Source: an uncultured Collinsella sp. (GTDB lineage: Bacteria; Actinomycetota; Coriobacteriia; Coriobacteriales; Coriobacteriaceae). Taken from it: a DNA stretch of 54,354 nt. The notes under the pieces are model-generated. The model had not been told where the DNA came from. It searched no databases and was given only the letters and a program-made list of their open reading frames with translations. Shown here in pieces: positions 1-54,354 of this stretch. Every line of letters begins with the position of its first letter. Within the stretch, counting starts at the first letter, position 1. Position numbers and translations under genes: made by a program. The stretch covers positions 1 through 54,354 of the forward strand of contig UROO01000001.1 in assembly GCA_900549555.1 (NCBI GenBank), written 5' to 3'.

Positions 1-130
1 TCCGCACATGTGCGGATGAATGTGGGAGGTGTTCGGATAAAGTTGATAATCAAGGCTCCTGTGTGGTGGTTTTCCAGTTTGCCAACGATATACGCGCCGG
101 CAAAAAAAGTCTGCTATACTCTTTCCCGCT

Positions 131-207
131 GTCCCCATCGTCTAGCGGCCAAGGACGCCACCCTTTCAAGGTGGATATCGCGGGTTCGAATCCCGCTGGG
201 GGCACCA
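131..207 (+). tRNA. tRNA-Glu (anticodon TTC), prophage integration target
   Basis: Acceptor stem GTCCCCA/TGGGGGC, anticodon arm CCACC-CT TTC AA-GGTGG, T-loop GGTTCGAATCC, encoded CCA end; TGCTATACT extended -10-like element at 112-120. Confidence 0.97.
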
Positions 208-1605
208 TTTGCATTTTGTACGAACCCGCTGGATGTCAAGTCTGGCGGGTTCGTTGTTTTCCACGTCGTAGTTCAGCGTCACTATGCACTCTTCGTCGCT
301 CACGCTCGCCTGGTATACGAACGCCTTCAATAGAGTCGCGTCGTCCAGGGCGGAGCCGCATTGCAGGAAGTCGGCCAGCCGCTCGGGGTCTATCTGATCG
401 TCCCTGATCGCCTCAAGGTCGAGCTTGGCGCGGTCGCGCTGATGCTCAAGCTCCGCTATGCGCTCCTTCGCGCCCGGGGCGATTATGCCCTGTTCGATGG
501 CGTTCAGGATGTTCTTCAGGCCGCGCTCGGCGGCCGAGAGCGATTGGGCGGCCTGCTTGCGCCTCGCCGCCACCTCTGCCCCGTCCGAGCTTTCCGCCAC
601 CATGCGGGCTATCCTCAAGGCCTCCTCGCGGTCTTGCAGAAGAGCCCGCAGCGCCTTGACGATCTCGCCCTCAAGCTCCTCGCGCCTGACGGGCTTAACG
701 CATCCGTCGTGGCAGCGGTAGTACTCGTACTTGCGGTTGCCGCGCCCGCGCCCGCTCACGCCTTGCAGGTTGCGCCCGCAGCCCGCGCAGATCGCCTTGC
801 CAGAAAGGGCGAAGTCGCCCCAGCTCTCCGCGCTGCGCTCCTTGGCCGCGCGTATGCCCTGTGCCTCCATGAACGTCACCTCGTCGATGATCGCGGGCAT
901 GCCGCCCTCTTTGACAACGCCGCCCCACTCGTAGCGCCCCGTGTACTTCCGGTTCTTCACCATCCGCTCGACCATCGAGTAGCCGCACGGGTTTCCCTGC
1001 GAGGTCTTGACCCCGCGTGCCGCGAAGTCGCGTGCTATCGAGTTGGTGGCCTCCTTTGCTATGCGCCGCTTGAACGCCTCGCGCACGAAAGCGGCCTCGT
1101 CCTCGTTAATCACGTACTCGTCGGCCTCGTTGCTGGCGTAGCCGAACACGCGCACGCCGTTGGTCTTGCACTTGAGCGCGTTGCCCTCCATGCCGCGCCT
1201 CGTGCGGATCGCGGTCTTCTTCGACTCGCACGCCGCAAGGCCCTCAAGCAGCTTCTCGTAAATGATGCCCTCGGGCGAATCGGGTATCTGTTCAAGCGCC
1301 GAGACGAGCTTCACGCCGTGCTGGGCAAGCTCGCGCTTATATATTGGAGCGTCGTACTCGCCACGGCTGAAGCGATCCATCATGTACACAAGCACTATGT
1401 CGCTCTCGCCAGCGTTCGCGACCATGCGCTGGAACTCGGGGCGGTCGTCGGTGCGCCCGCTTATGGCGTAGTCGCAGTATTCCGCCACGATGGCGTAGCC
1501 CTCGCGTTTGCACCAGTCGCGGCACACGCGCAGCTGGTCGTCTATTGAGGCCTCGCGCTGCTTGTTGCACGAAAAGCGGGCGTATATCACCGCAGTTTTT
1601 GGCAT
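166..1605 (-). CDS. Large serine recombinase (integrase), 479 aa in prophage form
   Basis: MPKTAVIYARFS catalytic Ser motif, DRFSR, recombinase domain, CAGCG...YYRC zinc ribbon, coiled coil; AGGAGG RBS before ATG at 1605; ORF runs across the att core into the tRNA antisense. Confidence 0.95.
   Translation of the reverse strand: MPKTAVIYARFSCNKQREASIDDQLRVCRDWCKREGYAIVAEYCDYAISGRTDDRPEFQRMVANAGESDIVLVYMMDRFSRGEYDAPIYKRELAQHGVKLVSALEQIPDSPEGIIYEKLLEGLAACESKKTAIRTRRGMEGNALKCKTNGVRVFGYASNEADEYVINEDEAAFVREAFKRRIAKEATNSIARDFAARGVKTSQGNPCGYSMVERMVKNRKYTGRYEWGGVVKEGGMPAIIDEVTFMEAQGIRAAKERSAESWGDFALSGKAICAGCGRNLQGVSGRGRGNRKYEYYRCHDGCVKPVRREELEGEIVKALRALLQDREEALRIARMVAESSDGAEVAARRKQAAQSLSAAERGLKNILNAIEQGIIAPGAKERIAELEHQRDRAKLDLEAIRDDQIDPERLADFLQCGSALDDATLLKAFVYQASVSDEECIVTLNYDVENNEPARLDIQRVRTKCKWCPQRDSNPRYPP
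202..207 (+). other. Left attachment core (GCACCA, tRNA 3' end)
   Basis: Same hexamer at 36375-36380; joining the phage-side flanks gives near-palindromic attP GCAAACGGTG|CACCATTTGC. Confidence 0.8.
220..260 (+). terminator. Phage-supplied terminator for tRNA-Glu, overlapping the integrase antisense strand
   Basis: Stem ACGAACCCGC (220-229)/GCGGGTTCGT (245-254) followed by TGTTTT. Confidence 0.65.
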
Positions 1606-1639
1606 AATTGGAAACGGCCTCCTTTCAGAGGTTCTTTGG

Positions 1640-1692
1640 AAAAGCCCCGCGGGCAGCGTTGCAGCGCTATGACCCCGTGGGGCTTCTTCTTT
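1640..1692 (-). terminator. Hairpin/terminator between PH-domain gene and integrase
   Basis: AAGCCCCGCGGG...CCCCGTGGGGCTT inverted repeat flanked by T/A runs. Confidence 0.55.
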
Positions 1693-1693
1693 T

Positions 1694-2233
1694 CTATGCG
1701 TTGATGCGGCGCACGTTCTCGTATGCGAGCTCCGAGAGCAGCGAGTAGAGACCCTGGACGTCGAAGCCCTTCGGGAACTCAAGCGTCTTGGTCTCCGTCT
1801 GCACGCCTTGGACCTTGTAGTACGGGCTTGTGATGTACGCGAACGACAGCTCGGCGTGGTCGAAGCCCATACCGGCCGTCTCAAGGCGCACCCCGACGAT
1901 GCTTTGGAGGTCGATGGACACGGCCGCTGCCTTGGCGCCAGTCATGCCCTGGTGGTCGATGAAGACGATTCTGCGGTCCGTGAACAGCATCTTGTCACGC
2001 ACGAGCGCAAAGCAGCGCGTGAACGACTCTCCACGCATGAGATACATGCCATATTGCTGCTGAGCGGATTCGGCCGAAAGCTCAGAGTAGTGCCCCATCA
2101 CACCCTGCACAACGCCACTAGTGCCTTGACCATTTATGGTTTGCTGGTCACGGTCGATTGCATCTTGTACAGCGCTCTGCGCCTGCGACACAGCTGCATT
2201 TGCCATGTCCTTCATCATATCTTTCAATGCCAC
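1694..2233 (-). CDS. Bacterial PH-domain (bPH_1-like) protein in the lysogeny operon
   Basis: RDKMLFTDRRIVFIDHQGMTG...ETAG motif typical of bacterial PH proteins; directly downstream of the repressor. Confidence 0.75.
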   Translation of the reverse strand: MALKDMMKDMANAAVSQAQSAVQDAIDRDQQTINGQGTSGVVQGVMGHYSELSAESAQQQYGMYLMRGESFTRCFALVRDKMLFTDRRIVFIDHQGMTGAKAAAVSIDLQSIVGVRLETAGMGFDHAELSFAYITSPYYKVQGVQTETKTLEFPKGFDVQGLYSLLSELAYENVRRINA

Positions 2234-2235
2234 GG

Positions 2236-2559
2236 CTACTCCTTCCTTGTCGCCGGGAAAGCCTCGGCGATTCCGTTTGCTGCCGCAAGTAATGCCTTGC
2301 GGCCCTCTTTATTCATGGCGTTAAAGAGCGTTAGTAATTCGCGCTCGGCGCTTCCCATCTGTTCGCCATCGCCCTCTTCGAGATCGAACAGTTCACCAAT
2401 TGTGCATTTGAAATACCGGGCGAACTCTGCCGCAGTATCCATATCAGGACTTGTATTTCCAAGCTCGTAGTTTTGGTACGTGCGGTATTTAAGGCCGAAT
2501 ACGCTAGCAGCTTCTTTCTGGGTCAGCCCTGAACGCTGCCGTAGGTCTTTAAGGCTCAT
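2236..2559 (-). CDS. CI-like XRE-family repressor
   Basis: LKDLRQRSGLTQKEAA...TYQNYELGNTSP HTH; divergent from the Cro-like gene. Confidence 0.9.
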   Translation of the reverse strand: MSLKDLRQRSGLTQKEAASVFGLKYRTYQNYELGNTSPDMDTAAEFARYFKCTIGELFDLEEGDGEQMGSAERELLTLFNAMNKEGRKALLAAANGIAEAFPATRKE

Positions 2560-2590
2560 ATCTCACCCCTAACTTAGGATAGTTGAAGCA

Positions 2591-2680
2591 TACAAGAAAC
2601 TTGTACGAATAGCAAACTTTTAGGGTTTACAGATACAAGAATCTTGTATATAGTGCCATTCAGGCACAAGAAACTAGTGC
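2591..2680. promoter_or_regulatory. Lysis/lysogeny switch: three operator palindromes and a rightward promoter
   Basis: TACAAGAAACTTGTA (2591-2605), TACAAGAATCTTGTA (2634-2648), CACAAGAAACTAGTG (2665-2679); TTTACA (2626-2631)-17 bp-TATAGT (2649-2654). Confidence 0.85.
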
Positions 2681-2693
2681 AAAGGAGGAAACA

Positions 2694-2918
2694 ATGCTCA
2701 ACAATCTTGTGTCCGAGCGTAAGCGGGCAGGCCTGACCAGAGAAGAAGTCGGTGAAAAGATCCACCGCTCCGAATACGTTATCGGCAAGTGGGAGCGTGG
2801 CGAGAGTTCACCGCTACTGGTTCCAGACGCAATCAACTTGGCAAAGCTCTACGGATGCTCTGTTGACTACCTCGCCGGGTTAGTCGAGGAGCGCACATCA
2901 AAAGGCGTAGCGGTCTAA
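2694..2918 (+). CDS. Cro-like XRE HTH protein
   Basis: ERKRAGLTREEVGEKI...IGKWERGESSP...YGCSVDYLAG; AGGAGG RBS. Confidence 0.9.
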   Translation: MLNNLVSERKRAGLTREEVGEKIHRSEYVIGKWERGESSPLLVPDAINLAKLYGCSVDYLAGLVEERTSKGVAV

Positions 2919-3056
2919 ATGTCAGCCGAAGAGGCCAAACAGAAGGAAGAGAAGCCCAAGACCGCCCGCGAAGTTGCCTTTGACGGCATGTGCTCGACGA
3001 TCCGTCAGGCATACCGCGAGTGGGAACGCCAGCAGAAGGGAGAAGCGAAGGCGTGA
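2919..3056 (+). CDS. Small hypothetical protein (45 aa, MSAEEAKQKEE...), not in ORF track
   Basis: ATG abuts the Cro stop; TGA overlaps the next GTG start. Confidence 0.6.
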   Translation: MSAEEAKQKEEKPKTAREVAFDGMCSTIRQAYREWERQQKGEAKA

Positions 3057-3415
3057 AGCAGTGGTCTACACGTGAACTCAGATACCTCGAAGAGCACGCT
3101 GGAGACGGCGCCAAGCAGGTAGCCAAGGACCTCGGGCGCTCCATCGACTCAGTGAAGCATATGGCGCGGAAGTGCGGACTCTCACTCCGCAAGCGCAGGC
3201 AGTGCCCCCGCTGCGGCCAATGGACGTTCCGACCGCTCAACAGGGTCAACGGCTGGTGCATCGAGTGCACGAAGGAGCTTCACATGGCAGACCTCGCCGA
3301 ACAGGCCAACGCAATGAAGGAGGAGGCGATCAGGGAGAAGAGGAATGACAGGCAGCGCCAGCGCTACTACAGCCAGAAGAGCAGGGCGAAAAAGGCGACA
3401 AAAAAGAGGCCCTAA
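3053..3415 (+). CDS. HTH + CxxC zinc-finger protein
   Basis: WSTRELRYL...AKDLGRSIDSVK and CPRC/CIEC motifs; coupled start. Confidence 0.7.
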   Translation: MKQWSTRELRYLEEHAGDGAKQVAKDLGRSIDSVKHMARKCGLSLRKRRQCPRCGQWTFRPLNRVNGWCIECTKELHMADLAEQANAMKEEAIREKRNDRQRQRYYSQKSRAKKATKKRP

Positions 3416-3462
3416 AAAGCGCCCTAGCAATGACCTGCGAAAACACCGAAAGGAGAACGGAA

Positions 3463-3747
3463 ATGCAGACAAAAAAGAAAGCGAGCGCCCCCCGCTACCA
3501 CACTTCGGGCACCCGCTACGTAGCCGCCTCGAAAGAGGCTGCATCCATCATACCATTCGAGGGCAAGCGCCCGACGGCGCAGGAGCAGCTTGAGCGCTCC
3601 CAGTTCAAGGCGGGCGTCATGGTCGGCTTCCTCGCGGCCCTCATGATCTTTCTCGCCGTGCTCTGGCTCTGGGTTATCCCCACGATGGACCAGGCCGTTG
3701 CCGACGCCCAGCGAGCCGTGGGCAGCATGGCGGTGCTCAATGCGTAA
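3463..3747 (+). CDS. Hypothetical membrane protein
   Basis: AAGGAG RBS; single hydrophobic helix. Confidence 0.65.
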   Translation: MQTKKKASAPRYHTSGTRYVAASKEAASIIPFEGKRPTAQEQLERSQFKAGVMVGFLAALMIFLAVLWLWVIPTMDQAVADAQRAVGSMAVLNA

Positions 3748-4075
3748 CGACGAGATATACCGCCCCAAGCCCCAGAGCAACCAGCTTGAGATCTTCGGCC
3801 TGGGCATGGCTGGCGAGCAAGACGTTGCCGAGGCCAAGAAGTGGATCGAGGCCAACCCCGAGGCGTGGCGGTTCATGCTCTCCAACGCCCGCCGCCTCAA
3901 GGAGAAGGGCTACGTGTCGATCAACTACCTGGTGAACATGGTGCGCAACGAGCTGCACGTTGGCTGCAAGAACGGCATAGCCCCAGCCCTTGCCCGAATC
4001 ATGGAGGCGCGGTACCCAGAGCTGCGCGGAGCCTTCAACAAGCACCGCAGCCAGAGCGATGGGTTCAGCGAATGA
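3740..4075 (+). CDS. Hypothetical phage protein
   Basis: Overlapping start/stop coupling with neighbours; host-like codon usage. Confidence 0.65.
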   Translation: MRNDEIYRPKPQSNQLEIFGLGMAGEQDVAEAKKWIEANPEAWRFMLSNARRLKEKGYVSINYLVNMVRNELHVGCKNGIAPALARIMEARYPELRGAFNKHRSQSDGFSE

Positions 4076-4533
4076 GCTGGCAGCGCACCCTTGCGGCCAC
4101 GGCGCACATCACCATGCACCCAGCAGAGCTTGTTGGAAAGCAGCGCCCTATGACCGACTACCGCAACCACCGCACCTACACGCCGACCAAGACGCTCAAG
4201 GCCGAGAAGGCCATCAAGGACGCGTTCCGCGCGGCATACGGCGAGACCTTCGCCGACCACGACGGCCCGGTCGTGATGCGGATCTCGACCACCAGGCCGC
4301 TCGCGAAGAGCAACCCGAAGTACTGGGAGGGCCGCGCCGACCTCGGCAAGCCCGACTGGGACAACCTCGGCAAGCTCGCCTGCGACGCGCTCAACGGGAT
4401 CGCCTTCAAGGACGATTCGCAGGTCGACATGGGAGCCGTCACCAAGCGCCCGAGGTCGCCATACGGCACCAAACCACGCATAGACATCTACATCGAGTAC
4501 TTCGTCGAGGAGTACGTGAAGGAGAAGAAATGA
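4072..4533 (+). CDS. rusA: RusA-family Holliday junction resolvase
   Basis: KPDWDNLGKLACDALNGIAFKDDSQV signature. Confidence 0.9.
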   Translation: MSWQRTLAATAHITMHPAELVGKQRPMTDYRNHRTYTPTKTLKAEKAIKDAFRAAYGETFADHDGPVVMRISTTRPLAKSNPKYWEGRADLGKPDWDNLGKLACDALNGIAFKDDSQVDMGAVTKRPRSPYGTKPRIDIYIEYFVEEYVKEKK

Positions 4534-4847
4534 ACGCCAAATACTTCGAAGAGAACGGCTTTGAGGACGTCCACGGGAGCCAGTTCCACAAAGCGGTGCT
4601 CGACCACGCCGCCTGCATCGCGAACAACCTCATGTTCGATGCCACGCATCCTGACAACAACGACGGCGAGACGGAGGCAAACGCCTACCACGTGATGATC
4701 GCGCTTTGCGAGGCCGGGCTTTCCCGAATCGACGAGAAGTGCGTCGCCAAGAGCCGCAAGTTAATCGCCGACAAGATCAAGCCCGTCAGCGAGGAAGAGC
4801 TTGAGTTCGGTCGCGCGTTCCTTGCCGCCGTCCTCGGCATCAAATAG
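4530..4847 (+). CDS. Hypothetical phage protein
   Basis: ATGA overlap with rusA. Confidence 0.65.
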   Translation: MNAKYFEENGFEDVHGSQFHKAVLDHAACIANNLMFDATHPDNNDGETEANAYHVMIALCEAGLSRIDEKCVAKSRKLIADKIKPVSEEELEFGRAFLAAVLGIK

Positions 4848-4858
4848 GAGGTAACGAC

Positions 4859-5062
4859 ATGATCAACGAAGCGACCATCCAGGCGCAGTTCAAGCAGGCC
4901 ACCGTGAAGGGAAGCGTGGCGACCCTGCAATTCGAGATCCTGACCGACAACGCCGACGCCTTCCGCATCATCAAGCAGAGCGGCAAGGCGGTTTTGCTCA
5001 CCGTGGCCGAGCAGCAGCAGGCCATGGACTTCGACGACGAGACGGGCGAGATCTATGGCTAA
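4859..5062 (+). CDS. Hypothetical phage protein
   Basis: AGGAGG RBS; coupled to next gene. Confidence 0.65.
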   Translation: MINEATIQAQFKQATVKGSVATLQFEILTDNADAFRIIKQSGKAVLLTVAEQQQAMDFDDETGEIYG

Positions 5063-6032
5063 GGAAACCGAACCGCAGCAGGTCGAGGCCGAGGTCATCG
5101 AAACCGAGGCCACCACGCTTGAGGTCACGTACACCGAGGCCACCATCGCTTCGAACATGGACGCGTTGGAGGCCCACGTGAAGAAGGTCGTCGCCGACTA
5201 CGAGGGCGCCACCTACGACCTCACGAGCGCCCAGGCCATCAAGGAGGCCAAGCACGACCGCAGCTACCTCAACGGCATCAAGAAGGAGATCGACGAACGC
5301 CGCAAGGCCGTGAAGCGCGAGTACAACAAGCCGCTCGACGCATTCGAGAGGCGCTGCAAGCAGATCACGGCCATCATCGACGAGTCAACCGACGCCATCA
5401 AGGCGCAGCTCGACGAGGCCGAGCAGACGCGCAAGGACGCGCTCTACTCACGCCTGCAGCAGCACTACGAGGAGTTCGCGGGACTGCTCGCGCCGGTCGT
5501 CCCCTACGAGCGCCTGCATGAGCCGCAGTGGCTCAACAAGACCTTCGGCGAGATCAAGGCGCAGCAGGCGCTTGAGGCAAAGGTGTCCGACGTGGCCCGA
5601 GATTGGGAAACGCTCAAGGCCCAGCAGGAGGCGATGCCGCACTACGCCGACGCGGAGCGCGAGTTCTTCCGCACGCTCGACCTCGGAGCCGCCTTGAACG
5701 CGGCGCGTTTGGCCGACGAGGAAGACCAGCGCATCGCCGAGCTGAAGGCGGCCATGGCGCCAGAACCCGAACCGGAACCGATGCCGGAACCAGAGCCTGA
5801 GCCGGTCGAGATCCCCGAGCCTGAGCCGATGCCCGCGCCAGCGCCAATGCCCACCCCCATGCCGGCGCCCATACCAGCACCGGTCGCGGAGCCCTTGGAG
5901 GCGTGGACGGTCGAGGTGCCGAGCGCCACGCGATCGCAGATGCAGGCGCTCGCATCCGTGCTCAAGGCGCAGGGAATCACCGGAAGCATCCGCCGGGGCA
6001 CGCCAGCCCAGGTGGCAGCGAGGATGGAGTAG
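5055..6032 (+). CDS. DUF1351-like coiled-coil protein with Pro/Glu-rich linker
   Basis: AKHDRSYLNGIKKEIDERRKAVKREYNKP motif; located before the ERF recombinase. Confidence 0.7.
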   Translation: MAKETEPQQVEAEVIETEATTLEVTYTEATIASNMDALEAHVKKVVADYEGATYDLTSAQAIKEAKHDRSYLNGIKKEIDERRKAVKREYNKPLDAFERRCKQITAIIDESTDAIKAQLDEAEQTRKDALYSRLQQHYEEFAGLLAPVVPYERLHEPQWLNKTFGEIKAQQALEAKVSDVARDWETLKAQQEAMPHYADAEREFFRTLDLGAALNAARLADEEDQRIAELKAAMAPEPEPEPMPEPEPEPVEIPEPEPMPAPAPMPTPMPAPIPAPVAEPLEAWTVEVPSATRSQMQALASVLKAQGITGSIRRGTPAQVAARME

Positions 6033-6035
6033 ACG

Positions 6036-6605
6036 ATGGCAGAAGACAAGCACATGACGCTGGCCGAGGCCGTGGCCCAGGTGCAGCGATCCGTGGTTGT
6101 GCCCAAGGCACGCTACAACGCCCACGGCAACTTCTACTACCGTTCGATGGAGGACATCGTGGCGGCGCTCAAGGAGCCGTGCAAGGAGGCGGGCATAGCC
6201 TTCACGCTCAACGACAGCATCGTGCAGATCGGCGAGCGCTACTACGTCGAGGCCACGTGCCGCCTGTTCTTCGAGGACGGCCACGGCGATCCCATGGACG
6301 TGACGGCCTACGCCCGAGAGCCTTTGAGCCAGAAGGGCATGAACGAGGCGCAGGTCACGGGCAGCGCATCCAGCTACGCCAGAAAGTACGCGCTCTGCGG
6401 AGCGTTCGACATCGACGGCACCTCAGACCCCGACACGCTCATGGGAACCGAGAAGTCCGCCGAGAAGGAGCCGCCAGAGTTCGGCCAGTTCATCGCCAAG
6501 TGCAAGAGCTGCGGCACCTCCTACGTCTTCGAGAGCCGCCAGCAGTACGAGCAGTTCAAGGCCAACCCAGGGTGCTGCCCGTCCCCCGCGTGGCAGGTCG
6601 TGTAG
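6036..6605 (+). CDS. ERF-family single-strand annealing protein
   Basis: YRSMEDI and AQVTGSASSYARKYALCGAF signatures. Confidence 0.88.
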   Translation: MAEDKHMTLAEAVAQVQRSVVVPKARYNAHGNFYYRSMEDIVAALKEPCKEAGIAFTLNDSIVQIGERYYVEATCRLFFEDGHGDPMDVTAYAREPLSQKGMNEAQVTGSASSYARKYALCGAFDIDGTSDPDTLMGTEKSAEKEPPEFGQFIAKCKSCGTSYVFESRQQYEQFKANPGCCPSPAWQVV

Positions 6606-6608
6606 GCC

Positions 6609-6956
6609 ATGCAAGACCTCTACGCCGAGCGCATGCAGCTCTTCGACAGGCTCATGGACGAGCTTCAGGCGCTGCGCAACAGCGGAAGCCAGTACGCCGA
6701 GAACGAGGCCGAGTACCGCAAGGCGCTGCGCATCGCGATCCTTGAGGAGCGATCCAAGGGAACGCCAGTGACGGTGATAAGCGACCTCTGCCGAGGACGT
6801 GAGGACATAGCCGAGCTGAAGCAGCGCAGGGACTGCGCCGAAGCGCTCTACAAGGCGAGCCAAGAGGCGATAAACGTGTACAAGCTCAAGATCCGAACCG
6901 TTGACGAGGACATAAAGCGCACCTGGTCGAACGGGACGGGCGAAGGGAGTTACTAA
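6609..6956 (+). CDS. Hypothetical phage protein
   Basis: Operon position between ERF and SSB. Confidence 0.65.
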   Translation: MQDLYAERMQLFDRLMDELQALRNSGSQYAENEAEYRKALRIAILEERSKGTPVTVISDLCRGREDIAELKQRRDCAEALYKASQEAINVYKLKIRTVDEDIKRTWSNGTGEGSY

Positions 6957-7520
6957 ATGTCGATCAACCGAGTGAACATCAGCGGCAACTTGACCCGCGA
7001 CCCCGAGCTGCGGGCTACCCAGGGCGGCATGCAGGTTCTGGGCTTTGGCGTGGCCGTCAACGACCGCCGCCGCAACCAGCAAACCGGCGAGTGGGAGGAC
7101 TACCCGAACTTCGTGGACTGCACGATGTTCGGCAACCGCGCCGAGAGCATGGGCCGCATCCTGCACAAGGGCATGAAGGTGGCCATCGAGGGCAAGCTGC
7201 GCTATTCGAGCTGGGACAAGGACGGCCAGCGCCGATCCAAGCTTGAGGTGATCGTGGACGAGATCGAGCTCATGAGCCAGAAGCAAGCCCCGGCGGCGCC
7301 GCAGGGATACCAGCAGCAGTACGCGCCGCAGCCCGCCCCGCAGGCGGCACCCCAGCAGTGGAACGCGCAGCAGGCCTACCAGCAAGCTCCGGCGGCACCG
7401 CAGGGATACCAGCAGGCGCCCGCCCAGTACGCGCCGCAGCCCGCCCCGCAGGCGGCGCCGCAGCAAGCGCCCATGCCGCCCGCCCAGGAAAGCCTGTACG
7501 ACGGCGACATCCCGTTTTAG
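6957..7520 (+). CDS. ssb: Single-stranded DNA-binding protein
   Basis: INRVNISGNLTRDPELR OB fold; acidic DIPF C-terminus. Confidence 0.95.
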   Translation: MSINRVNISGNLTRDPELRATQGGMQVLGFGVAVNDRRRNQQTGEWEDYPNFVDCTMFGNRAESMGRILHKGMKVAIEGKLRYSSWDKDGQRRSKLEVIVDEIELMSQKQAPAAPQGYQQQYAPQPAPQAAPQQWNAQQAYQQAPAAPQGYQQAPAQYAPQPAPQAAPQQAPMPPAQESLYDGDIPF

Positions 7521-7533
7521 GGGCGATGGCGGC

Positions 7534-8184
7534 ATGCAGGTACTGGACTCGCTCATAGACGGGCCGCTTAGGCTGCGCAACCGCAGGGAGGGCGACGAGC
7601 TTATCGGCATGATCGTCCGGTACCTGCGAACGGGCAAGGAACCGGAGCCGCGCACCGATACCCAGGAGGCGGTGCTGACGGCGATAAGGCCCGTCATGGA
7701 AACCTCCCGCTCGCGCATCGTGGCGGGAGGCAACGGCGGCAAATCATCAAGCAACGATGCAAGCAAAGCCGAAAGCAAACGGCCAAGCAAACCGTTAAGC
7801 AAAAGCGGAAGCAAAACGGCAAGCAAATCATCAAGCAACGATGCAAGCAAAGCCGAAAGCAAACGGCCAAGCGAAGAGGAAGAGGAAGTAGGAAGAGGAA
7901 TTAAGGAAGAGGAGAGAGGGAGCAAGGCGCGTTTCCGCGCCCCCTCTCCCGAAGAGGTCGACGAGTACGCCCGAAGCTACGCGGAGGGCAAGAGCCTCGA
8001 CCTCGCCTCGACCGACTTCGACCCGGAGCGCTTCGTTGACTTCTACGCCCAGAAGGGCTGGGTGGTCGGCAAGGCGAAGATGAAGGACTGGAAGGCCTCG
8101 GTGCGCATCTGGGTGCGCTCCTCGAAGCCAAAAAACGGCATGGCAAAGGAGGTGCCAGACGATGGATTTTCGGCCTACGACTGA
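7534..8184 (+). CDS. Putative replication initiator with internal iterons
   Basis: FVDFYAQKGW...MKDWKASVRIW C-terminal motif; precedes DnaC-like ATPase. Confidence 0.75.
   Translation: MQVLDSLIDGPLRLRNRREGDELIGMIVRYLRTGKEPEPRTDTQEAVLTAIRPVMETSRSRIVAGGNGGKSSSNDASKAESKRPSKPLSKSGSKTASKSSSNDASKAESKRPSEEEEEVGRGIKEEERGSKARFRAPSPEEVDEYARSYAEGKSLDLASTDFDPERFVDFYAQKGWVVGKAKMKDWKASVRIWVRSSKPKNGMAKEVPDDGFSAYD
7739..7874 (+). repeat. 12-bp-period AAGCAA repeats, putative phage origin
   Basis: AAGCAA at 7749, 7761, ... 7857 and AAGCGA at 7869; exact 50-bp duplication 7739-7788/7823-7872. Confidence 0.8.
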
Positions 8185-8875
8185 GTGCCCGCACTGCGGC
8201 GCGACCCTCAAGGCCCGTACCACGCGGCTCGCGGGGCGGACGCTGTTCTGTGGCTACGAGCAGTGCGGCTGCGCAGGCGCCGAGGCCGAGCGCGAGAAGG
8301 AGCGCCAGGCCGAGGCCGAGGCGGCTCGCAAGGCCGTGCTCGACAAGGCCATGCATGACTGGAAGCGGGCGGGCGTTCCCGAGCGCTACGTGAGCCTCGA
8401 CCACCCCTTGGCGGCCGAGATCGCCGAGTGCATGAAGCGCGGCCAGTGGGTGTACCTCTGGGGCGACGTGGGAACCCACAAGACTACCTGCGCCGCAGCC
8501 GTGGCGAAGCGCCTGGCCGGCGGCAAGCGATCGGCGCTCATGGCACCGATGTACCGCATCCTCGACGAGATCCAGCGCAGCTTCCACGACGGCGGCGACC
8601 CGCTCAAGCGCTACGCCGAGGTTGGCTACCTGATCGTGGACGACCTTGGCAAGCGCAGGCCGACGGGCTTCGTGCTCGACAGCCTGTTCAGCCTGATCGA
8701 CCAGCGCTACTCGGCGATGCTGCCGACGCTGGTGACCACGCAGTACAAGCCAAGCGACCTCGTGCGCAGGCTCGCCGAGCAGGGAGACCCCGACACCGCC
8801 AAGGCAATAGTGTCGCGGCTGAGGGGCGGCGCGAGGGTCGTGCACTTCGACGGCCCGGACGGGAGGCTGCAATGA
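8162..8875 (+). CDS. DnaC/IstB-like helicase-loader ATPase
   Basis: GDVGTHKT Walker A, LIVDDLG Walker B, PTLVTTQ, AIVSRL. Confidence 0.88.
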   Translation: MDFRPTTECPHCGATLKARTTRLAGRTLFCGYEQCGCAGAEAEREKERQAEAEAARKAVLDKAMHDWKRAGVPERYVSLDHPLAAEIAECMKRGQWVYLWGDVGTHKTTCAAAVAKRLAGGKRSALMAPMYRILDEIQRSFHDGGDPLKRYAEVGYLIVDDLGKRRPTGFVLDSLFSLIDQRYSAMLPTLVTTQYKPSDLVRRLAEQGDPDTAKAIVSRLRGGARVVHFDGPDGRLQ

Positions 8876-9327
8876 TCCTCGATGCAGGCATTCTGCGCGG
8901 CTACACAAAGGAGCGAGCCGAGCTTTACGGCAAGCCTCACCTGGGGGCGCACTACACCCACGGCAAGTCATACGAGGCGCTGTCTCCCCGATGCTGCGTG
9001 TGCGGCAGGCGCGCTGGGAGCGTGCACCACGTGGCGCACCGCTCTTGGGGCGAGACGTTCCGCCTGGTCGCACCGTGCGGCACATGGGACTTGCGAAGCC
9101 CGCTGTTCTGCCTGTGCGGCAGCGGCACCACCGGATGCCACGACAAGTTCCACGGCGGGGCGCGGCTCAAGGCCGAGTGGGTGTGGCGCTCGAAGGTCTA
9201 CGAGGAGGCCTGGTGGACCGGCGAGCTTTTGCAGGTGTACGAGCCGCATGACCCGGCGCTTTACGAATACGGATATTGGCTGATCACCGACCGTGACGGC
9301 AACGAGATGATACGAGAAGGGATGTAA
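8872..9327 (+). CDS. HNH-like zinc-binding putative nuclease
   Basis: CCVCG...HHV...LC...CHDKFH pattern. Confidence 0.6.
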   Translation: MILDAGILRGYTKERAELYGKPHLGAHYTHGKSYEALSPRCCVCGRRAGSVHHVAHRSWGETFRLVAPCGTWDLRSPLFCLCGSGTTGCHDKFHGGARLKAEWVWRSKVYEEAWWTGELLQVYEPHDPALYEYGYWLITDRDGNEMIREGM

Positions 9328-9329
9328 CC

Positions 9330-9725
9330 ATGGAAATCAAGACATGCGAGCAGTACGTGCTCGACCAGCTGGAGCAGGCGCGGGCTGAGCGCGATTGGCT
9401 GCGCGAAAAGCTTGAGCAGGCGCAGGACGAGGCAGAGGAGCTGCGCGGCAAGCTCATGGAGCGCGGCGAGCACGATGCCTCGAAGGTCGAGCAGGCCATC
9501 CGCAAGGAAGGCCGCCGTAAGCTCTACCGCGACGGCAGCGGCTACCGCACGAGCGTGGAAGACGGCGGCAAGCTTATTCCGTTCTCTGACTGGTGCATCG
9601 AGCACGTCGGCTACTCAAGCCTGCGCTGCGGCATGACCAAGAGCGAGTTCATCGCCTACTTCGAGCCTGAGTTCCGAGAGGAGTACGACGAGCTGGTCAA
9701 CGAGTGGAAGGCGGGCCAGGAATGA
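9330..9725 (+). CDS. Hypothetical coiled-coil protein
   Basis: Tight operon spacing. Confidence 0.65.
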   Translation: MEIKTCEQYVLDQLEQARAERDWLREKLEQAQDEAEELRGKLMERGEHDASKVEQAIRKEGRRKLYRDGSGYRTSVEDGGKLIPFSDWCIEHVGYSSLRCGMTKSEFIAYFEPEFREEYDELVNEWKAGQE

Positions 9726-9961
9726 TACGCATCTATGAGCGCTCGCTTTGCCAGAGCTACGCGAGCGCCTACAGGGCTGGCATCAAGATCGGTGAGGTCG
9801 AGACGCGAGAGGACGCGCTGAAGCAGGTCGAGGCCCTGACCGACGACAGCTACCAGTGCTTCGCACTGCTGGAAGACGGAACCGTGCTCGACCTGCGGGG
9901 CCGGTTCCCCGGTTGCGTGGAGTTGGGCTGTGAGGAGGAACGCGATGGCAACCGAGATTGA
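9722..9961 (+). CDS. Hypothetical protein
   Basis: ATGA overlap. Confidence 0.55.
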   Translation: MIRIYERSLCQSYASAYRAGIKIGEVETREDALKQVEALTDDSYQCFALLEDGTVLDLRGRFPGCVELGCEEERDGNRD

Positions 9962-10295
9962 GCCGCTGATTATGCCGTTCGACCCGCTTTGGGTCACCAC
10001 CAGCAAGCGAGAGTACCGCGAGTCCGTGCGCAGGATGGGCGAAGAGCCGGGAGACACCAAGGGCAAGGACGGCCTCACCAGCTGCATCCCGGGCAAGGGG
10101 TGCGTGATCTGGATCAGCCGCAAGGTGAAGGCCCCGGACCTGTACGCGCTCGCCGCCCACGAGGCGACGCATGCGGCGTGCGACATGCTTGCCAGCATTG
10201 GGGAGGACACGCCCGCCGCCGAGGAGCTGGCCTACATGGTGCAGTCCATCACGGCGGGAATCATCATCGCCTGCGAGGGCCGCAGCGATGGCTAA
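9945..10295 (+). CDS. Small HExxH putative metallopeptidase
   Basis: AAHEATH...EELAY motif; GAGGAGG RBS. Confidence 0.6.
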   Translation: MATEIEPLIMPFDPLWVTTSKREYRESVRRMGEEPGDTKGKDGLTSCIPGKGCVIWISRKVKAPDLYALAAHEATHAACDMLASIGEDTPAAEELAYMVQSITAGIIIACEGRSDG

Positions 10296-10515
10296 CGCCA
10301 AGGTGTTGCGGAAAGCGCAACTGCTGCGCCTTATGGTTGACGAGTTGTGCGACAACATCGAGGCCCGAGAGGCTAGCGAGTCGTGCCTGCACACCTACGG
10401 CAGCCTCGGCTACGGCCTGGAAGACGGGCAGGGCAAGACCCAGATACAGAACGACATACGCAGGTGCAGGAGAACGCTCCTCGACCTGTGGAAGCTGATA
10501 GGAAAGGAAATCTGA
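10288..10515 (+). CDS. Hypothetical protein
   Basis: Coupled to neighbours. Confidence 0.55.
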   Translation: MANAKVLRKAQLLRLMVDELCDNIEAREASESCLHTYGSLGYGLEDGQGKTQIQNDIRRCRRTLLDLWKLIGKEI

Positions 10516-10883
10516 TGACCGACGAGAAGAAAACCGAGACCGCCAAGGAAGCCGCAACCGTGAAGAAGGCCATGATCTCGCAGCCGATGGCCGGCAAGAC
10601 AGACGAGGAGATCGTGGCCACGCGCGACCTCGCCGTGGCGAAGCTGCGCCAGATGGGCTACGAGGTCGTGAACACCCTATTCACCGACGAGTGGTACAGC
10701 GACGAGGCCATGGAGGAGCGCGGCGTGGTGCAGGTTCCGCTGTGCTTCCTCGCGAAGTCGCTTGAGAACATGAGCCTTTGCCATGCGGCCTACTTCTGCA
10801 AGGGCTGGGAAGACGCCCGAGGCTGCAAGATCGAACACGACGCCGCCACCGCATACGGGTTGGAGGTGCTTTATGAGGAGTAG
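10515..10883 (+). CDS. DUF4406-like protein
   Basis: KAMISQPMAG...CHAAYFCKGWEDARGCKIEH motif. Confidence 0.7.
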   Translation: MTDEKKTETAKEAATVKKAMISQPMAGKTDEEIVATRDLAVAKLRQMGYEVVNTLFTDEWYSDEAMEERGVVQVPLCFLAKSLENMSLCHAAYFCKGWEDARGCKIEHDAATAYGLEVLYEE

Positions 10884-11091
10884 CGAGTTCTTCGCCGAGG
10901 CAGCCCGCATGACGGTGGATGCCGTGAAGGCGTTGGCCGAGTGTTTCGCGCGGGCGTTCCGCCAAGCGGCGAAGGCGATACGCAAGCTGGCGAAGCGGCT
11001 CGACCCGAGGTGGCAGCGCCGCTATTGCCGCGCGCTAGCGCGATCGCGCCGCAACAACCTGTACCTGAAAAGCATAGGAAGGTGCCGATGA
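10873..11091 (+). CDS. Small basic hypothetical protein
   Basis: GGAGG RBS; coupled. Confidence 0.5.
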   Translation: MRSSEFFAEAARMTVDAVKALAECFARAFRQAAKAIRKLAKRLDPRWQRRYCRALARSRRNNLYLKSIGRCR

Positions 11092-11672
11092 TGATTGACG
11101 ACGCGACGCGCAACAGCGTTGCCGACCAGCTTGAACACGATGCAGTCTACCTCGACGGCTCGTCTCTATCCGAATGGTGGGCACGCCTTCAGTCTGTGGC
11201 ATGCAACTATGAAGATTTCCCCGATCCGCGCTCCTTGTTCACGCGCCTGGCGGGACTCATCAGGCCGAACCCCATCAACGGAAGCACGTCCGACGGCTAT
11301 CACACCTTTGACGAGCTATACCACCACCGAGCCGTGCTATTTTCCGTCGTCGTTTCGGCGTTTCCCGACAAGGCATGGAAAGCGAAGGCGCACAGCGACG
11401 GCACCATGTATGGCGGCATGTTCATCGTCGGCATCGACACGCCAGACGGCCAGGCCACCTATCACTACGACATCGATCCGTACTGGGGTATGTTCCGCTG
11501 CAAGGAGCTTGACCGAGCGCCAGAGTGGGACGGCCACACGCCAGAGCAAGCTATTGAGCGCATAGGCAAGCTGACCGGCCTTATCGACCGCGCGACCACG
11601 CACCTTGTCCTCGATGAAGACGGCCACACGTATTGCCCAGATTGCGGCGCGAAGGTCGCCAAGAATGGCTAG
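11088..11672 (+). CDS. WDGH-motif phage protein
   Basis: SDGYHTFDELYHHR...GQATYH...APEWDGHT. Confidence 0.7.
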   Translation: MMIDDATRNSVADQLEHDAVYLDGSSLSEWWARLQSVACNYEDFPDPRSLFTRLAGLIRPNPINGSTSDGYHTFDELYHHRAVLFSVVVSAFPDKAWKAKAHSDGTMYGGMFIVGIDTPDGQATYHYDIDPYWGMFRCKELDRAPEWDGHTPEQAIERIGKLTGLIDRATTHLVLDEDGHTYCPDCGAKVAKNG

Positions 11673-12087
11673 GGGCAGGACGAAGCGGTTTACCGAAAGC
11701 GAGCTGCGCGAGAGGCGAAACCGCCAATGGTGGGAATCCCGCGCCCGCTGCGGCTATGCGACCGTCTGCCCTCTGTGCGGCGGGTACACACTCTCGAAAA
11801 CCGGCTATCACGCGGGCTGTGCCAAGAAGGCAGGGATCAAGATTCCAAGGCAGCGAATGAAGCGAGCTTTATTGACCGCCAAAGAGCGTCAGAAGATTCC
11901 CGTTGCCCGGATGGCTGGCCCGGTGGGCGCCGTTGTCCGTGACGATGGCGTGCGATTCGAGTCGGCTGGTGCGGCGGCGCTCGCGACATACAGGTATTGC
12001 GGCAGCTCGAACATCGTGAGGGCCGTCAGAACGGGATGCAAGGCCGGAGGTCATTACTGGAAACGAGCCGACGAGGAGGATAAATGA
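11665..12087 (+). CDS. Basic putative DNA-binding protein
   Basis: CPLC motif; C-terminal FESAGAAA...AGGHYWK resembling NUMOD-type segments. Confidence 0.5.
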   Translation: MARGRTKRFTESELRERRNRQWWESRARCGYATVCPLCGGYTLSKTGYHAGCAKKAGIKIPRQRMKRALLTAKERQKIPVARMAGPVGAVVRDDGVRFESAGAAALATYRYCGSSNIVRAVRTGCKAGGHYWKRADEEDK

Positions 12088-12317
12088 CCGACCAATACGT
12101 GTTCAACCCCGACATACACGACGAGTGGAAGCCGCCTGCGCACCGCTGCGAGAACTGCTCCCACCACGAGCACGACGTTGTGCCGATCGTTCATTTCGAC
12201 GTGGACGGCAACGAGGTCGGCAGCACTACCGGCACGCGCTGCTACTGCAATCACGGCGGCAAACACTTCGTGACGGGCGACAACAACCACTGCGACTACT
12301 GGGAGGAGGCGCGATGA
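12084..12317 (+). CDS. Small Cys-rich hypothetical protein
   Basis: GAGGAGG RBS; CENC/CDYW. Confidence 0.6.
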   Translation: MTDQYVFNPDIHDEWKPPAHRCENCSHHEHDVVPIVHFDVDGNEVGSTTGTRCYCNHGGKHFVTGDNNHCDYWEEAR

Positions 12318-12670
12318 GCTACGACATACGCCTGTGCGACCCCGTGACGCACGAGGCGCTGCAAACCGACGTGCCTCACGACATGCGTGGCGGCACCTAC
12401 GCCATGGGCGGCACTACCGGTCTCTGGCTGAACGTCACCTACAACTACGGCAAGCACTACTACCGCGTTCTCGGGGACGAGGGCATCCGCACCATCTACG
12501 GCATGACGGGCGCGGAGTCCATCCCCGTGCTCGAAGCGGCAGCGGCCAAGCTGTCCGACGAGGTTTCGGACGACTACTGGGAGGCCACCGAGGGCAACGC
12601 CAAGCGCCCCCTATTGCAGCTGGCCGCGATGGCGCGTATCCGCCCCGACGGCGTTTGGGACGGTGACTGA
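12314..12670 (+). CDS. Hypothetical phage protein
   Basis: MSYDIRL...NVTYN...PDGVW; GGAGG RBS. Confidence 0.65.
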   Translation: MSYDIRLCDPVTHEALQTDVPHDMRGGTYAMGGTTGLWLNVTYNYGKHYYRVLGDEGIRTIYGMTGAESIPVLEAAAAKLSDEVSDDYWEATEGNAKRPLLQLAAMARIRPDGVWDGD

Positions 12671-12672
12671 CG

Positions 12673-12852
12673 ATGCTGGTGATAGAGAGGAATAACGTTC
12701 CAGAAAACTGCTCGACGTGCCTTTACGGAAGGTTCTACGGCTGCGCCAATGCTGACCGCCAGAAGGATTGGATGTACTACCGCTTTTGGCAAGGCCTGAA
12801 GCACTGCCCGAGCTGGTGGCTCGACCAGAACCGGTTCGAGAGGGTGTGGTGA
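12673..12852 (+). CDS. Small Cys/Trp-rich protein (59 aa), not in ORF track
   Basis: MLVIERNNVPENCSTC...; fills the gap between coupled genes. Confidence 0.5.
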   Translation: MLVIERNNVPENCSTCLYGRFYGCANADRQKDWMYYRFWQGLKHCPSWWLDQNRFERVW

Positions 12853-12853
12853 G

Positions 12854-13141
12854 ATGGTTGGCTACGAGCCGCCTAGTGGCTGGAACCTGCCGCCCGGCTG
12901 CTTCGATGGAGACCCGAACGCGCCGTGGAACCAGGAGGAGCCAGACCTGTGCTTGGATTGCGCATGGTTCAATGGCACCGACGGCGAGAACGGCGTGTGC
13001 GGCCTTGAGCTTGAGGCCGCGATTGCCAACGAGGAGCTTACGGGCGCGAGCACGGCGGACACGGCAAACAAGGCCGTTGACTGGGCGCTCGACCATCTGA
13101 GGGACGGGGGCGAGATCGCTTGCGAGCACTTCAAGCCCTAG
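12854..13141 (+). CDS. Hypothetical protein
   Basis: WNLPPGC...DPNAPWN, Cys motifs. Confidence 0.6.
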   Translation: MVGYEPPSGWNLPPGCFDGDPNAPWNQEEPDLCLDCAWFNGTDGENGVCGLELEAAIANEELTGASTADTANKAVDWALDHLRDGGEIACEHFKP

Positions 13142-13259
13142 CCGCCTTTGCCGTGGCGCTGCTGCTGGCGGTGCTGGCCCTTGAGCTTTACGCGATCCGT
13201 ATGCTGGCAGCGGGGCTGGTGGTTCTGGCCCTGCTCGCCTGCGGATAGGAGGTGGACGA

Positions 13260-13478
13260 TTGACCAACTGGGAGCGGTACTTCGGTTCGCCCGAGGCCGC
13301 GATGCGCATGGGTGTGCGCATGATGACGTGGCCGCTGCTCATAGTCGTGGACGAGGTCGACCCGCACACGAGGTGCGCGAAGCACTCGCGCCGCGTCGGC
13401 GAGTTCGCGTCCTTCGAGGAGTACGCGGCGTGGCTGCATGCCGAATACGACGACGGAACGATAAGGTGGGACGAATGA
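13260..13478 (+). CDS. Hypothetical protein
   Basis: AGGAGG RBS before TTG; MTNWERYFGSPE. Confidence 0.6.
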   Translation: MTNWERYFGSPEAAMRMGVRMMTWPLLIVVDEVDPHTRCAKHSRRVGEFASFEEYAAWLHAEYDDGTIRWDE

Positions 13479-13591
13479 GCCGCCCGGGATGCAACCGGGG
13501 ATGCCTGCTCATAATAGCGGCATCCCTGCTAATAGACGGATTGACGCTGTGGGCGGCGGTATCGCTGGCCCGCATGATCATTGGAGGTTGA
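13475..13591 (+). CDS. Small membrane protein
   Basis: ATGA overlap; hydrophobic helix. Confidence 0.45.
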   Translation: MSRPGCNRGCLLIIAASLLIDGLTLWAAVSLARMIIGG

Positions 13592-13592
13592 C

Positions 13593-13721
13593 ATGGGATA
13601 CAAGAAGTTAATGGATGCAGCCGGTGCTGTCGTGTCCATGCTCGTGATGCTCTTCCTGGTGCTGCTCGTGTGCTACGGCATCGTGTGGTGCATCGGCGGG
13701 ATAGCGGCGATGCTGGCATGA
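13593..13721 (+). CDS. Small membrane protein (MGYKKLMDAAG...)
   Basis: GGAGG RBS; stop overlaps the HNH start. Confidence 0.5.
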   Translation: MGYKKLMDAAGAVVSMLVMLFLVLLVCYGIVWCIGGIAAMLA

Positions 13722-14008
13722 GTGGCAACCCGCGCAACCGCAACGGCAACGCAAGGCGCAAGCTGAGAGCGAGGCTGAGGGCAGAGGGAAGGCCGTGCCA
13801 CATATGCGGCCAGCCGATAGACTACAGCCTGCCGAGCGGCGACCCGTGGAGCTTCGAGGTGGACGAGCTGCTGCCCGTGTCGAGGGGAGGCAGCCCGCTG
13901 GACTACTCCAACGTGGATGCAGCCCACAGGATTTGCAACCAGCGGCGCGGCAACAGGATGCTGGGCGACGCCAAGCAGTACCAGATACGCCGCACGCGGC
14001 TGTTCTGA
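13718..14008 (+). CDS. Packaging-associated HNH endonuclease
   Basis: CHICG...VDELLPVSRGG...NVDAAHRICN; upstream of terminase. Confidence 0.85.
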   Translation: MSGNPRNRNGNARRKLRARLRAEGRPCHICGQPIDYSLPSGDPWSFEVDELLPVSRGGSPLDYSNVDAAHRICNQRRGNRMLGDAKQYQIRRTRLF

Positions 14009-14034
14009 GGGAAAACATAGCAATGCACCAATAG

Positions 14035-14070
14035 GGGCGCGGTCGTTTCGGCGGTCGCGCCCTTTCTTTT
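14035..14070 (+). terminator. Terminator after early operon
   Basis: GGGCGCG...CGCGCCC followed by TTTCTTTT. Confidence 0.55.
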
Positions 14071-14231
14071 GGCCCCAAGCGCCGAAGCCGCCGAAAAGAG
14101 GCGGGGCGGTCGCCCCTCCCCCGGGTCGGAAGGCCACTCCGGCCGCCTAGGGCCGATTTCCCCCCGCCCGTTCCGAACGATTTCGCTATCTCACGCCGCC
14201 ATTACGATTCCCCGCGAAGAAGGAGGGAATC

Positions 14232-14675
14232 ATGGCCGAGAACATCGAGATGCCGCAGGAAGTGGCTAGCGACCCCGTGCAAGCCGCCATCTGGGAGCAG
14301 CTGACCGCGAGGCGCACGTTCGCGCAGGAGGATGCGCCGACGCTGGCGCTGCTCTGCTACTGGCACGCCGTGGCGAACCAGGCACGCGAGGCCATGGCCC
14401 TCGGGGGCAACGAGATCGAAATACTCGACGCCACCGCATACAAGCCGATCAGAGGCAAGGGCGGCAAGCGGCTCAAGATGATGCGCAAGAATCCGGCGCT
14501 GACCGTACTGAAGGAGGCCAGCACCGAGATCAGGGCGCTGTCAGACCAGCTCGGCCTGTCCAAGTCGGCCCGCAACGTCACGGTGCAGCAGGCGCGACCC
14601 GCGAGCGCCCACGGCAAGCTGCTCACGCTCATGTTCGATGACCGCGAGGCACGTGCCAAGGCGGCAGGCGCGTGA
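14232..14675 (+). CDS. Terminase small subunit (P27-like)
   Basis: KNPAL...LSDQLGLSKSAR motif; AGGAGG RBS. Confidence 0.85.
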   Translation: MAENIEMPQEVASDPVQAAIWEQLTARRTFAQEDAPTLALLCYWHAVANQAREAMALGGNEIEILDATAYKPIRGKGGKRLKMMRKNPALTVLKEASTEIRALSDQLGLSKSARNVTVQQARPASAHGKLLTLMFDDREARAKAAGA

Positions 14676-16096
14676 TGCAGGCGAGGCAGACCCCGACATA
14701 CGAGGCGAACATCCCAGAAAGGCTCGACGGAGACGGCCCCATGGCGGCAGAACTGGCATCCGCGTACTTCGGCGACCCGCTGCCGTGGCAGCCGCACCTG
14801 CTCGACGCCATGCTCGCCCGCGACGGACGCGACAAGTACCTGCTGCGCTCGATCGGCATATCCATCCCGAGACAGAACGGCAAAAGCTGGGACGTTCGCG
14901 CCCGCTGCTTCCACGGAGCCCTCAACGGCGAGAAGATCCTGTACACATGCCAGCACGGCGACACCTCAGACCAAATGTTCCAGGAGCTTTCAAGGCCATT
15001 CGAGGACGAGGACGAGCCTGAGCTTAACGACCTGCTGCTCGCCGTGCGCAAGACCAACGGCCAGCAGGCCATCAAACTCAAGAACGGCGGTCTTATCCGC
15101 TTCACCACGCGCACCGACTCGCTGGCGCGAGGCAAGACCTACGACGTGCTCATTTACGACGAGGCGCAGGAGCTTACGGCCAAGCAGCAGGCGGCTTCGC
15201 TGCCCGCCATCTCGGCAGGGTCGAAGCATAACCCGCAGACGATCTACCTTGGCACGCCGCCAGGCCCAGACAACGTGGGCACGGTGTTCCGCGACCTCCA
15301 CGAGGACGTTCACAACGGCAGGTCTGAGATGGGGTGGATCGAGTGGGGCGCTACAGAGATTGGCGACGTGCACGACGAGTCGCGATGGTTCGAGTACAAC
15401 CCGTCTCTCGGCACGATCCTCGACATAGAGGCCGTACGCGGCGAGTCCGAGCAGATGCAGCCCGACGTATTCGCGCGTGAGCGCCTTGGCTGGTGGAGCC
15501 CAATCGGCGGAGCCGACTCCTACGCGCTTTCGAGCGCCAAGTGGAAGGCGTGCGAGGTGGCGGGGCCGATGCAGGGAGGCAAGCTCGCGTTCGGCGTGAA
15601 GTTCTCGCCCGACGGGTCGCGCGTTGCCGTGTCCTGGGCGAAGGCGGAGCGCGGTGCCGGCTCCTACGTCGAGCTTTACGACCTCATGGGCGCCGAGGGC
15701 GGAACTGTCGGCATATCAGACATGCTGCTGCGCAACCGCGAGGAGATCGCGTGCGTCTGCATCGACGGGAAGAGCGGAGCGGACGCGCTGAAGCAGCGGC
15801 TTATGGACGGCAGGATGCCGAAGTCGGCGATCGTCATGGGCAGCACCGCGATCGTGCAGGCTGCTGCGACGATGCTGGCCGACGAGGTTAATGCCGGGAC
15901 AACGAGCCACATCGAGTCGCCCGCGTTGGACGATTCCGCAACGAAGTCGATCAAGCGCGACGTAGGGCGCGACGGCTGGGGCTTCGGCGACGGCCCCGAC
16001 TCTTCATCAGCGCCGATCGAGAGCGCATCGCTGGCCCTATGGGCGGCGAGGACAACCAAGAGAGACCCGAGACGTAAACAGGAGGCAAGCTTCTGA
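14675..16096 (+). CDS. Terminase large subunit
   Basis: PRQNGKS Walker A, LIYDEAQ Walker B, GTPP, NPSLG. Confidence 0.93.
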   Translation: MQARQTPTYEANIPERLDGDGPMAAELASAYFGDPLPWQPHLLDAMLARDGRDKYLLRSIGISIPRQNGKSWDVRARCFHGALNGEKILYTCQHGDTSDQMFQELSRPFEDEDEPELNDLLLAVRKTNGQQAIKLKNGGLIRFTTRTDSLARGKTYDVLIYDEAQELTAKQQAASLPAISAGSKHNPQTIYLGTPPGPDNVGTVFRDLHEDVHNGRSEMGWIEWGATEIGDVHDESRWFEYNPSLGTILDIEAVRGESEQMQPDVFARERLGWWSPIGGADSYALSSAKWKACEVAGPMQGGKLAFGVKFSPDGSRVAVSWAKAERGAGSYVELYDLMGAEGGTVGISDMLLRNREEIACVCIDGKSGADALKQRLMDGRMPKSAIVMGSTAIVQAAATMLADEVNAGTTSHIESPALDDSATKSIKRDVGRDGWGFGDGPDSSSAPIESASLALWAARTTKRDPRRKQEASF

Positions 16097-17523
16097 TGGC
16101 AGCAGTGAACATGGAACTGGCCGGGCAGGTCGCAGCGGCGGAAGGCCTGCGACACGAGGACAAGGCGCTCGTTCGCGAGCTTATGGACACGTGGCGCACC
16201 CACCGATCCCGCAACATGTTGCGGGAGGACTACTACCTCGGACACGTCGGCGTCAAAGACCTGGGCATCGCCATGCCGAAAGCCCTCGCCAAGAAGATCA
16301 ACCCGCGCGTTGATTGGCCCAAGAAAGCGGTGCACGCCCTGGCAGACCGCTCGGTGTTCAACGGCTTCACCGCCGACGACGATGCCGTTACCGTGCAGCT
16401 GCGCGACATATGCGCCGACAACCAGCTCGAAGCGCTCTACCGCAAGAACCTTATCGGTGAGCTGAAGCACTGCTGCGGCTTCTGGACTGTCACGGACGGC
16501 GGCGGCAAGCCAATCATCTCCGCGTACCCGGCAACCGCAGCGGCGGCAATCTGGGATGACGCGCAGAAGCGCATCAAGGCCGGTCTCGTTGTGGCCGAGT
16601 CGAAGAAGATGCCAGGTGACACCGAGCGCGTGCCGACCGTCGTGCACCTGCTCACAGAAGACGCGCTGGTGGTGCTTACGCGCGGCAGCGGCCACTGGGT
16701 GGCCGACTACATGGAGCATGGCATGGGTCGCTGTCTCATGGAGCCTATGCCCTACGATGCCACGCTTGAGCGACCGTTCGGCTCCTCGCGCATCAGCCGT
16801 TCGGTCATGAGCATCACAGACGACGCCATACGCCAACGCGCCCGCATGGAGGTGGCGTCTGAGGCCGCGACGCTGCCGCAGACCTGGCTGCTCGGCACAT
16901 ACAAGAAGATGATCAACGGGCAGAACAAGTACGACGCGTCGATGGGGGCGGTCAACGAGATCACCAAAGACCCTGACGGAGACTCGCCGACCGTGTGGCA
17001 GTCGGCCCAGTTGCAGATGGCGCCGCTCACCGAGTACCTGCGCCAGCTAGCATGCCAAATGTCGGCGGTCACCAATGTTCCGGTGTCTTTCTTCGGCGTG
17101 AGCAACGACAACCCATCCTCTTCGGATGCCATCGCTGCATCGCTCGAACCGCTCGTGATCGATGCGAAGAACCTCAACCGCGAGAATGGCAACGCTTTGC
17201 GCAACGTGGCCTACATGGCGCTCGCTGTGGCGAACGGCACGGATTACGAGACCGAGCGCGATGCCGGCTACAACCTCAACCCGCGCTTCATGTCCCCGGC
17301 CTACCCGTCAATCGTGAGCCTGTCCGACGCCGCGTTGAAGCAGGTGCAGGGTCTGCCGAAGCTCGCCAACTCCGACGTGATGCTCGAAATGCTCGACTAC
17401 ACAGACGAGCAGATCCAGCGCATCAACAGCGACAACAAGAAGGCACAGGCGAGCGCTGCCGTGGCCTCGCTGTTCGAGCCGAAGGAGGGCGAGGATGGCG
17501 GAGATACCTCGCAGCCTGCTTAA
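16096..17523 (+). CDS. Portal protein
   Basis: Follows TerL; DYYLG, WPKKAV, RPFGSSRI, NPSSSDAI motifs. Confidence 0.9.
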   Translation: MAAVNMELAGQVAAAEGLRHEDKALVRELMDTWRTHRSRNMLREDYYLGHVGVKDLGIAMPKALAKKINPRVDWPKKAVHALADRSVFNGFTADDDAVTVQLRDICADNQLEALYRKNLIGELKHCCGFWTVTDGGGKPIISAYPATAAAAIWDDAQKRIKAGLVVAESKKMPGDTERVPTVVHLLTEDALVVLTRGSGHWVADYMEHGMGRCLMEPMPYDATLERPFGSSRISRSVMSITDDAIRQRARMEVASEAATLPQTWLLGTYKKMINGQNKYDASMGAVNEITKDPDGDSPTVWQSAQLQMAPLTEYLRQLACQMSAVTNVPVSFFGVSNDNPSSSDAIAASLEPLVIDAKNLNRENGNALRNVAYMALAVANGTDYETERDAGYNLNPRFMSPAYPSIVSLSDAALKQVQGLPKLANSDVMLEMLDYTDEQIQRINSDNKKAQASAAVASLFEPKEGEDGGDTSQPA

Positions 17524-18769
17524 CGAGCTTACGGACGAGATCAACGCGCTATCTGGAATGGCGCAGCGCCAAGCCGGCGACGCGCTCACCCGCTTGGTGG
17601 CCGACTGGGAGGCGAGCGGGAACGGCGACATAGCGGCGCTGCGAGAGGCGGCCTACGAGGTGATCGAGACGGCTTGCGGCTACTACGCCGACACCGTTGC
17701 GGCTGGCCGCGCCGCCGAGTTCTACGACGCCGTGCGCAAGGCGCAGGAAGCGCCCGGAAAGTACGCCGCCGTCGCCGAGTCGCTGCGCGACCCCCAGGCG
17801 ACGTACGGCTCGGTGAAGGCGTTCATGGCAAGCGTGGTGAAGCAGGGAGCCACCGACATGTTCGTTGCCGCGTGCGTTCGCCGCCTCGACGCAGAGATCC
17901 GCAAGGCCGCGAACATGTGCGTGGCGCACAACGTCTCCAAAGACCCGGCGAAACCGAGGTACGCACGCGTGCCGTCTGGCGAGACGTGCGGTTTCTGCCT
18001 CATGCTCTCCTCGTTCGGCTTCAACTACAAGACAAAGGAGGCCGCAAGCCACTCGCACCCAAAGTGCGACTGCCGCGTCGTGCCGAGCTTCGGCAAGGGA
18101 TCAAAGGTCAAGGGCTACGACCCCGACGGCATGTACGACAGGTTCAACGAGTGCCTTGACACATTGGGCGGTCGCAACGGGCTGTGGGCGGAATGGGACG
18201 CCATGCCCGACGCGGAGCGAGAGGCGTACATCAAGGCCCACGGAAACAAGGCCGGCAAGGCTTTCGACAAGTACGTGAACAAGCGCATGGTCGAGGAGAT
18301 CGAACTGCGCGATCCGAAGTGGTACGCATCGGGAGAACATTCCGGCATCGAGTTTACGGACTCCGCCGTGAAAGGCGAGAAGCTAAAGCGCTGGAAGAAA
18401 GACCCCGGCGAAAGAATTACCGCCGAGAAGTTGAACGCGCTTGGCTATAAGGCGGAGTTCTGGGAAGACGAATCGCATCTGACAGCACCGAACTCCGATG
18501 GGAAGACAACGATTAGCCGAGCGGATTTATCAACGGGTATCGAAATCAAGACGATCTACGGAGCTGGGTCTGAGAACACGTTCAAGTCTCACATCAAGTC
18601 AATACCCGGCAAGAATGGCGTGAAGCTCACCGTCGTCGACGTGAGCGAGAACGAAAAGGTGACGGACGAGCAGGCGATAAAGTGGATCAGCAAGTACATG
18701 GCCCGCTATCACATCAGCGAGGTCAGGATGCTCGGGCACGATGGGAAACTCCTGCGAATAAAGAAATAG
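17495..18769 (+). CDS. Head morphogenesis (MuF-like) protein with C-terminal nuclease-like extension
   Basis: YARVP..ETCGFCLMLSS and HPKCDC motifs; C-terminal ADL...EIK. Confidence 0.75.
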   Translation: MAEIPRSLLNELTDEINALSGMAQRQAGDALTRLVADWEASGNGDIAALREAAYEVIETACGYYADTVAAGRAAEFYDAVRKAQEAPGKYAAVAESLRDPQATYGSVKAFMASVVKQGATDMFVAACVRRLDAEIRKAANMCVAHNVSKDPAKPRYARVPSGETCGFCLMLSSFGFNYKTKEAASHSHPKCDCRVVPSFGKGSKVKGYDPDGMYDRFNECLDTLGGRNGLWAEWDAMPDAEREAYIKAHGNKAGKAFDKYVNKRMVEEIELRDPKWYASGEHSGIEFTDSAVKGEKLKRWKKDPGERITAEKLNALGYKAEFWEDESHLTAPNSDGKTTISRADLSTGIEIKTIYGAGSENTFKSHIKSIPGKNGVKLTVVDVSENEKVTDEQAIKWISKYMARYHISEVRMLGHDGKLLRIKK

Positions 18770-18843
18770 CCAGCGGCTGCATGTCTCTATAGGTGAGTCA
18801 AACAACCCGCTGGCTAACCAGATTATAACCGCAAAAAACAGCA

Positions 18844-18868
18844 AGGGCCACCTACAGGTGGCCTTTTT
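18844..18868 (+). terminator. Rho-independent terminator
   Basis: GGCCACCT-AC-AGGTGGCC followed by TTTTT. Confidence 0.75.
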
Positions 18869-18987
18869 CATGCCGAATCTCACGCTCATAAGAAACTGTC
18901 GCGGACGGGCCGCACGGCCCAACTGATGACCGTTGAGCAGCCGCACGGCAGCTCAGGCGTGCCGCACGGCACGGGAAAGGACGCGAC

Positions 18988-19464
18988 ATGGCAGAAGCAA
19001 ACGAACCCACGCAAGTGCCGGGAGCAGAAGGCGGAGATGGCGCCAACCAGGAGCCGCCCGTCGACTACAAGGCGCTGTACGAGGCCGAGAAGAAGCACTC
19101 GCGCGAGTGGGAGAAGAAGGCGAAGGCCAACAGAACCGCAGCAGCGGCGCTTGAGGAGGCCAACAACGCGAACAAGACCGCCGAAGACCAGATCGCCGAC
19201 CTCAAGAAGAGGCTCGACGACAAGGAGAAGGAAGAGAAGCGGTCGAAGATCGCGGCCAAGGTCGCGCAGGAGAAGGGCGTGCCGGCGAGCCTGATCGTCG
19301 GCGACGACGAGGAAAGCATGTCCAAGTGGGCAGACGACATGCTCGCCGCGTTCAAAAAGCCGCCCGCGCCCAAGGTCGAGAAGCCAGGAAGCTTCCCGAA
19401 GCCGAGCGACGGCGACAAATCTGAGCTGCGCGACTTCACGCGCCAGCTCCTCGGTAACAACTAG
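18988..19464 (+). CDS. Capsid scaffolding protein
   Basis: Charged coiled coil, SREWEKKAKAN; immediately before the capsid gene. Confidence 0.82.
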   Translation: MAEANEPTQVPGAEGGDGANQEPPVDYKALYEAEKKHSREWEKKAKANRTAAAALEEANNANKTAEDQIADLKKRLDDKEKEEKRSKIAAKVAQEKGVPASLIVGDDEESMSKWADDMLAAFKKPPAPKVEKPGSFPKPSDGDKSELRDFTRQLLGNN

Positions 19465-19483
19465 AGACAAGTAAGGAGCCGAA

Positions 19484-20362
19484 ATGGCTAACGACACCAG
19501 CAAGGTCAAGCTCCCGCACAAGGTAGTGACCTCCATCATCAACAAGGCAAAGGACACCTCCACCATCGCGTCGCTGTCCCCCAGCACCCCGCAGACGTTC
19601 TCCGACACCACCTACATCGTGTTCAACCCGACAACCGAGGCCGAGATAGTTGCGGAGGGCGCGAAGAAGAGCGGTTCCGAGGTCTCCACCACGCCGATCG
19701 TCGCAAAGCGCGTGAAGGTAGTCACGACCACACGCGTCTCCGACGAGCTGCGCTGGGCCGACGAGGACAACCAGCTTGAGATCGTGACCAACATCATCGC
19801 CGACCAGACCGCCGCGATCGGCCGAGCGCTCGACTACGTGGTCTACCACGCCGTGTCCCCCAAGACGGGCACCGCGCTCGATGGCTACACCGCGCTCACC
19901 GCAGGGGCCAACGCCGTAACCGCCTCGGCATCCGCAGTCGACGACATCGACGCGCTGGCCGACGCGCTTATCGACTACGACATCAACGGTTTCGCGCTCT
20001 CCCGCAAGTTCGCCGCAGACCTCCGCAAGCTGCGCATTCCCGCCACCGGCCAGCGCCTCTACCCGGAGATCCCGCTGTCCCTCAACGTCGGCAACATCGA
20101 CGGCATCCCCGCCGCGACCTCCGGCACCGTCAACGGTCGCCGCTGCAAGATCGACCCGAAGGTGGCGGGCATCATGGGCGACTTCTCCACCATCAAGTGG
20201 GGCATGGTGCGCGACATGACCTCCGAGATCATCGAGTACGGCGACCCCGACAACACCGGTCAGGACCTGAAGGGATACAACCAGGTCGCGTACCGCACCG
20301 AGGCAGTCCTTGCCTACGCGGTTCTCGACCCCAAGGCCTTCGCCATCCTGAAGACGGCCTAG
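19484..20362 (+). CDS. Major capsid protein (HK97 fold)
   Basis: IVAEGAKK, GDFS, NQVAYRTE...PKAFA motifs. Confidence 0.9.
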   Translation: MANDTSKVKLPHKVVTSIINKAKDTSTIASLSPSTPQTFSDTTYIVFNPTTEAEIVAEGAKKSGSEVSTTPIVAKRVKVVTTTRVSDELRWADEDNQLEIVTNIIADQTAAIGRALDYVVYHAVSPKTGTALDGYTALTAGANAVTASASAVDDIDALADALIDYDINGFALSRKFAADLRKLRIPATGQRLYPEIPLSLNVGNIDGIPAATSGTVNGRRCKIDPKVAGIMGDFSTIKWGMVRDMTSEIIEYGDPDNTGQDLKGYNQVAYRTEAVLAYAVLDPKAFAILKTA

Positions 20363-20374
20363 GGGGCGGTAACC

Positions 20375-20656
20375 ATGGCGAACCTTGTGCAGAAGTTCAT
20401 CGTCGAGGACGCATCCAAGGCATCCCCGATCCTCCCGCAGCACGTCTGCTTCGTGACCGCCGACGGCGAGCCTGTCGGCATCTCCAAACAGGCCGCAAAC
20501 CCTGGTGCGAACCCGACCATCGCCAAGGTGGTCAAGTGCCTCGTCGACGCTGGCGTGATGGCCGCGACCTCCGAGGCATCCGAGCAGAAGGCCGGCGAGA
20601 ATGCCGCGAAGCCGGTTGACTCCGGCAAGGCCGAAGAGCCTGCCAGCGAGGAGTAG
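20375..20656 (+). CDS. Small head-associated protein
   Basis: Position after capsid; KQAA...LVDAGVM resembles head-fibre segments. Confidence 0.55.
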   Translation: MANLVQKFIVEDASKASPILPQHVCFVTADGEPVGISKQAANPGANPTIAKVVKCLVDAGVMAATSEASEQKAGENAAKPVDSGKAEEPASEE

Positions 20657-20660
20657 GCGC

Positions 20661-21059
20661 ATGGAGCCGCTAGCGACCATCGAAGACTATAGGGCGAGGT
20701 ACGGCGACCCGACTGACGAGGCACGCGCCGCGACCCTGCTCTCAGACGCGTCAGACCTGCTCATGAGCGCTTACGAATCAAACGTGGGCGACTACGAGCG
20801 CGGCAAGGTAGCCGCCTTCGACCGATCTGCCGCAGCGGTGTGCTGCCTCGTGGTCAACAGGGTCTTGTCTGCGCCAGCAGCTCTGGCGGGTGCCATGCAG
20901 TACAGCCAGGGTGCAGGCGGCTACACGGCCAGCGTGTCGTACGGGTCTGCCCTCGGCGAAATGTACCTGGGAAAGACGGAACTGAAGCGCCTCGGGCTGC
21001 TCGACCAGCGCATCGGGGCGCTCCAACCGGTTGGGAGTGATGCCGAATGGGACTCATAA
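20661..21059 (+). CDS. Head-tail adaptor
   Basis: LATIEDY...LLSDAS...ELKRLG; synteny. Confidence 0.75.
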   Translation: MEPLATIEDYRARYGDPTDEARAATLLSDASDLLMSAYESNVGDYERGKVAAFDRSAAAVCCLVVNRVLSAPAALAGAMQYSQGAGGYTASVSYGSALGEMYLGKTELKRLGLLDQRIGALQPVGSDAEWDS

Positions 21060-21385
21060 GCACCGAATCGGTGACGGTCGCAACACCCGTGGTCGAGTTC
21101 GATTCGCTCGGCGAGCCTATCGAGCGCGGCAGCGTGGACACCGCCATAGAGGGCGTGGTCGTGTGCCCGGGGGCCACGTCGGAGCTCGACGCATCGCGCC
21201 CCGACGGCGTTGAGGTCGCCTACACGCTGTGTTTCCCCAAGAGCTTCACCGCATCGCTCAAGGGGTGCCGCGTAAACGTTCGAGGCGCCGAGTACCGCGT
21301 CATAGGCGACCCGCAGCGCTACGACCCGGCAAACACCCCCGGAGATTGGAACCTCACCGTGGAAGTGGGGCGCACCGATGGCTAA
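21047..21385 (+). CDS. Head-closure/stopper protein
   Basis: Synteny; YRVIGDP motif. Confidence 0.7.
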   Translation: MGLISTESVTVATPVVEFDSLGEPIERGSVDTAIEGVVVCPGATSELDASRPDGVEVAYTLCFPKSFTASLKGCRVNVRGAEYRVIGDPQRYDPANTPGDWNLTVEVGRTDG

Positions 21386-21668
21386 GTGCAAGGTGAAGTT
21401 CGAGTGGAAGGGCTGGAAGCGCGGCGGCTATGCCGAGGTTATGAACTCAGGCGCGGTGCAGGCGCTTCTCAAGAAGAAGGCAGACGCCGCAGCGGCATCG
21501 TGCAACTCGTCCTTCTCCCGGCACCCCGGCGAGGGTGCCGGCTACATAGTACGCAAGTTCAAGGGCAAGCTCGCAAACGGCTTCGTGGTTGCCACGGCGA
21601 CTCCGCACGCCCATGCGAGCGAGCGCAAGCACAACCGCCTCAGATCAATGTTCGGAGGCGGTGAGTAA
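21378..21668 (+). CDS. Tail completion/neck protein
   Basis: Synteny; small basic protein. Confidence 0.6.
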   Translation: MAKCKVKFEWKGWKRGGYAEVMNSGAVQALLKKKADAAAASCNSSFSRHPGEGAGYIVRKFKGKLANGFVVATATPHAHASERKHNRLRSMFGGGE

Positions 21669-22009
21669 TGGACGCGGAGCGCATGGTGGCGCAGCGGATC
21701 ATGGACGAGACCGGCATCAAGGCCGTGCTCGACGTACCAGCCGACAGGCCCAGCGAGTTCATATCGGTGTCGCAGACCGGATCTAGCCGCAGCGGCTGCA
21801 TCAACCGTGTGCAGCTCGTGGCGCAGTCATGGGCGAAGACCCGCAGACGCGCCGCAGAGATTGCCGAAGCCGTGGAGCACGCAGTGCCGAGCCTCATGGA
21901 CGAGGAGTGCGTGTTCGAGGCCACATGCGGAGACACGTACCGCTGGGACGACCCAGACAGCCGCCAGCGCCGATACCAGACCAACGTAAACGTAACCATT
22001 TGCGAATAG
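21668..22009 (+). CDS. Tail terminator-like protein
   Basis: VPADRPSEFI...RYQ; precedes the major tail gene. Confidence 0.7.
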   Translation: MDAERMVAQRIMDETGIKAVLDVPADRPSEFISVSQTGSSRSGCINRVQLVAQSWAKTRRRAAEIAEAVEHAVPSLMDEECVFEATCGDTYRWDDPDSRQRRYQTNVNVTICE

Positions 22010-22017
22010 GAGCCGAC

Positions 22018-22593
22018 ATGGCACTTTTCAAGAAAAACGAGACCAAGAACGTCTCGTCCACCAAGGGCGTGAAGGGTGGATATATCTTCGTGGCCCCGGC
22101 AGGCACCACCCTCCCAACCGACATTAAGACCAATCTCGCCGAAGCCTTCCTCAACCTCGGCTTCATCTCCGAGGATGGATACACCGAGTCCGAGGAGACC
22201 GACGCCAACGAGCTGAAGGACATGAACGGCGACCTCATGGACTCCTCCACGACTTCGCGCGTGGAGTCCGCGAAGCTCACGCTCGCAGAGATCAAGGCGC
22301 AGACCCTCAAGGTCATGTACGGCGCCGACAACGTGACCGACCTCGACGGCATTATCACCGTAGAGCACAACGGCAACAAGGACGAGGCGTGGTCGATCGT
22401 GCTCGAACTCGTGCTCAAGAACGGTCGCCGCTGGCGCAAGGTCGTGCCAGCCGCCAAGTCCTCTGAGCTTGACGACATCAAGCTCGCCGTGAGCGAGATT
22501 GCCGGGCGCCAGATCACGTTCAAATACCTGGTCGATAGCAACGGCAACACCTGCTACGACTACATCGAGTCAACCGAGACCAACAACGCCTAG
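22018..22593 (+). CDS. Major tail protein
   Basis: APAGTTLPTD...LGFISEDG motif. Confidence 0.88.
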   Translation: MALFKKNETKNVSSTKGVKGGYIFVAPAGTTLPTDIKTNLAEAFLNLGFISEDGYTESEETDANELKDMNGDLMDSSTTSRVESAKLTLAEIKAQTLKVMYGADNVTDLDGIITVEHNGNKDEAWSIVLELVLKNGRRWRKVVPAAKSSELDDIKLAVSEIAGRQITFKYLVDSNGNTCYDYIESTETNNA

Positions 22594-22604
22594 GGGGAAA
22601 GAGA

Positions 22605-22853
22605 ATGACCGAGATCACCTTTACCGTCGACGGCGTTGACGGCGAGTTCGCCGCAGACCTCGACGAGCTGAAGTCCTACAAAACCGTGAAGCAATTCGCC
22701 CGAAGCGAAACCGACCCGGCGGGGATGATGGACGCCATGGAGCGCATCTTCATGGGCCGAGACGAGGAGTATATCGAAGCCCTCGGCGGAACGTCATATG
22801 ACATGCGCCGCCTGTGCGACGCGGCCTTCGAGGCGGCAAAGACAAAAAACTAA
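22605..22853 (+). CDS. Tail assembly chaperone (gpG-like)
   Basis: Between major tail and tape measure; ends in slippery A AAA AAC. Confidence 0.8.
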   Translation: MTEITFTVDGVDGEFAADLDELKSYKTVKQFARSETDPAGMMDAMERIFMGRDEEYIEALGGTSYDMRRLCDAAFEAAKTKN

Positions 22854-23248
22854 TAGGCTTCGCCAGCGACCTCGAGAACAGGCGCGGCGAAGCGATAGCA
22901 GACTTCCAGCAGTTCTACGGCATAGCCCTGCCATTGGATGGAGCGCCCGAAGACCTCGATCGGATGGCGCTCCTCTGGCAGCACCTCCCCGACAACTCGC
23001 GCCTCGCCAAGGCGCAGTACCCGCAACTTAGGTGGAGCACGACCGACTACATGCTCTGGCGTATCGAGCACCAGCTTCGGTGCATCGCCTGGGGCATGGC
23101 CGACAAGAAGGACAGGAGCGCAGAGCCTCCCGAGCCCATCAAGACGCCGGCGCAGCTCGCAGAGCTTGAGCGCCACCGCGCGAACGCGCTGGAAGCCAAG
23201 GAAGAGATAGACAAGATCCTGGGGATAGGAGGGGAAGATGGCGACTAG
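22850..23248 (+). CDS. -1 frameshift extension of the tail chaperone (gpGT-like)
   Basis: Open -1 frame (KLIGFASDLENRR...ADFQQFYG...LPDNSR) without its own RBS/ATG at the junction. Confidence 0.72.
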   Translation, partial: LIGFASDLENRRGEAIADFQQFYGIALPLDGAPEDLDRMALLWQHLPDNSRLAKAQYPQLRWSTTDYMLWRIEHQLRCIAWGMADKKDRSAEPPEPIKTPAQLAELERHRANALEAKEEIDKILGIGGEDGD

Positions 23249-25793
23249 TGTCGGGTCGGCCTATGTGTCCTTGATGCCGTCGATGGACGGCTTCGCGAGC
23301 AAGATCGGCAAGGAGTTCGGCAGCCAGGGCAACGCCGCAGGCAAGGCCTTCGGCGACTCCATGACCGTCGGCATCGACGGCGGGGCCAAGAAGTCCTCGG
23401 GCATCCTGACCGGGCTTGGAACCGTAGCCAAGGGCGTCGCCACTGCGGCGCTAGCTGGGTTCACAGCGCTCACCGGGGCCGTGACCGCGATTGGCGGCGC
23501 GGCCCTTTCCGCATATGCAGACTACGAGCAGCTTGTTGGCGGCGTCGACACGCTGTTCGGCTCCGCGTCGCAGACCCTGCAAGGATATGCCGCAGAGGCG
23601 TACAAGACATGCGGAATGTCCGCCAACCAGTACATGACGCAGGCCACGAGCTTCGCGGCCTCGCTCGTCTCGTCGTGCGGCGGAGACGTGGCCAAGGCGG
23701 CCGACTACGCCAACATGGCGATGGGCGACATGTCGGACAACGTGAACAAGATGGGTTCCGACATGGCGGACGTGCAGAACGCCTACCAAGGCTTTGCGAA
23801 GCAGAACTACACGATGTTGGACAACTTGAAGCTCGGCTACGGCGGCACGCAGGCCGAGATGAAGCGCCTGATTGCAGACGCCAACAAGCTGCGCCAGGAG
23901 CAGGGCAAGAATGCCGACCTCACGATCGACAGCTATGCCGATGTGGTCGAGGCCATCCATACCGTGCAGGAGAACATGGGCATCACCGGCACCACCGCCA
24001 AGGAGGCCGCTACCACGATCAGCGGCTCCATCGGCATGGCGAAGGCCGCGTGGGAGAACTTCATCACCGGACTCGGGCGCGACGACGTTGACTTCTCGCA
24101 GCTCACGCAGCAGCTGCTTGAGTCGATCGGCGCGGTAGCCACAAACGTGGCCCCGAGAGTTGCGCAGATTGGCAAGGGAATCGTCGAGGCGTTCCCGGTT
24201 GTGCTGTCTGGCCTTGGTCCGGTCCTTGGCCCAGTGTTCTCGGAAGCGCTCGCGACAGCTTGGAGCATCGCCGTAGAAGCCTTGGCCGAGCTTGGCATAC
24301 AGCTGCCGACAGTCGACGCTTCCCAGATAACGGGGGCGTTCCAAGCGATCGCCGACACTGCGGCATCCGTCGTAGGCACGTGCAAGTCCGCTTTCGGGCA
24401 GCTTGGCGAGCAGATACCGGGTATCTGGGACACAATCGTCTCGACTGTTAGCGGAGCCGTGATGACGATCATCTCGGCGGTGTCACCGTTCGTGACGTAC
24501 TTCGCATCGCAGATGCTGCCAGCCATCACGTCATTCGCATCTGGCGCAGTCGGCGCGTTCAGCGCCGTGCGGCCTGTTATGGAGCAGCTTGGCTCGACGC
24601 TGCTGAACGTCGGCCAGGCCATCCTGCCCGTGCTGCACAACGCCTTCGCGATGATCGTCCCGATTATCTCGCAGGTCATCGGCGTCGCCATGCAGCTTTT
24701 CGCTGCGGTAAGCCCGCTCGTGTCGCAGGTAGGCGCTGCGCTCATGCCGGCAATCACGTCTATCGGAACGGCGCTCGCAAACCTCGCCAACGCCGTGCTG
24801 CCGATATTGGCTAGCGGCATACAGATAGTGCTCTCCGTGGCTCAGATGCTCATACCGGTAATCCAGATAGTGCTGTCTGTAGTTGGTTCAATCGTGTCCG
24901 TCGTGATAACGGTGGCAAGCCAGGTGATCTCGGTCGTGGTAAACGCCGCATCCGTCGTAGCCTCTGCCATTGGCCTCGTCATGTCGGTCGTGAGCGGCCT
25001 CGTGACTGCGGTTACCACGTTCATCGGCTCGATCGTATCCGTTGTCGGCGGCGGGATAGCTACCGTGGTCGCCGCCGTTTCAGGCGGTGTGAACGCAGTC
25101 GTGGCGTTCATCGGCTCGCTGGTGTCCTCAGCGCTCTCGCTCGTGTCCGGCCTCGTCTCCTCGATCGCCTGGTACTTCTCGACCATGGTGTCGACGATGG
25201 CGAACGCGGCGCAGCAGGTGTACGCGGCAGTGACGGGTGCCTTCTCGGCGCTCGTCGGCGCTGTGTCTGGCCATATCGGGAGCCTCATGAACACCATTTC
25301 CAGCATCCCTGGCCAGGTAATGGGCTTCTTCGCAGGCGCTGGGTCGTGGCTCGTCGGTTCCGGTCGCGCGTTGATCAACGGCTTCACGCAGGGCATCCAG
25401 AACGCAATCGGCGGCGCCCTTTCCGCCGTGTCCGGCGCCGTCTCGCAGATCCGCTCGTTCTTCCCGTTCTCGCCCGCAAAGCGCGGCCCATTCAGCGGCC
25501 ACGGTTATACAACCTACTCGGGCAAGGCGCTCATGGAGGGATGGGCCGAGGGCATCGGCAGCGGCACAGGGGCGGTCAACTCCGCCATCACGTCGGCTCT
25601 AGCCTCCGCAAGCTCGCTTATCGGCTCGGGCATCACGGTCGCTCCGTCGGTTGCCGTTGCCGGGGCAGGTGCCGCCGGCACGACCTACAACGTCACGGTC
25701 AACGGGGGAAGCTTAAACGCAGACCAACGGATCATGCAGGCGGTTGACGTTCTGGTCTCCGCAGCCAAGCGGTCCGCAGGGTCGGGGAGGTAG
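23238..25793 (+). CDS. Tape measure protein
   Basis: 851 aa, Ala/Gly/Ser-rich; YEQLVGGVDTLF, PFSPAKRGP. Confidence 0.93.
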   Translation: MATSVGSAYVSLMPSMDGFASKIGKEFGSQGNAAGKAFGDSMTVGIDGGAKKSSGILTGLGTVAKGVATAALAGFTALTGAVTAIGGAALSAYADYEQLVGGVDTLFGSASQTLQGYAAEAYKTCGMSANQYMTQATSFAASLVSSCGGDVAKAADYANMAMGDMSDNVNKMGSDMADVQNAYQGFAKQNYTMLDNLKLGYGGTQAEMKRLIADANKLRQEQGKNADLTIDSYADVVEAIHTVQENMGITGTTAKEAATTISGSIGMAKAAWENFITGLGRDDVDFSQLTQQLLESIGAVATNVAPRVAQIGKGIVEAFPVVLSGLGPVLGPVFSEALATAWSIAVEALAELGIQLPTVDASQITGAFQAIADTAASVVGTCKSAFGQLGEQIPGIWDTIVSTVSGAVMTIISAVSPFVTYFASQMLPAITSFASGAVGAFSAVRPVMEQLGSTLLNVGQAILPVLHNAFAMIVPIISQVIGVAMQLFAAVSPLVSQVGAALMPAITSIGTALANLANAVLPILASGIQIVLSVAQMLIPVIQIVLSVVGSIVSVVITVASQVISVVVNAASVVASAIGLVMSVVSGLVTAVTTFIGSIVSVVGGGIATVVAAVSGGVNAVVAFIGSLVSSALSLVSGLVSSIAWYFSTMVSTMANAAQQVYAAVTGAFSALVGAVSGHIGSLMNTISSIPGQVMGFFAGAGSWLVGSGRALINGFTQGIQNAIGGALSAVSGAVSQIRSFFPFSPAKRGPFSGHGYTTYSGKALMEGWAEGIGSGTGAVNSAITSALASASSLIGSGITVAPSVAVAGAGAAGTTYNVTVNGGSLNADQRIMQAVDVLVSAAKRSAGSGR

Positions 25794-25796
25794 CCA

Positions 25797-28106
25797 ATGG
25801 GAACCTATACAAGGGAGATTCAGATCGCGGGGTGCAACCGCTGGTATTGCGGCTATATCTCCGTTGACGGCGTGAGCACGGTCAACGACACCACCTCGCG
25901 CATAACAATCACCGCCGCGCTCGAAGACAAGTATGCGGCAGAGTACGGCACGCACTACGACGTGATCGTGAACGGCACCACCTACAGATCGCGCGACGTG
26001 CTGCTCAACAACTACGGGAATTGGGCCACGCGCGACGCCGTGACCTTCACCGTGGACGTCGGACGCGGGGCCAGCGGCTGGAACTGCTCCGTGCAGATCC
26101 ACGTCTACGGCAAGACATACAACAACTACTACGGCAGCGCCGGCGGAGACGCCTGGGCAACAGAGTACGCTTGGATTCCCCAGCGCGGGTACTCGCAGCC
26201 GCACCCGCCAAAGAATCCAAAGCTGGCCCGCGTTTCCGATACCTCGCACAAGATCACGTGGGACGTCGACTACACGGGCATGGACGGCGCATACCCTTGG
26301 GCGGGCGTGTACGTCGATCGGCGCACCGACGACGGCCCATGGGTCAATATCGCCGACGTGTCGTGGGACGTGACCAACTACACCGACAACTCGACGACCG
26401 CAGGCCACAAGTACGAATACCGCCTCTGCGCCCACGGCCCTGGCGGCAACTCCACGCACGTCTCGTGCGGAACCACGTACACAACTCCGTCGGCACCTTC
26501 GCGCATCGATGCCATCAAGGCCGGCGCGTCCGAGGTGACGCTGCGCGTCTACGGGGCGTGGTGGTACGCCAGCGCATGGGATGTTCAGCGATCAGGCGAC
26601 GACGGGAATACGTGGGCGGCGGTCTCGACCACCACCGAGGGCGAAGACCCCGCATGGGTAGACCTGCACGACACCTCCGCGCCTGCCGGCACGATCGTCT
26701 ACCGCGTCAGGGCCAAGCGCGGTAGCCTAACGTCTTCGTGGGTCGAATCGAATTCCGTGACCACGATCACGCCGCCTCTCGCACCGAAGGTCACCGCCGA
26801 CCATGTTGCGCCAACGGGGTCGGCAGCATCCTTCTCGTGGGTGCCCAACCACCCCGACGGCTCGGCTCAGTCCGCCGCGCAACTTGAGCTCGTCGGCAGC
26901 GAGACGATAACGAAGTCGTACACGACCGAGAAAAGCGCATCGGTCACACTCACGAAGGGAAGTTGGAAAGCTCGCGTTCGCACGAAGGGACTGCACGCCG
27001 ATTGGGGCGCTTGGTCTGGCTATGCGGCGATAACGGTCGCCGACTACCCGCAGTGCTGGGTCGCCTCCCCCGCTACCGACGGCATGCTCGTCGATGCGGT
27101 GCCGCTCACGGTGCAAGTCGCCGTAACCGACGAAACTGGCATCGCGCAGGCAACGCTCACGCTCGCAGAGGTCGGCGGCGCGACGGTCGCCACGGCAGAC
27201 GTCACGAACCTGAAGCCCGTGAGTTTCGGCAGCTACGCCACCATACGCAACGGCATCGACTATCTGCTCATGCTCACGGTCAAGGGCGGCTCCGGCCTGT
27301 CCAAGACGGCCATGCGCCGCTTCAAGACGCACTGGGCGGAACCGGCCATCCCAGACGTGTCGCTGTCGTACGACGATGCGCTGGCGTGTCACGTGAAGGT
27401 GCGCAACGGCCTCTCGTCATACGAGATCGAGCAGACCACGCTCGTAGGCCCCATGACGGTCGACGAGGTGAGCAATGAGCTTTCCATGCTAGGCACGATC
27501 ACAGTCGATGGTGACGCGCTGGTGCTCGGCAACGCCTCCCGCTGCTCCGCCTTCACGGTGGAGCGCGTGGCGTACGGCGGCGATGCCGTCATAGCATCCG
27601 GCGTGCTTGACTCCCAAGAGACGATCGACCGCGTGCCGCCGCTAAACACCGACTACGAGTACAAGGTCACCGGGTACGCCGACAACGGCACCTCGTCGCA
27701 GACCGTGACCGATGCCAACGTGTTCGCGCACGGGATGGCGCTTAACTTCGGCCAGGATGCATCGACCGTGCTTGTGCTCGACTACAACGGCGACTACTCG
27801 ACAAGCTCTCAGCGATCCGTAGAGACATACCACTTCGCCGATGGCGGCGAGAACGGCGACCTGCCCATTTCGTACATGCTCGACGAGCTGAACAAAAAGA
27901 CCTCGCTCTCATGGGAGATGAAGCGCGACGGCCACGACAGGTACATACGGATTATGGACGAGCAGTGGAGGGGATGGTGGCGCGGACATGCGGGCGAACG
28001 CGCATACGGCCCCATGGACTTCGATATGTCTGTGAAGGGTGCAGGCATCTGGAAGGGTTCGGCCAACGTCACGCACAACGTCTTCGAGGAGCCGATAAAT
28101 GGCTGA
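25797..28106 (+). CDS. Minor tail protein with FN3/Ig-like beta repeats
   Basis: Thr/Trp/Tyr-rich; YTD...YEYR, YRVRA FN3-like motifs. Confidence 0.75.
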   Translation: MGTYTREIQIAGCNRWYCGYISVDGVSTVNDTTSRITITAALEDKYAAEYGTHYDVIVNGTTYRSRDVLLNNYGNWATRDAVTFTVDVGRGASGWNCSVQIHVYGKTYNNYYGSAGGDAWATEYAWIPQRGYSQPHPPKNPKLARVSDTSHKITWDVDYTGMDGAYPWAGVYVDRRTDDGPWVNIADVSWDVTNYTDNSTTAGHKYEYRLCAHGPGGNSTHVSCGTTYTTPSAPSRIDAIKAGASEVTLRVYGAWWYASAWDVQRSGDDGNTWAAVSTTTEGEDPAWVDLHDTSAPAGTIVYRVRAKRGSLTSSWVESNSVTTITPPLAPKVTADHVAPTGSAASFSWVPNHPDGSAQSAAQLELVGSETITKSYTTEKSASVTLTKGSWKARVRTKGLHADWGAWSGYAAITVADYPQCWVASPATDGMLVDAVPLTVQVAVTDETGIAQATLTLAEVGGATVATADVTNLKPVSFGSYATIRNGIDYLLMLTVKGGSGLSKTAMRRFKTHWAEPAIPDVSLSYDDALACHVKVRNGLSSYEIEQTTLVGPMTVDEVSNELSMLGTITVDGDALVLGNASRCSAFTVERVAYGGDAVIASGVLDSQETIDRVPPLNTDYEYKVTGYADNGTSSQTVTDANVFAHGMALNFGQDASTVLVLDYNGDYSTSSQRSVETYHFADGGENGDLPISYMLDELNKKTSLSWEMKRDGHDRYIRIMDEQWRGWWRGHAGERAYGPMDFDMSVKGAGIWKGSANVTHNVFEEPING

Positions 28107-29184
28107 TTGGGGAAAACCGTTCCTCACCTCGTTCCGCTTCATGCGCGTAGACCGCGCAAGCGGCAACGAGGTCGAGAGAATCACGAACATAAAGAACGGC
28201 GGGTGCATTGAGCGCAACCAGGACAAGGACTACACCACAGGGCAGGTCGATTACTCCAGGGCGCTCGATATCGGGGCAGATCTGCTGCGGGTGTACCTCG
28301 ATGCCGACTTCGGTGGCGCGTCAGTCAGTGAGGCGCTGGGGACTTTCGTTGTCTCAGCGCCGAAAAGGACCAGACGCGGCGTCAACTCAACCGGCACGGC
28401 AGTCCTGTCGGGCAGGCTGTCGGAGGTTGCGGAGGACGAATTCGATGCCCCATTCACGGTGGCGGCTGGAACCGTGGTTGTCCCCTACGTCGTAAAGTTG
28501 CTCAAGGCGGCTGGCTTCGCTGACGTGATCGCCGAAGGCTCCGACTACAAGCTAGCGCAGGATTGGACGCTCGGAATCGATTCGGGCGACATGAGGCTGT
28601 CGAAGCGCCTGGCGGCGTGCAACGCGCTGCTCGACGTGGCGGGCTTCCGCGCCGTCGACGAGGACGCCTACGGAAGGCCCGTACTTCGCAGATATAGGGA
28701 GCCGCAGGACAGGCCCGTTTCCATGACCCTTCGAGAGGGCTCTGGCGCACGCTTCATCAACGAGGTAGTCGACGAGCTTGACCGCTCGGGCGTCGCCAAC
28801 GTGGTGCACTGCGACTACGAAACGCAGGACGCCTTCTACCGTGGCACGGCCATCGACTCAGACCCGAGCAGCCCTTACTCCACGGTTTCGCGCGGTTGGC
28901 GCAAGACGGCCACGTACAGCTACAGCGACCTGCCCGAGGGGTCTACCGATGCCGAGAGACAGAGGAACGCCGATGCCAAGGCTAACGAGATGCTGCGAAC
29001 ACAGCAGAGCGCTATCCGTAGAGTCACGGTCAAGCGGACGTACGCGCCTATCGCGTGCGGCGATGCCGTGATGGTCGATTGGGCAAGCGCCGGCATCAGC
29101 GGCAAGTTCGCGGTGAGGACTGCGACTCTCACGCTCGTGGGAGGATGCCCAATCGAGATGGAGGTGAAGAGGTATGAGCGATGA
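28099..29184 (+). CDS. Minor tail (hub-like) protein
   Basis: Synteny; DPSSPYST..RG motif. Confidence 0.7.
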   Translation: MADWGKPFLTSFRFMRVDRASGNEVERITNIKNGGCIERNQDKDYTTGQVDYSRALDIGADLLRVYLDADFGGASVSEALGTFVVSAPKRTRRGVNSTGTAVLSGRLSEVAEDEFDAPFTVAAGTVVVPYVVKLLKAAGFADVIAEGSDYKLAQDWTLGIDSGDMRLSKRLAACNALLDVAGFRAVDEDAYGRPVLRRYREPQDRPVSMTLREGSGARFINEVVDELDRSGVANVVHCDYETQDAFYRGTAIDSDPSSPYSTVSRGWRKTATYSYSDLPEGSTDAERQRNADAKANEMLRTQQSAIRRVTVKRTYAPIACGDAVMVDWASAGISGKFAVRTATLTLVGGCPIEMEVKRYER

Positions 29185-29431
29185 ACTCATGTCGGCCATG
29201 CGCCGATACGGCGCCGCGATGGCCGATGCGACCGCCAACGACCCTCCCGGCCAGCAGGCGTGCTACGGAACGGTGAATTCCGTATCCGGAGCCACCATGG
29301 CCGTATCGGTGAAGGGGGCATCCCTGAAGCTCCCGTACACCACCTCATGCTCGGGAGCCAAGGCAGGCGACCGATGCATCATCCAGGCAATCGGCCCGCA
29401 CGCCATCGTGATCGGCGTGCTAGCTAAGTAA
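29174..29431 (+). CDS. Small tail protein
   Basis: GGAGG RBS; AGDRC...VIG. Confidence 0.6.
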   Translation: MSDELMSAMRRYGAAMADATANDPPGQQACYGTVNSVSGATMAVSVKGASLKLPYTTSCSGAKAGDRCIIQAIGPHAIVIGVLAK

Positions 29432-29441
29432 AGGAGGTGCG

Positions 29442-30167
29442 ATGGCAGATACCAACAAAGGCGCGGCGCTGCTGCTCAACGATGCGGGTAACATCGACCG
29501 CGCCAGAACCACCGACGGCTCGATCTTCCGCATCGAGTCGACGCTATCGATGGAGGCCGCCGAAGAGGCCAAGACGGCAGCGGCGAACTGCAACACCGCG
29601 ACTGAAAGCGCCGAAGCGGCAGAGAAGACGCGCGTGTCCAACGAGAACGCTCGGAAAACGGCTGAGACCGAGCGCGGCAACAACGAGACAACCCGCAAGA
29701 ACAACGAGACGTCGCGCAAGAACGCCGAGACAACACGTCAAGACAACGAAACTGCGCGAAAGAATGCCGAAACCACGCGCCAGAACAACGAGACGAGCCG
29801 ATCGAACGCCGAGATTGAACGCAAAAAGGCCGAAAGCCAGCGCCATGACGAGCATATCGCCGACCAACAAGCATCGAGCAACGCGACCTCTGCGGCGAAC
29901 GGCGCGGCTTCGCGTGCGGACGCAGCGGCGAACCAGGCGTTGCAGATCGCCAACTCCGTGGCGCAAGGCAGCGCAGGAAGCTCGGACGTCGCGGAGCTGC
30001 GTGCCCAGAACGCGAAGCTCGCGACGCTTTTGGCGAACTCGACAGGTCAGTTCATATACATGGGCGGAACAGTCTACTGCCCGGCTTCAAAGGCATCGGC
30101 GAGCGGGGTGACCGTAACGTTCGGCTCAACATGCTCCGCAAGCGGCAATACCATCACATTGATTTAA
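29442..30167 (+). CDS. Coiled-coil tail fibre-like protein
   Basis: 7-aa repeats E-T-x-R-x-N-N/A; AGGAGG RBS. Confidence 0.7.
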   Translation: MADTNKGAALLLNDAGNIDRARTTDGSIFRIESTLSMEAAEEAKTAAANCNTATESAEAAEKTRVSNENARKTAETERGNNETTRKNNETSRKNAETTRQDNETARKNAETTRQNNETSRSNAEIERKKAESQRHDEHIADQQASSNATSAANGAASRADAAANQALQIANSVAQGSAGSSDVAELRAQNAKLATLLANSTGQFIYMGGTVYCPASKASASGVTVTFGSTCSASGNTITLI

Positions 30168-30179
30168 GAAGGAAACGAA

Positions 30180-31091
30180 ATGGCTCAAGCTAAGATCCTC
30201 ACAGTGGGCGGCACCAACTACGAGATGATAGACGACACCGCCCGCACCAACGCCACCACGGCGCTCAACAACGCCGAGTACAACCGACAGGGCCTGATCG
30301 GCAAGTACCCGGGCCAGTCGCTCGCAACGCTTCTCGCGGGCGAGGTCTCAGGCTCCGCCACCATCTACGACGCGCTGCACAAGCGCGTGCAGGCCGCGAA
30401 CTTCAGCGGCATGCGCGTGGGCGACTACATCGACGTGCCGCTCGTGAGCGCGTCAAACGTGGCGGCCCAGCAGTCCGTGCGCTTCCTGCTTGCGCACTTC
30501 GACCCGTACTACCAGTGCGGCGACAGCGCCAAGGGCCACCACATCGCGTTCATCGCGTCCGCGCCCGTCGCCGTGGCCAAGACCGTCACCGGCGTGGCCA
30601 ACGACAGCTACCTGATGTGGAACACTGCGAACACCAACCAGGGCACCGCAGACGTGAAGAACCCGTACCTGAACAGCAACCTCAAGGCGTGGGAGAAGCT
30701 GTTCGAGGCGTGCCTGCCCGAGGGGCTGACCAAGTACCTGCTCACCCAGCGCGTGCTGCTTGAGGAGCGTTACAGCGCGAGCGGCGCGCTCGGCGACTCC
30801 AACAGCTGGAGCTGGCAGGACATCGGCAAGGTGTGGTCGCCCTCCGAGATGGAGGTGTACGGCTGCCCAGTGTGGGGCACCAAGGGCTACAGCGTGGGCT
30901 TCGACTGCCAGTTCGACCTGTTCCGCGATACCGCGCACCGCTTGAACGGAACTCGGTGCGCTTGGTGGCTGCGTTCCGTCATGGGTGGCTCCTCGTCCAG
31001 CGTGTGCTACGTCAACGGCCACGGCGCTGCCTCCTTCGATTTGGCGACGACCGCCTGGGTTCGCCCCCGCCCCGGCTTCCTCGTCGGCTAG
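30180..31091 (+). CDS. DGR target protein, putative receptor-binding protein (C-type-lectin-like C-terminus)
   Basis: PSEMEVYG, WWLRS...CYV...VRPRPGF; 3' end matches TR. Confidence 0.92.
   Translation: MAQAKILTVGGTNYEMIDDTARTNATTALNNAEYNRQGLIGKYPGQSLATLLAGEVSGSATIYDALHKRVQAANFSGMRVGDYIDVPLVSASNVAAQQSVRFLLAHFDPYYQCGDSAKGHHIAFIASAPVAVAKTVTGVANDSYLMWNTANTNQGTADVKNPYLNSNLKAWEKLFEACLPEGLTKYLLTQRVLLEERYSASGALGDSNSWSWQDIGKVWSPSEMEVYGCPVWGTKGYSVGFDCQFDLFRDTAHRLNGTRCAWWLRSVMGGSSSSVCYVNGHGAASFDLATTAWVRPRPGFLVG
30953..31080 (+). repeat. DGR variable repeat (VR)
   Basis: 128-nt gapless alignment to 31692-31819; 17 mismatches, 16 at TR adenines. Confidence 0.96.
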
Positions 31092-31119
31092 CCAGCCGAG
31101 TGCTCTATACTTCTCTTTC

Positions 31120-31173
31120 GATGCGACCGCCTTGCGCGGTCGCATCCCTGCCCGCGCAGCGGGCCGTTTTTTT
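31120..31173 (+). promoter_or_regulatory. Double hairpin downstream of VR (DGR target recognition and/or terminator)
   Basis: GATGCGACCGC-CTTGC-GCGGTCGCATC (31120-31146); GCCCGC-GCA-GCGGGC (31150-31164) then T7. Confidence 0.75.
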
Positions 31174-31196
31174 CGCAACTATTTCCGGGAGGTGCC

Positions 31197-31667
31197 ATGA
31201 GCGGCGTCTACCAGCGAAACCGCGAGGTGTCCGAGTACAAGTTCTTCACGCAGGCCATCGCCATCCGCGTGGAGGTCAACAAGCTCATGGCCTCCTCGTC
31301 GGTCGTGCCGAAAGCCTACAGGCTGCTGAACGCAGTCCCCACGGTGGAGACCGCGCGCAGCATCGTATACAACGTCAACCGCGCCGACTGCTTCTACCCC
31401 AACAGTTCGTTCAACGCACTTGAGCGCAAGCGTTACCTGACGCTGGCGATAGCCGACTGCGAGCAGCTGATGCTCGACATGCAGTGCCTCATGGACATCG
31501 GCCTGCCCGTGAACGCCAACCGCTTCGAGGCGCTGGCGGGCATGGTCGAGGAGGAGATCAAACTGCTCAAGGGCGCGCGCAAGAACGTACGCGTCACCGG
31601 CAAGAAGACGACCGACGAGCGCATAGCCGAGGCCGAGGCCGAGCTAGAGCGCCTGCGTTCGTTATAA
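31197..31667 (+). CDS. avd: DGR accessory protein (Avd-like four-helix bundle)
   Basis: 156 aa helical protein between target and TR; GGAGG RBS. Confidence 0.8.
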   Translation: MSGVYQRNREVSEYKFFTQAIAIRVEVNKLMASSSVVPKAYRLLNAVPTVETARSIVYNVNRADCFYPNSSFNALERKRYLTLAIADCEQLMLDMQCLMDIGLPVNANRFEALAGMVEEEIKLLKGARKNVRVTGKKTTDERIAEAEAELERLRSL

Positions 31668-31691
31668 TGGGCGGCGGTCCCGCCTTGTATA

Positions 31692-31819
31692 TCGGTACAA
31701 TTGGTGGCTGCGTTCCGTCATGGGTGGCTCCTCGTCCAACGTGTGCTACGTCAACAACAACGGCAATGCCAACTACAATTCGGCGACGAACACCTGGGTT
31801 CGCCCCCGCCCCGGATTCC
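31692..31819 (+). ncRNA. DGR template repeat (TR)
   Basis: Intergenic; 9 AAY codons in the VR frame; 25 adenines. Confidence 0.96.
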
Positions 31820-32031
31820 CTTACTGCCAGACCGAGTAGGCCAGCGGGCCGAAAGCAGAGCGCGGAGAGGAAGGAAGGCGCGACCATCGGGCGCGAGCCC
31901 GTAAATACGCACCCCGCGAGGGTGGCCGGACGCTGCTTGCATGGCGCGGCGCTCCGTGGCTTCGCCGCGTTTCATGGCCATACCTCAAGCGGCTGTCAGA
32001 GCCACATTGCAAGCCGTGCGGGGTGCCTTCT

Positions 32032-33240
32032 ATGAACTCGGAGCAAAGGCGGGCCGCACGCCGGAAGCGCCGCGAGGAGAAGCGCGCCAGGGCCAAGGCC
32101 GAGCGCGTCAAGGCGTGCACCCTTGAGACGGTGGCCGACCTCAACAGCCTGTGCAAGGCTTCCAAGCAGGCCGCGCGTGGCGTCATGTGGAAGGCCTCGA
32201 CGCAGCAGTACATGAAGGACTACCTGCGAAACGCCGTGAAATCGCGCCAAGACCTTTTGGAGGGCCGCGACATATGCCGGGGTTTCATCCGCTTCGACCT
32301 GTGGGAGCGCGGCAAGCTGCGCCACATCAGTGCAGTGCACTTCCCCGAGCGCGTGGTGCAGAAGTCGCTGTCCCAGAACGCCCTCGTGCCCGCGATAGTC
32401 CCCACGCTCGTATCCGCGAACTCCGCCAACATCAAGGGGCGCGGCACCGACTACGCCCTTAAGCTGCTCAAGCGCCACCTGGCCGACCACTGGCGGCGGC
32501 ATGGGCGCGAGGGCTACATACTGCTGGGCGACTTCTCCGACTACTTCGCGCGCATTGCCCACGAGCCGGTCAAGCGGCAGGTGGCCGACGCGCTGCTCGA
32601 CCCGCGCGTGGTCGCCCTTGAGCACCGCCTGATAGACGCGCAGGGCGAGGTCGGCCTGGGCCTGGGCAGCGAGCCAAACCAGATATGCGCGGTGGCGCAC
32701 CCCAACCGCATCGACCACTACGTGGCCGAGATGCTGCGCCCCGAGGCCTACGGGCGCTACATGGACGACTTCTACCTGATCCACGAGTCCAAGGAGTACC
32801 TGCAAGTGTGCCTTCTGCTGATAGAGCACGAGTGCGCGAAGCTCGGCATCGCGCTGAACCCGCGCAAGACCCGCGTGGTGAAGCTGACGCGCGGCTTCAC
32901 GTGGCTGAAGAAGCGCATCTTCTACACCGAAACGGGCCGCATCGTCATGAAGCCGTGCCGCGACTCCATCACGCGCGAGCGACGCAAGCTGAAGAAGATG
33001 GCCCGCATGGTGGCCGAGGGGGTCATGACGCCCGAGCAGGTGCAGCAGAGCTACCAGAGCTGGCGCGGCGGCATGGCTCACTCGGACGCGCACCGCAGCG
33101 TGCTGGCCATGGACGCGCTGTACCGCAGCCTGTTCGAAAATCTCGCGGGGGGGTTGCTCAATGCAACCAAGCCCGAGAGACGATTCGGGCGGAACGCCCT
33201 CGCCATAGCGGAAGGGCGGCAACTCAAAACGGCGGCCTAG
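32032..33240 (+). CDS. DGR reverse transcriptase
   Basis: ERGKLRHI, ERVVQ, GRGT, GDFSDYF, GLGLGSEPNQ, YGRYMDDF; alternative GTG start at 32023. Confidence 0.96.
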   Translation: MNSEQRRAARRKRREEKRARAKAERVKACTLETVADLNSLCKASKQAARGVMWKASTQQYMKDYLRNAVKSRQDLLEGRDICRGFIRFDLWERGKLRHISAVHFPERVVQKSLSQNALVPAIVPTLVSANSANIKGRGTDYALKLLKRHLADHWRRHGREGYILLGDFSDYFARIAHEPVKRQVADALLDPRVVALEHRLIDAQGEVGLGLGSEPNQICAVAHPNRIDHYVAEMLRPEAYGRYMDDFYLIHESKEYLQVCLLLIEHECAKLGIALNPRKTRVVKLTRGFTWLKKRIFYTETGRIVMKPCRDSITRERRKLKKMARMVAEGVMTPEQVQQSYQSWRGGMAHSDAHRSVLAMDALYRSLFENLAGGLLNATKPERRFGRNALAIAEGRQLKTAA

Positions 33241-33270
33241 ACGGGTCGAAAACGAAATAACCAAGACAGC

Positions 33271-33300
33271 GAAGGCGTGCTGCGGCGCGCCTTCTTTCTT
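33271..33300 (+). terminator. Terminator after RT
   Basis: GAAGGCGTGC-TGCG-GCGCGCCTTC then TTTCTT. Confidence 0.7.
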
Positions 33301-33378
33301 CGCGCCCGCCCAAACGGCCAGGCAATCTCACGGCGCTAATACGATGGCGGCACATTCCCCGATAAGGAAGGAGTCCGC

Positions 33379-33705
33379 ATGGACACTGAGGAAGACATGC
33401 CGCGCCCCGACGAGCTTCGAGACGGCACCCTGGCCGAGGTCAACGCCCTGCGCGACCTGCTGTCGCAGATCGGCGACCCCGACGCGGCGCACGACGCGGG
33501 CGTTATCGACGATGACGAGTACGTGGAGCGGAAGGCGCGAAAGCTCGCCTACACCTCCGCGCTCGCCGCCTACGCCAACGGCGAGGTGCCCGACCTCCCG
33601 GCGCTGCTCGAACAGATGCGCGAGCAGGCGTCCCAGCCGACGCAGACCGAGACCAACACGGCGAACATCGACTACCTGCTCATGACCGTGGGAGGTGAGC
33701 AGTAA
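33379..33705 (+). CDS. Hypothetical protein (XkdW-like position)
   Basis: AAGGAG RBS; ANIDYLLM C-terminus; precedes XkdX-like gene. Confidence 0.65.
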   Translation: MDTEEDMPRPDELRDGTLAEVNALRDLLSQIGDPDAAHDAGVIDDDEYVERKARKLAYTSALAAYANGEVPDLPALLEQMREQASQPTQTETNTANIDYLLMTVGGEQ

Positions 33706-33872
33706 TGGCTACGAAGAAAACCGTTGAGCATTCCAAGCACTTCGCGAAGGTCAAGAAGTACTACGACAAAGACCTTTGGAGCAAGGCGCGCGTCTACAAG
33801 GCTGTCGAGTGCAAATGGATCACCGCCGACGAGTACAAGGAAATCACCGGCGAGGAGTACACGGCCGAATAG
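33705..33872 (+). CDS. XkdX-family protein (55 aa), not in ORF track
   Basis: KVKKYYDKDLW...WITADEYKEITGEEY. Confidence 0.85.
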   Translation: MATKKTVEHSKHFAKVKKYYDKDLWSKARVYKAVECKWITADEYKEITGEEYTAE

Positions 33873-33892
33873 GCGGAAGGAGGGCGCCCAGG

Positions 33893-34306
33893 ATGGAAGT
33901 GCTCAAGCTTTTTGCGCCTTACGGACCGGCTTGGCTTGGCGGCGTGCTCCTGACGCTCGTTGCGTTCTACTTCGGGAGACAATTTCTTGAGGAGTACAAA
34001 CGCCAAAACCAGCGGAAGGGCGAGCTCGACCTGAAGCGCGAGGAGCGCAAGCAGGCCGAAGTCGACGAGAGGGCGCAGCGCGACCGCGAGCGGTCCCAAA
34101 TGGAGGGGCGCATCGCCGCCCAGATGGAGCGCAGCAACACCCTGATTGAAGGAATGAAAACGCTCATGGAGTCGGTTGTCGCGTCAAATGACGTCCTCCA
34201 CGCGGACTTGGTCCACAGCCAGGCGCGTAGCCAGGGCATGGCCGAGAAGGTCGACCATATCTACGACCGAGTCGACCTCATGTACAACAAGGAGACAGGG
34301 AGATAG
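33893..34306 (+). CDS. Membrane-anchored coiled-coil protein (lysis module)
   Basis: N-terminal TM helix then coiled coil. Confidence 0.65.
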   Translation: MEVLKLFAPYGPAWLGGVLLTLVAFYFGRQFLEEYKRQNQRKGELDLKREERKQAEVDERAQRDRERSQMEGRIAAQMERSNTLIEGMKTLMESVVASNDVLHADLVHSQARSQGMAEKVDHIYDRVDLMYNKETGR

Positions 34307-34308
34307 AG

Positions 34309-34617
34309 ATGACTGATATACAGGCAGGACTCACGGTGCTGACCGTCCTCGTGGTGCCCTATATCGTGCAGGCTATCAAGACGAAGGCGATGACCGGCAA
34401 TGTCGCCCGCTGGACGGCCATCGCAGTATCGGCGCTGTGCGGCGCATTGACGGCCATGGCCGGGGGTATGCCGACTGACCCCACGGCGTGGGTTACGTCC
34501 ATCTTCGCCGCGGTAGGCGGCGTGCAGGTGGCATATGCAGCCTTCAAGGCGGTCGGCGTGACAGACAAGTGGCTCGACGCGCTGCTTGCCATGGGCACTC
34601 CGAAGAAGGACGACTAG
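34309..34617 (+). CDS. Putative holin
   Basis: Three hydrophobic helices, charged C-terminus, near endolysin. Confidence 0.72.
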   Translation: MTDIQAGLTVLTVLVVPYIVQAIKTKAMTGNVARWTAIAVSALCGALTAMAGGMPTDPTAWVTSIFAAVGGVQVAYAAFKAVGVTDKWLDALLAMGTPKKDD

Positions 34618-34619
34618 GA

Positions 34620-35270
34620 ATGGGCGGCAAGCGCCTCGTGCGCATCGCCGCCGCCATCTCGCTGCTTGCTTTGCTCGCCGCCTTCGCCGACGTGGCGCTT
34701 ATAGCCTCTAACGTGCCGAAGGTGCCGAAGGAAGAGCCTTTGCCCGTCATCTACGACAAGCCGCTCGACAAGCCCGCCGAGGTGCCCGTCTACCTCCAAG
34801 CAGACGAGCGCTGGGGCGGGCTTTCGTATGCGGGCGAAGACTTGGCCGCTTCCGGCTGCGGCCTCACGTGCGCGGCCATGGCGTGGGAATGGCTCTACGG
34901 CCAGACGTGCACGCCGGCGCAGATGCTGGGATTCGTTGGCGAATCGTGCCTCACGGACGGCGTGAACGACATGGAAAAGTTCTGCCGTTGGATGAACGCG
35001 AACGACCAGGCTTTGGGCTACACGCCTATCCACGACAACGCCGACGACGCCTTGGACGAGGCGGCTGGCGGATGGATGGTGTTTTGCAGCCTGACTGGCC
35101 AGCTACGCGACGGCGGCAAGAGCTACGGCGGGCACATCGTCCTGCTCTGCGGATGGGACGGCGAGACGGCGACATTTCACGACCCCTACGAGGGCGTGGT
35201 GCGGCTGAGCCGCGAACAGTACGAACAAGTTGATTGGGCTTATTTCATAGCGATAGGGAGCGCTGAATAG
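34620..35270 (+). CDS. Signal/anchor-bearing C39-like cysteine peptidase
   Basis: YLQADERW...SGCGLTCAAM...GHIVLL...DP. Confidence 0.8.
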   Translation: MGGKRLVRIAAAISLLALLAAFADVALIASNVPKVPKEEPLPVIYDKPLDKPAEVPVYLQADERWGGLSYAGEDLAASGCGLTCAAMAWEWLYGQTCTPAQMLGFVGESCLTDGVNDMEKFCRWMNANDQALGYTPIHDNADDALDEAAGGWMVFCSLTGQLRDGGKSYGGHIVLLCGWDGETATFHDPYEGVVRLSREQYEQVDWAYFIAIGSAE

Positions 35271-35271
35271 A

Positions 35272-36300
35272 ATGAACGGAATCGACATCAGCAATTGGCA
35301 GAACGGCATCAACCTCGCGGCTGTCCCGTTCGACTTCGTTATCTGCAAGGCTACCGAGGGCACGCGCTACGTGTCGCCCGACTGCGACCGCCAAATCCAG
35401 CAGGCGATTGGCCTTGGCAAGCTTGTGGGCGTGTACCACTACGTCAACGGCGGCGATGCCGATGCGGAGGCCGAGTACTTCTACGAGCACTGCAAGGGCT
35501 ACGTCGGCAAGGCCGCGTTCTTCATCGACTGGGAGGATCAGGGCAACGAGGCGTGGGGCGACACGTCCTACCTCAAGGCCATGGCAGAGCGTTTGGCCGA
35601 GCTTCTGGGCTTTGGCATGGATCGCATCGGCATCTACGCATCCAAGAGCGTGTTCCCGTGGAACCTCACCGGCGCCAAGACGTGGGTGGCGCAGTACGCC
35701 GACATGAACGCCACGGGCTACCAGGACGCGCCTTGGAACGAGGGCGCTTACGACTGCGCCATCCGCCAGTACTCCTCGTGCGGGCGCCTGGACGGCTGGG
35801 CGGGCAACCTCGACATCAACAAGTGCTATATCTCCCGCGCGGAGTGGGAGGCCATGGCGGGTGGCTCCAACGGCGATCCCGACTCGCTTATCCACGGCAT
35901 CGACGAGACGCCTGCGGCAGACCTCGCGGCAAAGGTGCTCGCGGGCGAGTTCGGCGACGGCGACGACCGCAAGCACGCGCTGGGCAACCGCTACTCCGAG
36001 GTGCAGGCGCTCGTGAACCACATTCTCACGGCATCCGCCGAGGATCTGGCCGCTGAGACCTGGGCAGGCGATTACGGCAACGGCAGCCGCCGCAAGGCTG
36101 TTTTGGGGCCGCGCTACGACGAGGTTATGGCGGTCATCAACGGGCAGGCCGAAACCGAGCAGGTGTACGTGGCGCAGAGCGGCGACACCCTTTCCGGAAT
36201 CGCCTCAAAGTACGGCACGACCTATCAGGATCTCGCCGCCAAGAACGGCATCTCAAACCCGAATCTGATCTATCCCGGCATGCGCCTGGTTGTTTCCTAG
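35272..36300 (+). CDS. Endolysin: GH25 muramidase + two CW_7-like repeats + LysM
   Basis: GIDISNWQ, KATEG, IDWE, QYSS; GEFGDGDDRK..LG and GDYGNGSRRK..LG; GDTLSGIA...NPNLIYPG. Confidence 0.95.
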   Translation: MNGIDISNWQNGINLAAVPFDFVICKATEGTRYVSPDCDRQIQQAIGLGKLVGVYHYVNGGDADAEAEYFYEHCKGYVGKAAFFIDWEDQGNEAWGDTSYLKAMAERLAELLGFGMDRIGIYASKSVFPWNLTGAKTWVAQYADMNATGYQDAPWNEGAYDCAIRQYSSCGRLDGWAGNLDINKCYISRAEWEAMAGGSNGDPDSLIHGIDETPAADLAAKVLAGEFGDGDDRKHALGNRYSEVQALVNHILTASAEDLAAETWAGDYGNGSRRKAVLGPRYDEVMAVINGQAETEQVYVAQSGDTLSGIASKYGTTYQDLAAKNGISNPNLIYPGMRLVVS

Positions 36301-36374
36301 GCCGCTCGTGGTATCCTAACGAAGATAATCGTGCCGATTGCGCACACCTCGGTTCGAGGAGATGCGCAAACGGT

Positions 36375-36380
36375 GCACCA
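36375..36380 (+). other. Right attachment core (GCACCA)
   Basis: Just downstream of the endolysin; followed by a terminator hairpin at the same spacing as at the left end. Confidence 0.8.
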
Positions 36381-36392
36381 ACTTTAAAATGT

Positions 36393-36435
36393 GCGAACCC
36401 GTGCGAGTTACCATCGCACGGGTTCGTTCTTTTTT
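36393..36435 (+). terminator. Host-side terminator (follows the tRNA in the empty site)
   Basis: GCGAACCCGTGCGA/TCGCACGGGTTCGT stem then TCTTTTTT. Confidence 0.75.
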
Positions 36436-36604
36436 GACATTACATGAAGAAGACTCAATGCCCTTGCGCTAGCTAAACAGCTCGCAAACTTTTCGATCAG
36501 AGCAGGCTTTACTCAACATCTTGGTAGCCGCAGAGAGCATGACAGGACTTAGCCCACGCGCGAAACGCCCGCTCGGCTGCAAGTTCAAAGAAGGTTCAAG
36601 CGAC

Positions 36605-36640
36605 AAAAAAGAAGGGGCCTCGCACAGGCGAGACCCCTTC
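36605..36640 (-). terminator. glnA terminator
   Basis: GAAGGGGCCTCGC/GCGAGACCCCTTC stem next to an A-run on + strand. Confidence 0.75.
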
Positions 36641-36663
36641 GCACGCAAAATCAAACGTGTCTG

Positions 36664-38751
<2,088 letters not shown>

Positions 38752-38955
38752 ACGGAACTCCCTTCGTATCGGCACCGCGTGAGAAGCGGTGTTGATTACT
38801 AACGAACGAGTCATAGATTAGGCTCGTCGTGTTTCCGCAACATTACCGTTATGTTGCTGTCACGAAACCAATCAATGAGGTTACCGCATCGCGGCGGCGT
38901 TGCCGCCCTCAACAGCCAATCAACTGTATAAATTGCAGACCTCCCCCCATGGTTT

Positions 38956-39043
38956 AGGGTGGTCAATCTAGGATGGGGCTCTATTAACTGGTATTTCGCA
39001 TCAGATACCATTCAATATAGCCCCATCCTAGATTGACCGCCCT
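38956..39043. repeat. Long intergenic inverted repeat
   Basis: AGGGTGGTCAATCTAGGATGGGGCT...AGCCCCATCCTAGATTGACCGCCCT. Confidence 0.85.
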
Positions 39044-39176
39044 GCTATAGGGAATGCCGATAGTAGGGCATCTTTGATTGGTATCCCCAAATAGCGAGTG
39101 AAACTCCACCGTGACACAGCGGTGCTGTAGAATCCATACAACACATCACACTATTACGTATCTAGAGGAGCACGAT

Positions 39177-40049
39177 ATGCGCGTCGACGAGGTTTTTAAG
39201 CAGGCAGCATCCCAGGGAACCGCACCCGTTTCGTTTGAGATGTTCCCGCCCAAGGGCGAGCTTACCCTCGACACGGCTCGCGAGGTGGCTGGCAATCTGT
39301 GCAAGCTTTCGCCGAGCTTTGTCTCGGTCACCTGCTCGGCCGGCGGCTCGGGCAACGGTGCCACCACCGCCCCCATCGCGCATATGATTACGAGCGAATT
39401 CGATACCCCCTCGGTGGCACACCTTACCTGCGTGGGCCGCTCGCACGCCGATATCACCGCCAAGATCGACGAGTATCGCACCGCCGGCGTTGAAAACATC
39501 CTTGCCCTGCGTGGTGATCTTCCCGCTGGCGCGACCGAGGACGACAAACCCGCCTCCGACTACGCCTACGCCCGCGACCTCATCCCCGAGCTCGTCGACG
39601 CCGGCTTTTGTGTGGGCGCCGCAGCCTACCCCGAGGGCCACATTGCCTGTGAGGACCTCAACGCTTCGGTCGAATACCTCAAGCAAAAACAGGATGCCGG
39701 CGCGAGCTTCTTTGTGACGCAGCTCTTTTTTGATAACGAGTGCTTCTACCGTTTTCGCGAGCTTGCCGACAAGGCGGGCATCACCGTACCCATTACCGCG
39801 GGCATCATGCCGTTTATGGGCAAGTCGCAGATCAGCCGCATGGTCTTTATGTGCGGCGCGTCGCTGCCCTCCCCCGTCATCAAGATTCTCGCCAAGTACG
39901 AGAACGACCCCGAGAGTCTGCAGGCAGCCGGTGTAGATTATGCCGCCCGTCAGCTTTGCGACCTCAAGGAGCACGGCGCCGACGGTCTGCACCTGTACAC
40001 TATGAATCGTCCTGCGATCGCCGCAACCATTATGGAGCGCCTGGGGTAA
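39177..40049 (+). CDS. metF: Methylenetetrahydrofolate reductase
   Basis: SFEMFPPK, AHLTC, LALRGD, YPEGH, TQLFFD, HLYTMN. Confidence 0.95.
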   Translation: MRVDEVFKQAASQGTAPVSFEMFPPKGELTLDTAREVAGNLCKLSPSFVSVTCSAGGSGNGATTAPIAHMITSEFDTPSVAHLTCVGRSHADITAKIDEYRTAGVENILALRGDLPAGATEDDKPASDYAYARDLIPELVDAGFCVGAAAYPEGHIACEDLNASVEYLKQKQDAGASFFVTQLFFDNECFYRFRELADKAGITVPITAGIMPFMGKSQISRMVFMCGASLPSPVIKILAKYENDPESLQAAGVDYAARQLCDLKEHGADGLHLYTMNRPAIAATIMERLG

Positions 40050-40837
40050 TGGAAAAACCGCACATCGATACAGCCGCTGTCGAAGTGCCGGCCGACCTTG
40101 CGTCGCCGGCGCTTTATCGTATCGATGCCGCCCACCATCCCCGCGTCGATCGCGCCGAAATGTTGCGCTATCTGGGCTACGGCGGTCAGCAGATTGAACC
40201 CGAGTTGTCGCAGCGTATTGAGCTTGTCGTTGAACGTCTGGAACTGGACATTGAGCCCCGTGGCGTGCGCCGCGTGTTCGCCGTCGATGCCACAGGCGTC
40301 GATGAGCAGGGAGAGCCTTGTATTCGCTTGGTCGGCACCAACGTTGAGCTGCGCGGTCGCGACATCTATCGCCATCTCAAAGACGCCCGCTTTGCCGCGC
40401 TCATGGCATGCACCCTCGGCATGGACGCCGAGCGTCGTCTGCGCACCACGGGAGCCCAGCAGCCCCTGGAGGGAGCCGTGCTCGACGCCGCATGCTCTGC
40501 CTATGTAGAAGCCGCCGTCGAGCAGATGGACCAGCAGGTCAAGGCTGCGGCCGCCGCACACGGACTCGCCGGCAACTGGCGCTTTAGTCCCGGCTACGGC
40601 GACTGCCCGCTCTCGGCCCAGCGCTCGATCGTCAATGCGCTCAACGCCACGCGGCTCATCGGGCTTACCGTCACGCCCACCAGCCTGCTCATGCCCACCA
40701 AAAGCGTGACCGCGGTGATCGGTCTGTTTGACGGCGAGGTCCACGACGCCCAGAGCCGCCCTACCTGCAATATCTGCCGCATGCGCGAGAACTGCCGCTT
40801 CCGTGCCGCCCACACCACCTGCTATTCCAGCCATTAG
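40049..40837 (+). CDS. Stand-alone B12 methionine synthase activation domain
   Basis: LRYLGY, RFSPGYGD, PTKSVTAVIG. Confidence 0.88.
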   Translation: MEKPHIDTAAVEVPADLASPALYRIDAAHHPRVDRAEMLRYLGYGGQQIEPELSQRIELVVERLELDIEPRGVRRVFAVDATGVDEQGEPCIRLVGTNVELRGRDIYRHLKDARFAALMACTLGMDAERRLRTTGAQQPLEGAVLDAACSAYVEAAVEQMDQQVKAAAAAHGLAGNWRFSPGYGDCPLSAQRSIVNALNATRLIGLTVTPTSLLMPTKSVTAVIGLFDGEVHDAQSRPTCNICRMRENCRFRAAHTTCYSSH

Positions 40838-40847
40838 GAGCTCATTG

Positions 40848-43406
40848 ATGTTTACTCCGCTTATCACTCATGATCTGGATGGTGCCGCGCTGGCGGCGCC
40901 CGTTGATGCCGCACGCCGCGATGGCGCTGCATACAAGACGCGCACGATCGGCGACCTTCGCATTAAGGACGATCGCCTGCGCGCCGCCATCGAGGGCACG
41001 GGGCACCTGCTGTTCGACGGCGGCATGGGCACCATGCTGCAAGCGGCCGGCATGAAAGCCGGCGCCCTGCCCGAGCTGCTCAACTTTGAGGAGCCCCAGG
41101 TCATTACCGATATTCAGCGTCAGTACGTCGAGGCCGGCTGCGACGTGATCACCGCCAACACCTTTGGCGCCAACGCCCACAAGCTCGACGGCGCCGCCAC
41201 CGTGGCAGACGTCTTTGCCGCGGCAGTCACCTGCGCCCGCGAGGCCGGCGCCCGCTACGTCGCCGGCGACATCGGCCCCATCGGCGCCCTGCTGCGTCCC
41301 CTGGGCACCCTCAGCTTTGACGAGGCCTACGACCTCTTTGCCGAGGAGGTGCGCGCCGGCGTCGATGCGGGTGTGGACCTCTTTATTATCGAGACCATGA
41401 CCGACCTTGCCGAGATCAAGGCCGCCGTCCTCGCCTGCCGCGAGAACTCCGACCTGCCCGTCTTTGCCACCATGACCTTTGAGGAAGACGGTCGCACCTT
41501 CTTGGGCACGAGCCCCGAGGTCGCCGCCATCACCCTCGACGCCATCGGCGCCGACGTCCTGGGCATCAACTGCAGCCAGGGACCGGCCGAGCTCCGAGGA
41601 CTCGCCGCGCGTATGCTCACCGTCACCGACAAGCCCGTTATGGTGCAGGCCAATGCGGGACTGCCCCACGTGGACGATGACGGCAATACCGTCTTTGATA
41701 TCCAGGCACCCGAGTACGCCGAGGCCGTCGCCGGCATGATCGCCGACGGCGTGAGCGTCGTGGGCGGCTGCTGCGGAACCACACCGGCGCACATGGCGGC
41801 CTTGCGCACGCTTATCGACAACCACACGCCCAGCCCGCGTCACCGCAAACCCAGCATGTCGGTCACGAGCGCCCAGACGGTCGTGGACCTTCCCTGTGAC
41901 GGCCACAAGATTGCCGTCATCGGCGAGCGCATCAACCCCACCGGCAAAAAGCGCCTGCAGCAGGCCCTGCGCGACGGCGACCTGGACTACGTCGTGAGCC
42001 AGGGCATCAGCCAGCAGGAACAGGGCGCCGACATCCTGGACGTTAACGTGGGCCTGCCCGAGATCGACGAGGTCAAGATCATCCAACAGGCGACCGAGCA
42101 GCTCCAGGGCTCCACGCTGCTGCCGCTGCAGATCGACTCCACCGACCCCGCGGCCGTCGAGGCAGCCGTGCGCCGCTACGCCGGCAAGCCCATCATCAAC
42201 TCGGTCAATGGCAAACAGCAGATCATGGATGAGATCTTTCCGCTGGTCGCCCACTACGGCACCAACGTCGTCGGTCTCACGCTCGACGAAGGCGGCATTC
42301 CCGATACCGCCGAGGCTCGCTTCGCCATCGCCGAGCGCATCGTGGCCGAGGCTGCGCGCTACGGTATCGGACCGGACCGCATCCTTATCGACTGCCTGGT
42401 CATGACCGCCTCGACCAATCAACGCCAGGCTGAGCAAATTCTGCGCGCCATGTCCCTGTGCAAGGAGCGTCTGGGCGTCAAATGCGCGCTCGGCGTGTCG
42501 AACATCAGCTTTGGCCTGCCTGCCCGCCCGCTGCTGGGCTCGGTCTTTTTGGCCGCCGCCTTTGGCGCAGGTCTCGATGCCCCCATCATGAACCCGGGCT
42601 CCAAGCGCTTTATGGATACCGTCTACAGCTATCGCGTCTTGAGCGTTGAAGACGAGGGTTCGACCGGATACATCGAGCGCTACGCCGGCTGGACCGATCC
42701 GTACAAGATTGCCGCGAACCCGGCGGCGGCCCAGGCGGTATCGACCGACGCTGCGCCCGCTGCTGGCACCGCCGGCACCGACGGCAACGACGACCCGATT
42801 CGCCACATGGTCGTCTCGGGCCGCAAAGGTGAGATCGCGGCCGAGACCGAGCGTCTGCTGGCAGGCCACGACGCCATGGACCTCATCAACAACCACTTTA
42901 TCCCCGCCCTCGACGAGGTTGGCGTCCTCTTTGACCAGGGCAAGTTCTTCTTGCCGCAGCTTATGGCCTCGGCCGAGGCCGCGCGCGTGGGCTTTGACAC
43001 CATCAAGCGCCTGATGCCTGCCGGCGAGATTGCCGACAAGGGCAAAATCTGCGTGGCCACCGTCAAGGGCGACATCCACGACATCGGTAAGAACATCGTC
43101 AAGATGCTGCTCGATAACTACGGCTACACCGTCTTTGATCTGGGTCGCGACGTCGACCCGCAGGAGGTGCTCAAGACCGTGCGGGAGCGTGACATCAAGC
43201 TCGTCGGTCTTTCGGCGCTTATGACTACCACGGTCGTCGCCATGGAGGAGACCATCAAGCTGCTCCATGCCGAGGTGCCGGGCGTCAAGATCATCGTAGG
43301 CGGCGCCGTACTCACCCCCGAATACGCCAAGCAGATCGGCGCGGACTACTACGCCAAGGATGCCGCCGAAAGCGCGCGCATCGCCGAAGAGGTCTTTGGA
43401 CAGTAA
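40848..43406 (+). CDS. metH: B12-dependent methionine synthase (Hcy, pterin and B12 domains)
   Basis: DGGMGTMLQ, GGCCGTTP, IGERINPTG, GDIHDIGKNIV, SALMTTT. Confidence 0.93.
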   Translation: MFTPLITHDLDGAALAAPVDAARRDGAAYKTRTIGDLRIKDDRLRAAIEGTGHLLFDGGMGTMLQAAGMKAGALPELLNFEEPQVITDIQRQYVEAGCDVITANTFGANAHKLDGAATVADVFAAAVTCAREAGARYVAGDIGPIGALLRPLGTLSFDEAYDLFAEEVRAGVDAGVDLFIIETMTDLAEIKAAVLACRENSDLPVFATMTFEEDGRTFLGTSPEVAAITLDAIGADVLGINCSQGPAELRGLAARMLTVTDKPVMVQANAGLPHVDDDGNTVFDIQAPEYAEAVAGMIADGVSVVGGCCGTTPAHMAALRTLIDNHTPSPRHRKPSMSVTSAQTVVDLPCDGHKIAVIGERINPTGKKRLQQALRDGDLDYVVSQGISQQEQGADILDVNVGLPEIDEVKIIQQATEQLQGSTLLPLQIDSTDPAAVEAAVRRYAGKPIINSVNGKQQIMDEIFPLVAHYGTNVVGLTLDEGGIPDTAEARFAIAERIVAEAARYGIGPDRILIDCLVMTASTNQRQAEQILRAMSLCKERLGVKCALGVSNISFGLPARPLLGSVFLAAAFGAGLDAPIMNPGSKRFMDTVYSYRVLSVEDEGSTGYIERYAGWTDPYKIAANPAAAQAVSTDAAPAAGTAGTDGNDDPIRHMVVSGRKGEIAAETERLLAGHDAMDLINNHFIPALDEVGVLFDQGKFFLPQLMASAEAARVGFDTIKRLMPAGEIADKGKICVATVKGDIHDIGKNIVKMLLDNYGYTVFDLGRDVDPQEVLKTVRERDIKLVGLSALMTTTVVAMEETIKLLHAEVPGVKIIVGGAVLTPEYAKQIGADYYAKDAAESARIAEEVFGQ

Positions 43407-43431
43407 CACAACGGAAACAACCGAGCACCAA

Positions 43432-43469
43432 AACGTGCCGCATGCGCCACTTGGCACGTGCGGCACGTT
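43432..43469. terminator. Hairpin after metH
   Basis: AACGTGCCGCATGCGCCA/TGGCACGTGCGGCACGTT. Confidence 0.55.
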
Positions 43470-43514
43470 AAAATAGATAAGACTATGCTCGTTTTGGCAG
43501 ATAGGAGCGCAAGG

Positions 43515-44879
43515 ATGGCGATCACGCCCGCAGAAATCGCGGAAACCCGCGGCATGGTTGAGGAACAGAACCTCGACATCAGGACCATCACCATGGGCAT
43601 TTCGCTCATGGGTTGCGGCGACGAGAACCTCGACCGCATGTGCACGAAGATCTACGACCACGTGACGCACACGGCTGAGCACTTGGTCGAGACCGCCGAG
43701 AATCTCGAGCGCGAGTACGGTATCCCCATTGTCAACAAGCGCGTTTCCGTCACCCCGGTGGCGCAGATCGCCGCATGCTGCAAGGATGAGGACCTCACCC
43801 CCATCGCGCACGCCCTCGACCGCGCGGCCGAGACGCTCGGCATCGATTACCTGGGCGGCTTCTCCGCACTCGTCCAGAAGGGCATCGGCGACGCCGACCG
43901 CCGCGTCATCCAGTCCATCCCCCAGGCGCTCGCCACCACGAGCTGCGTCTGCTCCAGTGTCAACGTCGCCAGCCTGCGCGCCGGTATCAACATGGACGCC
44001 GTACTTATGGCCGCCCAGACCATCATCGATGCCGCCAAACTCACGGCCGACCAGGATTCCGTCGGTGCTTCCAAGTTTGTCTGCTTTGCCAACATGGTCG
44101 AGGACTCCCCGTTTATGGCGGGCGCCGTCCACGGCGGTGGCGAGGCCGACGCCGTCATCAACGTAGGCGTCTCGGGCCCCGGCGTTATGGCCGCAGCCCT
44201 GGAGACACTGCCCGATTCCGCATCGATGATGGAAGTCGCCGAAAAGATTAAGCAGACTGCCTTTAAGATCACCCGCGCCGGCGAGCTCATGAGCCGCGAG
44301 GCCGCCCATCGCCTGGGCGTCGAGAAGGGCATTGTCGACCTGTCGCTGGCTCCCACGCCTGCCATCGGCGACTCCGTCGCGCGCATCCTCGAGATCATCG
44401 GCGTGGGCACCTGCGGTGGCCCGGGCACGACCTGCGCGCTCGCCATGCTCAACGATGCCGTCAAAAAGGGCGGCGTCATGGCCAGCTCCAGCGTGGGCGG
44501 TCTCTCCGGCGCCTTTATCCCCGTGTCCGAGGATGCCGGCATGATCGCCGCCGTCGAGGCCGGTGCGCTTTCGCTCGAGAAGCTCGAGGCCATGACCTGC
44601 GTGTGCTCCGTCGGCCTGGACATGATCGCCATCCCCGGCGACACCCCGGTCGAGACCATCGCCGGCATCATCGCCGACGAGATGGCCATCGGCGTCATCA
44701 ACAACAAGACCACGGCCGTCCGCGTGATTCCCGCCATCGGCAAGGGCGTGGGCGACTGCGTCGAGTACGGCGGCCTGTTTGGCCGTGCACCCATCATGCC
44801 GGTGAACCCCAACGCCGGCACCGTGCTCGCCCACCGTGGCGGACGCTTCCCGGCGCCGCTGAACTCGCTCAAGAACTAG
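43515..44879 (+). CDS. UPF0210/DUF711 (PFL-like) family protein
   Basis: [33 protein letters not shown]. Confidence 0.92.
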
Positions 44880-44896
44880 CTGAGGGGGACTGGCGA

Positions 44897-45030
44897 GGAG
44901 CCCCGGGGAGGGCAAATATATAAGGTCGCCTGCTCGGACAGTCCTGACTCGCACGGAGAGCACATTAAGTGCTCTCCGGCTCGTGCGGAACTCGCGATCG
45001 ACCTTATATATTTGCCCTCCCCGGGGCTCC
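44897..45030. repeat. Palindromic MITE/REP-like element with perfect 32-bp terminal inverted repeats
   Basis: 44897-44928 is the exact reverse complement of 44999-45030; internal hairpin CGGAGAGCAC/GTGCTCTCCG. Confidence 0.88.
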
Positions 45031-45195
45031 CGCACAACGGGACCTCGATTGAGTTCTATCCCGGTTGCAGTCGCTTCGCTCCTGCACCACATGGTCGATA
45101 CGGCGGTTTGGCGTTGGATCGGTTCTTTCTGATATATGCTGGTTGCGGCTCTTCTTTTGGGAGGAGTCGCTTTTTTGTTGCTAGGAGGTTGGCCC

Positions 45196-46083
45196 GTGGT
45201 TGATGGGGATGCTCGCTCTGAGCTTCTTTCTGCTGATTGGAATGGCGAATGGATGCGCTTGCAAGCTGATCGGCATCGGGCTGATGATCCTTTTGAGTGG
45301 GATAAGCGGGCTCGGCATTTTCGGCCATTGGAGACTGCCCCGTATGCTCGGGATTTTATAAAACTGCTAGCGCTTGAGCCTGGTGAGTCGGTGCTCGATA
45401 TGGGGTGTGGGGCTGGGTCGATTGCTATTCCGCTTGCTCAGGCTGGGCATCCTGTGATTGCAGCCGACTTCTCCCCCGCTATGTTGGGCACCCTTGATGC
45501 CGGCGTTGAGTATTACGGGCTCGAGGATCTTATTACACCGCTTGAGCTTGCTTGGGATGACGATTGGGATCTGGTTGGGCCGGTTGCCAAGGCTGTTGAT
45601 GTTGCCTTTGCCAGTCGGTCGGTTACGACGACCAATCTAAAAGGTGCGCTTGCCAAGCTTGATCGTACGGCTCGTCGGCGTTGTGCTGTCACAATGGTCG
45701 CCAACTCCAGCCCGCGCTATGACCTGCACCTGATGAACGCCATCGGCGCCTCGGTTACCCGCAGCAACGGATTTGTATATGCCTTTAACATCCTTATTCA
45801 GATGGGGGCGCTGCCGCAGGTCACGTATTTTGAATCGCCTCGGCGCGACACCTTCGATAGTCTCGAGGCGGGCGTGGCGGACTTTTCTCGCATGCTCGAG
45901 CATGGCAACGAGGATAAGATTGACCGCCTGCGCGACTATATCGCCCACCACATGATCGAGAACCCCCATGCCGGCGAGCCGGGATTCAAGGGCGTACCGC
46001 AGGGACGCTACATGCTCGACCACGTCCGCAAGGTCCATTGGGCGTTTATTGCATGGGAGCCGGTCTCTGCGCTCCGCCCGTAG
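45196..46083 (+). CDS. Class I SAM-dependent methyltransferase
   Basis: VLDMGCGAG, ADFSPAML; AGGAGG RBS before GTG at 45196. Confidence 0.88.
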   Translation: MVDGDARSELLSADWNGEWMRLQADRHRADDPFEWDKRARHFRPLETAPYARDFIKLLALEPGESVLDMGCGAGSIAIPLAQAGHPVIAADFSPAMLGTLDAGVEYYGLEDLITPLELAWDDDWDLVGPVAKAVDVAFASRSVTTTNLKGALAKLDRTARRRCAVTMVANSSPRYDLHLMNAIGASVTRSNGFVYAFNILIQMGALPQVTYFESPRRDTFDSLEAGVADFSRMLEHGNEDKIDRLRDYIAHHMIENPHAGEPGFKGVPQGRYMLDHVRKVHWAFIAWEPVSALRP

Positions 46084-46241
46084 CCCATCTATAGCACGCA
46101 TCGTCCACCCGCCCGGCATCCGCATTCTTTGCGAACTGGGCAAACGCGCTCCACACCACGCCGTTCCTGCGCTATCGTGGGACAGCTCACGTAGATTAAG
46201 GCCCCATTGCGGGGCGCCCCATACATAGAAAGCGAGAACCC

Positions 46242-46541
46242 ATGGCACTGACAGGAGCCCAGGTCAAGCAGCTTCGCAGCATGGCCCATCACCTCAACCC
46301 CGCCATCATCATCGGTAAGTCCGATGTCAACGAGGGCACCGTCGAGCAGACGGTCGCCTACCTGGAGAAGCACGAGCTCGTTAAGTGCTCCGTGCTGGAC
46401 GGCTCCAGCCTTTCTGCCCGCGAGGCCGCCGAGGAGCTCGCCGAGCGCTGCCACGCCGACGTCGTTCAGGTTATCGGCCGCAAGTTCTCGCTGTATCGCG
46501 AGTCCTCGCGCAAGGATATCGAGAAGATCAAGCTCGTCTAA
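46242..46541 (+). CDS. yhbY: YhbY/CRM RNA-binding protein
   Basis: LRSMAHHLNP..IIGK, HELVK, VQVIGR. Confidence 0.92.
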   Translation: MALTGAQVKQLRSMAHHLNPAIIIGKSDVNEGTVEQTVAYLEKHELVKCSVLDGSSLSAREAAEELAERCHADVVQVIGRKFSLYRESSRKDIEKIKLV

Positions 46542-46600
46542 AACCGGCTGGTCATACCGAGCAAGCCTGTGGGCGTCCGATTGATTCGGGCGCCCGTTTT

Positions 46601-49597
46601 TTATCGCTCGACAAGCACGCGCTTGAGCCTGCCTTCGACCAAGCGCTCATACAGGCGCCTTGTCTCCGGCTCAGGCACACCTTGAACCTGCTCTCTCAGG
46701 TGGTGCATGTGGCCGCTGTACAGCTCAACAACATCGCGGCGTCGTCCCGCTGCGCCGTAAACGCGCATGGCGCAGCGAACCATGTCCTCCCGCGCCGTCT
46801 CCTGGCGAAGCCCCGATTCCACGAGCCAAATTGCCGATTGCAGGTCATTTTCCTCGAGAGCGGCATTCGCTCCCCTAATCATGCAGTCGATGTACTTGGA
46901 TTGCATAATGCGGCGCATGCGCGTAAAGAACGTGGGATTGCAACCGGTGGGAACATACAGCGGACCCGCGTAGAGCTGCTCAACCTTAAGACATAGCTCA
47001 ATCAGGTGAGGCCCTCTCGCACCCATGCGGTTTCCCAGAATCTCGCGGCTCAGCTGATCAAAGAGTCTTACATCGGTCTTAACGTAGTCGCCGTTGAGCC
47101 CTATGCACTCGTTTTGGATGAGCACGCACGACTTGCCATCCGGCGTTGGACCCAAAGCCGAGCGCAAGCGCGATACCGTCGAATACAGATTGTTGCGCGC
47201 GGCGTTAAACTCGGCATGGGGCCACAACTCCATGGCGATTGTCTCGCGGTCGACCATGGCGTCCATACCCAACGCAAGGCGTTCGGCAAGCGTTGCCGCC
47301 TTTTTGCGGCGCCACATCTTATCCGTGATGGGAAAACCGTCGCGCTCGGCGCGAAACGCGCCAAACATGCGCATCTCAATATGGCCGATAGCATCGACAG
47401 CCTCAACCTCGCCCGCCTGGAACAGGTGCTCACTTTCGCCCTCAAAGTCATCGCGTAGTGAATACCGCGACAGCTCGCGCACCGGAAGCTTCTTGCGAAT
47501 CCTGACGGCAGGCTCGCCCAGGCAATGCATCGCAAGACGCGCAAAAAGCCGATACGATGGGTCTAAAATCCCTGAGCGATTCATAGACATCCAGGCGGCA
47601 AGATCGCTATCGCGGCCCGCAGCGGCCAGATGCAGCGCCACGATCCAGGCTTCCGAGCCACCGACCTGAGTCTTGCTCATATCGAGCAGCTCCGCCTCTT
47701 CGCGAACCGATACCAGCGACGTATTGCGCAGATACGCCACGCGCTCCAGCAGCAATGCGTTTTCGCGCATGTACGTAATCGATTCGTCAGCGAGCTTGAG
47801 CACCTGAACCGCGCGGAACTTTGCGTTGACCGGCCGCCCCTCCGCCAGCGATTGCCAACCCTCCAGCAATAACCCAAACAGCTGAATTTGATTGTCGCGA
47901 ACACGCACCGCAAAGCGGTCGAGCTCGCCAAATGCCACATCGTCGGTCACGGGCAAGCCCGCGAGCAGGCGCCGCGCTGCCAGCACCATGCGCAACCAAA
48001 TGGATGGCGCCTTAAGCCCACGGATATCGAGTGCCTCGAGTATCTGAGCCATCTTGTCATCGCGCTCGTCGGGTTTAGTAAACGAGCCGTCGAACAGCTC
48101 CACCAGCATATGGTCGGCCTGTATGAGAATCCCCGCAATGTCGAGCTCGCAATCATAGGCTTTGCATACCTTGAGCTTCGCGAGAACATTGCCGTCTTCC
48201 GCTCGCTCGGTTAGGTGGCGCTTGACCTCGATATGCGCGGACAGCATGTCGAGCACCTCGCAGGATGTCTGTTCTTGCAAAACAGGGTTGGCGGGAAGCC
48301 CCAGGTCATTGTCGCCGTAAAAGGCGATAGTGAGCGCCTGGGCTATTTTCAGGGTAGCGGGGTCGACCTCGCGAGCCGCCTGGTCACCCGCACGTTCGAT
48401 AACGGACGCCATATACCTTGCTAGCTTTGTATTGCACACGCTGACAGCCGCCAGATACACGCCGAGTGCCTCAGCGGGTGCCGGCTCTTGCTCCTGGCTT
48501 TCTGCATTGATCATCGCCGTCGCCGCACGGCAAATGTCCCCTCCGTGCCCGGTCAGGGCAAGATCGACCCCATACTGCCCGGCCAGCTCCAACACCACAC
48601 GGCGGTCCAAGAATGCATCAGCCAGGTCCATGGCCAAATCGCATCGGCCTGCCTTAATCAAAATGCGAGCAGCCCGCGATACAAGTTCGGGACGGATCTC
48701 GGCAACAAGCTTTCGCAGCCTCAGGCGCGCGTTGTCCTTAGCGCCCAAACACCTAAAGGTGCGATCAGACGGTTCCACGCCAAAAATCGGATAATCGCGC
48801 ACAAAGATGGACTGGTCGACCATCGAAAGCCTCACACCGCACGCCTCTAGCTCCGCAATGCGACCCTCGCCCATCAGTACCATCAAACAGGCAACGGTAA
48901 ACAACAGGTTGTTCTCGAGCGATGCGAGATCGGCCAGCGCCGCACCGTACACGTTGACGATTTCGTTCTCGAGCAACCCGGCAACATCGCCCTGTCCATA
49001 CATTCCCGTCTGCAGGGCAGATACCAGCTCTGGTACACCCTGTGTGAGCCGATAGAAATCAAGCGATGTGCTGATTGAGAACGCCGTGGCCCATGACGAA
49101 TACTCGTAGGCGTGCACCTTGAGCATCTGTGCATTGACTTTTACAGAATCGCCCAGCCCGTGGATAAGCAATCGGTTGGAGGGGCGGCAGGCAATAAAGA
49201 CCCCCGTCCCCGTAGCACGTAAGCTGCGGATTCGATCGATAAGGTCCTCGGTTTCGTGCTGCTCGAGATTGGGCACGTTGTCGATCGCAACGAGCGAATG
49301 AGGTTTGTCCTTAAGCTCATCGGCGACAACCTCGAGCTGCATAAAGAGCTCGCGTCCAATCGCGCGGTCGGCCTCGATAATCCGAACCGGCCCTCGCGTG
49401 GGGTCCGATTTAACCTCCTGCACGTATTGCAGCAACACCGACGTCTTACCAAACCCATCGGGCGCGTAGAGCAAAACAATTCCCGCCTTGCGCCCTTTAA
49501 CGATGAGCTCATTCATCAAGCGATCGCGCCGCACCATATAGCCGCCGCCCGTCGACATCAACTCGAGGTCGTCAGTATTGCCCAGATCGTTTACCAT
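46601..49597 (-). CDS. Large regulator: P-loop N-terminus, C-terminal wHTH + BTAD
   Basis: APDGFGKT; LWP...ARNNLY..VSRLR; LYAGPL; PEPETRRLY. Confidence 0.8.
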   Translation of the reverse strand: MVNDLGNTDDLELMSTGGGYMVRRDRLMNELIVKGRKAGIVLLYAPDGFGKTSVLLQYVQEVKSDPTRGPVRIIEADRAIGRELFMQLEVVADELKDKPHSLVAIDNVPNLEQHETEDLIDRIRSLRATGTGVFIACRPSNRLLIHGLGDSVKVNAQMLKVHAYEYSSWATAFSISTSLDFYRLTQGVPELVSALQTGMYGQGDVAGLLENEIVNVYGAALADLASLENNLLFTVACLMVLMGEGRIAELEACGVRLSMVDQSIFVRDYPIFGVEPSDRTFRCLGAKDNARLRLRKLVAEIRPELVSRAARILIKAGRCDLAMDLADAFLDRRVVLELAGQYGVDLALTGHGGDICRAATAMINAESQEQEPAPAEALGVYLAAVSVCNTKLARYMASVIERAGDQAAREVDPATLKIAQALTIAFYGDNDLGLPANPVLQEQTSCEVLDMLSAHIEVKRHLTERAEDGNVLAKLKVCKAYDCELDIAGILIQADHMLVELFDGSFTKPDERDDKMAQILEALDIRGLKAPSIWLRMVLAARRLLAGLPVTDDVAFGELDRFAVRVRDNQIQLFGLLLEGWQSLAEGRPVNAKFRAVQVLKLADESITYMRENALLLERVAYLRNTSLVSVREEAELLDMSKTQVGGSEAWIVALHLAAAGRDSDLAAWMSMNRSGILDPSYRLFARLAMHCLGEPAVRIRKKLPVRELSRYSLRDDFEGESEHLFQAGEVEAVDAIGHIEMRMFGAFRAERDGFPITDKMWRRKKAATLAERLALGMDAMVDRETIAMELWPHAEFNAARNNLYSTVSRLRSALGPTPDGKSCVLIQNECIGLNGDYVKTDVRLFDQLSREILGNRMGARGPHLIELCLKVEQLYAGPLYVPTGCNPTFFTRMRRIMQSKYIDCMIRGANAALEENDLQSAIWLVESGLRQETAREDMVRCAMRVYGAAGRRRDVVELYSGHMHHLREQVQGVPEPETRRLYERLVEGRLKRVLVER

Positions 49598-49987
49598 GCT
49601 TGCTCCTCAACTCGACCATATGGACACCGTAGCTGCAGGACCATATGAGCCGCCCCGTGAATAGCGCGACTTAGAGTTTTTAATTGTCTGCCGGTACGTG
49701 TTTGGCAAGTTTTTGTACAGCGAGGCCCGATGGTAACTTATCTCCCGACCAATAGGTCTTTGCGCAGGTCAATGCGCTTGCCAGCATGTCCCATCCCATT
49801 TGCAGTGTAGCGTAGTCGGCTATTTTTATTTGAGTTGCGCAACTCGCCTACTCCTCGCTACCGCCTGCGACTCTATGGTGGCAAATATGCATAGTATCTG
49901 CTATAGAATGAATCTCATGATTTAGAACCAACTCGCCAAGCATGTGGCAAGGTTTCCGTCATGCATACGTTACGGCCTATGTCCACT

Positions 49988-50018
49988 AAAAAGGCCCCCG
50001 CAAAGCGAGGGCCTTTTG
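49988..50018 (-). terminator. nagB terminator
   Basis: AAAAGGCCC-CCGCAAAGCGA-GGGCCTTTT. Confidence 0.65.
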
Positions 50019-50046
50019 AAAAGCTATGTGAGATCGCTTGGTCGCG

Positions 50047-50775
50047 TTACTCGCAGAGCGAAAGAGCGGCCTCGTCAGCAACGACGACGCAATTGGTGTG
50101 GAGCTGCAGGATCGAAGCGGGGCACTTGGGCGTAACCGGGCCATAGCACATATCGTGCACGGCCTGAGCCTTGGCCTCGCCGTTGGCGACAACCAGGATC
50201 ATGCGGGCATACATGATGGTCTGAGTACCCATGGTGTAAGCCTGGCGGGGCACATCATCGATGCTGTCGAACAGGCGGCTGTTGGCCTGAATGGTGCTCT
50301 CGGTCAGATCGACGCAGTGCGTACCCTTGGAGAAGTGGTCATCGGGCTCGTTGAAGCCAATATGACCGTTATTACCAATGCCGAGCAGCTGCAGATCGGG
50401 GTAACCGGCGGCAGCGACGATCTTGTCGTACTCGGAGCAGGCAGCAGCGGCATCGGGGTTGGAGCCATCGGGCACGTGCGTGTTGTTCAGATCGATATTG
50501 ATGTGATCGAAGAAGTTCTCACGCATAAAGTAGTGGTAGCTCTGGGGATCGTCGTGCGAAAGACCACGATACTCGTCGAGGTTGTAGGTGCTGACCTCGG
50601 CAAAGTCGACGTCACCCTTCTCGTACCAAGCGGCGAGCTGCTTGTAGGCGCCAATCGGGGTGGAGCCGGTGGCAAGACCCAGCACGCAATCGGGCTTGAG
50701 GATAACCTGGGCCGAGATGATATTGGCGGCCTTGCGGCTCATATCCTCGTAGTCTTTAGCTTTAATGATCTTCAT
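50047..50775 (-). CDS. nagB: Glucosamine-6-phosphate deaminase
   Basis: LGLATGSTP, NLDEY, GIGNNGHIGFNEP, PASILQLH. Confidence 0.96.
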   Translation of the reverse strand: MKIIKAKDYEDMSRKAANIISAQVILKPDCVLGLATGSTPIGAYKQLAAWYEKGDVDFAEVSTYNLDEYRGLSHDDPQSYHYFMRENFFDHINIDLNNTHVPDGSNPDAAAACSEYDKIVAAAGYPDLQLLGIGNNGHIGFNEPDDHFSKGTHCVDLTESTIQANSRLFDSIDDVPRQAYTMGTQTIMYARMILVVANGEAKAQAVHDMCYGPVTPKCPASILQLHTNCVVVADEAALSLCE

Positions 50776-51046
50776 TACGCGTCCTTTCTCGTACAAGAGA
50801 GGCAAGGCTCTCCTTACAAGCACTTGCCCGCGGCCCGCGTCGGCCGCAACCAACGTGTGCGGCCACCAGGGCGAGGTCGCGTAATGTATGTGTCTCGTGT
50901 CTAGCCGCGTCGAGGCCCCTGCCCGTCCACGGTGACCCAAAGCTGTTTAGCTTCGGACAAATCCCATCTTGCCACGGAGGGCGTCCTCTTTCAAGGGCGC
51001 CCTCCGTAAACGTGTTTGAATTGTAGGCTAAAGGCAAAGCGCCTTG

Positions 51047-51544
51047 CTAGCGCTCGCGAGCGACGATGAGTTGGTCCATCTCCTCGACATGCTCGCCAAC
51101 GGAACCCTTGATACTCGAGAACTCAACGGAGTTGCACACCAAGATGGGGACCGTCACATCGTAGCCCTCGGCAGCAATTGCCTCGCGATCGAACTCGATG
51201 AGCACGTCACCCTTATGGACGATGTCGCCCACTTGCGCATGTACGGTAAAGTGCTTGCCCTCGAGCTGAACAGTGTCCAAACCAACGTGGATGAGCACGT
51301 CCAGACCATCGACCGTGTTAAGCGCAACGGCGTGTCCAGTGGGAAAAATGGCCTCGACCTTGGCGTCTGCCGGCGCAATCACGCGCGTGCCAGTAGGCTG
51401 AATCGCCACGCCCTGGCCCAAAAGGCCGGTGGCAAACGTCTGGTCATTGACCTCGGACAACGGAATGACATCGCCCGAGATGGGAGCATCCAGCGTAAGG
51501 ACTCGACCACGCATACCAAAAGACCTTAGGACTTTAGTGAACAT
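51047..51544 (-). CDS. PTS glucose-family EIIA component
   Basis: DQTFA..LGQG, FPTGHA, LIHVGLDTV. Confidence 0.92.
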   Translation of the reverse strand: MFTKVLRSFGMRGRVLTLDAPISGDVIPLSEVNDQTFATGLLGQGVAIQPTGTRVIAPADAKVEAIFPTGHAVALNTVDGLDVLIHVGLDTVQLEGKHFTVHAQVGDIVHKGDVLIEFDREAIAAEGYDVTVPILVCNSVEFSSIKGSVGEHVEEMDQLIVARER

Positions 51545-51615
51545 GCTCCCCCTCGGACATACCAATCAATCAAAATAACCTTGTCAGTTTACCACTTGGC
51601 ACCCGTATTTGGCCA

Positions 51616-52953
51616 TTAGGGAAGTTCGCGCTTGACAACCTCGACGATATCGTCAACAACGCGCTGGGTCAGCTCGTGCGTCTCCGCCTCGGCCATAACG
51701 CGAACTAGCGGCTCGGTACCGCTCGGGCGCACCAAGATGCGGCCGCGACCGTTGAGCTCCTTCTCGGCGGCAGCGACGGCGTCCCAAATGGGCTGGCAAT
51801 CGTCCAGGCCGGCCTTGTTGTCCGAATGCACGTTGACGAGCACCTGCGGGTACTTCTTCATGATGCCGGCAAGGTCGGTAAGGGTGCGGCCGGTGCGCTT
51901 GAGCACGGCCAGCAGCTGCAGAGCCGTCACCAGACCGTCGCCGGTGGTGTTGTGCTCCAGGAAGATGATGTGGCCGGACTGCTCGCCACCGATAACGGCA
52001 CCGTCCTCGAGCATGCGCTCAAGAACATAGCGGTCGCCCACGGCGGTCTGGACCATCTCAAAGCCCTGCTCCTTCATTGCGATGGAGAAGCCCAGGTTGC
52101 ACATGACGGTCGAGACGATCTCGGAGTTGGCGAGCTTGCCGCGAGCAGCAAGGTCGGAGCCGCAGATAGCCAGGATGTAGTCGCCATCGATCTCGTTGCC
52201 CTCGCTGTCCACGAACAGCACACGATCGGCGTCGCCGTCGTGGGCAAGGCCGATATCGGCGTGGGTACGCAGCACGAGCTCGCGCAGGGGCTCAAGGTGC
52301 GTGGAGCCACACTCGACGTTAATGTCAGTGCCGCAGTAATCGGTGTTGATGGCATGCACCGTGGCGCCCAGGCGCTGCAGCGCGGCAGGCGTGGTCTGGC
52401 AGGAAGCACCGTGACCGCAGTCGACGGCAACAACCAGGCCGTCGAGCTTAAGGCCGTCTAGCGTGCTGATGGCATGATCGACATAGGCCTTGCGGGCGTC
52501 CTTCATCTTGATGATGTGACCCACACCGGCGCCGGTCGGCAGCGTATCGGCAGCCATGGCCTCCTCGGACATGACCCAGGCGCTGATCTCTTCCTCGACA
52601 GCATCGGGAAGCTTCATGCCCTTGCGGCTAAAGAACTTGATGCCGTTGAACTCCGGCGGATTGTGCGAAGCGGAGATGACGATGCCGCCGTCGAGCTCGT
52701 TTTGGACGGTAAGCAGTGCCACGGCCGGCGTAGGAATAACGCCGCAGCAGTGCGGGCGGCCGCCCTCGGCCATAATGCCAGCAGTCAGAGCGCTCTCGAG
52801 CATGGTACCCGAAAGACGCGTGTCGCGGCCAATGCAGATGTCCGGACCAAGGAACTTGGTCGCCGCACGGCCAAGGCGAAACGCGAGGTCGCACGAAAGG
52901 TCGGCGTTGGCGACGCCACGGACGCCGTCGGTACCGAAGATGTTCTGGGGCAT
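51616..52953 (-). CDS. glmM: Phosphoglucosamine mutase
   Basis: FGTDGVRG, SASHNP, DGDADR, GEQSGH, RPSGTEP. Confidence 0.96.
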   Translation of the reverse strand: MPQNIFGTDGVRGVANADLSCDLAFRLGRAATKFLGPDICIGRDTRLSGTMLESALTAGIMAEGGRPHCCGVIPTPAVALLTVQNELDGGIVISASHNPPEFNGIKFFSRKGMKLPDAVEEEISAWVMSEEAMAADTLPTGAGVGHIIKMKDARKAYVDHAISTLDGLKLDGLVVAVDCGHGASCQTTPAALQRLGATVHAINTDYCGTDINVECGSTHLEPLRELVLRTHADIGLAHDGDADRVLFVDSEGNEIDGDYILAICGSDLAARGKLANSEIVSTVMCNLGFSIAMKEQGFEMVQTAVGDRYVLERMLEDGAVIGGEQSGHIIFLEHNTTGDGLVTALQLLAVLKRTGRTLTDLAGIMKKYPQVLVNVHSDNKAGLDDCQPIWDAVAAAEKELNGRGRILVRPSGTEPLVRVMAEAETHELTQRVVDDIVEVVKRELP

Positions 52954-53009
52954 AGGACCGCTCCTTCCCAAGTGGGCAAAACGCAGTCGCCCACCCTAGT
53001 CGAAAAAGA

Positions 53010-53047
53010 AAAGCGGGACCCGCCGAGCAATCGGCAGGCCCCGCTTG
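53010..53047 (-). terminator. rpsI terminator
   Basis: AAGCGGG...CCCGCTT stem next to an A-run on + strand. Confidence 0.6.
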
Positions 53048-53076
53048 TACATTGTATCTCGTAAGGAGATAAAACC

Positions 53077-53472
<396 letters not shown>

Positions 53473-53474
53473 CT

Positions 53475-53918
53475 TTAAGCCTCCAGCTCAATCTTCGTGG
53501 GGTTCTGGGCAGCGTGCGGATGCTCGGCACCAGCGTAGACCTTAAGCTTGGTCATCTGGGCACGGCCGAGGGTGGTCTTGGGCAGCATACCGCGAACGGC
53601 GCGCTCGATGACCTTCTCCGGGTGCTTCTCCATAGCCTGGCGGAAGCTCTCAGCCTTGAGGCCGCCGTTGTAGCCGCTGTGGCGATAATAGGTCTTCGTG
53701 TCGGCCTTGTTACCGGTAAGCTGGACCTTATCGGCGTTGATGACGACAACGAAGTCGCCGCAGTCGCTGTTGGGCGTGAACTGGGGCTTGTTCTTACCAC
53801 GCAGGATCATTGCGATCTGGGTGGCAAGACGGCCCAGGACAGCACCATCGGCGTCGACGAGAACCCAGTTGCGCTGGACCTCGCCCTGCTTGGCGTAGTG
53901 AGTCGATTTCGAAATCAC
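53475..53918 (-). CDS. rplM: 50S ribosomal protein L13
   Basis: [31 protein letters not shown]. Confidence 0.98.
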
Positions 53919-54075
53919 TTAGACTCCTCCATGTACAGTACGTGTTGTTACAGAGATTCACGGGGCTCTGCAAGTAACCCGTCCATATTACCCCGCTCGC
54001 CGCCCGAGTCAACAGGTATTTTGGCTCCGACCAGAGTTTCTGCACATGTCGTCCATGGGTCATGACGTCGCGACG

Positions 54076-54303
54076 CTAGCGCTCGACAAACGCCTCGATA
54101 TCTCCCAGCAAACGCTTTGCCTCCTGGCGGCCCTGAATATACAGATCGAGCAGCTTTGCAGAATCGTGCTCAACGTGGCCGACCTCGACCGGCTTTTGCG
54201 GAGCAACGACCAGCGCGCGGCCCTCGCGCTCATACTTCCACAGATGCATGCGCTGGATGTTATAGCGGTCGTGGCGCGTCTCGATAGCCTCGAGCAGGTA
54301 GGG
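54076..54303 (-). CDS. 3' fragment of a gene, probably patatin-family C-terminus; truncated by contig end
   Basis: Reads PYLLEAIETRHDRYN...EREGRALVVAP...KLLDLYIQG...FVER*. Confidence 0.6.
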   Translation of the reverse strand, partial: PYLLEAIETRHDRYNIQRMHLWKYEREGRALVVAPQKPVEVGHVEHDSAKLLDLYIQGRQEAKRLLGDIEAFVER

Positions 54304-54305
54304 GT

Positions 54306-54354
54306 CTGTCTCTTATACACATCTGACGCTGCCGACGAACTCTAGGGTGTAGAT
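54306..54354 (+). other. Nextera/Tn5 adapter contamination
   Basis: CTGTCTCTTATACACATCT-GACGCTGCCGACGA-index ACTCTAGG-GTGTAGAT. Confidence 0.98.

Follow-up and report, generated by a model that had tools for sequence, protein, structure and literature searches.

We identified in Collinsella a temperate siphophage whose attachment site, attP, lies within the reading frame of its own integrase gene, int, which codes for a large serine recombinase (LSR), and integration alters the C-terminus of this enzyme. In the explanation that we consider best, and in which we have moderate confidence, crossover within the gene gives rise to two isoforms of the LSR that differ in function. An earlier note on this DNA had placed attP inside a serine integrase gene and had proposed that recombination exchanges the C-terminus. 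Both proposals are borne out by the joined (attP) forms found in nature and by the alignment of the junctions, and the interpretation given to them is partly supported.

Results

Prophage and integration site

The window, i.e. the whole stretch of 54,354 nt that was analysed (contig UROO01000001.1 of an uncultured Collinsella sp.), harbours a siphovirus-type prophage of 36.2 kb (208-36380) at the CCA end of tRNA-Glu(UUC), the sole tRNA that ARAGORN found within the window (Table 1). The prophage layout and the position of the att site in int are confirmed, and all coordinates of the earlier note hold. The int frame spans the 6-bp core and enters the antisense strand of the tRNA gene, which supplies the last 11 residues, PQRDSNPRYPP. 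The TGG codon of int is the antisense of the tRNA CCA, and the tRNA's 3' end coincided with the integrase Trp codon in all 86 of the 86 attL loci. At the unoccupied site, the host-side flank of attR, a relic of another integrase, now forms a terminator hairpin of the tRNA type (fold -29.4 kcal/mol, z -6.2). This phage family is frequent in Collinsella, a genus of the human gut: the genome collection contains at least 588 stretches that were confirmed.

Table 1 Features of the prophage and its flanks in the window
Feature	Position	Strand	Remarks
tRNA-Glu(UUC)	131..207	+	ARAGORN; intact, CCA encoded; B arm of attB
int, prophage form (LSR)	166..1605	-	479 aa; C-terminus RVRTKCKWCPQRDSNPRYPP, then stop
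attL core copy	202..207		GCACCA, 6 bp; Trp-Cys (TGG TGC) on the minus strand of int
Prophage body	208..36374		Gene and domain annotation
Linker	208..270	-	Last about 21-22 phage-encoded int codons (ENNEPARLDIQRVRTKCK...); also P' arm of attP
bPH_1-domain protein	1694-2233	-	Prophage gene
XRE-type repressor candidate	2236-2559	-	Prophage gene
Erf	6036-6605		Prophage gene
Large terminase	14672-16096		Prophage gene
Portal	16096-17523		Prophage gene
Head protease	17495-18769		Prophage gene
Major head protein	19484-20362		Prophage gene
Tape measure	23238-25793		Prophage gene
C39-like peptidase	34488-35270		Prophage gene
Endolysin	35272-36300		Domains GH25, CW_7 and LysM
Detached 3' end of phage-form int	36297..36374	-	25 codons (TVCASPRTEVCAIGTIIFVRIPRAA) and stop; ends RAA; proximal part is the P arm
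attR core copy	36375..36380		GCACCA; sequence match and four-way junction alignment
Host-side attR flank	36381..36434	-	Decayed 3' end of another integrase of the same family (KKNEPVRW*LARVRTF*SWC)
Type III glutamine synthetase gene, host	36664..38814	-	Marks the chromosomal flank

The integrase is an LSR: the Pfam domains Resolvase (5-143), Recombinase (168-253) and zinc ribbon (Zn_ribbon_recom, 267-320) were detected, R10 and the Ser nucleophile S12 were invariant across 46 integrase sequences, and the profile matches included the integrases of A118, TP901-1 and SPbeta. In the AlphaFold2 model, two long helices (342-371 and 379-402) that precede the last strands form a predicted coiled-coil inserted in the zinc ribbon. 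The layout with att in int is that of Mx8-type elements, but according to the domain search the recombinase is of the serine and not of the tyrosine class. No recombination directionality factor (RDF) was recognised among the 15 prophage products scanned. RDFs do not form a common family. Since none was identified here, excision may be under ordinary control by a separate RDF.

Junctions, att sites and the excised form

On the minus strand, the frame 36383..36297 reads SWCTVCASPRTEVCAIGTIIFVRIPRAA up to a stop, in register with TGG TGC. The corresponding joined form exists in nature: in the IMG/VR locus L012, int is followed by the Trp-Cys codons, the tail and the terminal part of the endolysin gene, with 99.2% identity to the right end of the window over 266 nt. 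In addition, a 2807-nt contig from the metagenome run X4 spans the joined junction, and contigs of run X18 end at its two edges, 7405 and 7410. Both attP and attL forms occurred within single lineages (L030-32/L127 versus L024-29, and L036/37/43 versus L038-41). Purely lytic growth, with no lysogenic cycle, could also be the source of the free-form contigs. Because a relative (G009) carries the unoccupied site, the crossover could be placed by a four-way alignment of attP, attL, attR and this site: the switch of partners occurs inside the 6-bp core, at the GCACCA junction that had been proposed.

A palindrome, GCAAATGGTGCA/TGCACCGTTTGC, extends across the centre of attP, and the motif CGAAC is present in all four half-sites, 14 nt from the site centre in the B arm compared with 18-19 nt in the P and P' arms. 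The copy in the P arm, at +19, lies in the proximal part of the detached int 3' end, and the copy in the B arm is located in the T-arm of the tRNA and may be the DBD2 motif. With an imperfect dyad, a 6-bp common core and an outer motif whose distance from the centre is shorter in attB than in attP, the att sites fit the LSR pattern.

On the plus strand, the tRNA is immediately followed by a hairpin of the linker DNA with a 15-bp stem (220-254; fold -25.4 kcal/mol, z -3.6) and then by a T-rich run, i.e. a terminator-like site. The linker codons GAA CCC GCC...CGG GTT CGx were fixed in 23 of 24 unique DNAs, the remaining one having GCA for GCC. The linker sequence would be set largely by the DNA, which carries the P' arm and a hairpin that probably replaces the tRNA terminator after integration.

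Conservation of the phage-form tail

The tail encoded by the detached 3' end is identical in P0011 and L012, and a long tail was present in 53 of 121 classed homologues (55-99% identity). In 34 of these 53 tails it comprised 26 residues after the invariant Trp (range 24-29). The end is AA in 46 of 53 tails, RAA in 41 and without AA in seven; for comparison, 29 of 2766 long frames of the host genome (about 1%) end in AA. At attR or attP of other Collinsella genomes, the tail frame was open in 13 of 13 places, and 10 of the 12 tails readable to the stop ended in AA. One of these lineages had a tail three residues longer that still ended in LAA, and an end ...RAV was found twice in one genome. 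LAA was limited to some lineages and to more distant representatives, of which 15 of 92 (440-560 aa) ended in AA. The AA was kept despite a changed spacer to the hairpin, as in ...RIPRAA, ...RIPRTRLAA, ...PREKRAA and ...PRKAA. The tail frame and its AA end, whose conservation in relatives the earlier note had named as a point on which its idea could fail, are therefore retained. The arrangement is more than chance.

The earlier note had also described the space between int and the endolysin gene as exactly filled. This is true for the lineage of the window, where the two stops share CTAG at 36297-36300; elsewhere an intergenic stretch follows the stop of the tail.

We compared int DNA over four lineages, so that the following values come from six non-independent pairs: synonymous change was depressed in the linker (pS 0.19 versus 0.50 in the int body), and pN/pS was 0.54 for the distal tail (pS 0.67) versus 0.46 for the body (pS 0.50), the tail being the faster-evolving part (pN 0.36 versus 0.23). 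A pN/pS of 0.54 at such a high pS indicates, at the level of sequence, that the distal tail is under selection as protein and not as DNA.

Endings of the prophage form

The same integrase (97-99% identity) was found at three tRNA genes, tRNA-Glu and two tRNA-Arg, with at least seven different tRNA-derived endings, some of only 2-3 residues. The antisense-encoded ending thus does not behave like a second functional tail, as had been supposed; the comparison of endings points instead to integration as a loss of the native tail, with a prophage enzyme that is in effect tail-less.

Predicted position of the tail

The profile alignment to the A118 integrase stops at the VTLNY strand, and the last about 47 residues are therefore an extension specific to this integrase family. 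AlphaFold2 predicted two strands in the tail (477-481 and 484-490, pLDDT 57-74), with the last three residues outside them. Docking of residues 447-493 on residues 255-446, a model built from our own alignment in which both chains are parts of one protein, gave an ipSAE of 0.72 (0.69-0.75 in three runs) compared with 0.02 for the best control; of 80 solved complexes, 58 reach the mark used, as do 2 of 110 mismatched pairs. At least 74% of the contacts recurred between the runs, and the partner pLDDT was at least 60. Residues 478-492 contacted 435-444, 306-342 and 405, so that 491-492 belong to the docked interface. The tail hairpin is thus predicted to sit on the coiled-coil base and on the final canonical DBD2 strand. 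With a folded hairpin predicted at this junction, the tail is no less likely to influence activity or directionality than half-life.

Discussion

Proposed mechanism and alternatives

Our preferred explanation can be described as a cycle. Crossover would take place at codons 467-468 (Trp-Cys) of the LSR gene, with the CCA end of tRNA genes as the target. The int gene of the free, circular phage would code for a 493-aa enzyme in which the linker is followed by a 25-residue tail, a putative beta-hairpin with a terminal (R/L)AA, docked on the coiled-coil base and on the final canonical strand of the zinc-ribbon domain (DBD2). Integration would strand the tail codons at attR, 36 kb away, and leave a prophage enzyme with a few arbitrary tRNA-antisense residues in place of the tail; excision would restore the full gene. 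Since the tail would occupy the hinge between DBD2 and the coiled-coil, and so probably set the trajectory of the coiled-coil that determines directionality in LSRs, we infer that the two isoforms are functionally distinct: the tailed, probably short-lived form would act on attP x attB and the tail-less form on attL x attR. The AA end may additionally mark the tailed form for ClpXP; the host has a clpP-clpX pair and a tmRNA whose frame ends in ALAA.

The AA end could also be the main function of the tail. As an ssrA-like ClpXP tag, it would make the phage form short-lived, and integration would stabilise the integrase, a parallel, at the level of the protein, to sib retroregulation in lambda and to the removal of a degron in integration-dependent immunity. 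We regard this as possible, although somewhat unlikely. It is consistent with the frequency of AA among the tails and among the distant representatives compared with the host frames, with the ALAA and clpP-clpX of the host and with the retention of AA when the spacer length varies, which is easier to reconcile with a terminal signal than with a packed residue. The accessible text of PMC8092301 also describes mycobacterial phages in which both the repressor and the (tyrosine) integrase carry -AA tags. However, a few residues would be enough for a degron, yet about 20 residues are kept as a hairpin, which is predicted to be docked with 491-492 in the interface; moreover, the residue before AA is mostly Arg and not the Leu of canonical LAA, and not every tail ends in AA. 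Degradation and a functional difference between the isoforms are compatible and do not exclude each other.

Alternatively, the arrangement might be a by-product of placing an att site and a replacement terminator at the genome end by int, the frame merely running through; the tail would then be an ordinary part of the fold, and the tail-less enzyme would be weaker but tolerated and would still excise. The strong constraint on the DNA at the crossover (fixed codons, low pS of the linker), the Trp codon as antisense of CCA, the spacing of CGAAC in the four half-sites and the arbitrary tRNA-derived endings would all agree with this. We nevertheless consider it improbable, as an unneeded tail would not keep its length, hairpin pattern and AA end down to 55% identity, nor a pN/pS near that of the body. 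Because all of these are kept, some form-specific requirement for the tail probably exists. It is more improbable by far that the attR-side frame is untranslated and open by chance, kept only through the attP P arm and the terminal part of the endolysin gene. The first 10 tail codons do overlap the P arm, where CGAAC encodes a conserved Arg-Thr, but the position of the stop is kept, the distal 15 codons are rich in synonymous changes with conservative replacements, other lineages have no opposite-strand overlap of the tail, and gene callers report a 492-503-aa product on hundreds of assemblies (P0007, 655 member sequences).

Returning to two isoforms of different function, we tentatively propose a joint reading that we rate as rather doubtful in its entirety. 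Acting in cis, the tail would latch the DBD2/coiled-coil hinge and so keep the enzyme in the integration-competent state. The lysogen would make only the unlatched attL x attR enzyme, possibly with no or a minimal RDF, and excision would bring back the latch along with an AA tag for clearing the enzyme; the freed genome would thereby be kept from re-integrating. The state of the gene, and not only a second protein, would then carry the directionality. Such a design appears to be common to a wide clade of tRNA-targeting LSRs.

If true, this is a natural case in which one recombination switches between two isoforms of a serine integrase, the main enzymes for large-payload genome engineering, and the two natural proteins allow a direct test of the role of the C-terminus and hinge in directionality. 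LSR catalogues built from integrated elements would list the tail-less, tRNA-tailed isoform for this clade and not the integrating form. LSRs are also shown here to target the CCA end of several tRNA genes. In a term search, the main text of the LSR survey PMC10083194 mentioned neither tRNA targets nor the isoform issue.

Comparison with known systems

The earlier note had suggested that this layout is undescribed for a serine integrase, and indeed our literature search found no description of attP inside an LSR gene. In phage lambda, sib is an element beyond att that lowers Int output, acts on the mRNA via RNase III and is parted from int by integration. The Collinsella phage likewise parts an element beyond att from int, but here the element is part of the protein. 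In BPs-like phages and M. abscessus prophages, as far as the accessible text of PMC8092301 describes them, attP lies in the repressor gene, the -AA (ssrA-like) tag of the viral form is removed by integration, and the stop or a few residues come from the bacterial or tRNA side. The location of attP within a gene and the loss of a C-terminal -AA are shared with our phage; however, there the repressor is split and the tyrosine integrase keeps its own tag, whereas here the serine integrase is split and the XRE-type repressor candidate is intact and away from att.

Serine recombinases at tRNA genes are known from phiRSM1/3 (PMC3218068) and a Mycobacterium AICE (PMC4471427), where they are called rare, and the portions available of PMC4383910 and PMC3218068 treat this target class as rare or unknown. 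The phiRSM enzyme is of the small resolvase/invertase type with attP between two genes (PMC3218068), and the available parts of PMC3218068 and PMC4471427 describe no swap of a recombinase C-terminus.

For SPbeta, the accessible part of a preprint (bioRxiv 10.1101/2025.01.03.631226) places the extreme C-terminus of the integrase (SprA) in the RDF-binding pocket of the DBD2/coiled-coil hinge; this C-terminus is required for excision and not for integration, and was termed a possible 'molecular toggle switch'. Our tail is predicted at the corresponding place, although the sequences are unrelated and profile alignments to solved LSRs end before this region. The SPbeta integrase has the element at all times and needs it for excision, whereas in the Collinsella phage recombination physically removes it, which leaves the excision state without it. 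The sign of the analogy may not carry over.

The same layout is seen in Mx8, whose intP becomes intX on integration, and in SSV-type fuselloviruses, whose integrases are likewise split by attP (available text of PMC6070905 and PMC4383910). In these elements, too, attP lies in the int coding sequence, int acquires a new 3' end through integration at a tRNA gene, and the C-terminal change is described in the same sources as altering activity without abolishing it. Unlike ours, however, these enzymes belong to the tyrosine recombinases, and their att sites are long and duplicate a part of the tRNA, whereas the Collinsella phage uses an LSR with a 6-bp core at the CCA end and loses a short, conserved, AA-ending hairpin tail.

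Results

Prophage and integration site

The window, part of a Collinsella genome whose assembly comprises 2.09 Mb in 187 contigs, carries a siphovirus-type prophage with genes for an XRE repressor, Erf, large terminase, portal, head protease, major head protein, tape measure, C39-like peptidase and GH25/CW_7/LysM endolysin. The ORF at its left end is a large serine recombinase (LSR), since it contains Resolvase, Recombinase and zinc-ribbon domains. The last 13 codons of this gene (int) read WC PQRDSNPRYPP*, where WC is the antisense of GCACCA and the remainder that of the acceptor and T arms of the tRNA. The minus-strand frame entering the right core copy reads SWC TVCASPRTEVCAIGTIIFVRIPRAA*, in a register identical to that of int, and its stop overlaps the endolysin stop in CTAG. 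The earlier note had described this arrangement of integrase ending, core, open tail frame and overlapping stops, and every statement proved correct when we re-read the sequence.

Features of the prophage and its attachment sites in the window
Feature	Position	Strand	Remarks
tRNA-Glu(UUC)	131-207	+	ARAGORN; single tRNA gene of the window; CCA encoded
GCACCA core	202-207
LSR ORF, 479 aa	1605-166	minus	Resolvase, Recombinase, zinc-ribbon domains
bPH_1 protein	1694-2233	minus	bacterial PH domain
Siphovirus-type prophage, full gene set	208-36380		domain/family matches of products
Second GCACCA core copy	36375-36380

The gene for the bPH_1 protein, co-directional with int, lies between int and the repressor gene; judged by position, its product is one candidate accessory factor for recombination. 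No candidate recombination directionality factor (RDF) was found among 15 prophage products scanned against Pfam or PHROGs. When the left end of the window was compared with the phage records of GenBank, 23 records gave tRNA-only matches covering at most 4% of the query, and no named relative appeared.

The joined form of the gene

The integrase type of the window is encoded in 44 IMG/VR loci. In one of them, L012, ...KCKWC runs directly into the tail, and the 266 nt beyond it match the right end of the window at 99.2% identity. When L012, both window junctions and the unoccupied site of a congener (locus L057 of genome G009) were aligned, the change of partner fell inside TGGTGC/GCACCA. A 2807-nt contig of faecal metagenome X4 spans the L012 junction, and two contigs of sequencing run X18 end at L012 positions 7410 and 7405, i.e. 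at both edges of the core; one of the two contigs carries a loose end of unrelated flanking sequence. The joined int-tail junction is real. The attP form was present in eight more loci (L023, L030-32, L036, L037, L043 and L127), and in the seven of these from IMG/VR (L127 left out) the DNA 3' of int shares homology with the right end of the prophage. Both gene states of a lineage are found in nature. All 24 sequencing runs consist of contigs, in which rare excision circles of a pure lysogen are invisible; the zero junction-bridging pieces among the contigs of X1 and X14 are uninformative in either direction.

Near-identical integrases at several tRNA genes

The motif used for classing was found in 117 of 124 loci: 58 at tRNA-Glu(UUC), 24 at tRNA-Arg(CCG), four at tRNA-Arg(CCU), nine in the attP form and 22 unclassed, mostly at contig ends. 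The Trp codon coincides with the last base of the tRNA in all 86 attL loci, which makes TGG the antisense of CCA. All three tRNAs harbour integrases that share 97-99% identity with that of the window, with endings ranging from CPR*, CAI* and CPV* up to 20 residues. Since these tRNA-side endings are arbitrary, the prophage enzyme is best called tail-less. A single enzyme seems to act on several tRNA ends, which have ...GCACCA at the 3' terminus and the T-arm in common. Cultured C. aerofaciens strains are among the carriers of this integrase. Loci with 97-99% identical integrases include L005, L009-L011, L021, L065, L078, L086, L090, L095, L097, L101 and L109. Integrases of 83-98% identity were filed under Olsenella, Senegalimassilia, Eggerthellaceae and Sodaliphilus bins (L092, L097, L101, L117, L120); these labels probably reflect the binning of phage or Collinsella contigs, not true hosts.

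Conservation of the tail

A protein search gave 1842 hits among 8000 scored candidates, and we classed the best 120 of the 1842 together with the window protein. A long tail was present in 53 of these 121 proteins and a tRNA-antisense ending in 46; 15 stopped three residues after the Trp, three ran on for more than 150 residues, and in four the anchoring motif was missing. Long tails extend 24-29 residues beyond the Trp (exactly 26 in 34 of 53) and follow the consensus W-x-P-x-x-K-x-x-R-T-x5-G-G-x-V-x-L-R-x-x-R-A-A, with 54-93% identity to the reference. The C-terminal AA was retained in 46 of the 53, as RAA in 41, against a baseline of 29 AA ends among 2766 long frames of the host genome. Three near-identical (96-99%) integrases of 619-652 aa (P0004, P0006, P0008) extend 150-185 residues past Trp-Cys into unrelated sequence; these extensions may stem from integration elsewhere, where no stop is close by, or from chimeric assembly.

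At the DNA level, 201 genomes of the genus were searched for the tail, and 13 (the window's own counted) gave a match. The attR frame, which according to the earlier note should stay open in related prophages and end in AA, was open at all 13 sites lying in other genomes. Twelve of the 13 frames were readable to the stop, and ten of these ended in AA (six RAA, four LAA), two in RAV. The four LAA tails belong to a lineage with three extra residues, and both RAV tails to one genome. When six non-independent pairs from four lineages were pooled, the distal 15 tail codons had a pS of 0.67, a pN of 0.36 and a pN/pS of 0.54, compared with 0.50, 0.23 and 0.46 for the gene body. These values indicate that selection in the distal tail acts on the protein while silent sites are unconstrained.

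Linker and attachment site arms

In the linker before the crossover, the codons GAA CCC GCC ... CGG GTT CGx (EPA...RVR) were fixed in 23 of 24 distinct DNA versions spanning 59-100% protein identity, one version having GCA for Ala, and silent change in the linker was reduced (pS 0.19). Read on the tRNA strand, directly 3' of CCA, the same codons fold into a hairpin with a 15-bp stem followed by a T-rich run, apparently a terminator that replaces the one of the tRNA. The linker sequence is largely shaped by the DNA. Its inner part doubles as the P' arm of attP. In P and P', a CGAAC motif is found 18-19 nt away from the centre, and in the B arm, i.e. the tRNA T-arm, the distance is 14 nt; this offset of 4-5 bp is the type of shift that separates attB from attP half-sites in LSRs, and we infer that CGAAC is the motif read by the zinc-ribbon domain (DBD2).

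Flanks and older scars

An unoccupied attB identical to that of the window was not found, the flank after tRNA-Glu being different in most relatives; among those compared, a flank resembling the window's was present only in G009, plus G005 behind another scar. The "host" flank of attR (window 36381-36434) is a decayed integrase 3' end, KKNEPVRW*LARVRTF*SWC, and resembles the intact int end of another lineage in genome G013 (NEPARLSIARVRTFSGWC). An undecayed-looking copy of it lies at the unoccupied site of G009 (regions compared: window 36381-36434, L057 1678-1737, L059 1330-1395). The decayed int end implies that the phage entered a tRNA-Glu already bearing a P'-type scar (CGAAC at +18), which is an attL-like target for an LSR.

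The spacer between tRNA-Glu and glutamine synthetase differs between species in length and content. In L047, L048 and L056 (genomes G024, G008 and G018), an 18-nt copy of the tRNA-Glu 3' end lies 170-190 nt past tRNA-Glu, followed by a second terminator-like hairpin, and the pair looks like another integration scar. A stretch in L046, L054 and others (...GCCGGGATTCGAACCC...), about 60-90 nt past CCA, resembles an opposite-strand tRNA 3' part and is possibly a further att remnant.

Predicted structure of the tail

Aligned by profile with the structure of the A118 integrase, the enzyme matches as far as the VTLNY strand, near the A118 protein's own end; the final ~47 residues are therefore an extension peculiar to this integrase family. 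An AlphaFold2 model of the 493-aa form P0007 (alignment of 46 sequences, mean pLDDT 78) has two tail strands, 477-481 and 484-490 (pLDDT 57-74), after a linker, 447-473, with pLDDT <50. Docking of residues 447-493 on 255-446, two parts of one protein run as separate chains with an alignment built for this analysis, gave an ipSAE of 0.72 (runs 0.75, 0.72 and 0.69), with 0.02 for the best control; of the solved complexes 58 of 80 attain the mark used, and of the mismatched pairs 2 of 110. Between runs, at least 74% of contacts were shared, with a partner pLDDT of at least 60. In the model, strand 484-490 pairs with 439-444, and the hairpin contacts 306-342 and 405, the helices through which the chain enters and leaves the coiled-coil. 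The model supports a docked tail, short of proof.

Discussion

The int gene exists in two states interconverted by recombination, and its tail, by the substitution pattern, is under purifying selection. Taken together, this means that the tail is required for some task of the phage-state enzyme that is dispensable for the prophage-state enzyme. The docking prediction matters because the extreme C-terminus of the SPbeta integrase sits in the DBD2/coiled-coil pocket where the RDF binds. In that system the RDF binds DBD2 and the proximal coiled-coil; excision requires the C-terminus, integration can largely proceed without it, and it has been termed a possible 'molecular toggle switch' (bioRxiv 10.1101/2025.01.03.631226). 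We slightly favour the reading that loss of the tail alters the behaviour of the DBD2/coiled-coil hinge, and hence the site pair recombined or the efficiency. Tail removal would change the hinge, and the changed hinge would then recombine another site pair, or the same one with another efficiency; in addition, the AA end could make the tailed form turn over rapidly.

The earlier note had read the tail as a degron. Its C-terminal swap and the conservation of the tail stand. The degron reading is supported by the retention of AA though the spacer length changes, and by the ALAA tag frame of the host tmRNA and the host clpP-clpX pair. A degron alone, however, leaves the conserved hairpin unexplained; we regard it as a less likely account by itself, and it is probably not the whole story. 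That a tail under such selection would have no regulatory meaning seems improbable, and that its frame, with the pN/pS reported here, would be non-coding is hardly credible. As for the tmRNA itself (genome G000, contig C119, 3820-4183), we rejected the ARAGORN tag ARQPGDFPDTGATSF for an upstream frame in the same RNA, DNNSSFEPMALAA*, which in our own reading appears to be the real tag.

The integrase profile matches, at E <= 1e-30, 5336 proteins of a library whose representatives were clustered at 50% identity. Among the matches listed, 92 distant representatives of 440-560 aa were judged from their protein ends alone: 15 have an AA end after a hydrophobic hairpin-like stretch, and 17, an indicative count from our own heuristic regex, a tRNA-antisense-like ending. 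The split-int design thus probably extends well beyond Collinsella.

Full-text literature searches and a term search of the largest LSR survey, supplements and subscription journals being outside this scope, turned up no LSR described as split by its own attP. Serine recombinases at tRNA genes were called unknown in 2014 (PMC4383910), and elsewhere rare, the examples being phiRSM and some Mycobacterium AICEs (PMC3218068). Removal of a -AA tag by integration is described for repressors of mycobacterial phages (PMC8092301). An attP within int that alters the C-terminus is reported for Mx8 (PMC6070905) and SSV (PMC4383910); the layout is the same as here, but those enzymes are tyrosine integrases, whereas the window encodes a serine recombinase.

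Follow-up and report, generated by a model that had tools for sequence, protein, structure and literature searches.

A diversity-generating retroelement, very probably functional, in a Collinsella prophage with a DUF6273 target gene and an RT-2 RNA

The window analysed here, a stretch of 54,354 nt, contains a complete diversity-generating retroelement (DGR) of a known kind. We consider it very probable that the element is a functional BPP-1-type DGR, located in a siphovirus-like Collinsella prophage and diversifying the last protein of the tail module. As outlined in the original prediction, the target gene with its variable region (VR), the hairpins, an avd-like gene, the template repeat (TR) and the reverse transcriptase (RT) were all found on the forward strand (Table 1), in the gene order target–accessory–TR–RNA–RT known from Bordetella phage BPP-1. 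The parts are also intact, with RT, Avd-like gene, TR, RT-2 RNA and G/C tract being open or complete. The prophage may already figure in the supplementary tables of large DGR surveys.

Table 1. Coordinates of the DGR cassette and its elements within the window
Feature	Coordinates	Strand	Description and basis
DGR target gene	30180..31091	+	303 aa; final gene of the tail module; DUF6273 spans residues 159-296
VR (variable region)	30953..31080	+	Target residues 258-301; start possibly 30952; from VR/TR alignment, 77 pairs and protein entropy
14-nt G/C-only tract, IMH-like	31062..31075	+	3' end of the VR/TR homology; read from the sequence
Hairpin 1	31084..31099	+	6-bp stem, 4-nt loop; 3 nt past the VR; spans the stop codon
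Hairpin 2 and terminator-like hairpin	31120..31173	+	Hairpin 2 at 31120-31146 with 11-bp stem; terminator-like hairpin at 31150-31164, then T-run
Avd-like gene	31197..31667	+	156 aa; four-helix bundle plus extra C-terminal helix; between VR and TR
TR (template repeat)	31692..31819	+	25 A, 24 of them mutable; from VR/TR alignment and 77-pair comparison
Structured RNA, Rfam RF03077 RT-2	31822..32046	+	225 nt, between TR and RT; its last 15 nt are also the start of the RT gene
DGR RT	32032..33240	+	402 aa; YMDD and LGxxxNQ variant of the DGR signature
G7 homopolymer	33147..33153	+	RT codons 372-374; length varies among relatives

The VR and TR align over 128 nt with 0 gaps at an offset of 739. 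The alignment features 17 mismatches, 16 of which coincide with TR adenines while the remaining one is a TR C replaced by T in the VR (31042). With A accounting for 25 of the 128 bases, the probability of at least 16 of 17 mismatches falling on A by chance is about 6e-11. The alignment and its mismatch count were predicted earlier and are reproduced exactly, as are the quoted codon changes AAC>GGC, AAC>TCC, AAT>GCT and TAC>TTC. One of the 16 adenine mismatches has to be read differently, however. At position 31076, each of the 77 VR/TR pairs (see below) has a TR A opposite a VR C. We thus regard it as a fixed marker where the homology ends, and not as a product of mutagenesis; with this site set aside, 15 mutagenic mismatches are left in this copy. 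At the opposite end, 17 of 76 related VRs vary at base 30952 (A in the TR), so that the diversified stretch may begin one base earlier. The non-A change at 31042 results in S288L and is unique to this VR among the 77 pairs; an RT error and a point mutation acquired later are both conceivable sources. A BLAST search of the TR against the whole genome returned the TR, the VR and one 33-nt CRISPR spacer, and no further copy of the VR or target.

In the reading frame of the target gene, 24 of the 25 TR adenines occupy codon positions 1 and 2, and the last one (31076) position 3. Nine codons are of the AAY type, and a stop codon is unreachable by any A-to-N change. This agrees with what had been predicted, and the theoretical space of 4^24 (~3e14) DNA variants was recomputed as 2.8e14. 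The corresponding peptide space is 15^9 x 4^5 x 3 = 1.2e14.

Both repeats are present in 76 of 125 related loci, providing 77 VR/TR pairs when the window is included. Across these pairs, 73 distinct VRs and 43 distinct TRs were counted, with 871 of 921 mismatches located at TR adenines. The check proposed together with the original prediction, i.e. variation only at TR-A positions next to a stable TR, was thereby applied to sequences assembled from many samples, with a clearly positive outcome. When the fixed site is left out, 794 of 1782 A sites differ (44.6%) as compared to 50 of 7997 non-A sites (0.63%). These natural rates (45% at A, 0.6% elsewhere) fit the misincorporation figures for the Bordetella RT (bRT) of 52% at A and 0.5–3% at other bases, as given in the part of bioRxiv 10.1101/2020.04.29.068544 that deals with its errors. 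The natural data represent in vivo rates, and can be compared with Bordetella enzymology on that basis. Moreover, non-A polymorphisms of the TR at index 87 (T/C, 49:28) and index 101 (C/T, 53:24) are mirrored in the cognate VR with 0 mismatches, as predicted for repeated TR-to-VR copying. An ordinary duplication, in which mutation or selection shaped the two copies in the absence of reverse transcription, is of practically negligible probability; it accounts for the existence of a repeat and nothing more, whereas the adenine bias, both in this copy and in the 77 pairs, the copying of TR polymorphisms into VRs, and the adjacent DGR-type RT with its RNA all argue against it.

In all 16 relatives with at least 99.3% identity over the 700 nt preceding the VR, the TR differs by 0–2 bases from that of the window, while the VRs differ at 13–18 of 24 A sites and at 1–3 of 104 other sites. 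The turnover of the VR in the family hence outpaces a flank divergence of 0.1–0.7%. The same A-specific picture was obtained with contigs from four public runs (three studies). Two of these runs, X2 and X3 of one study, share an identical VR. Run X1 yielded two VR contig variants, but as X1 also holds several related phages these are not considered evidence of within-strain variation. Seen across the family in assembled contigs, natural variation at TR adenines with a stable TR shows that the DGR family is active. That the element in the window is a real DGR whose present copy is silent, the VR/TR differences recording past homing, is distinctly unlikely. Silence would be compatible with the shared VR of X2 and X3 and with the single non-A substitution at 31042, and the evidence stems from assembled contigs; yet the RT, Avd-like gene, TR, RT-2 RNA and G/C tract of this copy are intact and hardly differ from their counterparts in relatives with differing VRs, and the fast VR turnover of the family speaks against it as well.

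In DGRs, the IMH and IMH* are recognized by a G/C-rich element that closes the VR on its 3' side and by a VR/TR difference that marks the recipient. From their position, the 14-nt G/C-only tract and the fixed difference at 31076 appear to represent this pair. The tract is near-invariant, each position being kept in at least 75 of the 77 pairs; it is followed immediately by the fixed C (VR) or A (TR), and homology is lost after 31080. Hairpins after the target gene had been predicted without further detail, and three could be located (Table 1). The fold z-score of the hairpin region is -4.5, with equally good folds in 0 of 200 shuffles. The sequence of hairpin 1 is kept in 73–77 of 77 relatives at every position, and this near-invariance leaves no covariation to assess.

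Judged by its sequence, the RT is of the DGR type. It matches RVT_1 (Pfam, E 5.9e-11) and phrog_1423 (E 1.9e-65), and its best PDB match is Bordetella bRT (8ub7_A, E 3.5e-13), an entry titled as a DGR ribonucleoprotein reverse transcriptase; a group II maturase follows at 2.3e-5. The signature motif reads LGSEPNQ and thus ends in NQ, the strict SQ dipeptide being absent. Among 120 relatives, the LGxxxNQ motif with its NQ is found in 115 and YMDD in 114. The passage on this signature in PMC3521204 gives (I/V/L)GxxxSQ in domain 4 for DGR RTs, lists NQ among the accepted variants, and reports variation in the last two residues for 15 of 155 elements. The protein is full length against relative P0275, translation most likely starting at ATG 32032 rather than GTG 32023, and a whole-genome search revealed one RT in this genome. 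The poly-G tract close to the 3' end of the gene was considered as an on/off switch of the RT. Such a function is unlikely because the tract lies past the conserved core, the alignments with bRT and with the RT of Roseburia phage Shimadzu ending at residues 365 and 368, respectively.

The region between TR and RT scores 141.4 bits against the Rfam model RT-2 (gathering score 40) and covers the full model, positions 1–222. A scan of 16 related loci detected the same RNA in every one; phage Shimadzu carries it as well (144.9 bits), and it is located directly 3' of a DGR TR in all 18 loci, i.e. the window, the 16 relatives and Shimadzu. Among 13 sequences, 16 of 40 predicted pairs maintain pairing via changes on both sides. 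On these comparative grounds, we assign RT-2 as the 'spacer' part of the DGR RNA. The section of Weinberg et al. 2017 (PMC5737381) on the motifs RT-1 to RT-19 ties only RT-10 to DGRs and speculates on the others, and our literature search returned no statement of RT-2 as a DGR RNA. With this assignment, an orphan Rfam family would gain a concrete job as DGR spacer RNA.

The protein encoded between VR and TR was modelled with high confidence (AF2, pLDDT 94.6). Foldseek ranks 2rld and 2gsc first, with an E-value of 1.5e-3 and a target-normalised TM-score (TMt) of 0.87. Weak E-values of this kind are usual for helical bundles. Bordetella Avd (4dwl_D) is matched with a TMt of 0.86 and an rmsd of 2.1 over 117 columns, and Avd as part of the ribonucleoprotein (8ub7_B) with a TMt of 0.75. 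The core of the protein (residues 1–136) is basic (pI 9.2), and there is 26% identity (E 1e-12) to the annotated Avd of phage Shimadzu. Searches of Pfam (E up to 0.01), NCBIfam and PHROGs returned no match, nor did PDB sequence and profile searches give a significant one; among 67 aligned relatives, PF05635 (23S_rRNA_IVP) was detected in two (best 1.5e-4) and PF22296 (bAvd) in one (0.0084). The assignment as a putative Avd is based on the modelled four-helix-bundle fold, the position of the gene and the Shimadzu homologue, and not on a family HMM.

The target protein matches Pfam family PF19789 (DUF6273; E 3.3e-7, 30.8 bits at a gathering cut-off of 23.5), as do 37 of its 37 aligned relatives. 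It is 34% identical (E 4e-43) to orf22 of Roseburia phage Shimadzu, a 'tail fibre protein'. Searches for sequence matches in PHROG, NCBIfam and the PDB returned 0 hits, and the PDB profile search was empty or at noise level. In 112 close relatives, the entropy of the protein amounts to ~3 bits at the nine AAY-coded positions compared to a mean of 0.32 outside the VR. From an alignment of 37 sequences, AF2 provided a model with a mean pLDDT of 52.7 and values <50 for residues 190–296, a consequence of the relatives being too alike (55–96% identical, two below 70%). A structural search with this poor model gave seven rows at Z 2–4 only, including TvpA (2y3c, Z 2.2), PvdO (5hha, 2.4), the Lcl C-terminal domain (8q4e, 2.1) and an IgA peptidase (9qa6, 4.0). 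The ESM Atlas search returned the protein's own DUF6273 clusters only and no model. DUF6273 has been modelled as C-type-lectin-like with the VR at the C-terminus, as described in the relevant parts of PMC10743442, PMC11792537 and bioRxiv 10.1101/2024.10.15.618418. Since the model is poor, the structural matches are weak and sequence searches of the PDB gave no solved relative, the suggested lectin fold and receptor-binding role draw on Pfam, the literature and gene order.

A role as tail fibre is suggested by gene order and one annotated homologue, and the target probably forms the receptor-binding tip of the tail. The earlier description as a "distal tail protein" holds insofar as the gene is the last one of the tail module and resembles the Shimadzu fibre, but the term should not be taken to mean Dit. 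It is unlikely that the DGR, while active, diversifies an adhesin for mucus, glycans or some other ligand instead of the protein that binds the bacterial host. Among the DUF6273 targets described in PMC10743442 and bioRxiv 10.1101/2024.10.15.618418, there are 'tentaclins' with Ig domains and a Hoc-like protein that decorates the head, and the lack of a PHROG match would be in line with such a function; a Pfam search revealed no Ig-like domains in the present target, however, and the gene directly follows tape measure, tail-protein and fibre-like genes. Similarly, the Shimadzu homologue is encoded after baseplate genes and is annotated as tail fibre, albeit by annotation only. The 241-aa gene upstream of the target was evaluated as the missing N-terminus of the Shimadzu fibre and rejected, as it does not supply the N-terminal part.

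Taken as a functional DGR, the element would operate as follows. The TR and the adjacent RT-2 transcript would be bound by the RT together with the Avd-like protein; the parts are present, and binding is proposed in analogy to the Bordetella complex. The structured RNA would position the template for self-primed cDNA synthesis, in which the RT would copy C, G and U faithfully and misincorporate opposite A, the outcome of which is apparent from the natural variants. The cDNA would then replace the VR of the target, with the G/C tract and the fixed difference as the likely 3' boundary in view of their position and conservation. The TR would stay unchanged throughout, as observed in the relatives. 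In this way, 15 surface positions of the DUF6273 domain at the C-terminus could take up to ~1e14 forms, and such diversity of the receptor tip might enable the phage to follow changes of the Collinsella surface.

The prophage extends from a serine integrase to an endolysin, the DGR cassette being preceded by the tail genes and followed by the lysis genes. Of the related genome loci, 71 of 80 are titled Collinsella, a member of the class Coriobacteriia, which bears out the earlier designation as Coriobacteriia-like prophage. Direct repeats of at least 12 nt between the two prophage ends, as candidates for att sites, were not found. The lack of a direct att repeat is expected for a serine integrase. 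Megablast returned 0 matches among 50,697 deposited phage records. The prophage is very common in gut Collinsella: it is carried by cultured C. aerofaciens isolates, and public metagenomes contain protein clusters (90% identity) of the target and RT families by the hundreds to thousands. The prophage that harbours this DGR thus ranks among the most common ones of Collinsella, a genus prevalent in the human gut. With its cultured carriers, it offers a practical way to study DGR-driven tropism in a Gram-positive actinobacterium of the gut.

As a separate observation, the 33-nt spacer that matches the TR belongs to the CRISPR system of the host, for which a PAM was not derivable from six protospacers. 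A joint reading, which we regard as quite improbable, is that TR and RT-2 core are recurrently targeted by the type II CRISPR systems of the hosts. The spacer of this genome would then have been taken from the mutagenised VR, or the DGR cDNA, of a related phage, and the sole reason why the resident prophage is tolerated would be two adenine positions at which its TR and the spacer disagree. As a second strand of the same reading, a large DGR lineage of the gut that crosses phyla would use RT-2 as its self-priming RNA. If true, VR hypermutation would escape spacers while the invariant TR and RT-2 RNA would stay a conserved weak point.

One of the closest systems known is the DGR of Bordetella phage BPP-1 (mtd–avd–TR–brt). 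Both elements comprise a target with C-terminal VR, an accessory gene, a TR, a structured RNA and an RT, and both show adenine-specific substitution. In BPP-1 too, a G/C-only tract closes the VR/TR homology and a hairpin is found just downstream. The closest solved relative of the RT is bRT, and the accessory protein superposes on Avd (see above). Conversely, the target in Collinsella belongs to the DUF6273 proteins and shows no detectable sequence relationship with Mtd, the accessory protein carries an extra C-terminal helix and has no Avd Pfam match, the RT signature ends in NQ instead of SQ, and the phage resides in a Gram-positive actinobacterium of the gut. A further difference is the structured RNA that follows the TR, being RT-2 here and RT-10 in BPP-1 according to the pertinent part of PMC5737381.

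Among deposited phages, Roseburia phage Shimadzu (LR596903) is the closest. It features a homologous cassette of equal order and place with the endolysin after it, at identities of 52% for the RT, 34% for the target and 26% for Avd, and its target follows baseplate genes. The differences concern the host phylum (Bacillota), the tail type with baseplate J and P2_I genes, and the target of 431 aa, which includes a 180-aa N-terminal part absent from the Collinsella protein; there is no DNA-level similarity between the two phages. The DUF6273 targets of the Faecalibacterium prophages Lelie, CP11, Roos and Pioen, of nd4/nd12 and of Toutatisvirus contain the same Pfam domain with a C-terminal VR. 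These are gut phages too, and the RTs of Roos and nd12 are 30–33% identical. Their hosts are Bacillota, and several have two targets or Ig-domain fusions, whereas in Collinsella the cassette serves one short target only and the genome lacks another VR. The Rfam description of RT-2 (RF03077), finally, corresponds to the arrangement in Collinsella in that the motif adjoins an RT gene.

Gapless comparison, at an offset of 739 nt, of the variable region closing the target gene (VR, 30953-31080) and the template repeat (TR, 31692-31819) of the diversity-generating retroelement (DGR) showed 111 of 128 bases in common. The original prediction of 17 mismatches, 16 of them at TR adenines, was reproduced exactly; at least 16 of 17 would fall on A by chance with P = 6e-11, and the remaining mismatch is a TR C to VR T change at 31042. 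The predicted codon layout was recovered as well: 24 of the 25 TR adenines occupy codon positions 1-2 of the target frame, and the mutable codons comprise nine AAY, three TAC, one ATG, one ACG and one ACC. No stop is reachable from any of these, as had been claimed for A-to-N changes, and the proposed space of 4^24 DNA variants amounts to 2.8e14, with 1.2e14 encodable target peptides. Among 77 VR/TR pairs (see below), only the window has the 31042 difference (Ser288Leu), which is attributed either to an error of the reverse transcriptase (RT) at a non-A base or to a later point mutation. The base just before the VR (30952; 31691 in the TR) is A in the TR of 76 of 77 pairs and C, A, T or G in the related VRs (non-C in 17 of 76). 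The next base upstream still differs between the two repeats, and a 25th adenine may therefore belong to the diversified stretch.

Related loci were collected from species-representative genomes, where a relative is encoded in 102 of 170 candidate stretches, with 80 retained, and from IMG/VR (45 more). The predicted Coriobacteriia-like prophage agrees with their origin: 71 of the 80 are titled Collinsella, a genus of Coriobacteriia, and the remainder carry mostly other Coriobacteriia labels. At the threshold used, 76 of the 125 loci showed both repeats, 12 one and 37 none, many of the latter being contigs that stop short or more distant relatives; with the window this provides 77 pairs. In 77 of 77 pairs, the G/C tract is directly followed by a base that the VR has as C and the TR as A; homology is lost after this. 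TR A sites take 871 of the 921 mismatches. With the fixed site left out, A sites were changed in 794 of 1782 cases (44.6%; to G 417, to C 206, to T 171) versus 50 of 7997 (0.63%) at other sites, and there are 73 distinct VRs versus 43 distinct TRs. VR polymorphism at TR adenines with a stable TR, by which the prediction was to be checked, is hence observed across assembled relatives. These natural rates resemble those given for bRT, the RT encoded by Bordetella phage BPP-1 (52% misincorporation at A, 0.5-3% at other bases; bioRxiv 10.1101/2020.04.29.068544), though the natural data have been through selection. Non-A polymorphisms of the TR have the same base in the cognate VR, which shows TR-to-VR copying within lineages.

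Sixteen relatives reach at least 99.3% identity with the window across the 700 nt that precede the VR. In all of them the TR is 0-2 bases off that of the window, yet the VR differs from the window's at 13-18 of 24 A sites and 1-3 of 104 other sites. Four public runs from three studies hold contigs that are otherwise nearly identical to the window, with differences mainly at the same A sites; one VR is common to two runs of one study. In an alignment of 112 of the 120 target relatives listed (8 dropped, >320 aa), exactly the nine AAY positions show 10-14 residue types and 2.7-3.4 bits, versus a mean of 0.32 bits outside the VR. The evidence for diversification thus concerns a family of related loci, as seen in assembled contigs. 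Contigs end inside the VR in 20 of 125 loci, and Logan contigs also break at VR and TR, as expected because the stretch is repeated and heterogeneous. Assemblers stumble on this repeat, so that DGR targets of this phage are often truncated in public assemblies.

The predicted hairpins follow the VR; there are three, the third being terminator-like. Between TR and RT, the stretch 31822-32046 was identified as Rfam RT-2 RNA (141 bits, whole model matched), which lies 3' of the TR in all 16 relatives scanned and in Roseburia phage Shimadzu. Pairing survives changes on both sides in 16 of the 40 predicted pairs, over 13 sequences. Weinberg et al. place RT-10 at this position in BPP-1 and speculate on a like role of the other RT motifs in further DGRs (PMC5737381); our literature search found no published report naming RT-2 in a DGR. 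The Bordetella cryo-EM study describes RNA around the template that wraps bRT and the accessory protein Avd and sets up cis-priming, and gives stem-loops just 3' of the TR as common in DGRs (10.1101/2023.10.23.563531).

The RT matches RVT_1 and phrog_1423, and among solved proteins 8ub7_A (E 3.5e-13), entitled DGR ribonucleoprotein reverse transcriptase, is its best relative. It carries YMDD, and LGSEPNQ at the place of the DGR (I/V/L)GxxxSQ; this NQ form, present in 115 of 120 RT relatives, is a listed variant of the signature (PMC3521204). The ORF is full length compared to its relative P0275, most likely starting at ATG 32032. A G7 run at 33147-33153 (codons 372-374) has a length of G7 to G11 in the 57 relatives where it is readable, G8 being commonest, which results in three alternative C-terminal tails (proteins of ~402/403, 409-412 and 392 aa). 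Since the run falls beyond the core shared with bRT and the Shimadzu RT, it is probably a site of neutral slippage rather than a switch.

For the accessory protein (156 aa), Pfam, PHROG and other sequence searches gave no family match. A model built with 66 relatives, chosen from 150 listed of 196, shows a four-helix bundle with an additional helix (pLDDT 94.6). It can be superposed on bundles of the PF05635 type and on Bordetella Avd with TMt 0.86-0.87 and rmsd ~2 A, the Foldseek E values being no better than 1.5e-3 to 0.2. The protein is also homologous over its full length (E 1e-12) to the annotated Avd of Shimadzu. The protein is thus predicted to be Avd-like by modelled fold and position, not by Pfam HMM.

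Features of the prophage and of the CRISPR locus in the same genome
Feature	Sequence	Coordinates	Remark
tRNA-Glu	window	131-207
Large serine integrase	window	166-1884	adjoins tRNA-Glu
Small and large terminase, portal, protease, scaffold, major head protein	window		in this order after integrase; PHROG
Adaptors, major tail protein, chaperone	window		after head genes, before tape measure; PHROG
Tape measure	window	23238-25793	PHROG
769-aa protein	window		after tape measure, before tail protein
Tail protein	window	28099-29184	phrog_1887
241-aa protein	window	29442-30167	just upstream of target; weak PHROG matches to virion structural protein
G/C-only tract, 14 nt	window	31062-31075	closes VR/TR homology
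Endolysin	window	35272-36300	3' of cassette; PHROG
Cas1	C41 (L134)	1834-2724	minus strand
Type II CRISPR array	C41 (L134)	3166-4389	19 repeats, 18 spacers; window's own genome
Cas9	C41 (L134)	4681-7740	minus strand

From the gene order read in PHROG scans of 30 ORFs, the cassette is placed as the closing block of the tail module in a siphovirus-like prophage (window G+C 62%), beyond which lie host genes, glutamine-synthetase-like and metH-like. The integrase ORF overlaps the tRNA gene by ~40 nt at its 3' end; no direct repeat of at least 12 nt joining the two prophage ends was found. The 241-aa protein contains a run of ~seven-residue repeats of the N-N/A-E-T-x-R-K type and looks like a fibre stalk; its identification with the N-terminus of the Shimadzu fibre was rejected, as the two are not homologous. 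Residues 159-296 of the target (303 aa) match Pfam DUF6273 with a score above its gathering cut-off, and 37 of 37 aligned relatives hit the domain too. The target is homologous (34%, E 4e-43) to the last 250 residues of Shimadzu orf22, an annotated tail fibre encoded after the baseplate genes. In published models, DUF6273 targets appear as lectin-like domains that carry the VR at their C-terminus (PMC10743442, PMC11792537, bioRxiv 10.1101/2024.10.15.618418). Based on gene order, orf22 homology and these models, we read the target as a putative tail-tip, receptor-binding protein. Our own structure model was poor, and a structural search with it gave Z 2-4, below any safe threshold, in rows including TvpA, PvdO and Lcl.

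Spacer 4 of the host array (C41 3399-3428) matches the resident TR (31760-31789) at 28 of 30 positions, both mismatches falling on TR adenines (P ~0.1 by chance, the stretch of 30 holding 10 A), and is much more different from the resident VR. None of the sampled TRs and VRs matched it better than the resident TR, and it looks as if a related phage's VR variant had been its source. Spacer 8 of this array matches a tail gene of related phages (31/31; loci L124, L115 and others) and has no match in the window. Of 200 further genomes from this genus, 9 have the CRISPR repeat of this array, with 153 distinct spacers; one, from genome G036 (locus L142), matches the RT-2 region (31988-32017, 30/30) and also 75 related loci. 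The protospacer database is biased towards the DGR region, so that no enrichment is claimed, and no PAM was derivable from the protospacers found.

In comparison with known systems, the cassette functions as the BPP-1 DGR does, whose architecture had been predicted for it, and is a DGR by the membership tests applied, with the NQ variant of the signature. Gut-phage DGRs with DUF6273 targets are already in print (PMC10743442, PMC11792537, bioRxiv 10.1101/2024.10.15.618418). No DNA-level match was found among deposited phages; the nearest deposited relative of the cassette is that of Shimadzu (L135, 1752-5047), with homologous target, Avd, RT-2 RNA and RT. Shimadzu differs in its Bacillota host, of another phylum, and its myovirus-like tail. 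A homologous cassette in such a phage indicates transfer of this DGR lineage across phages that differ in phylum and tail type.
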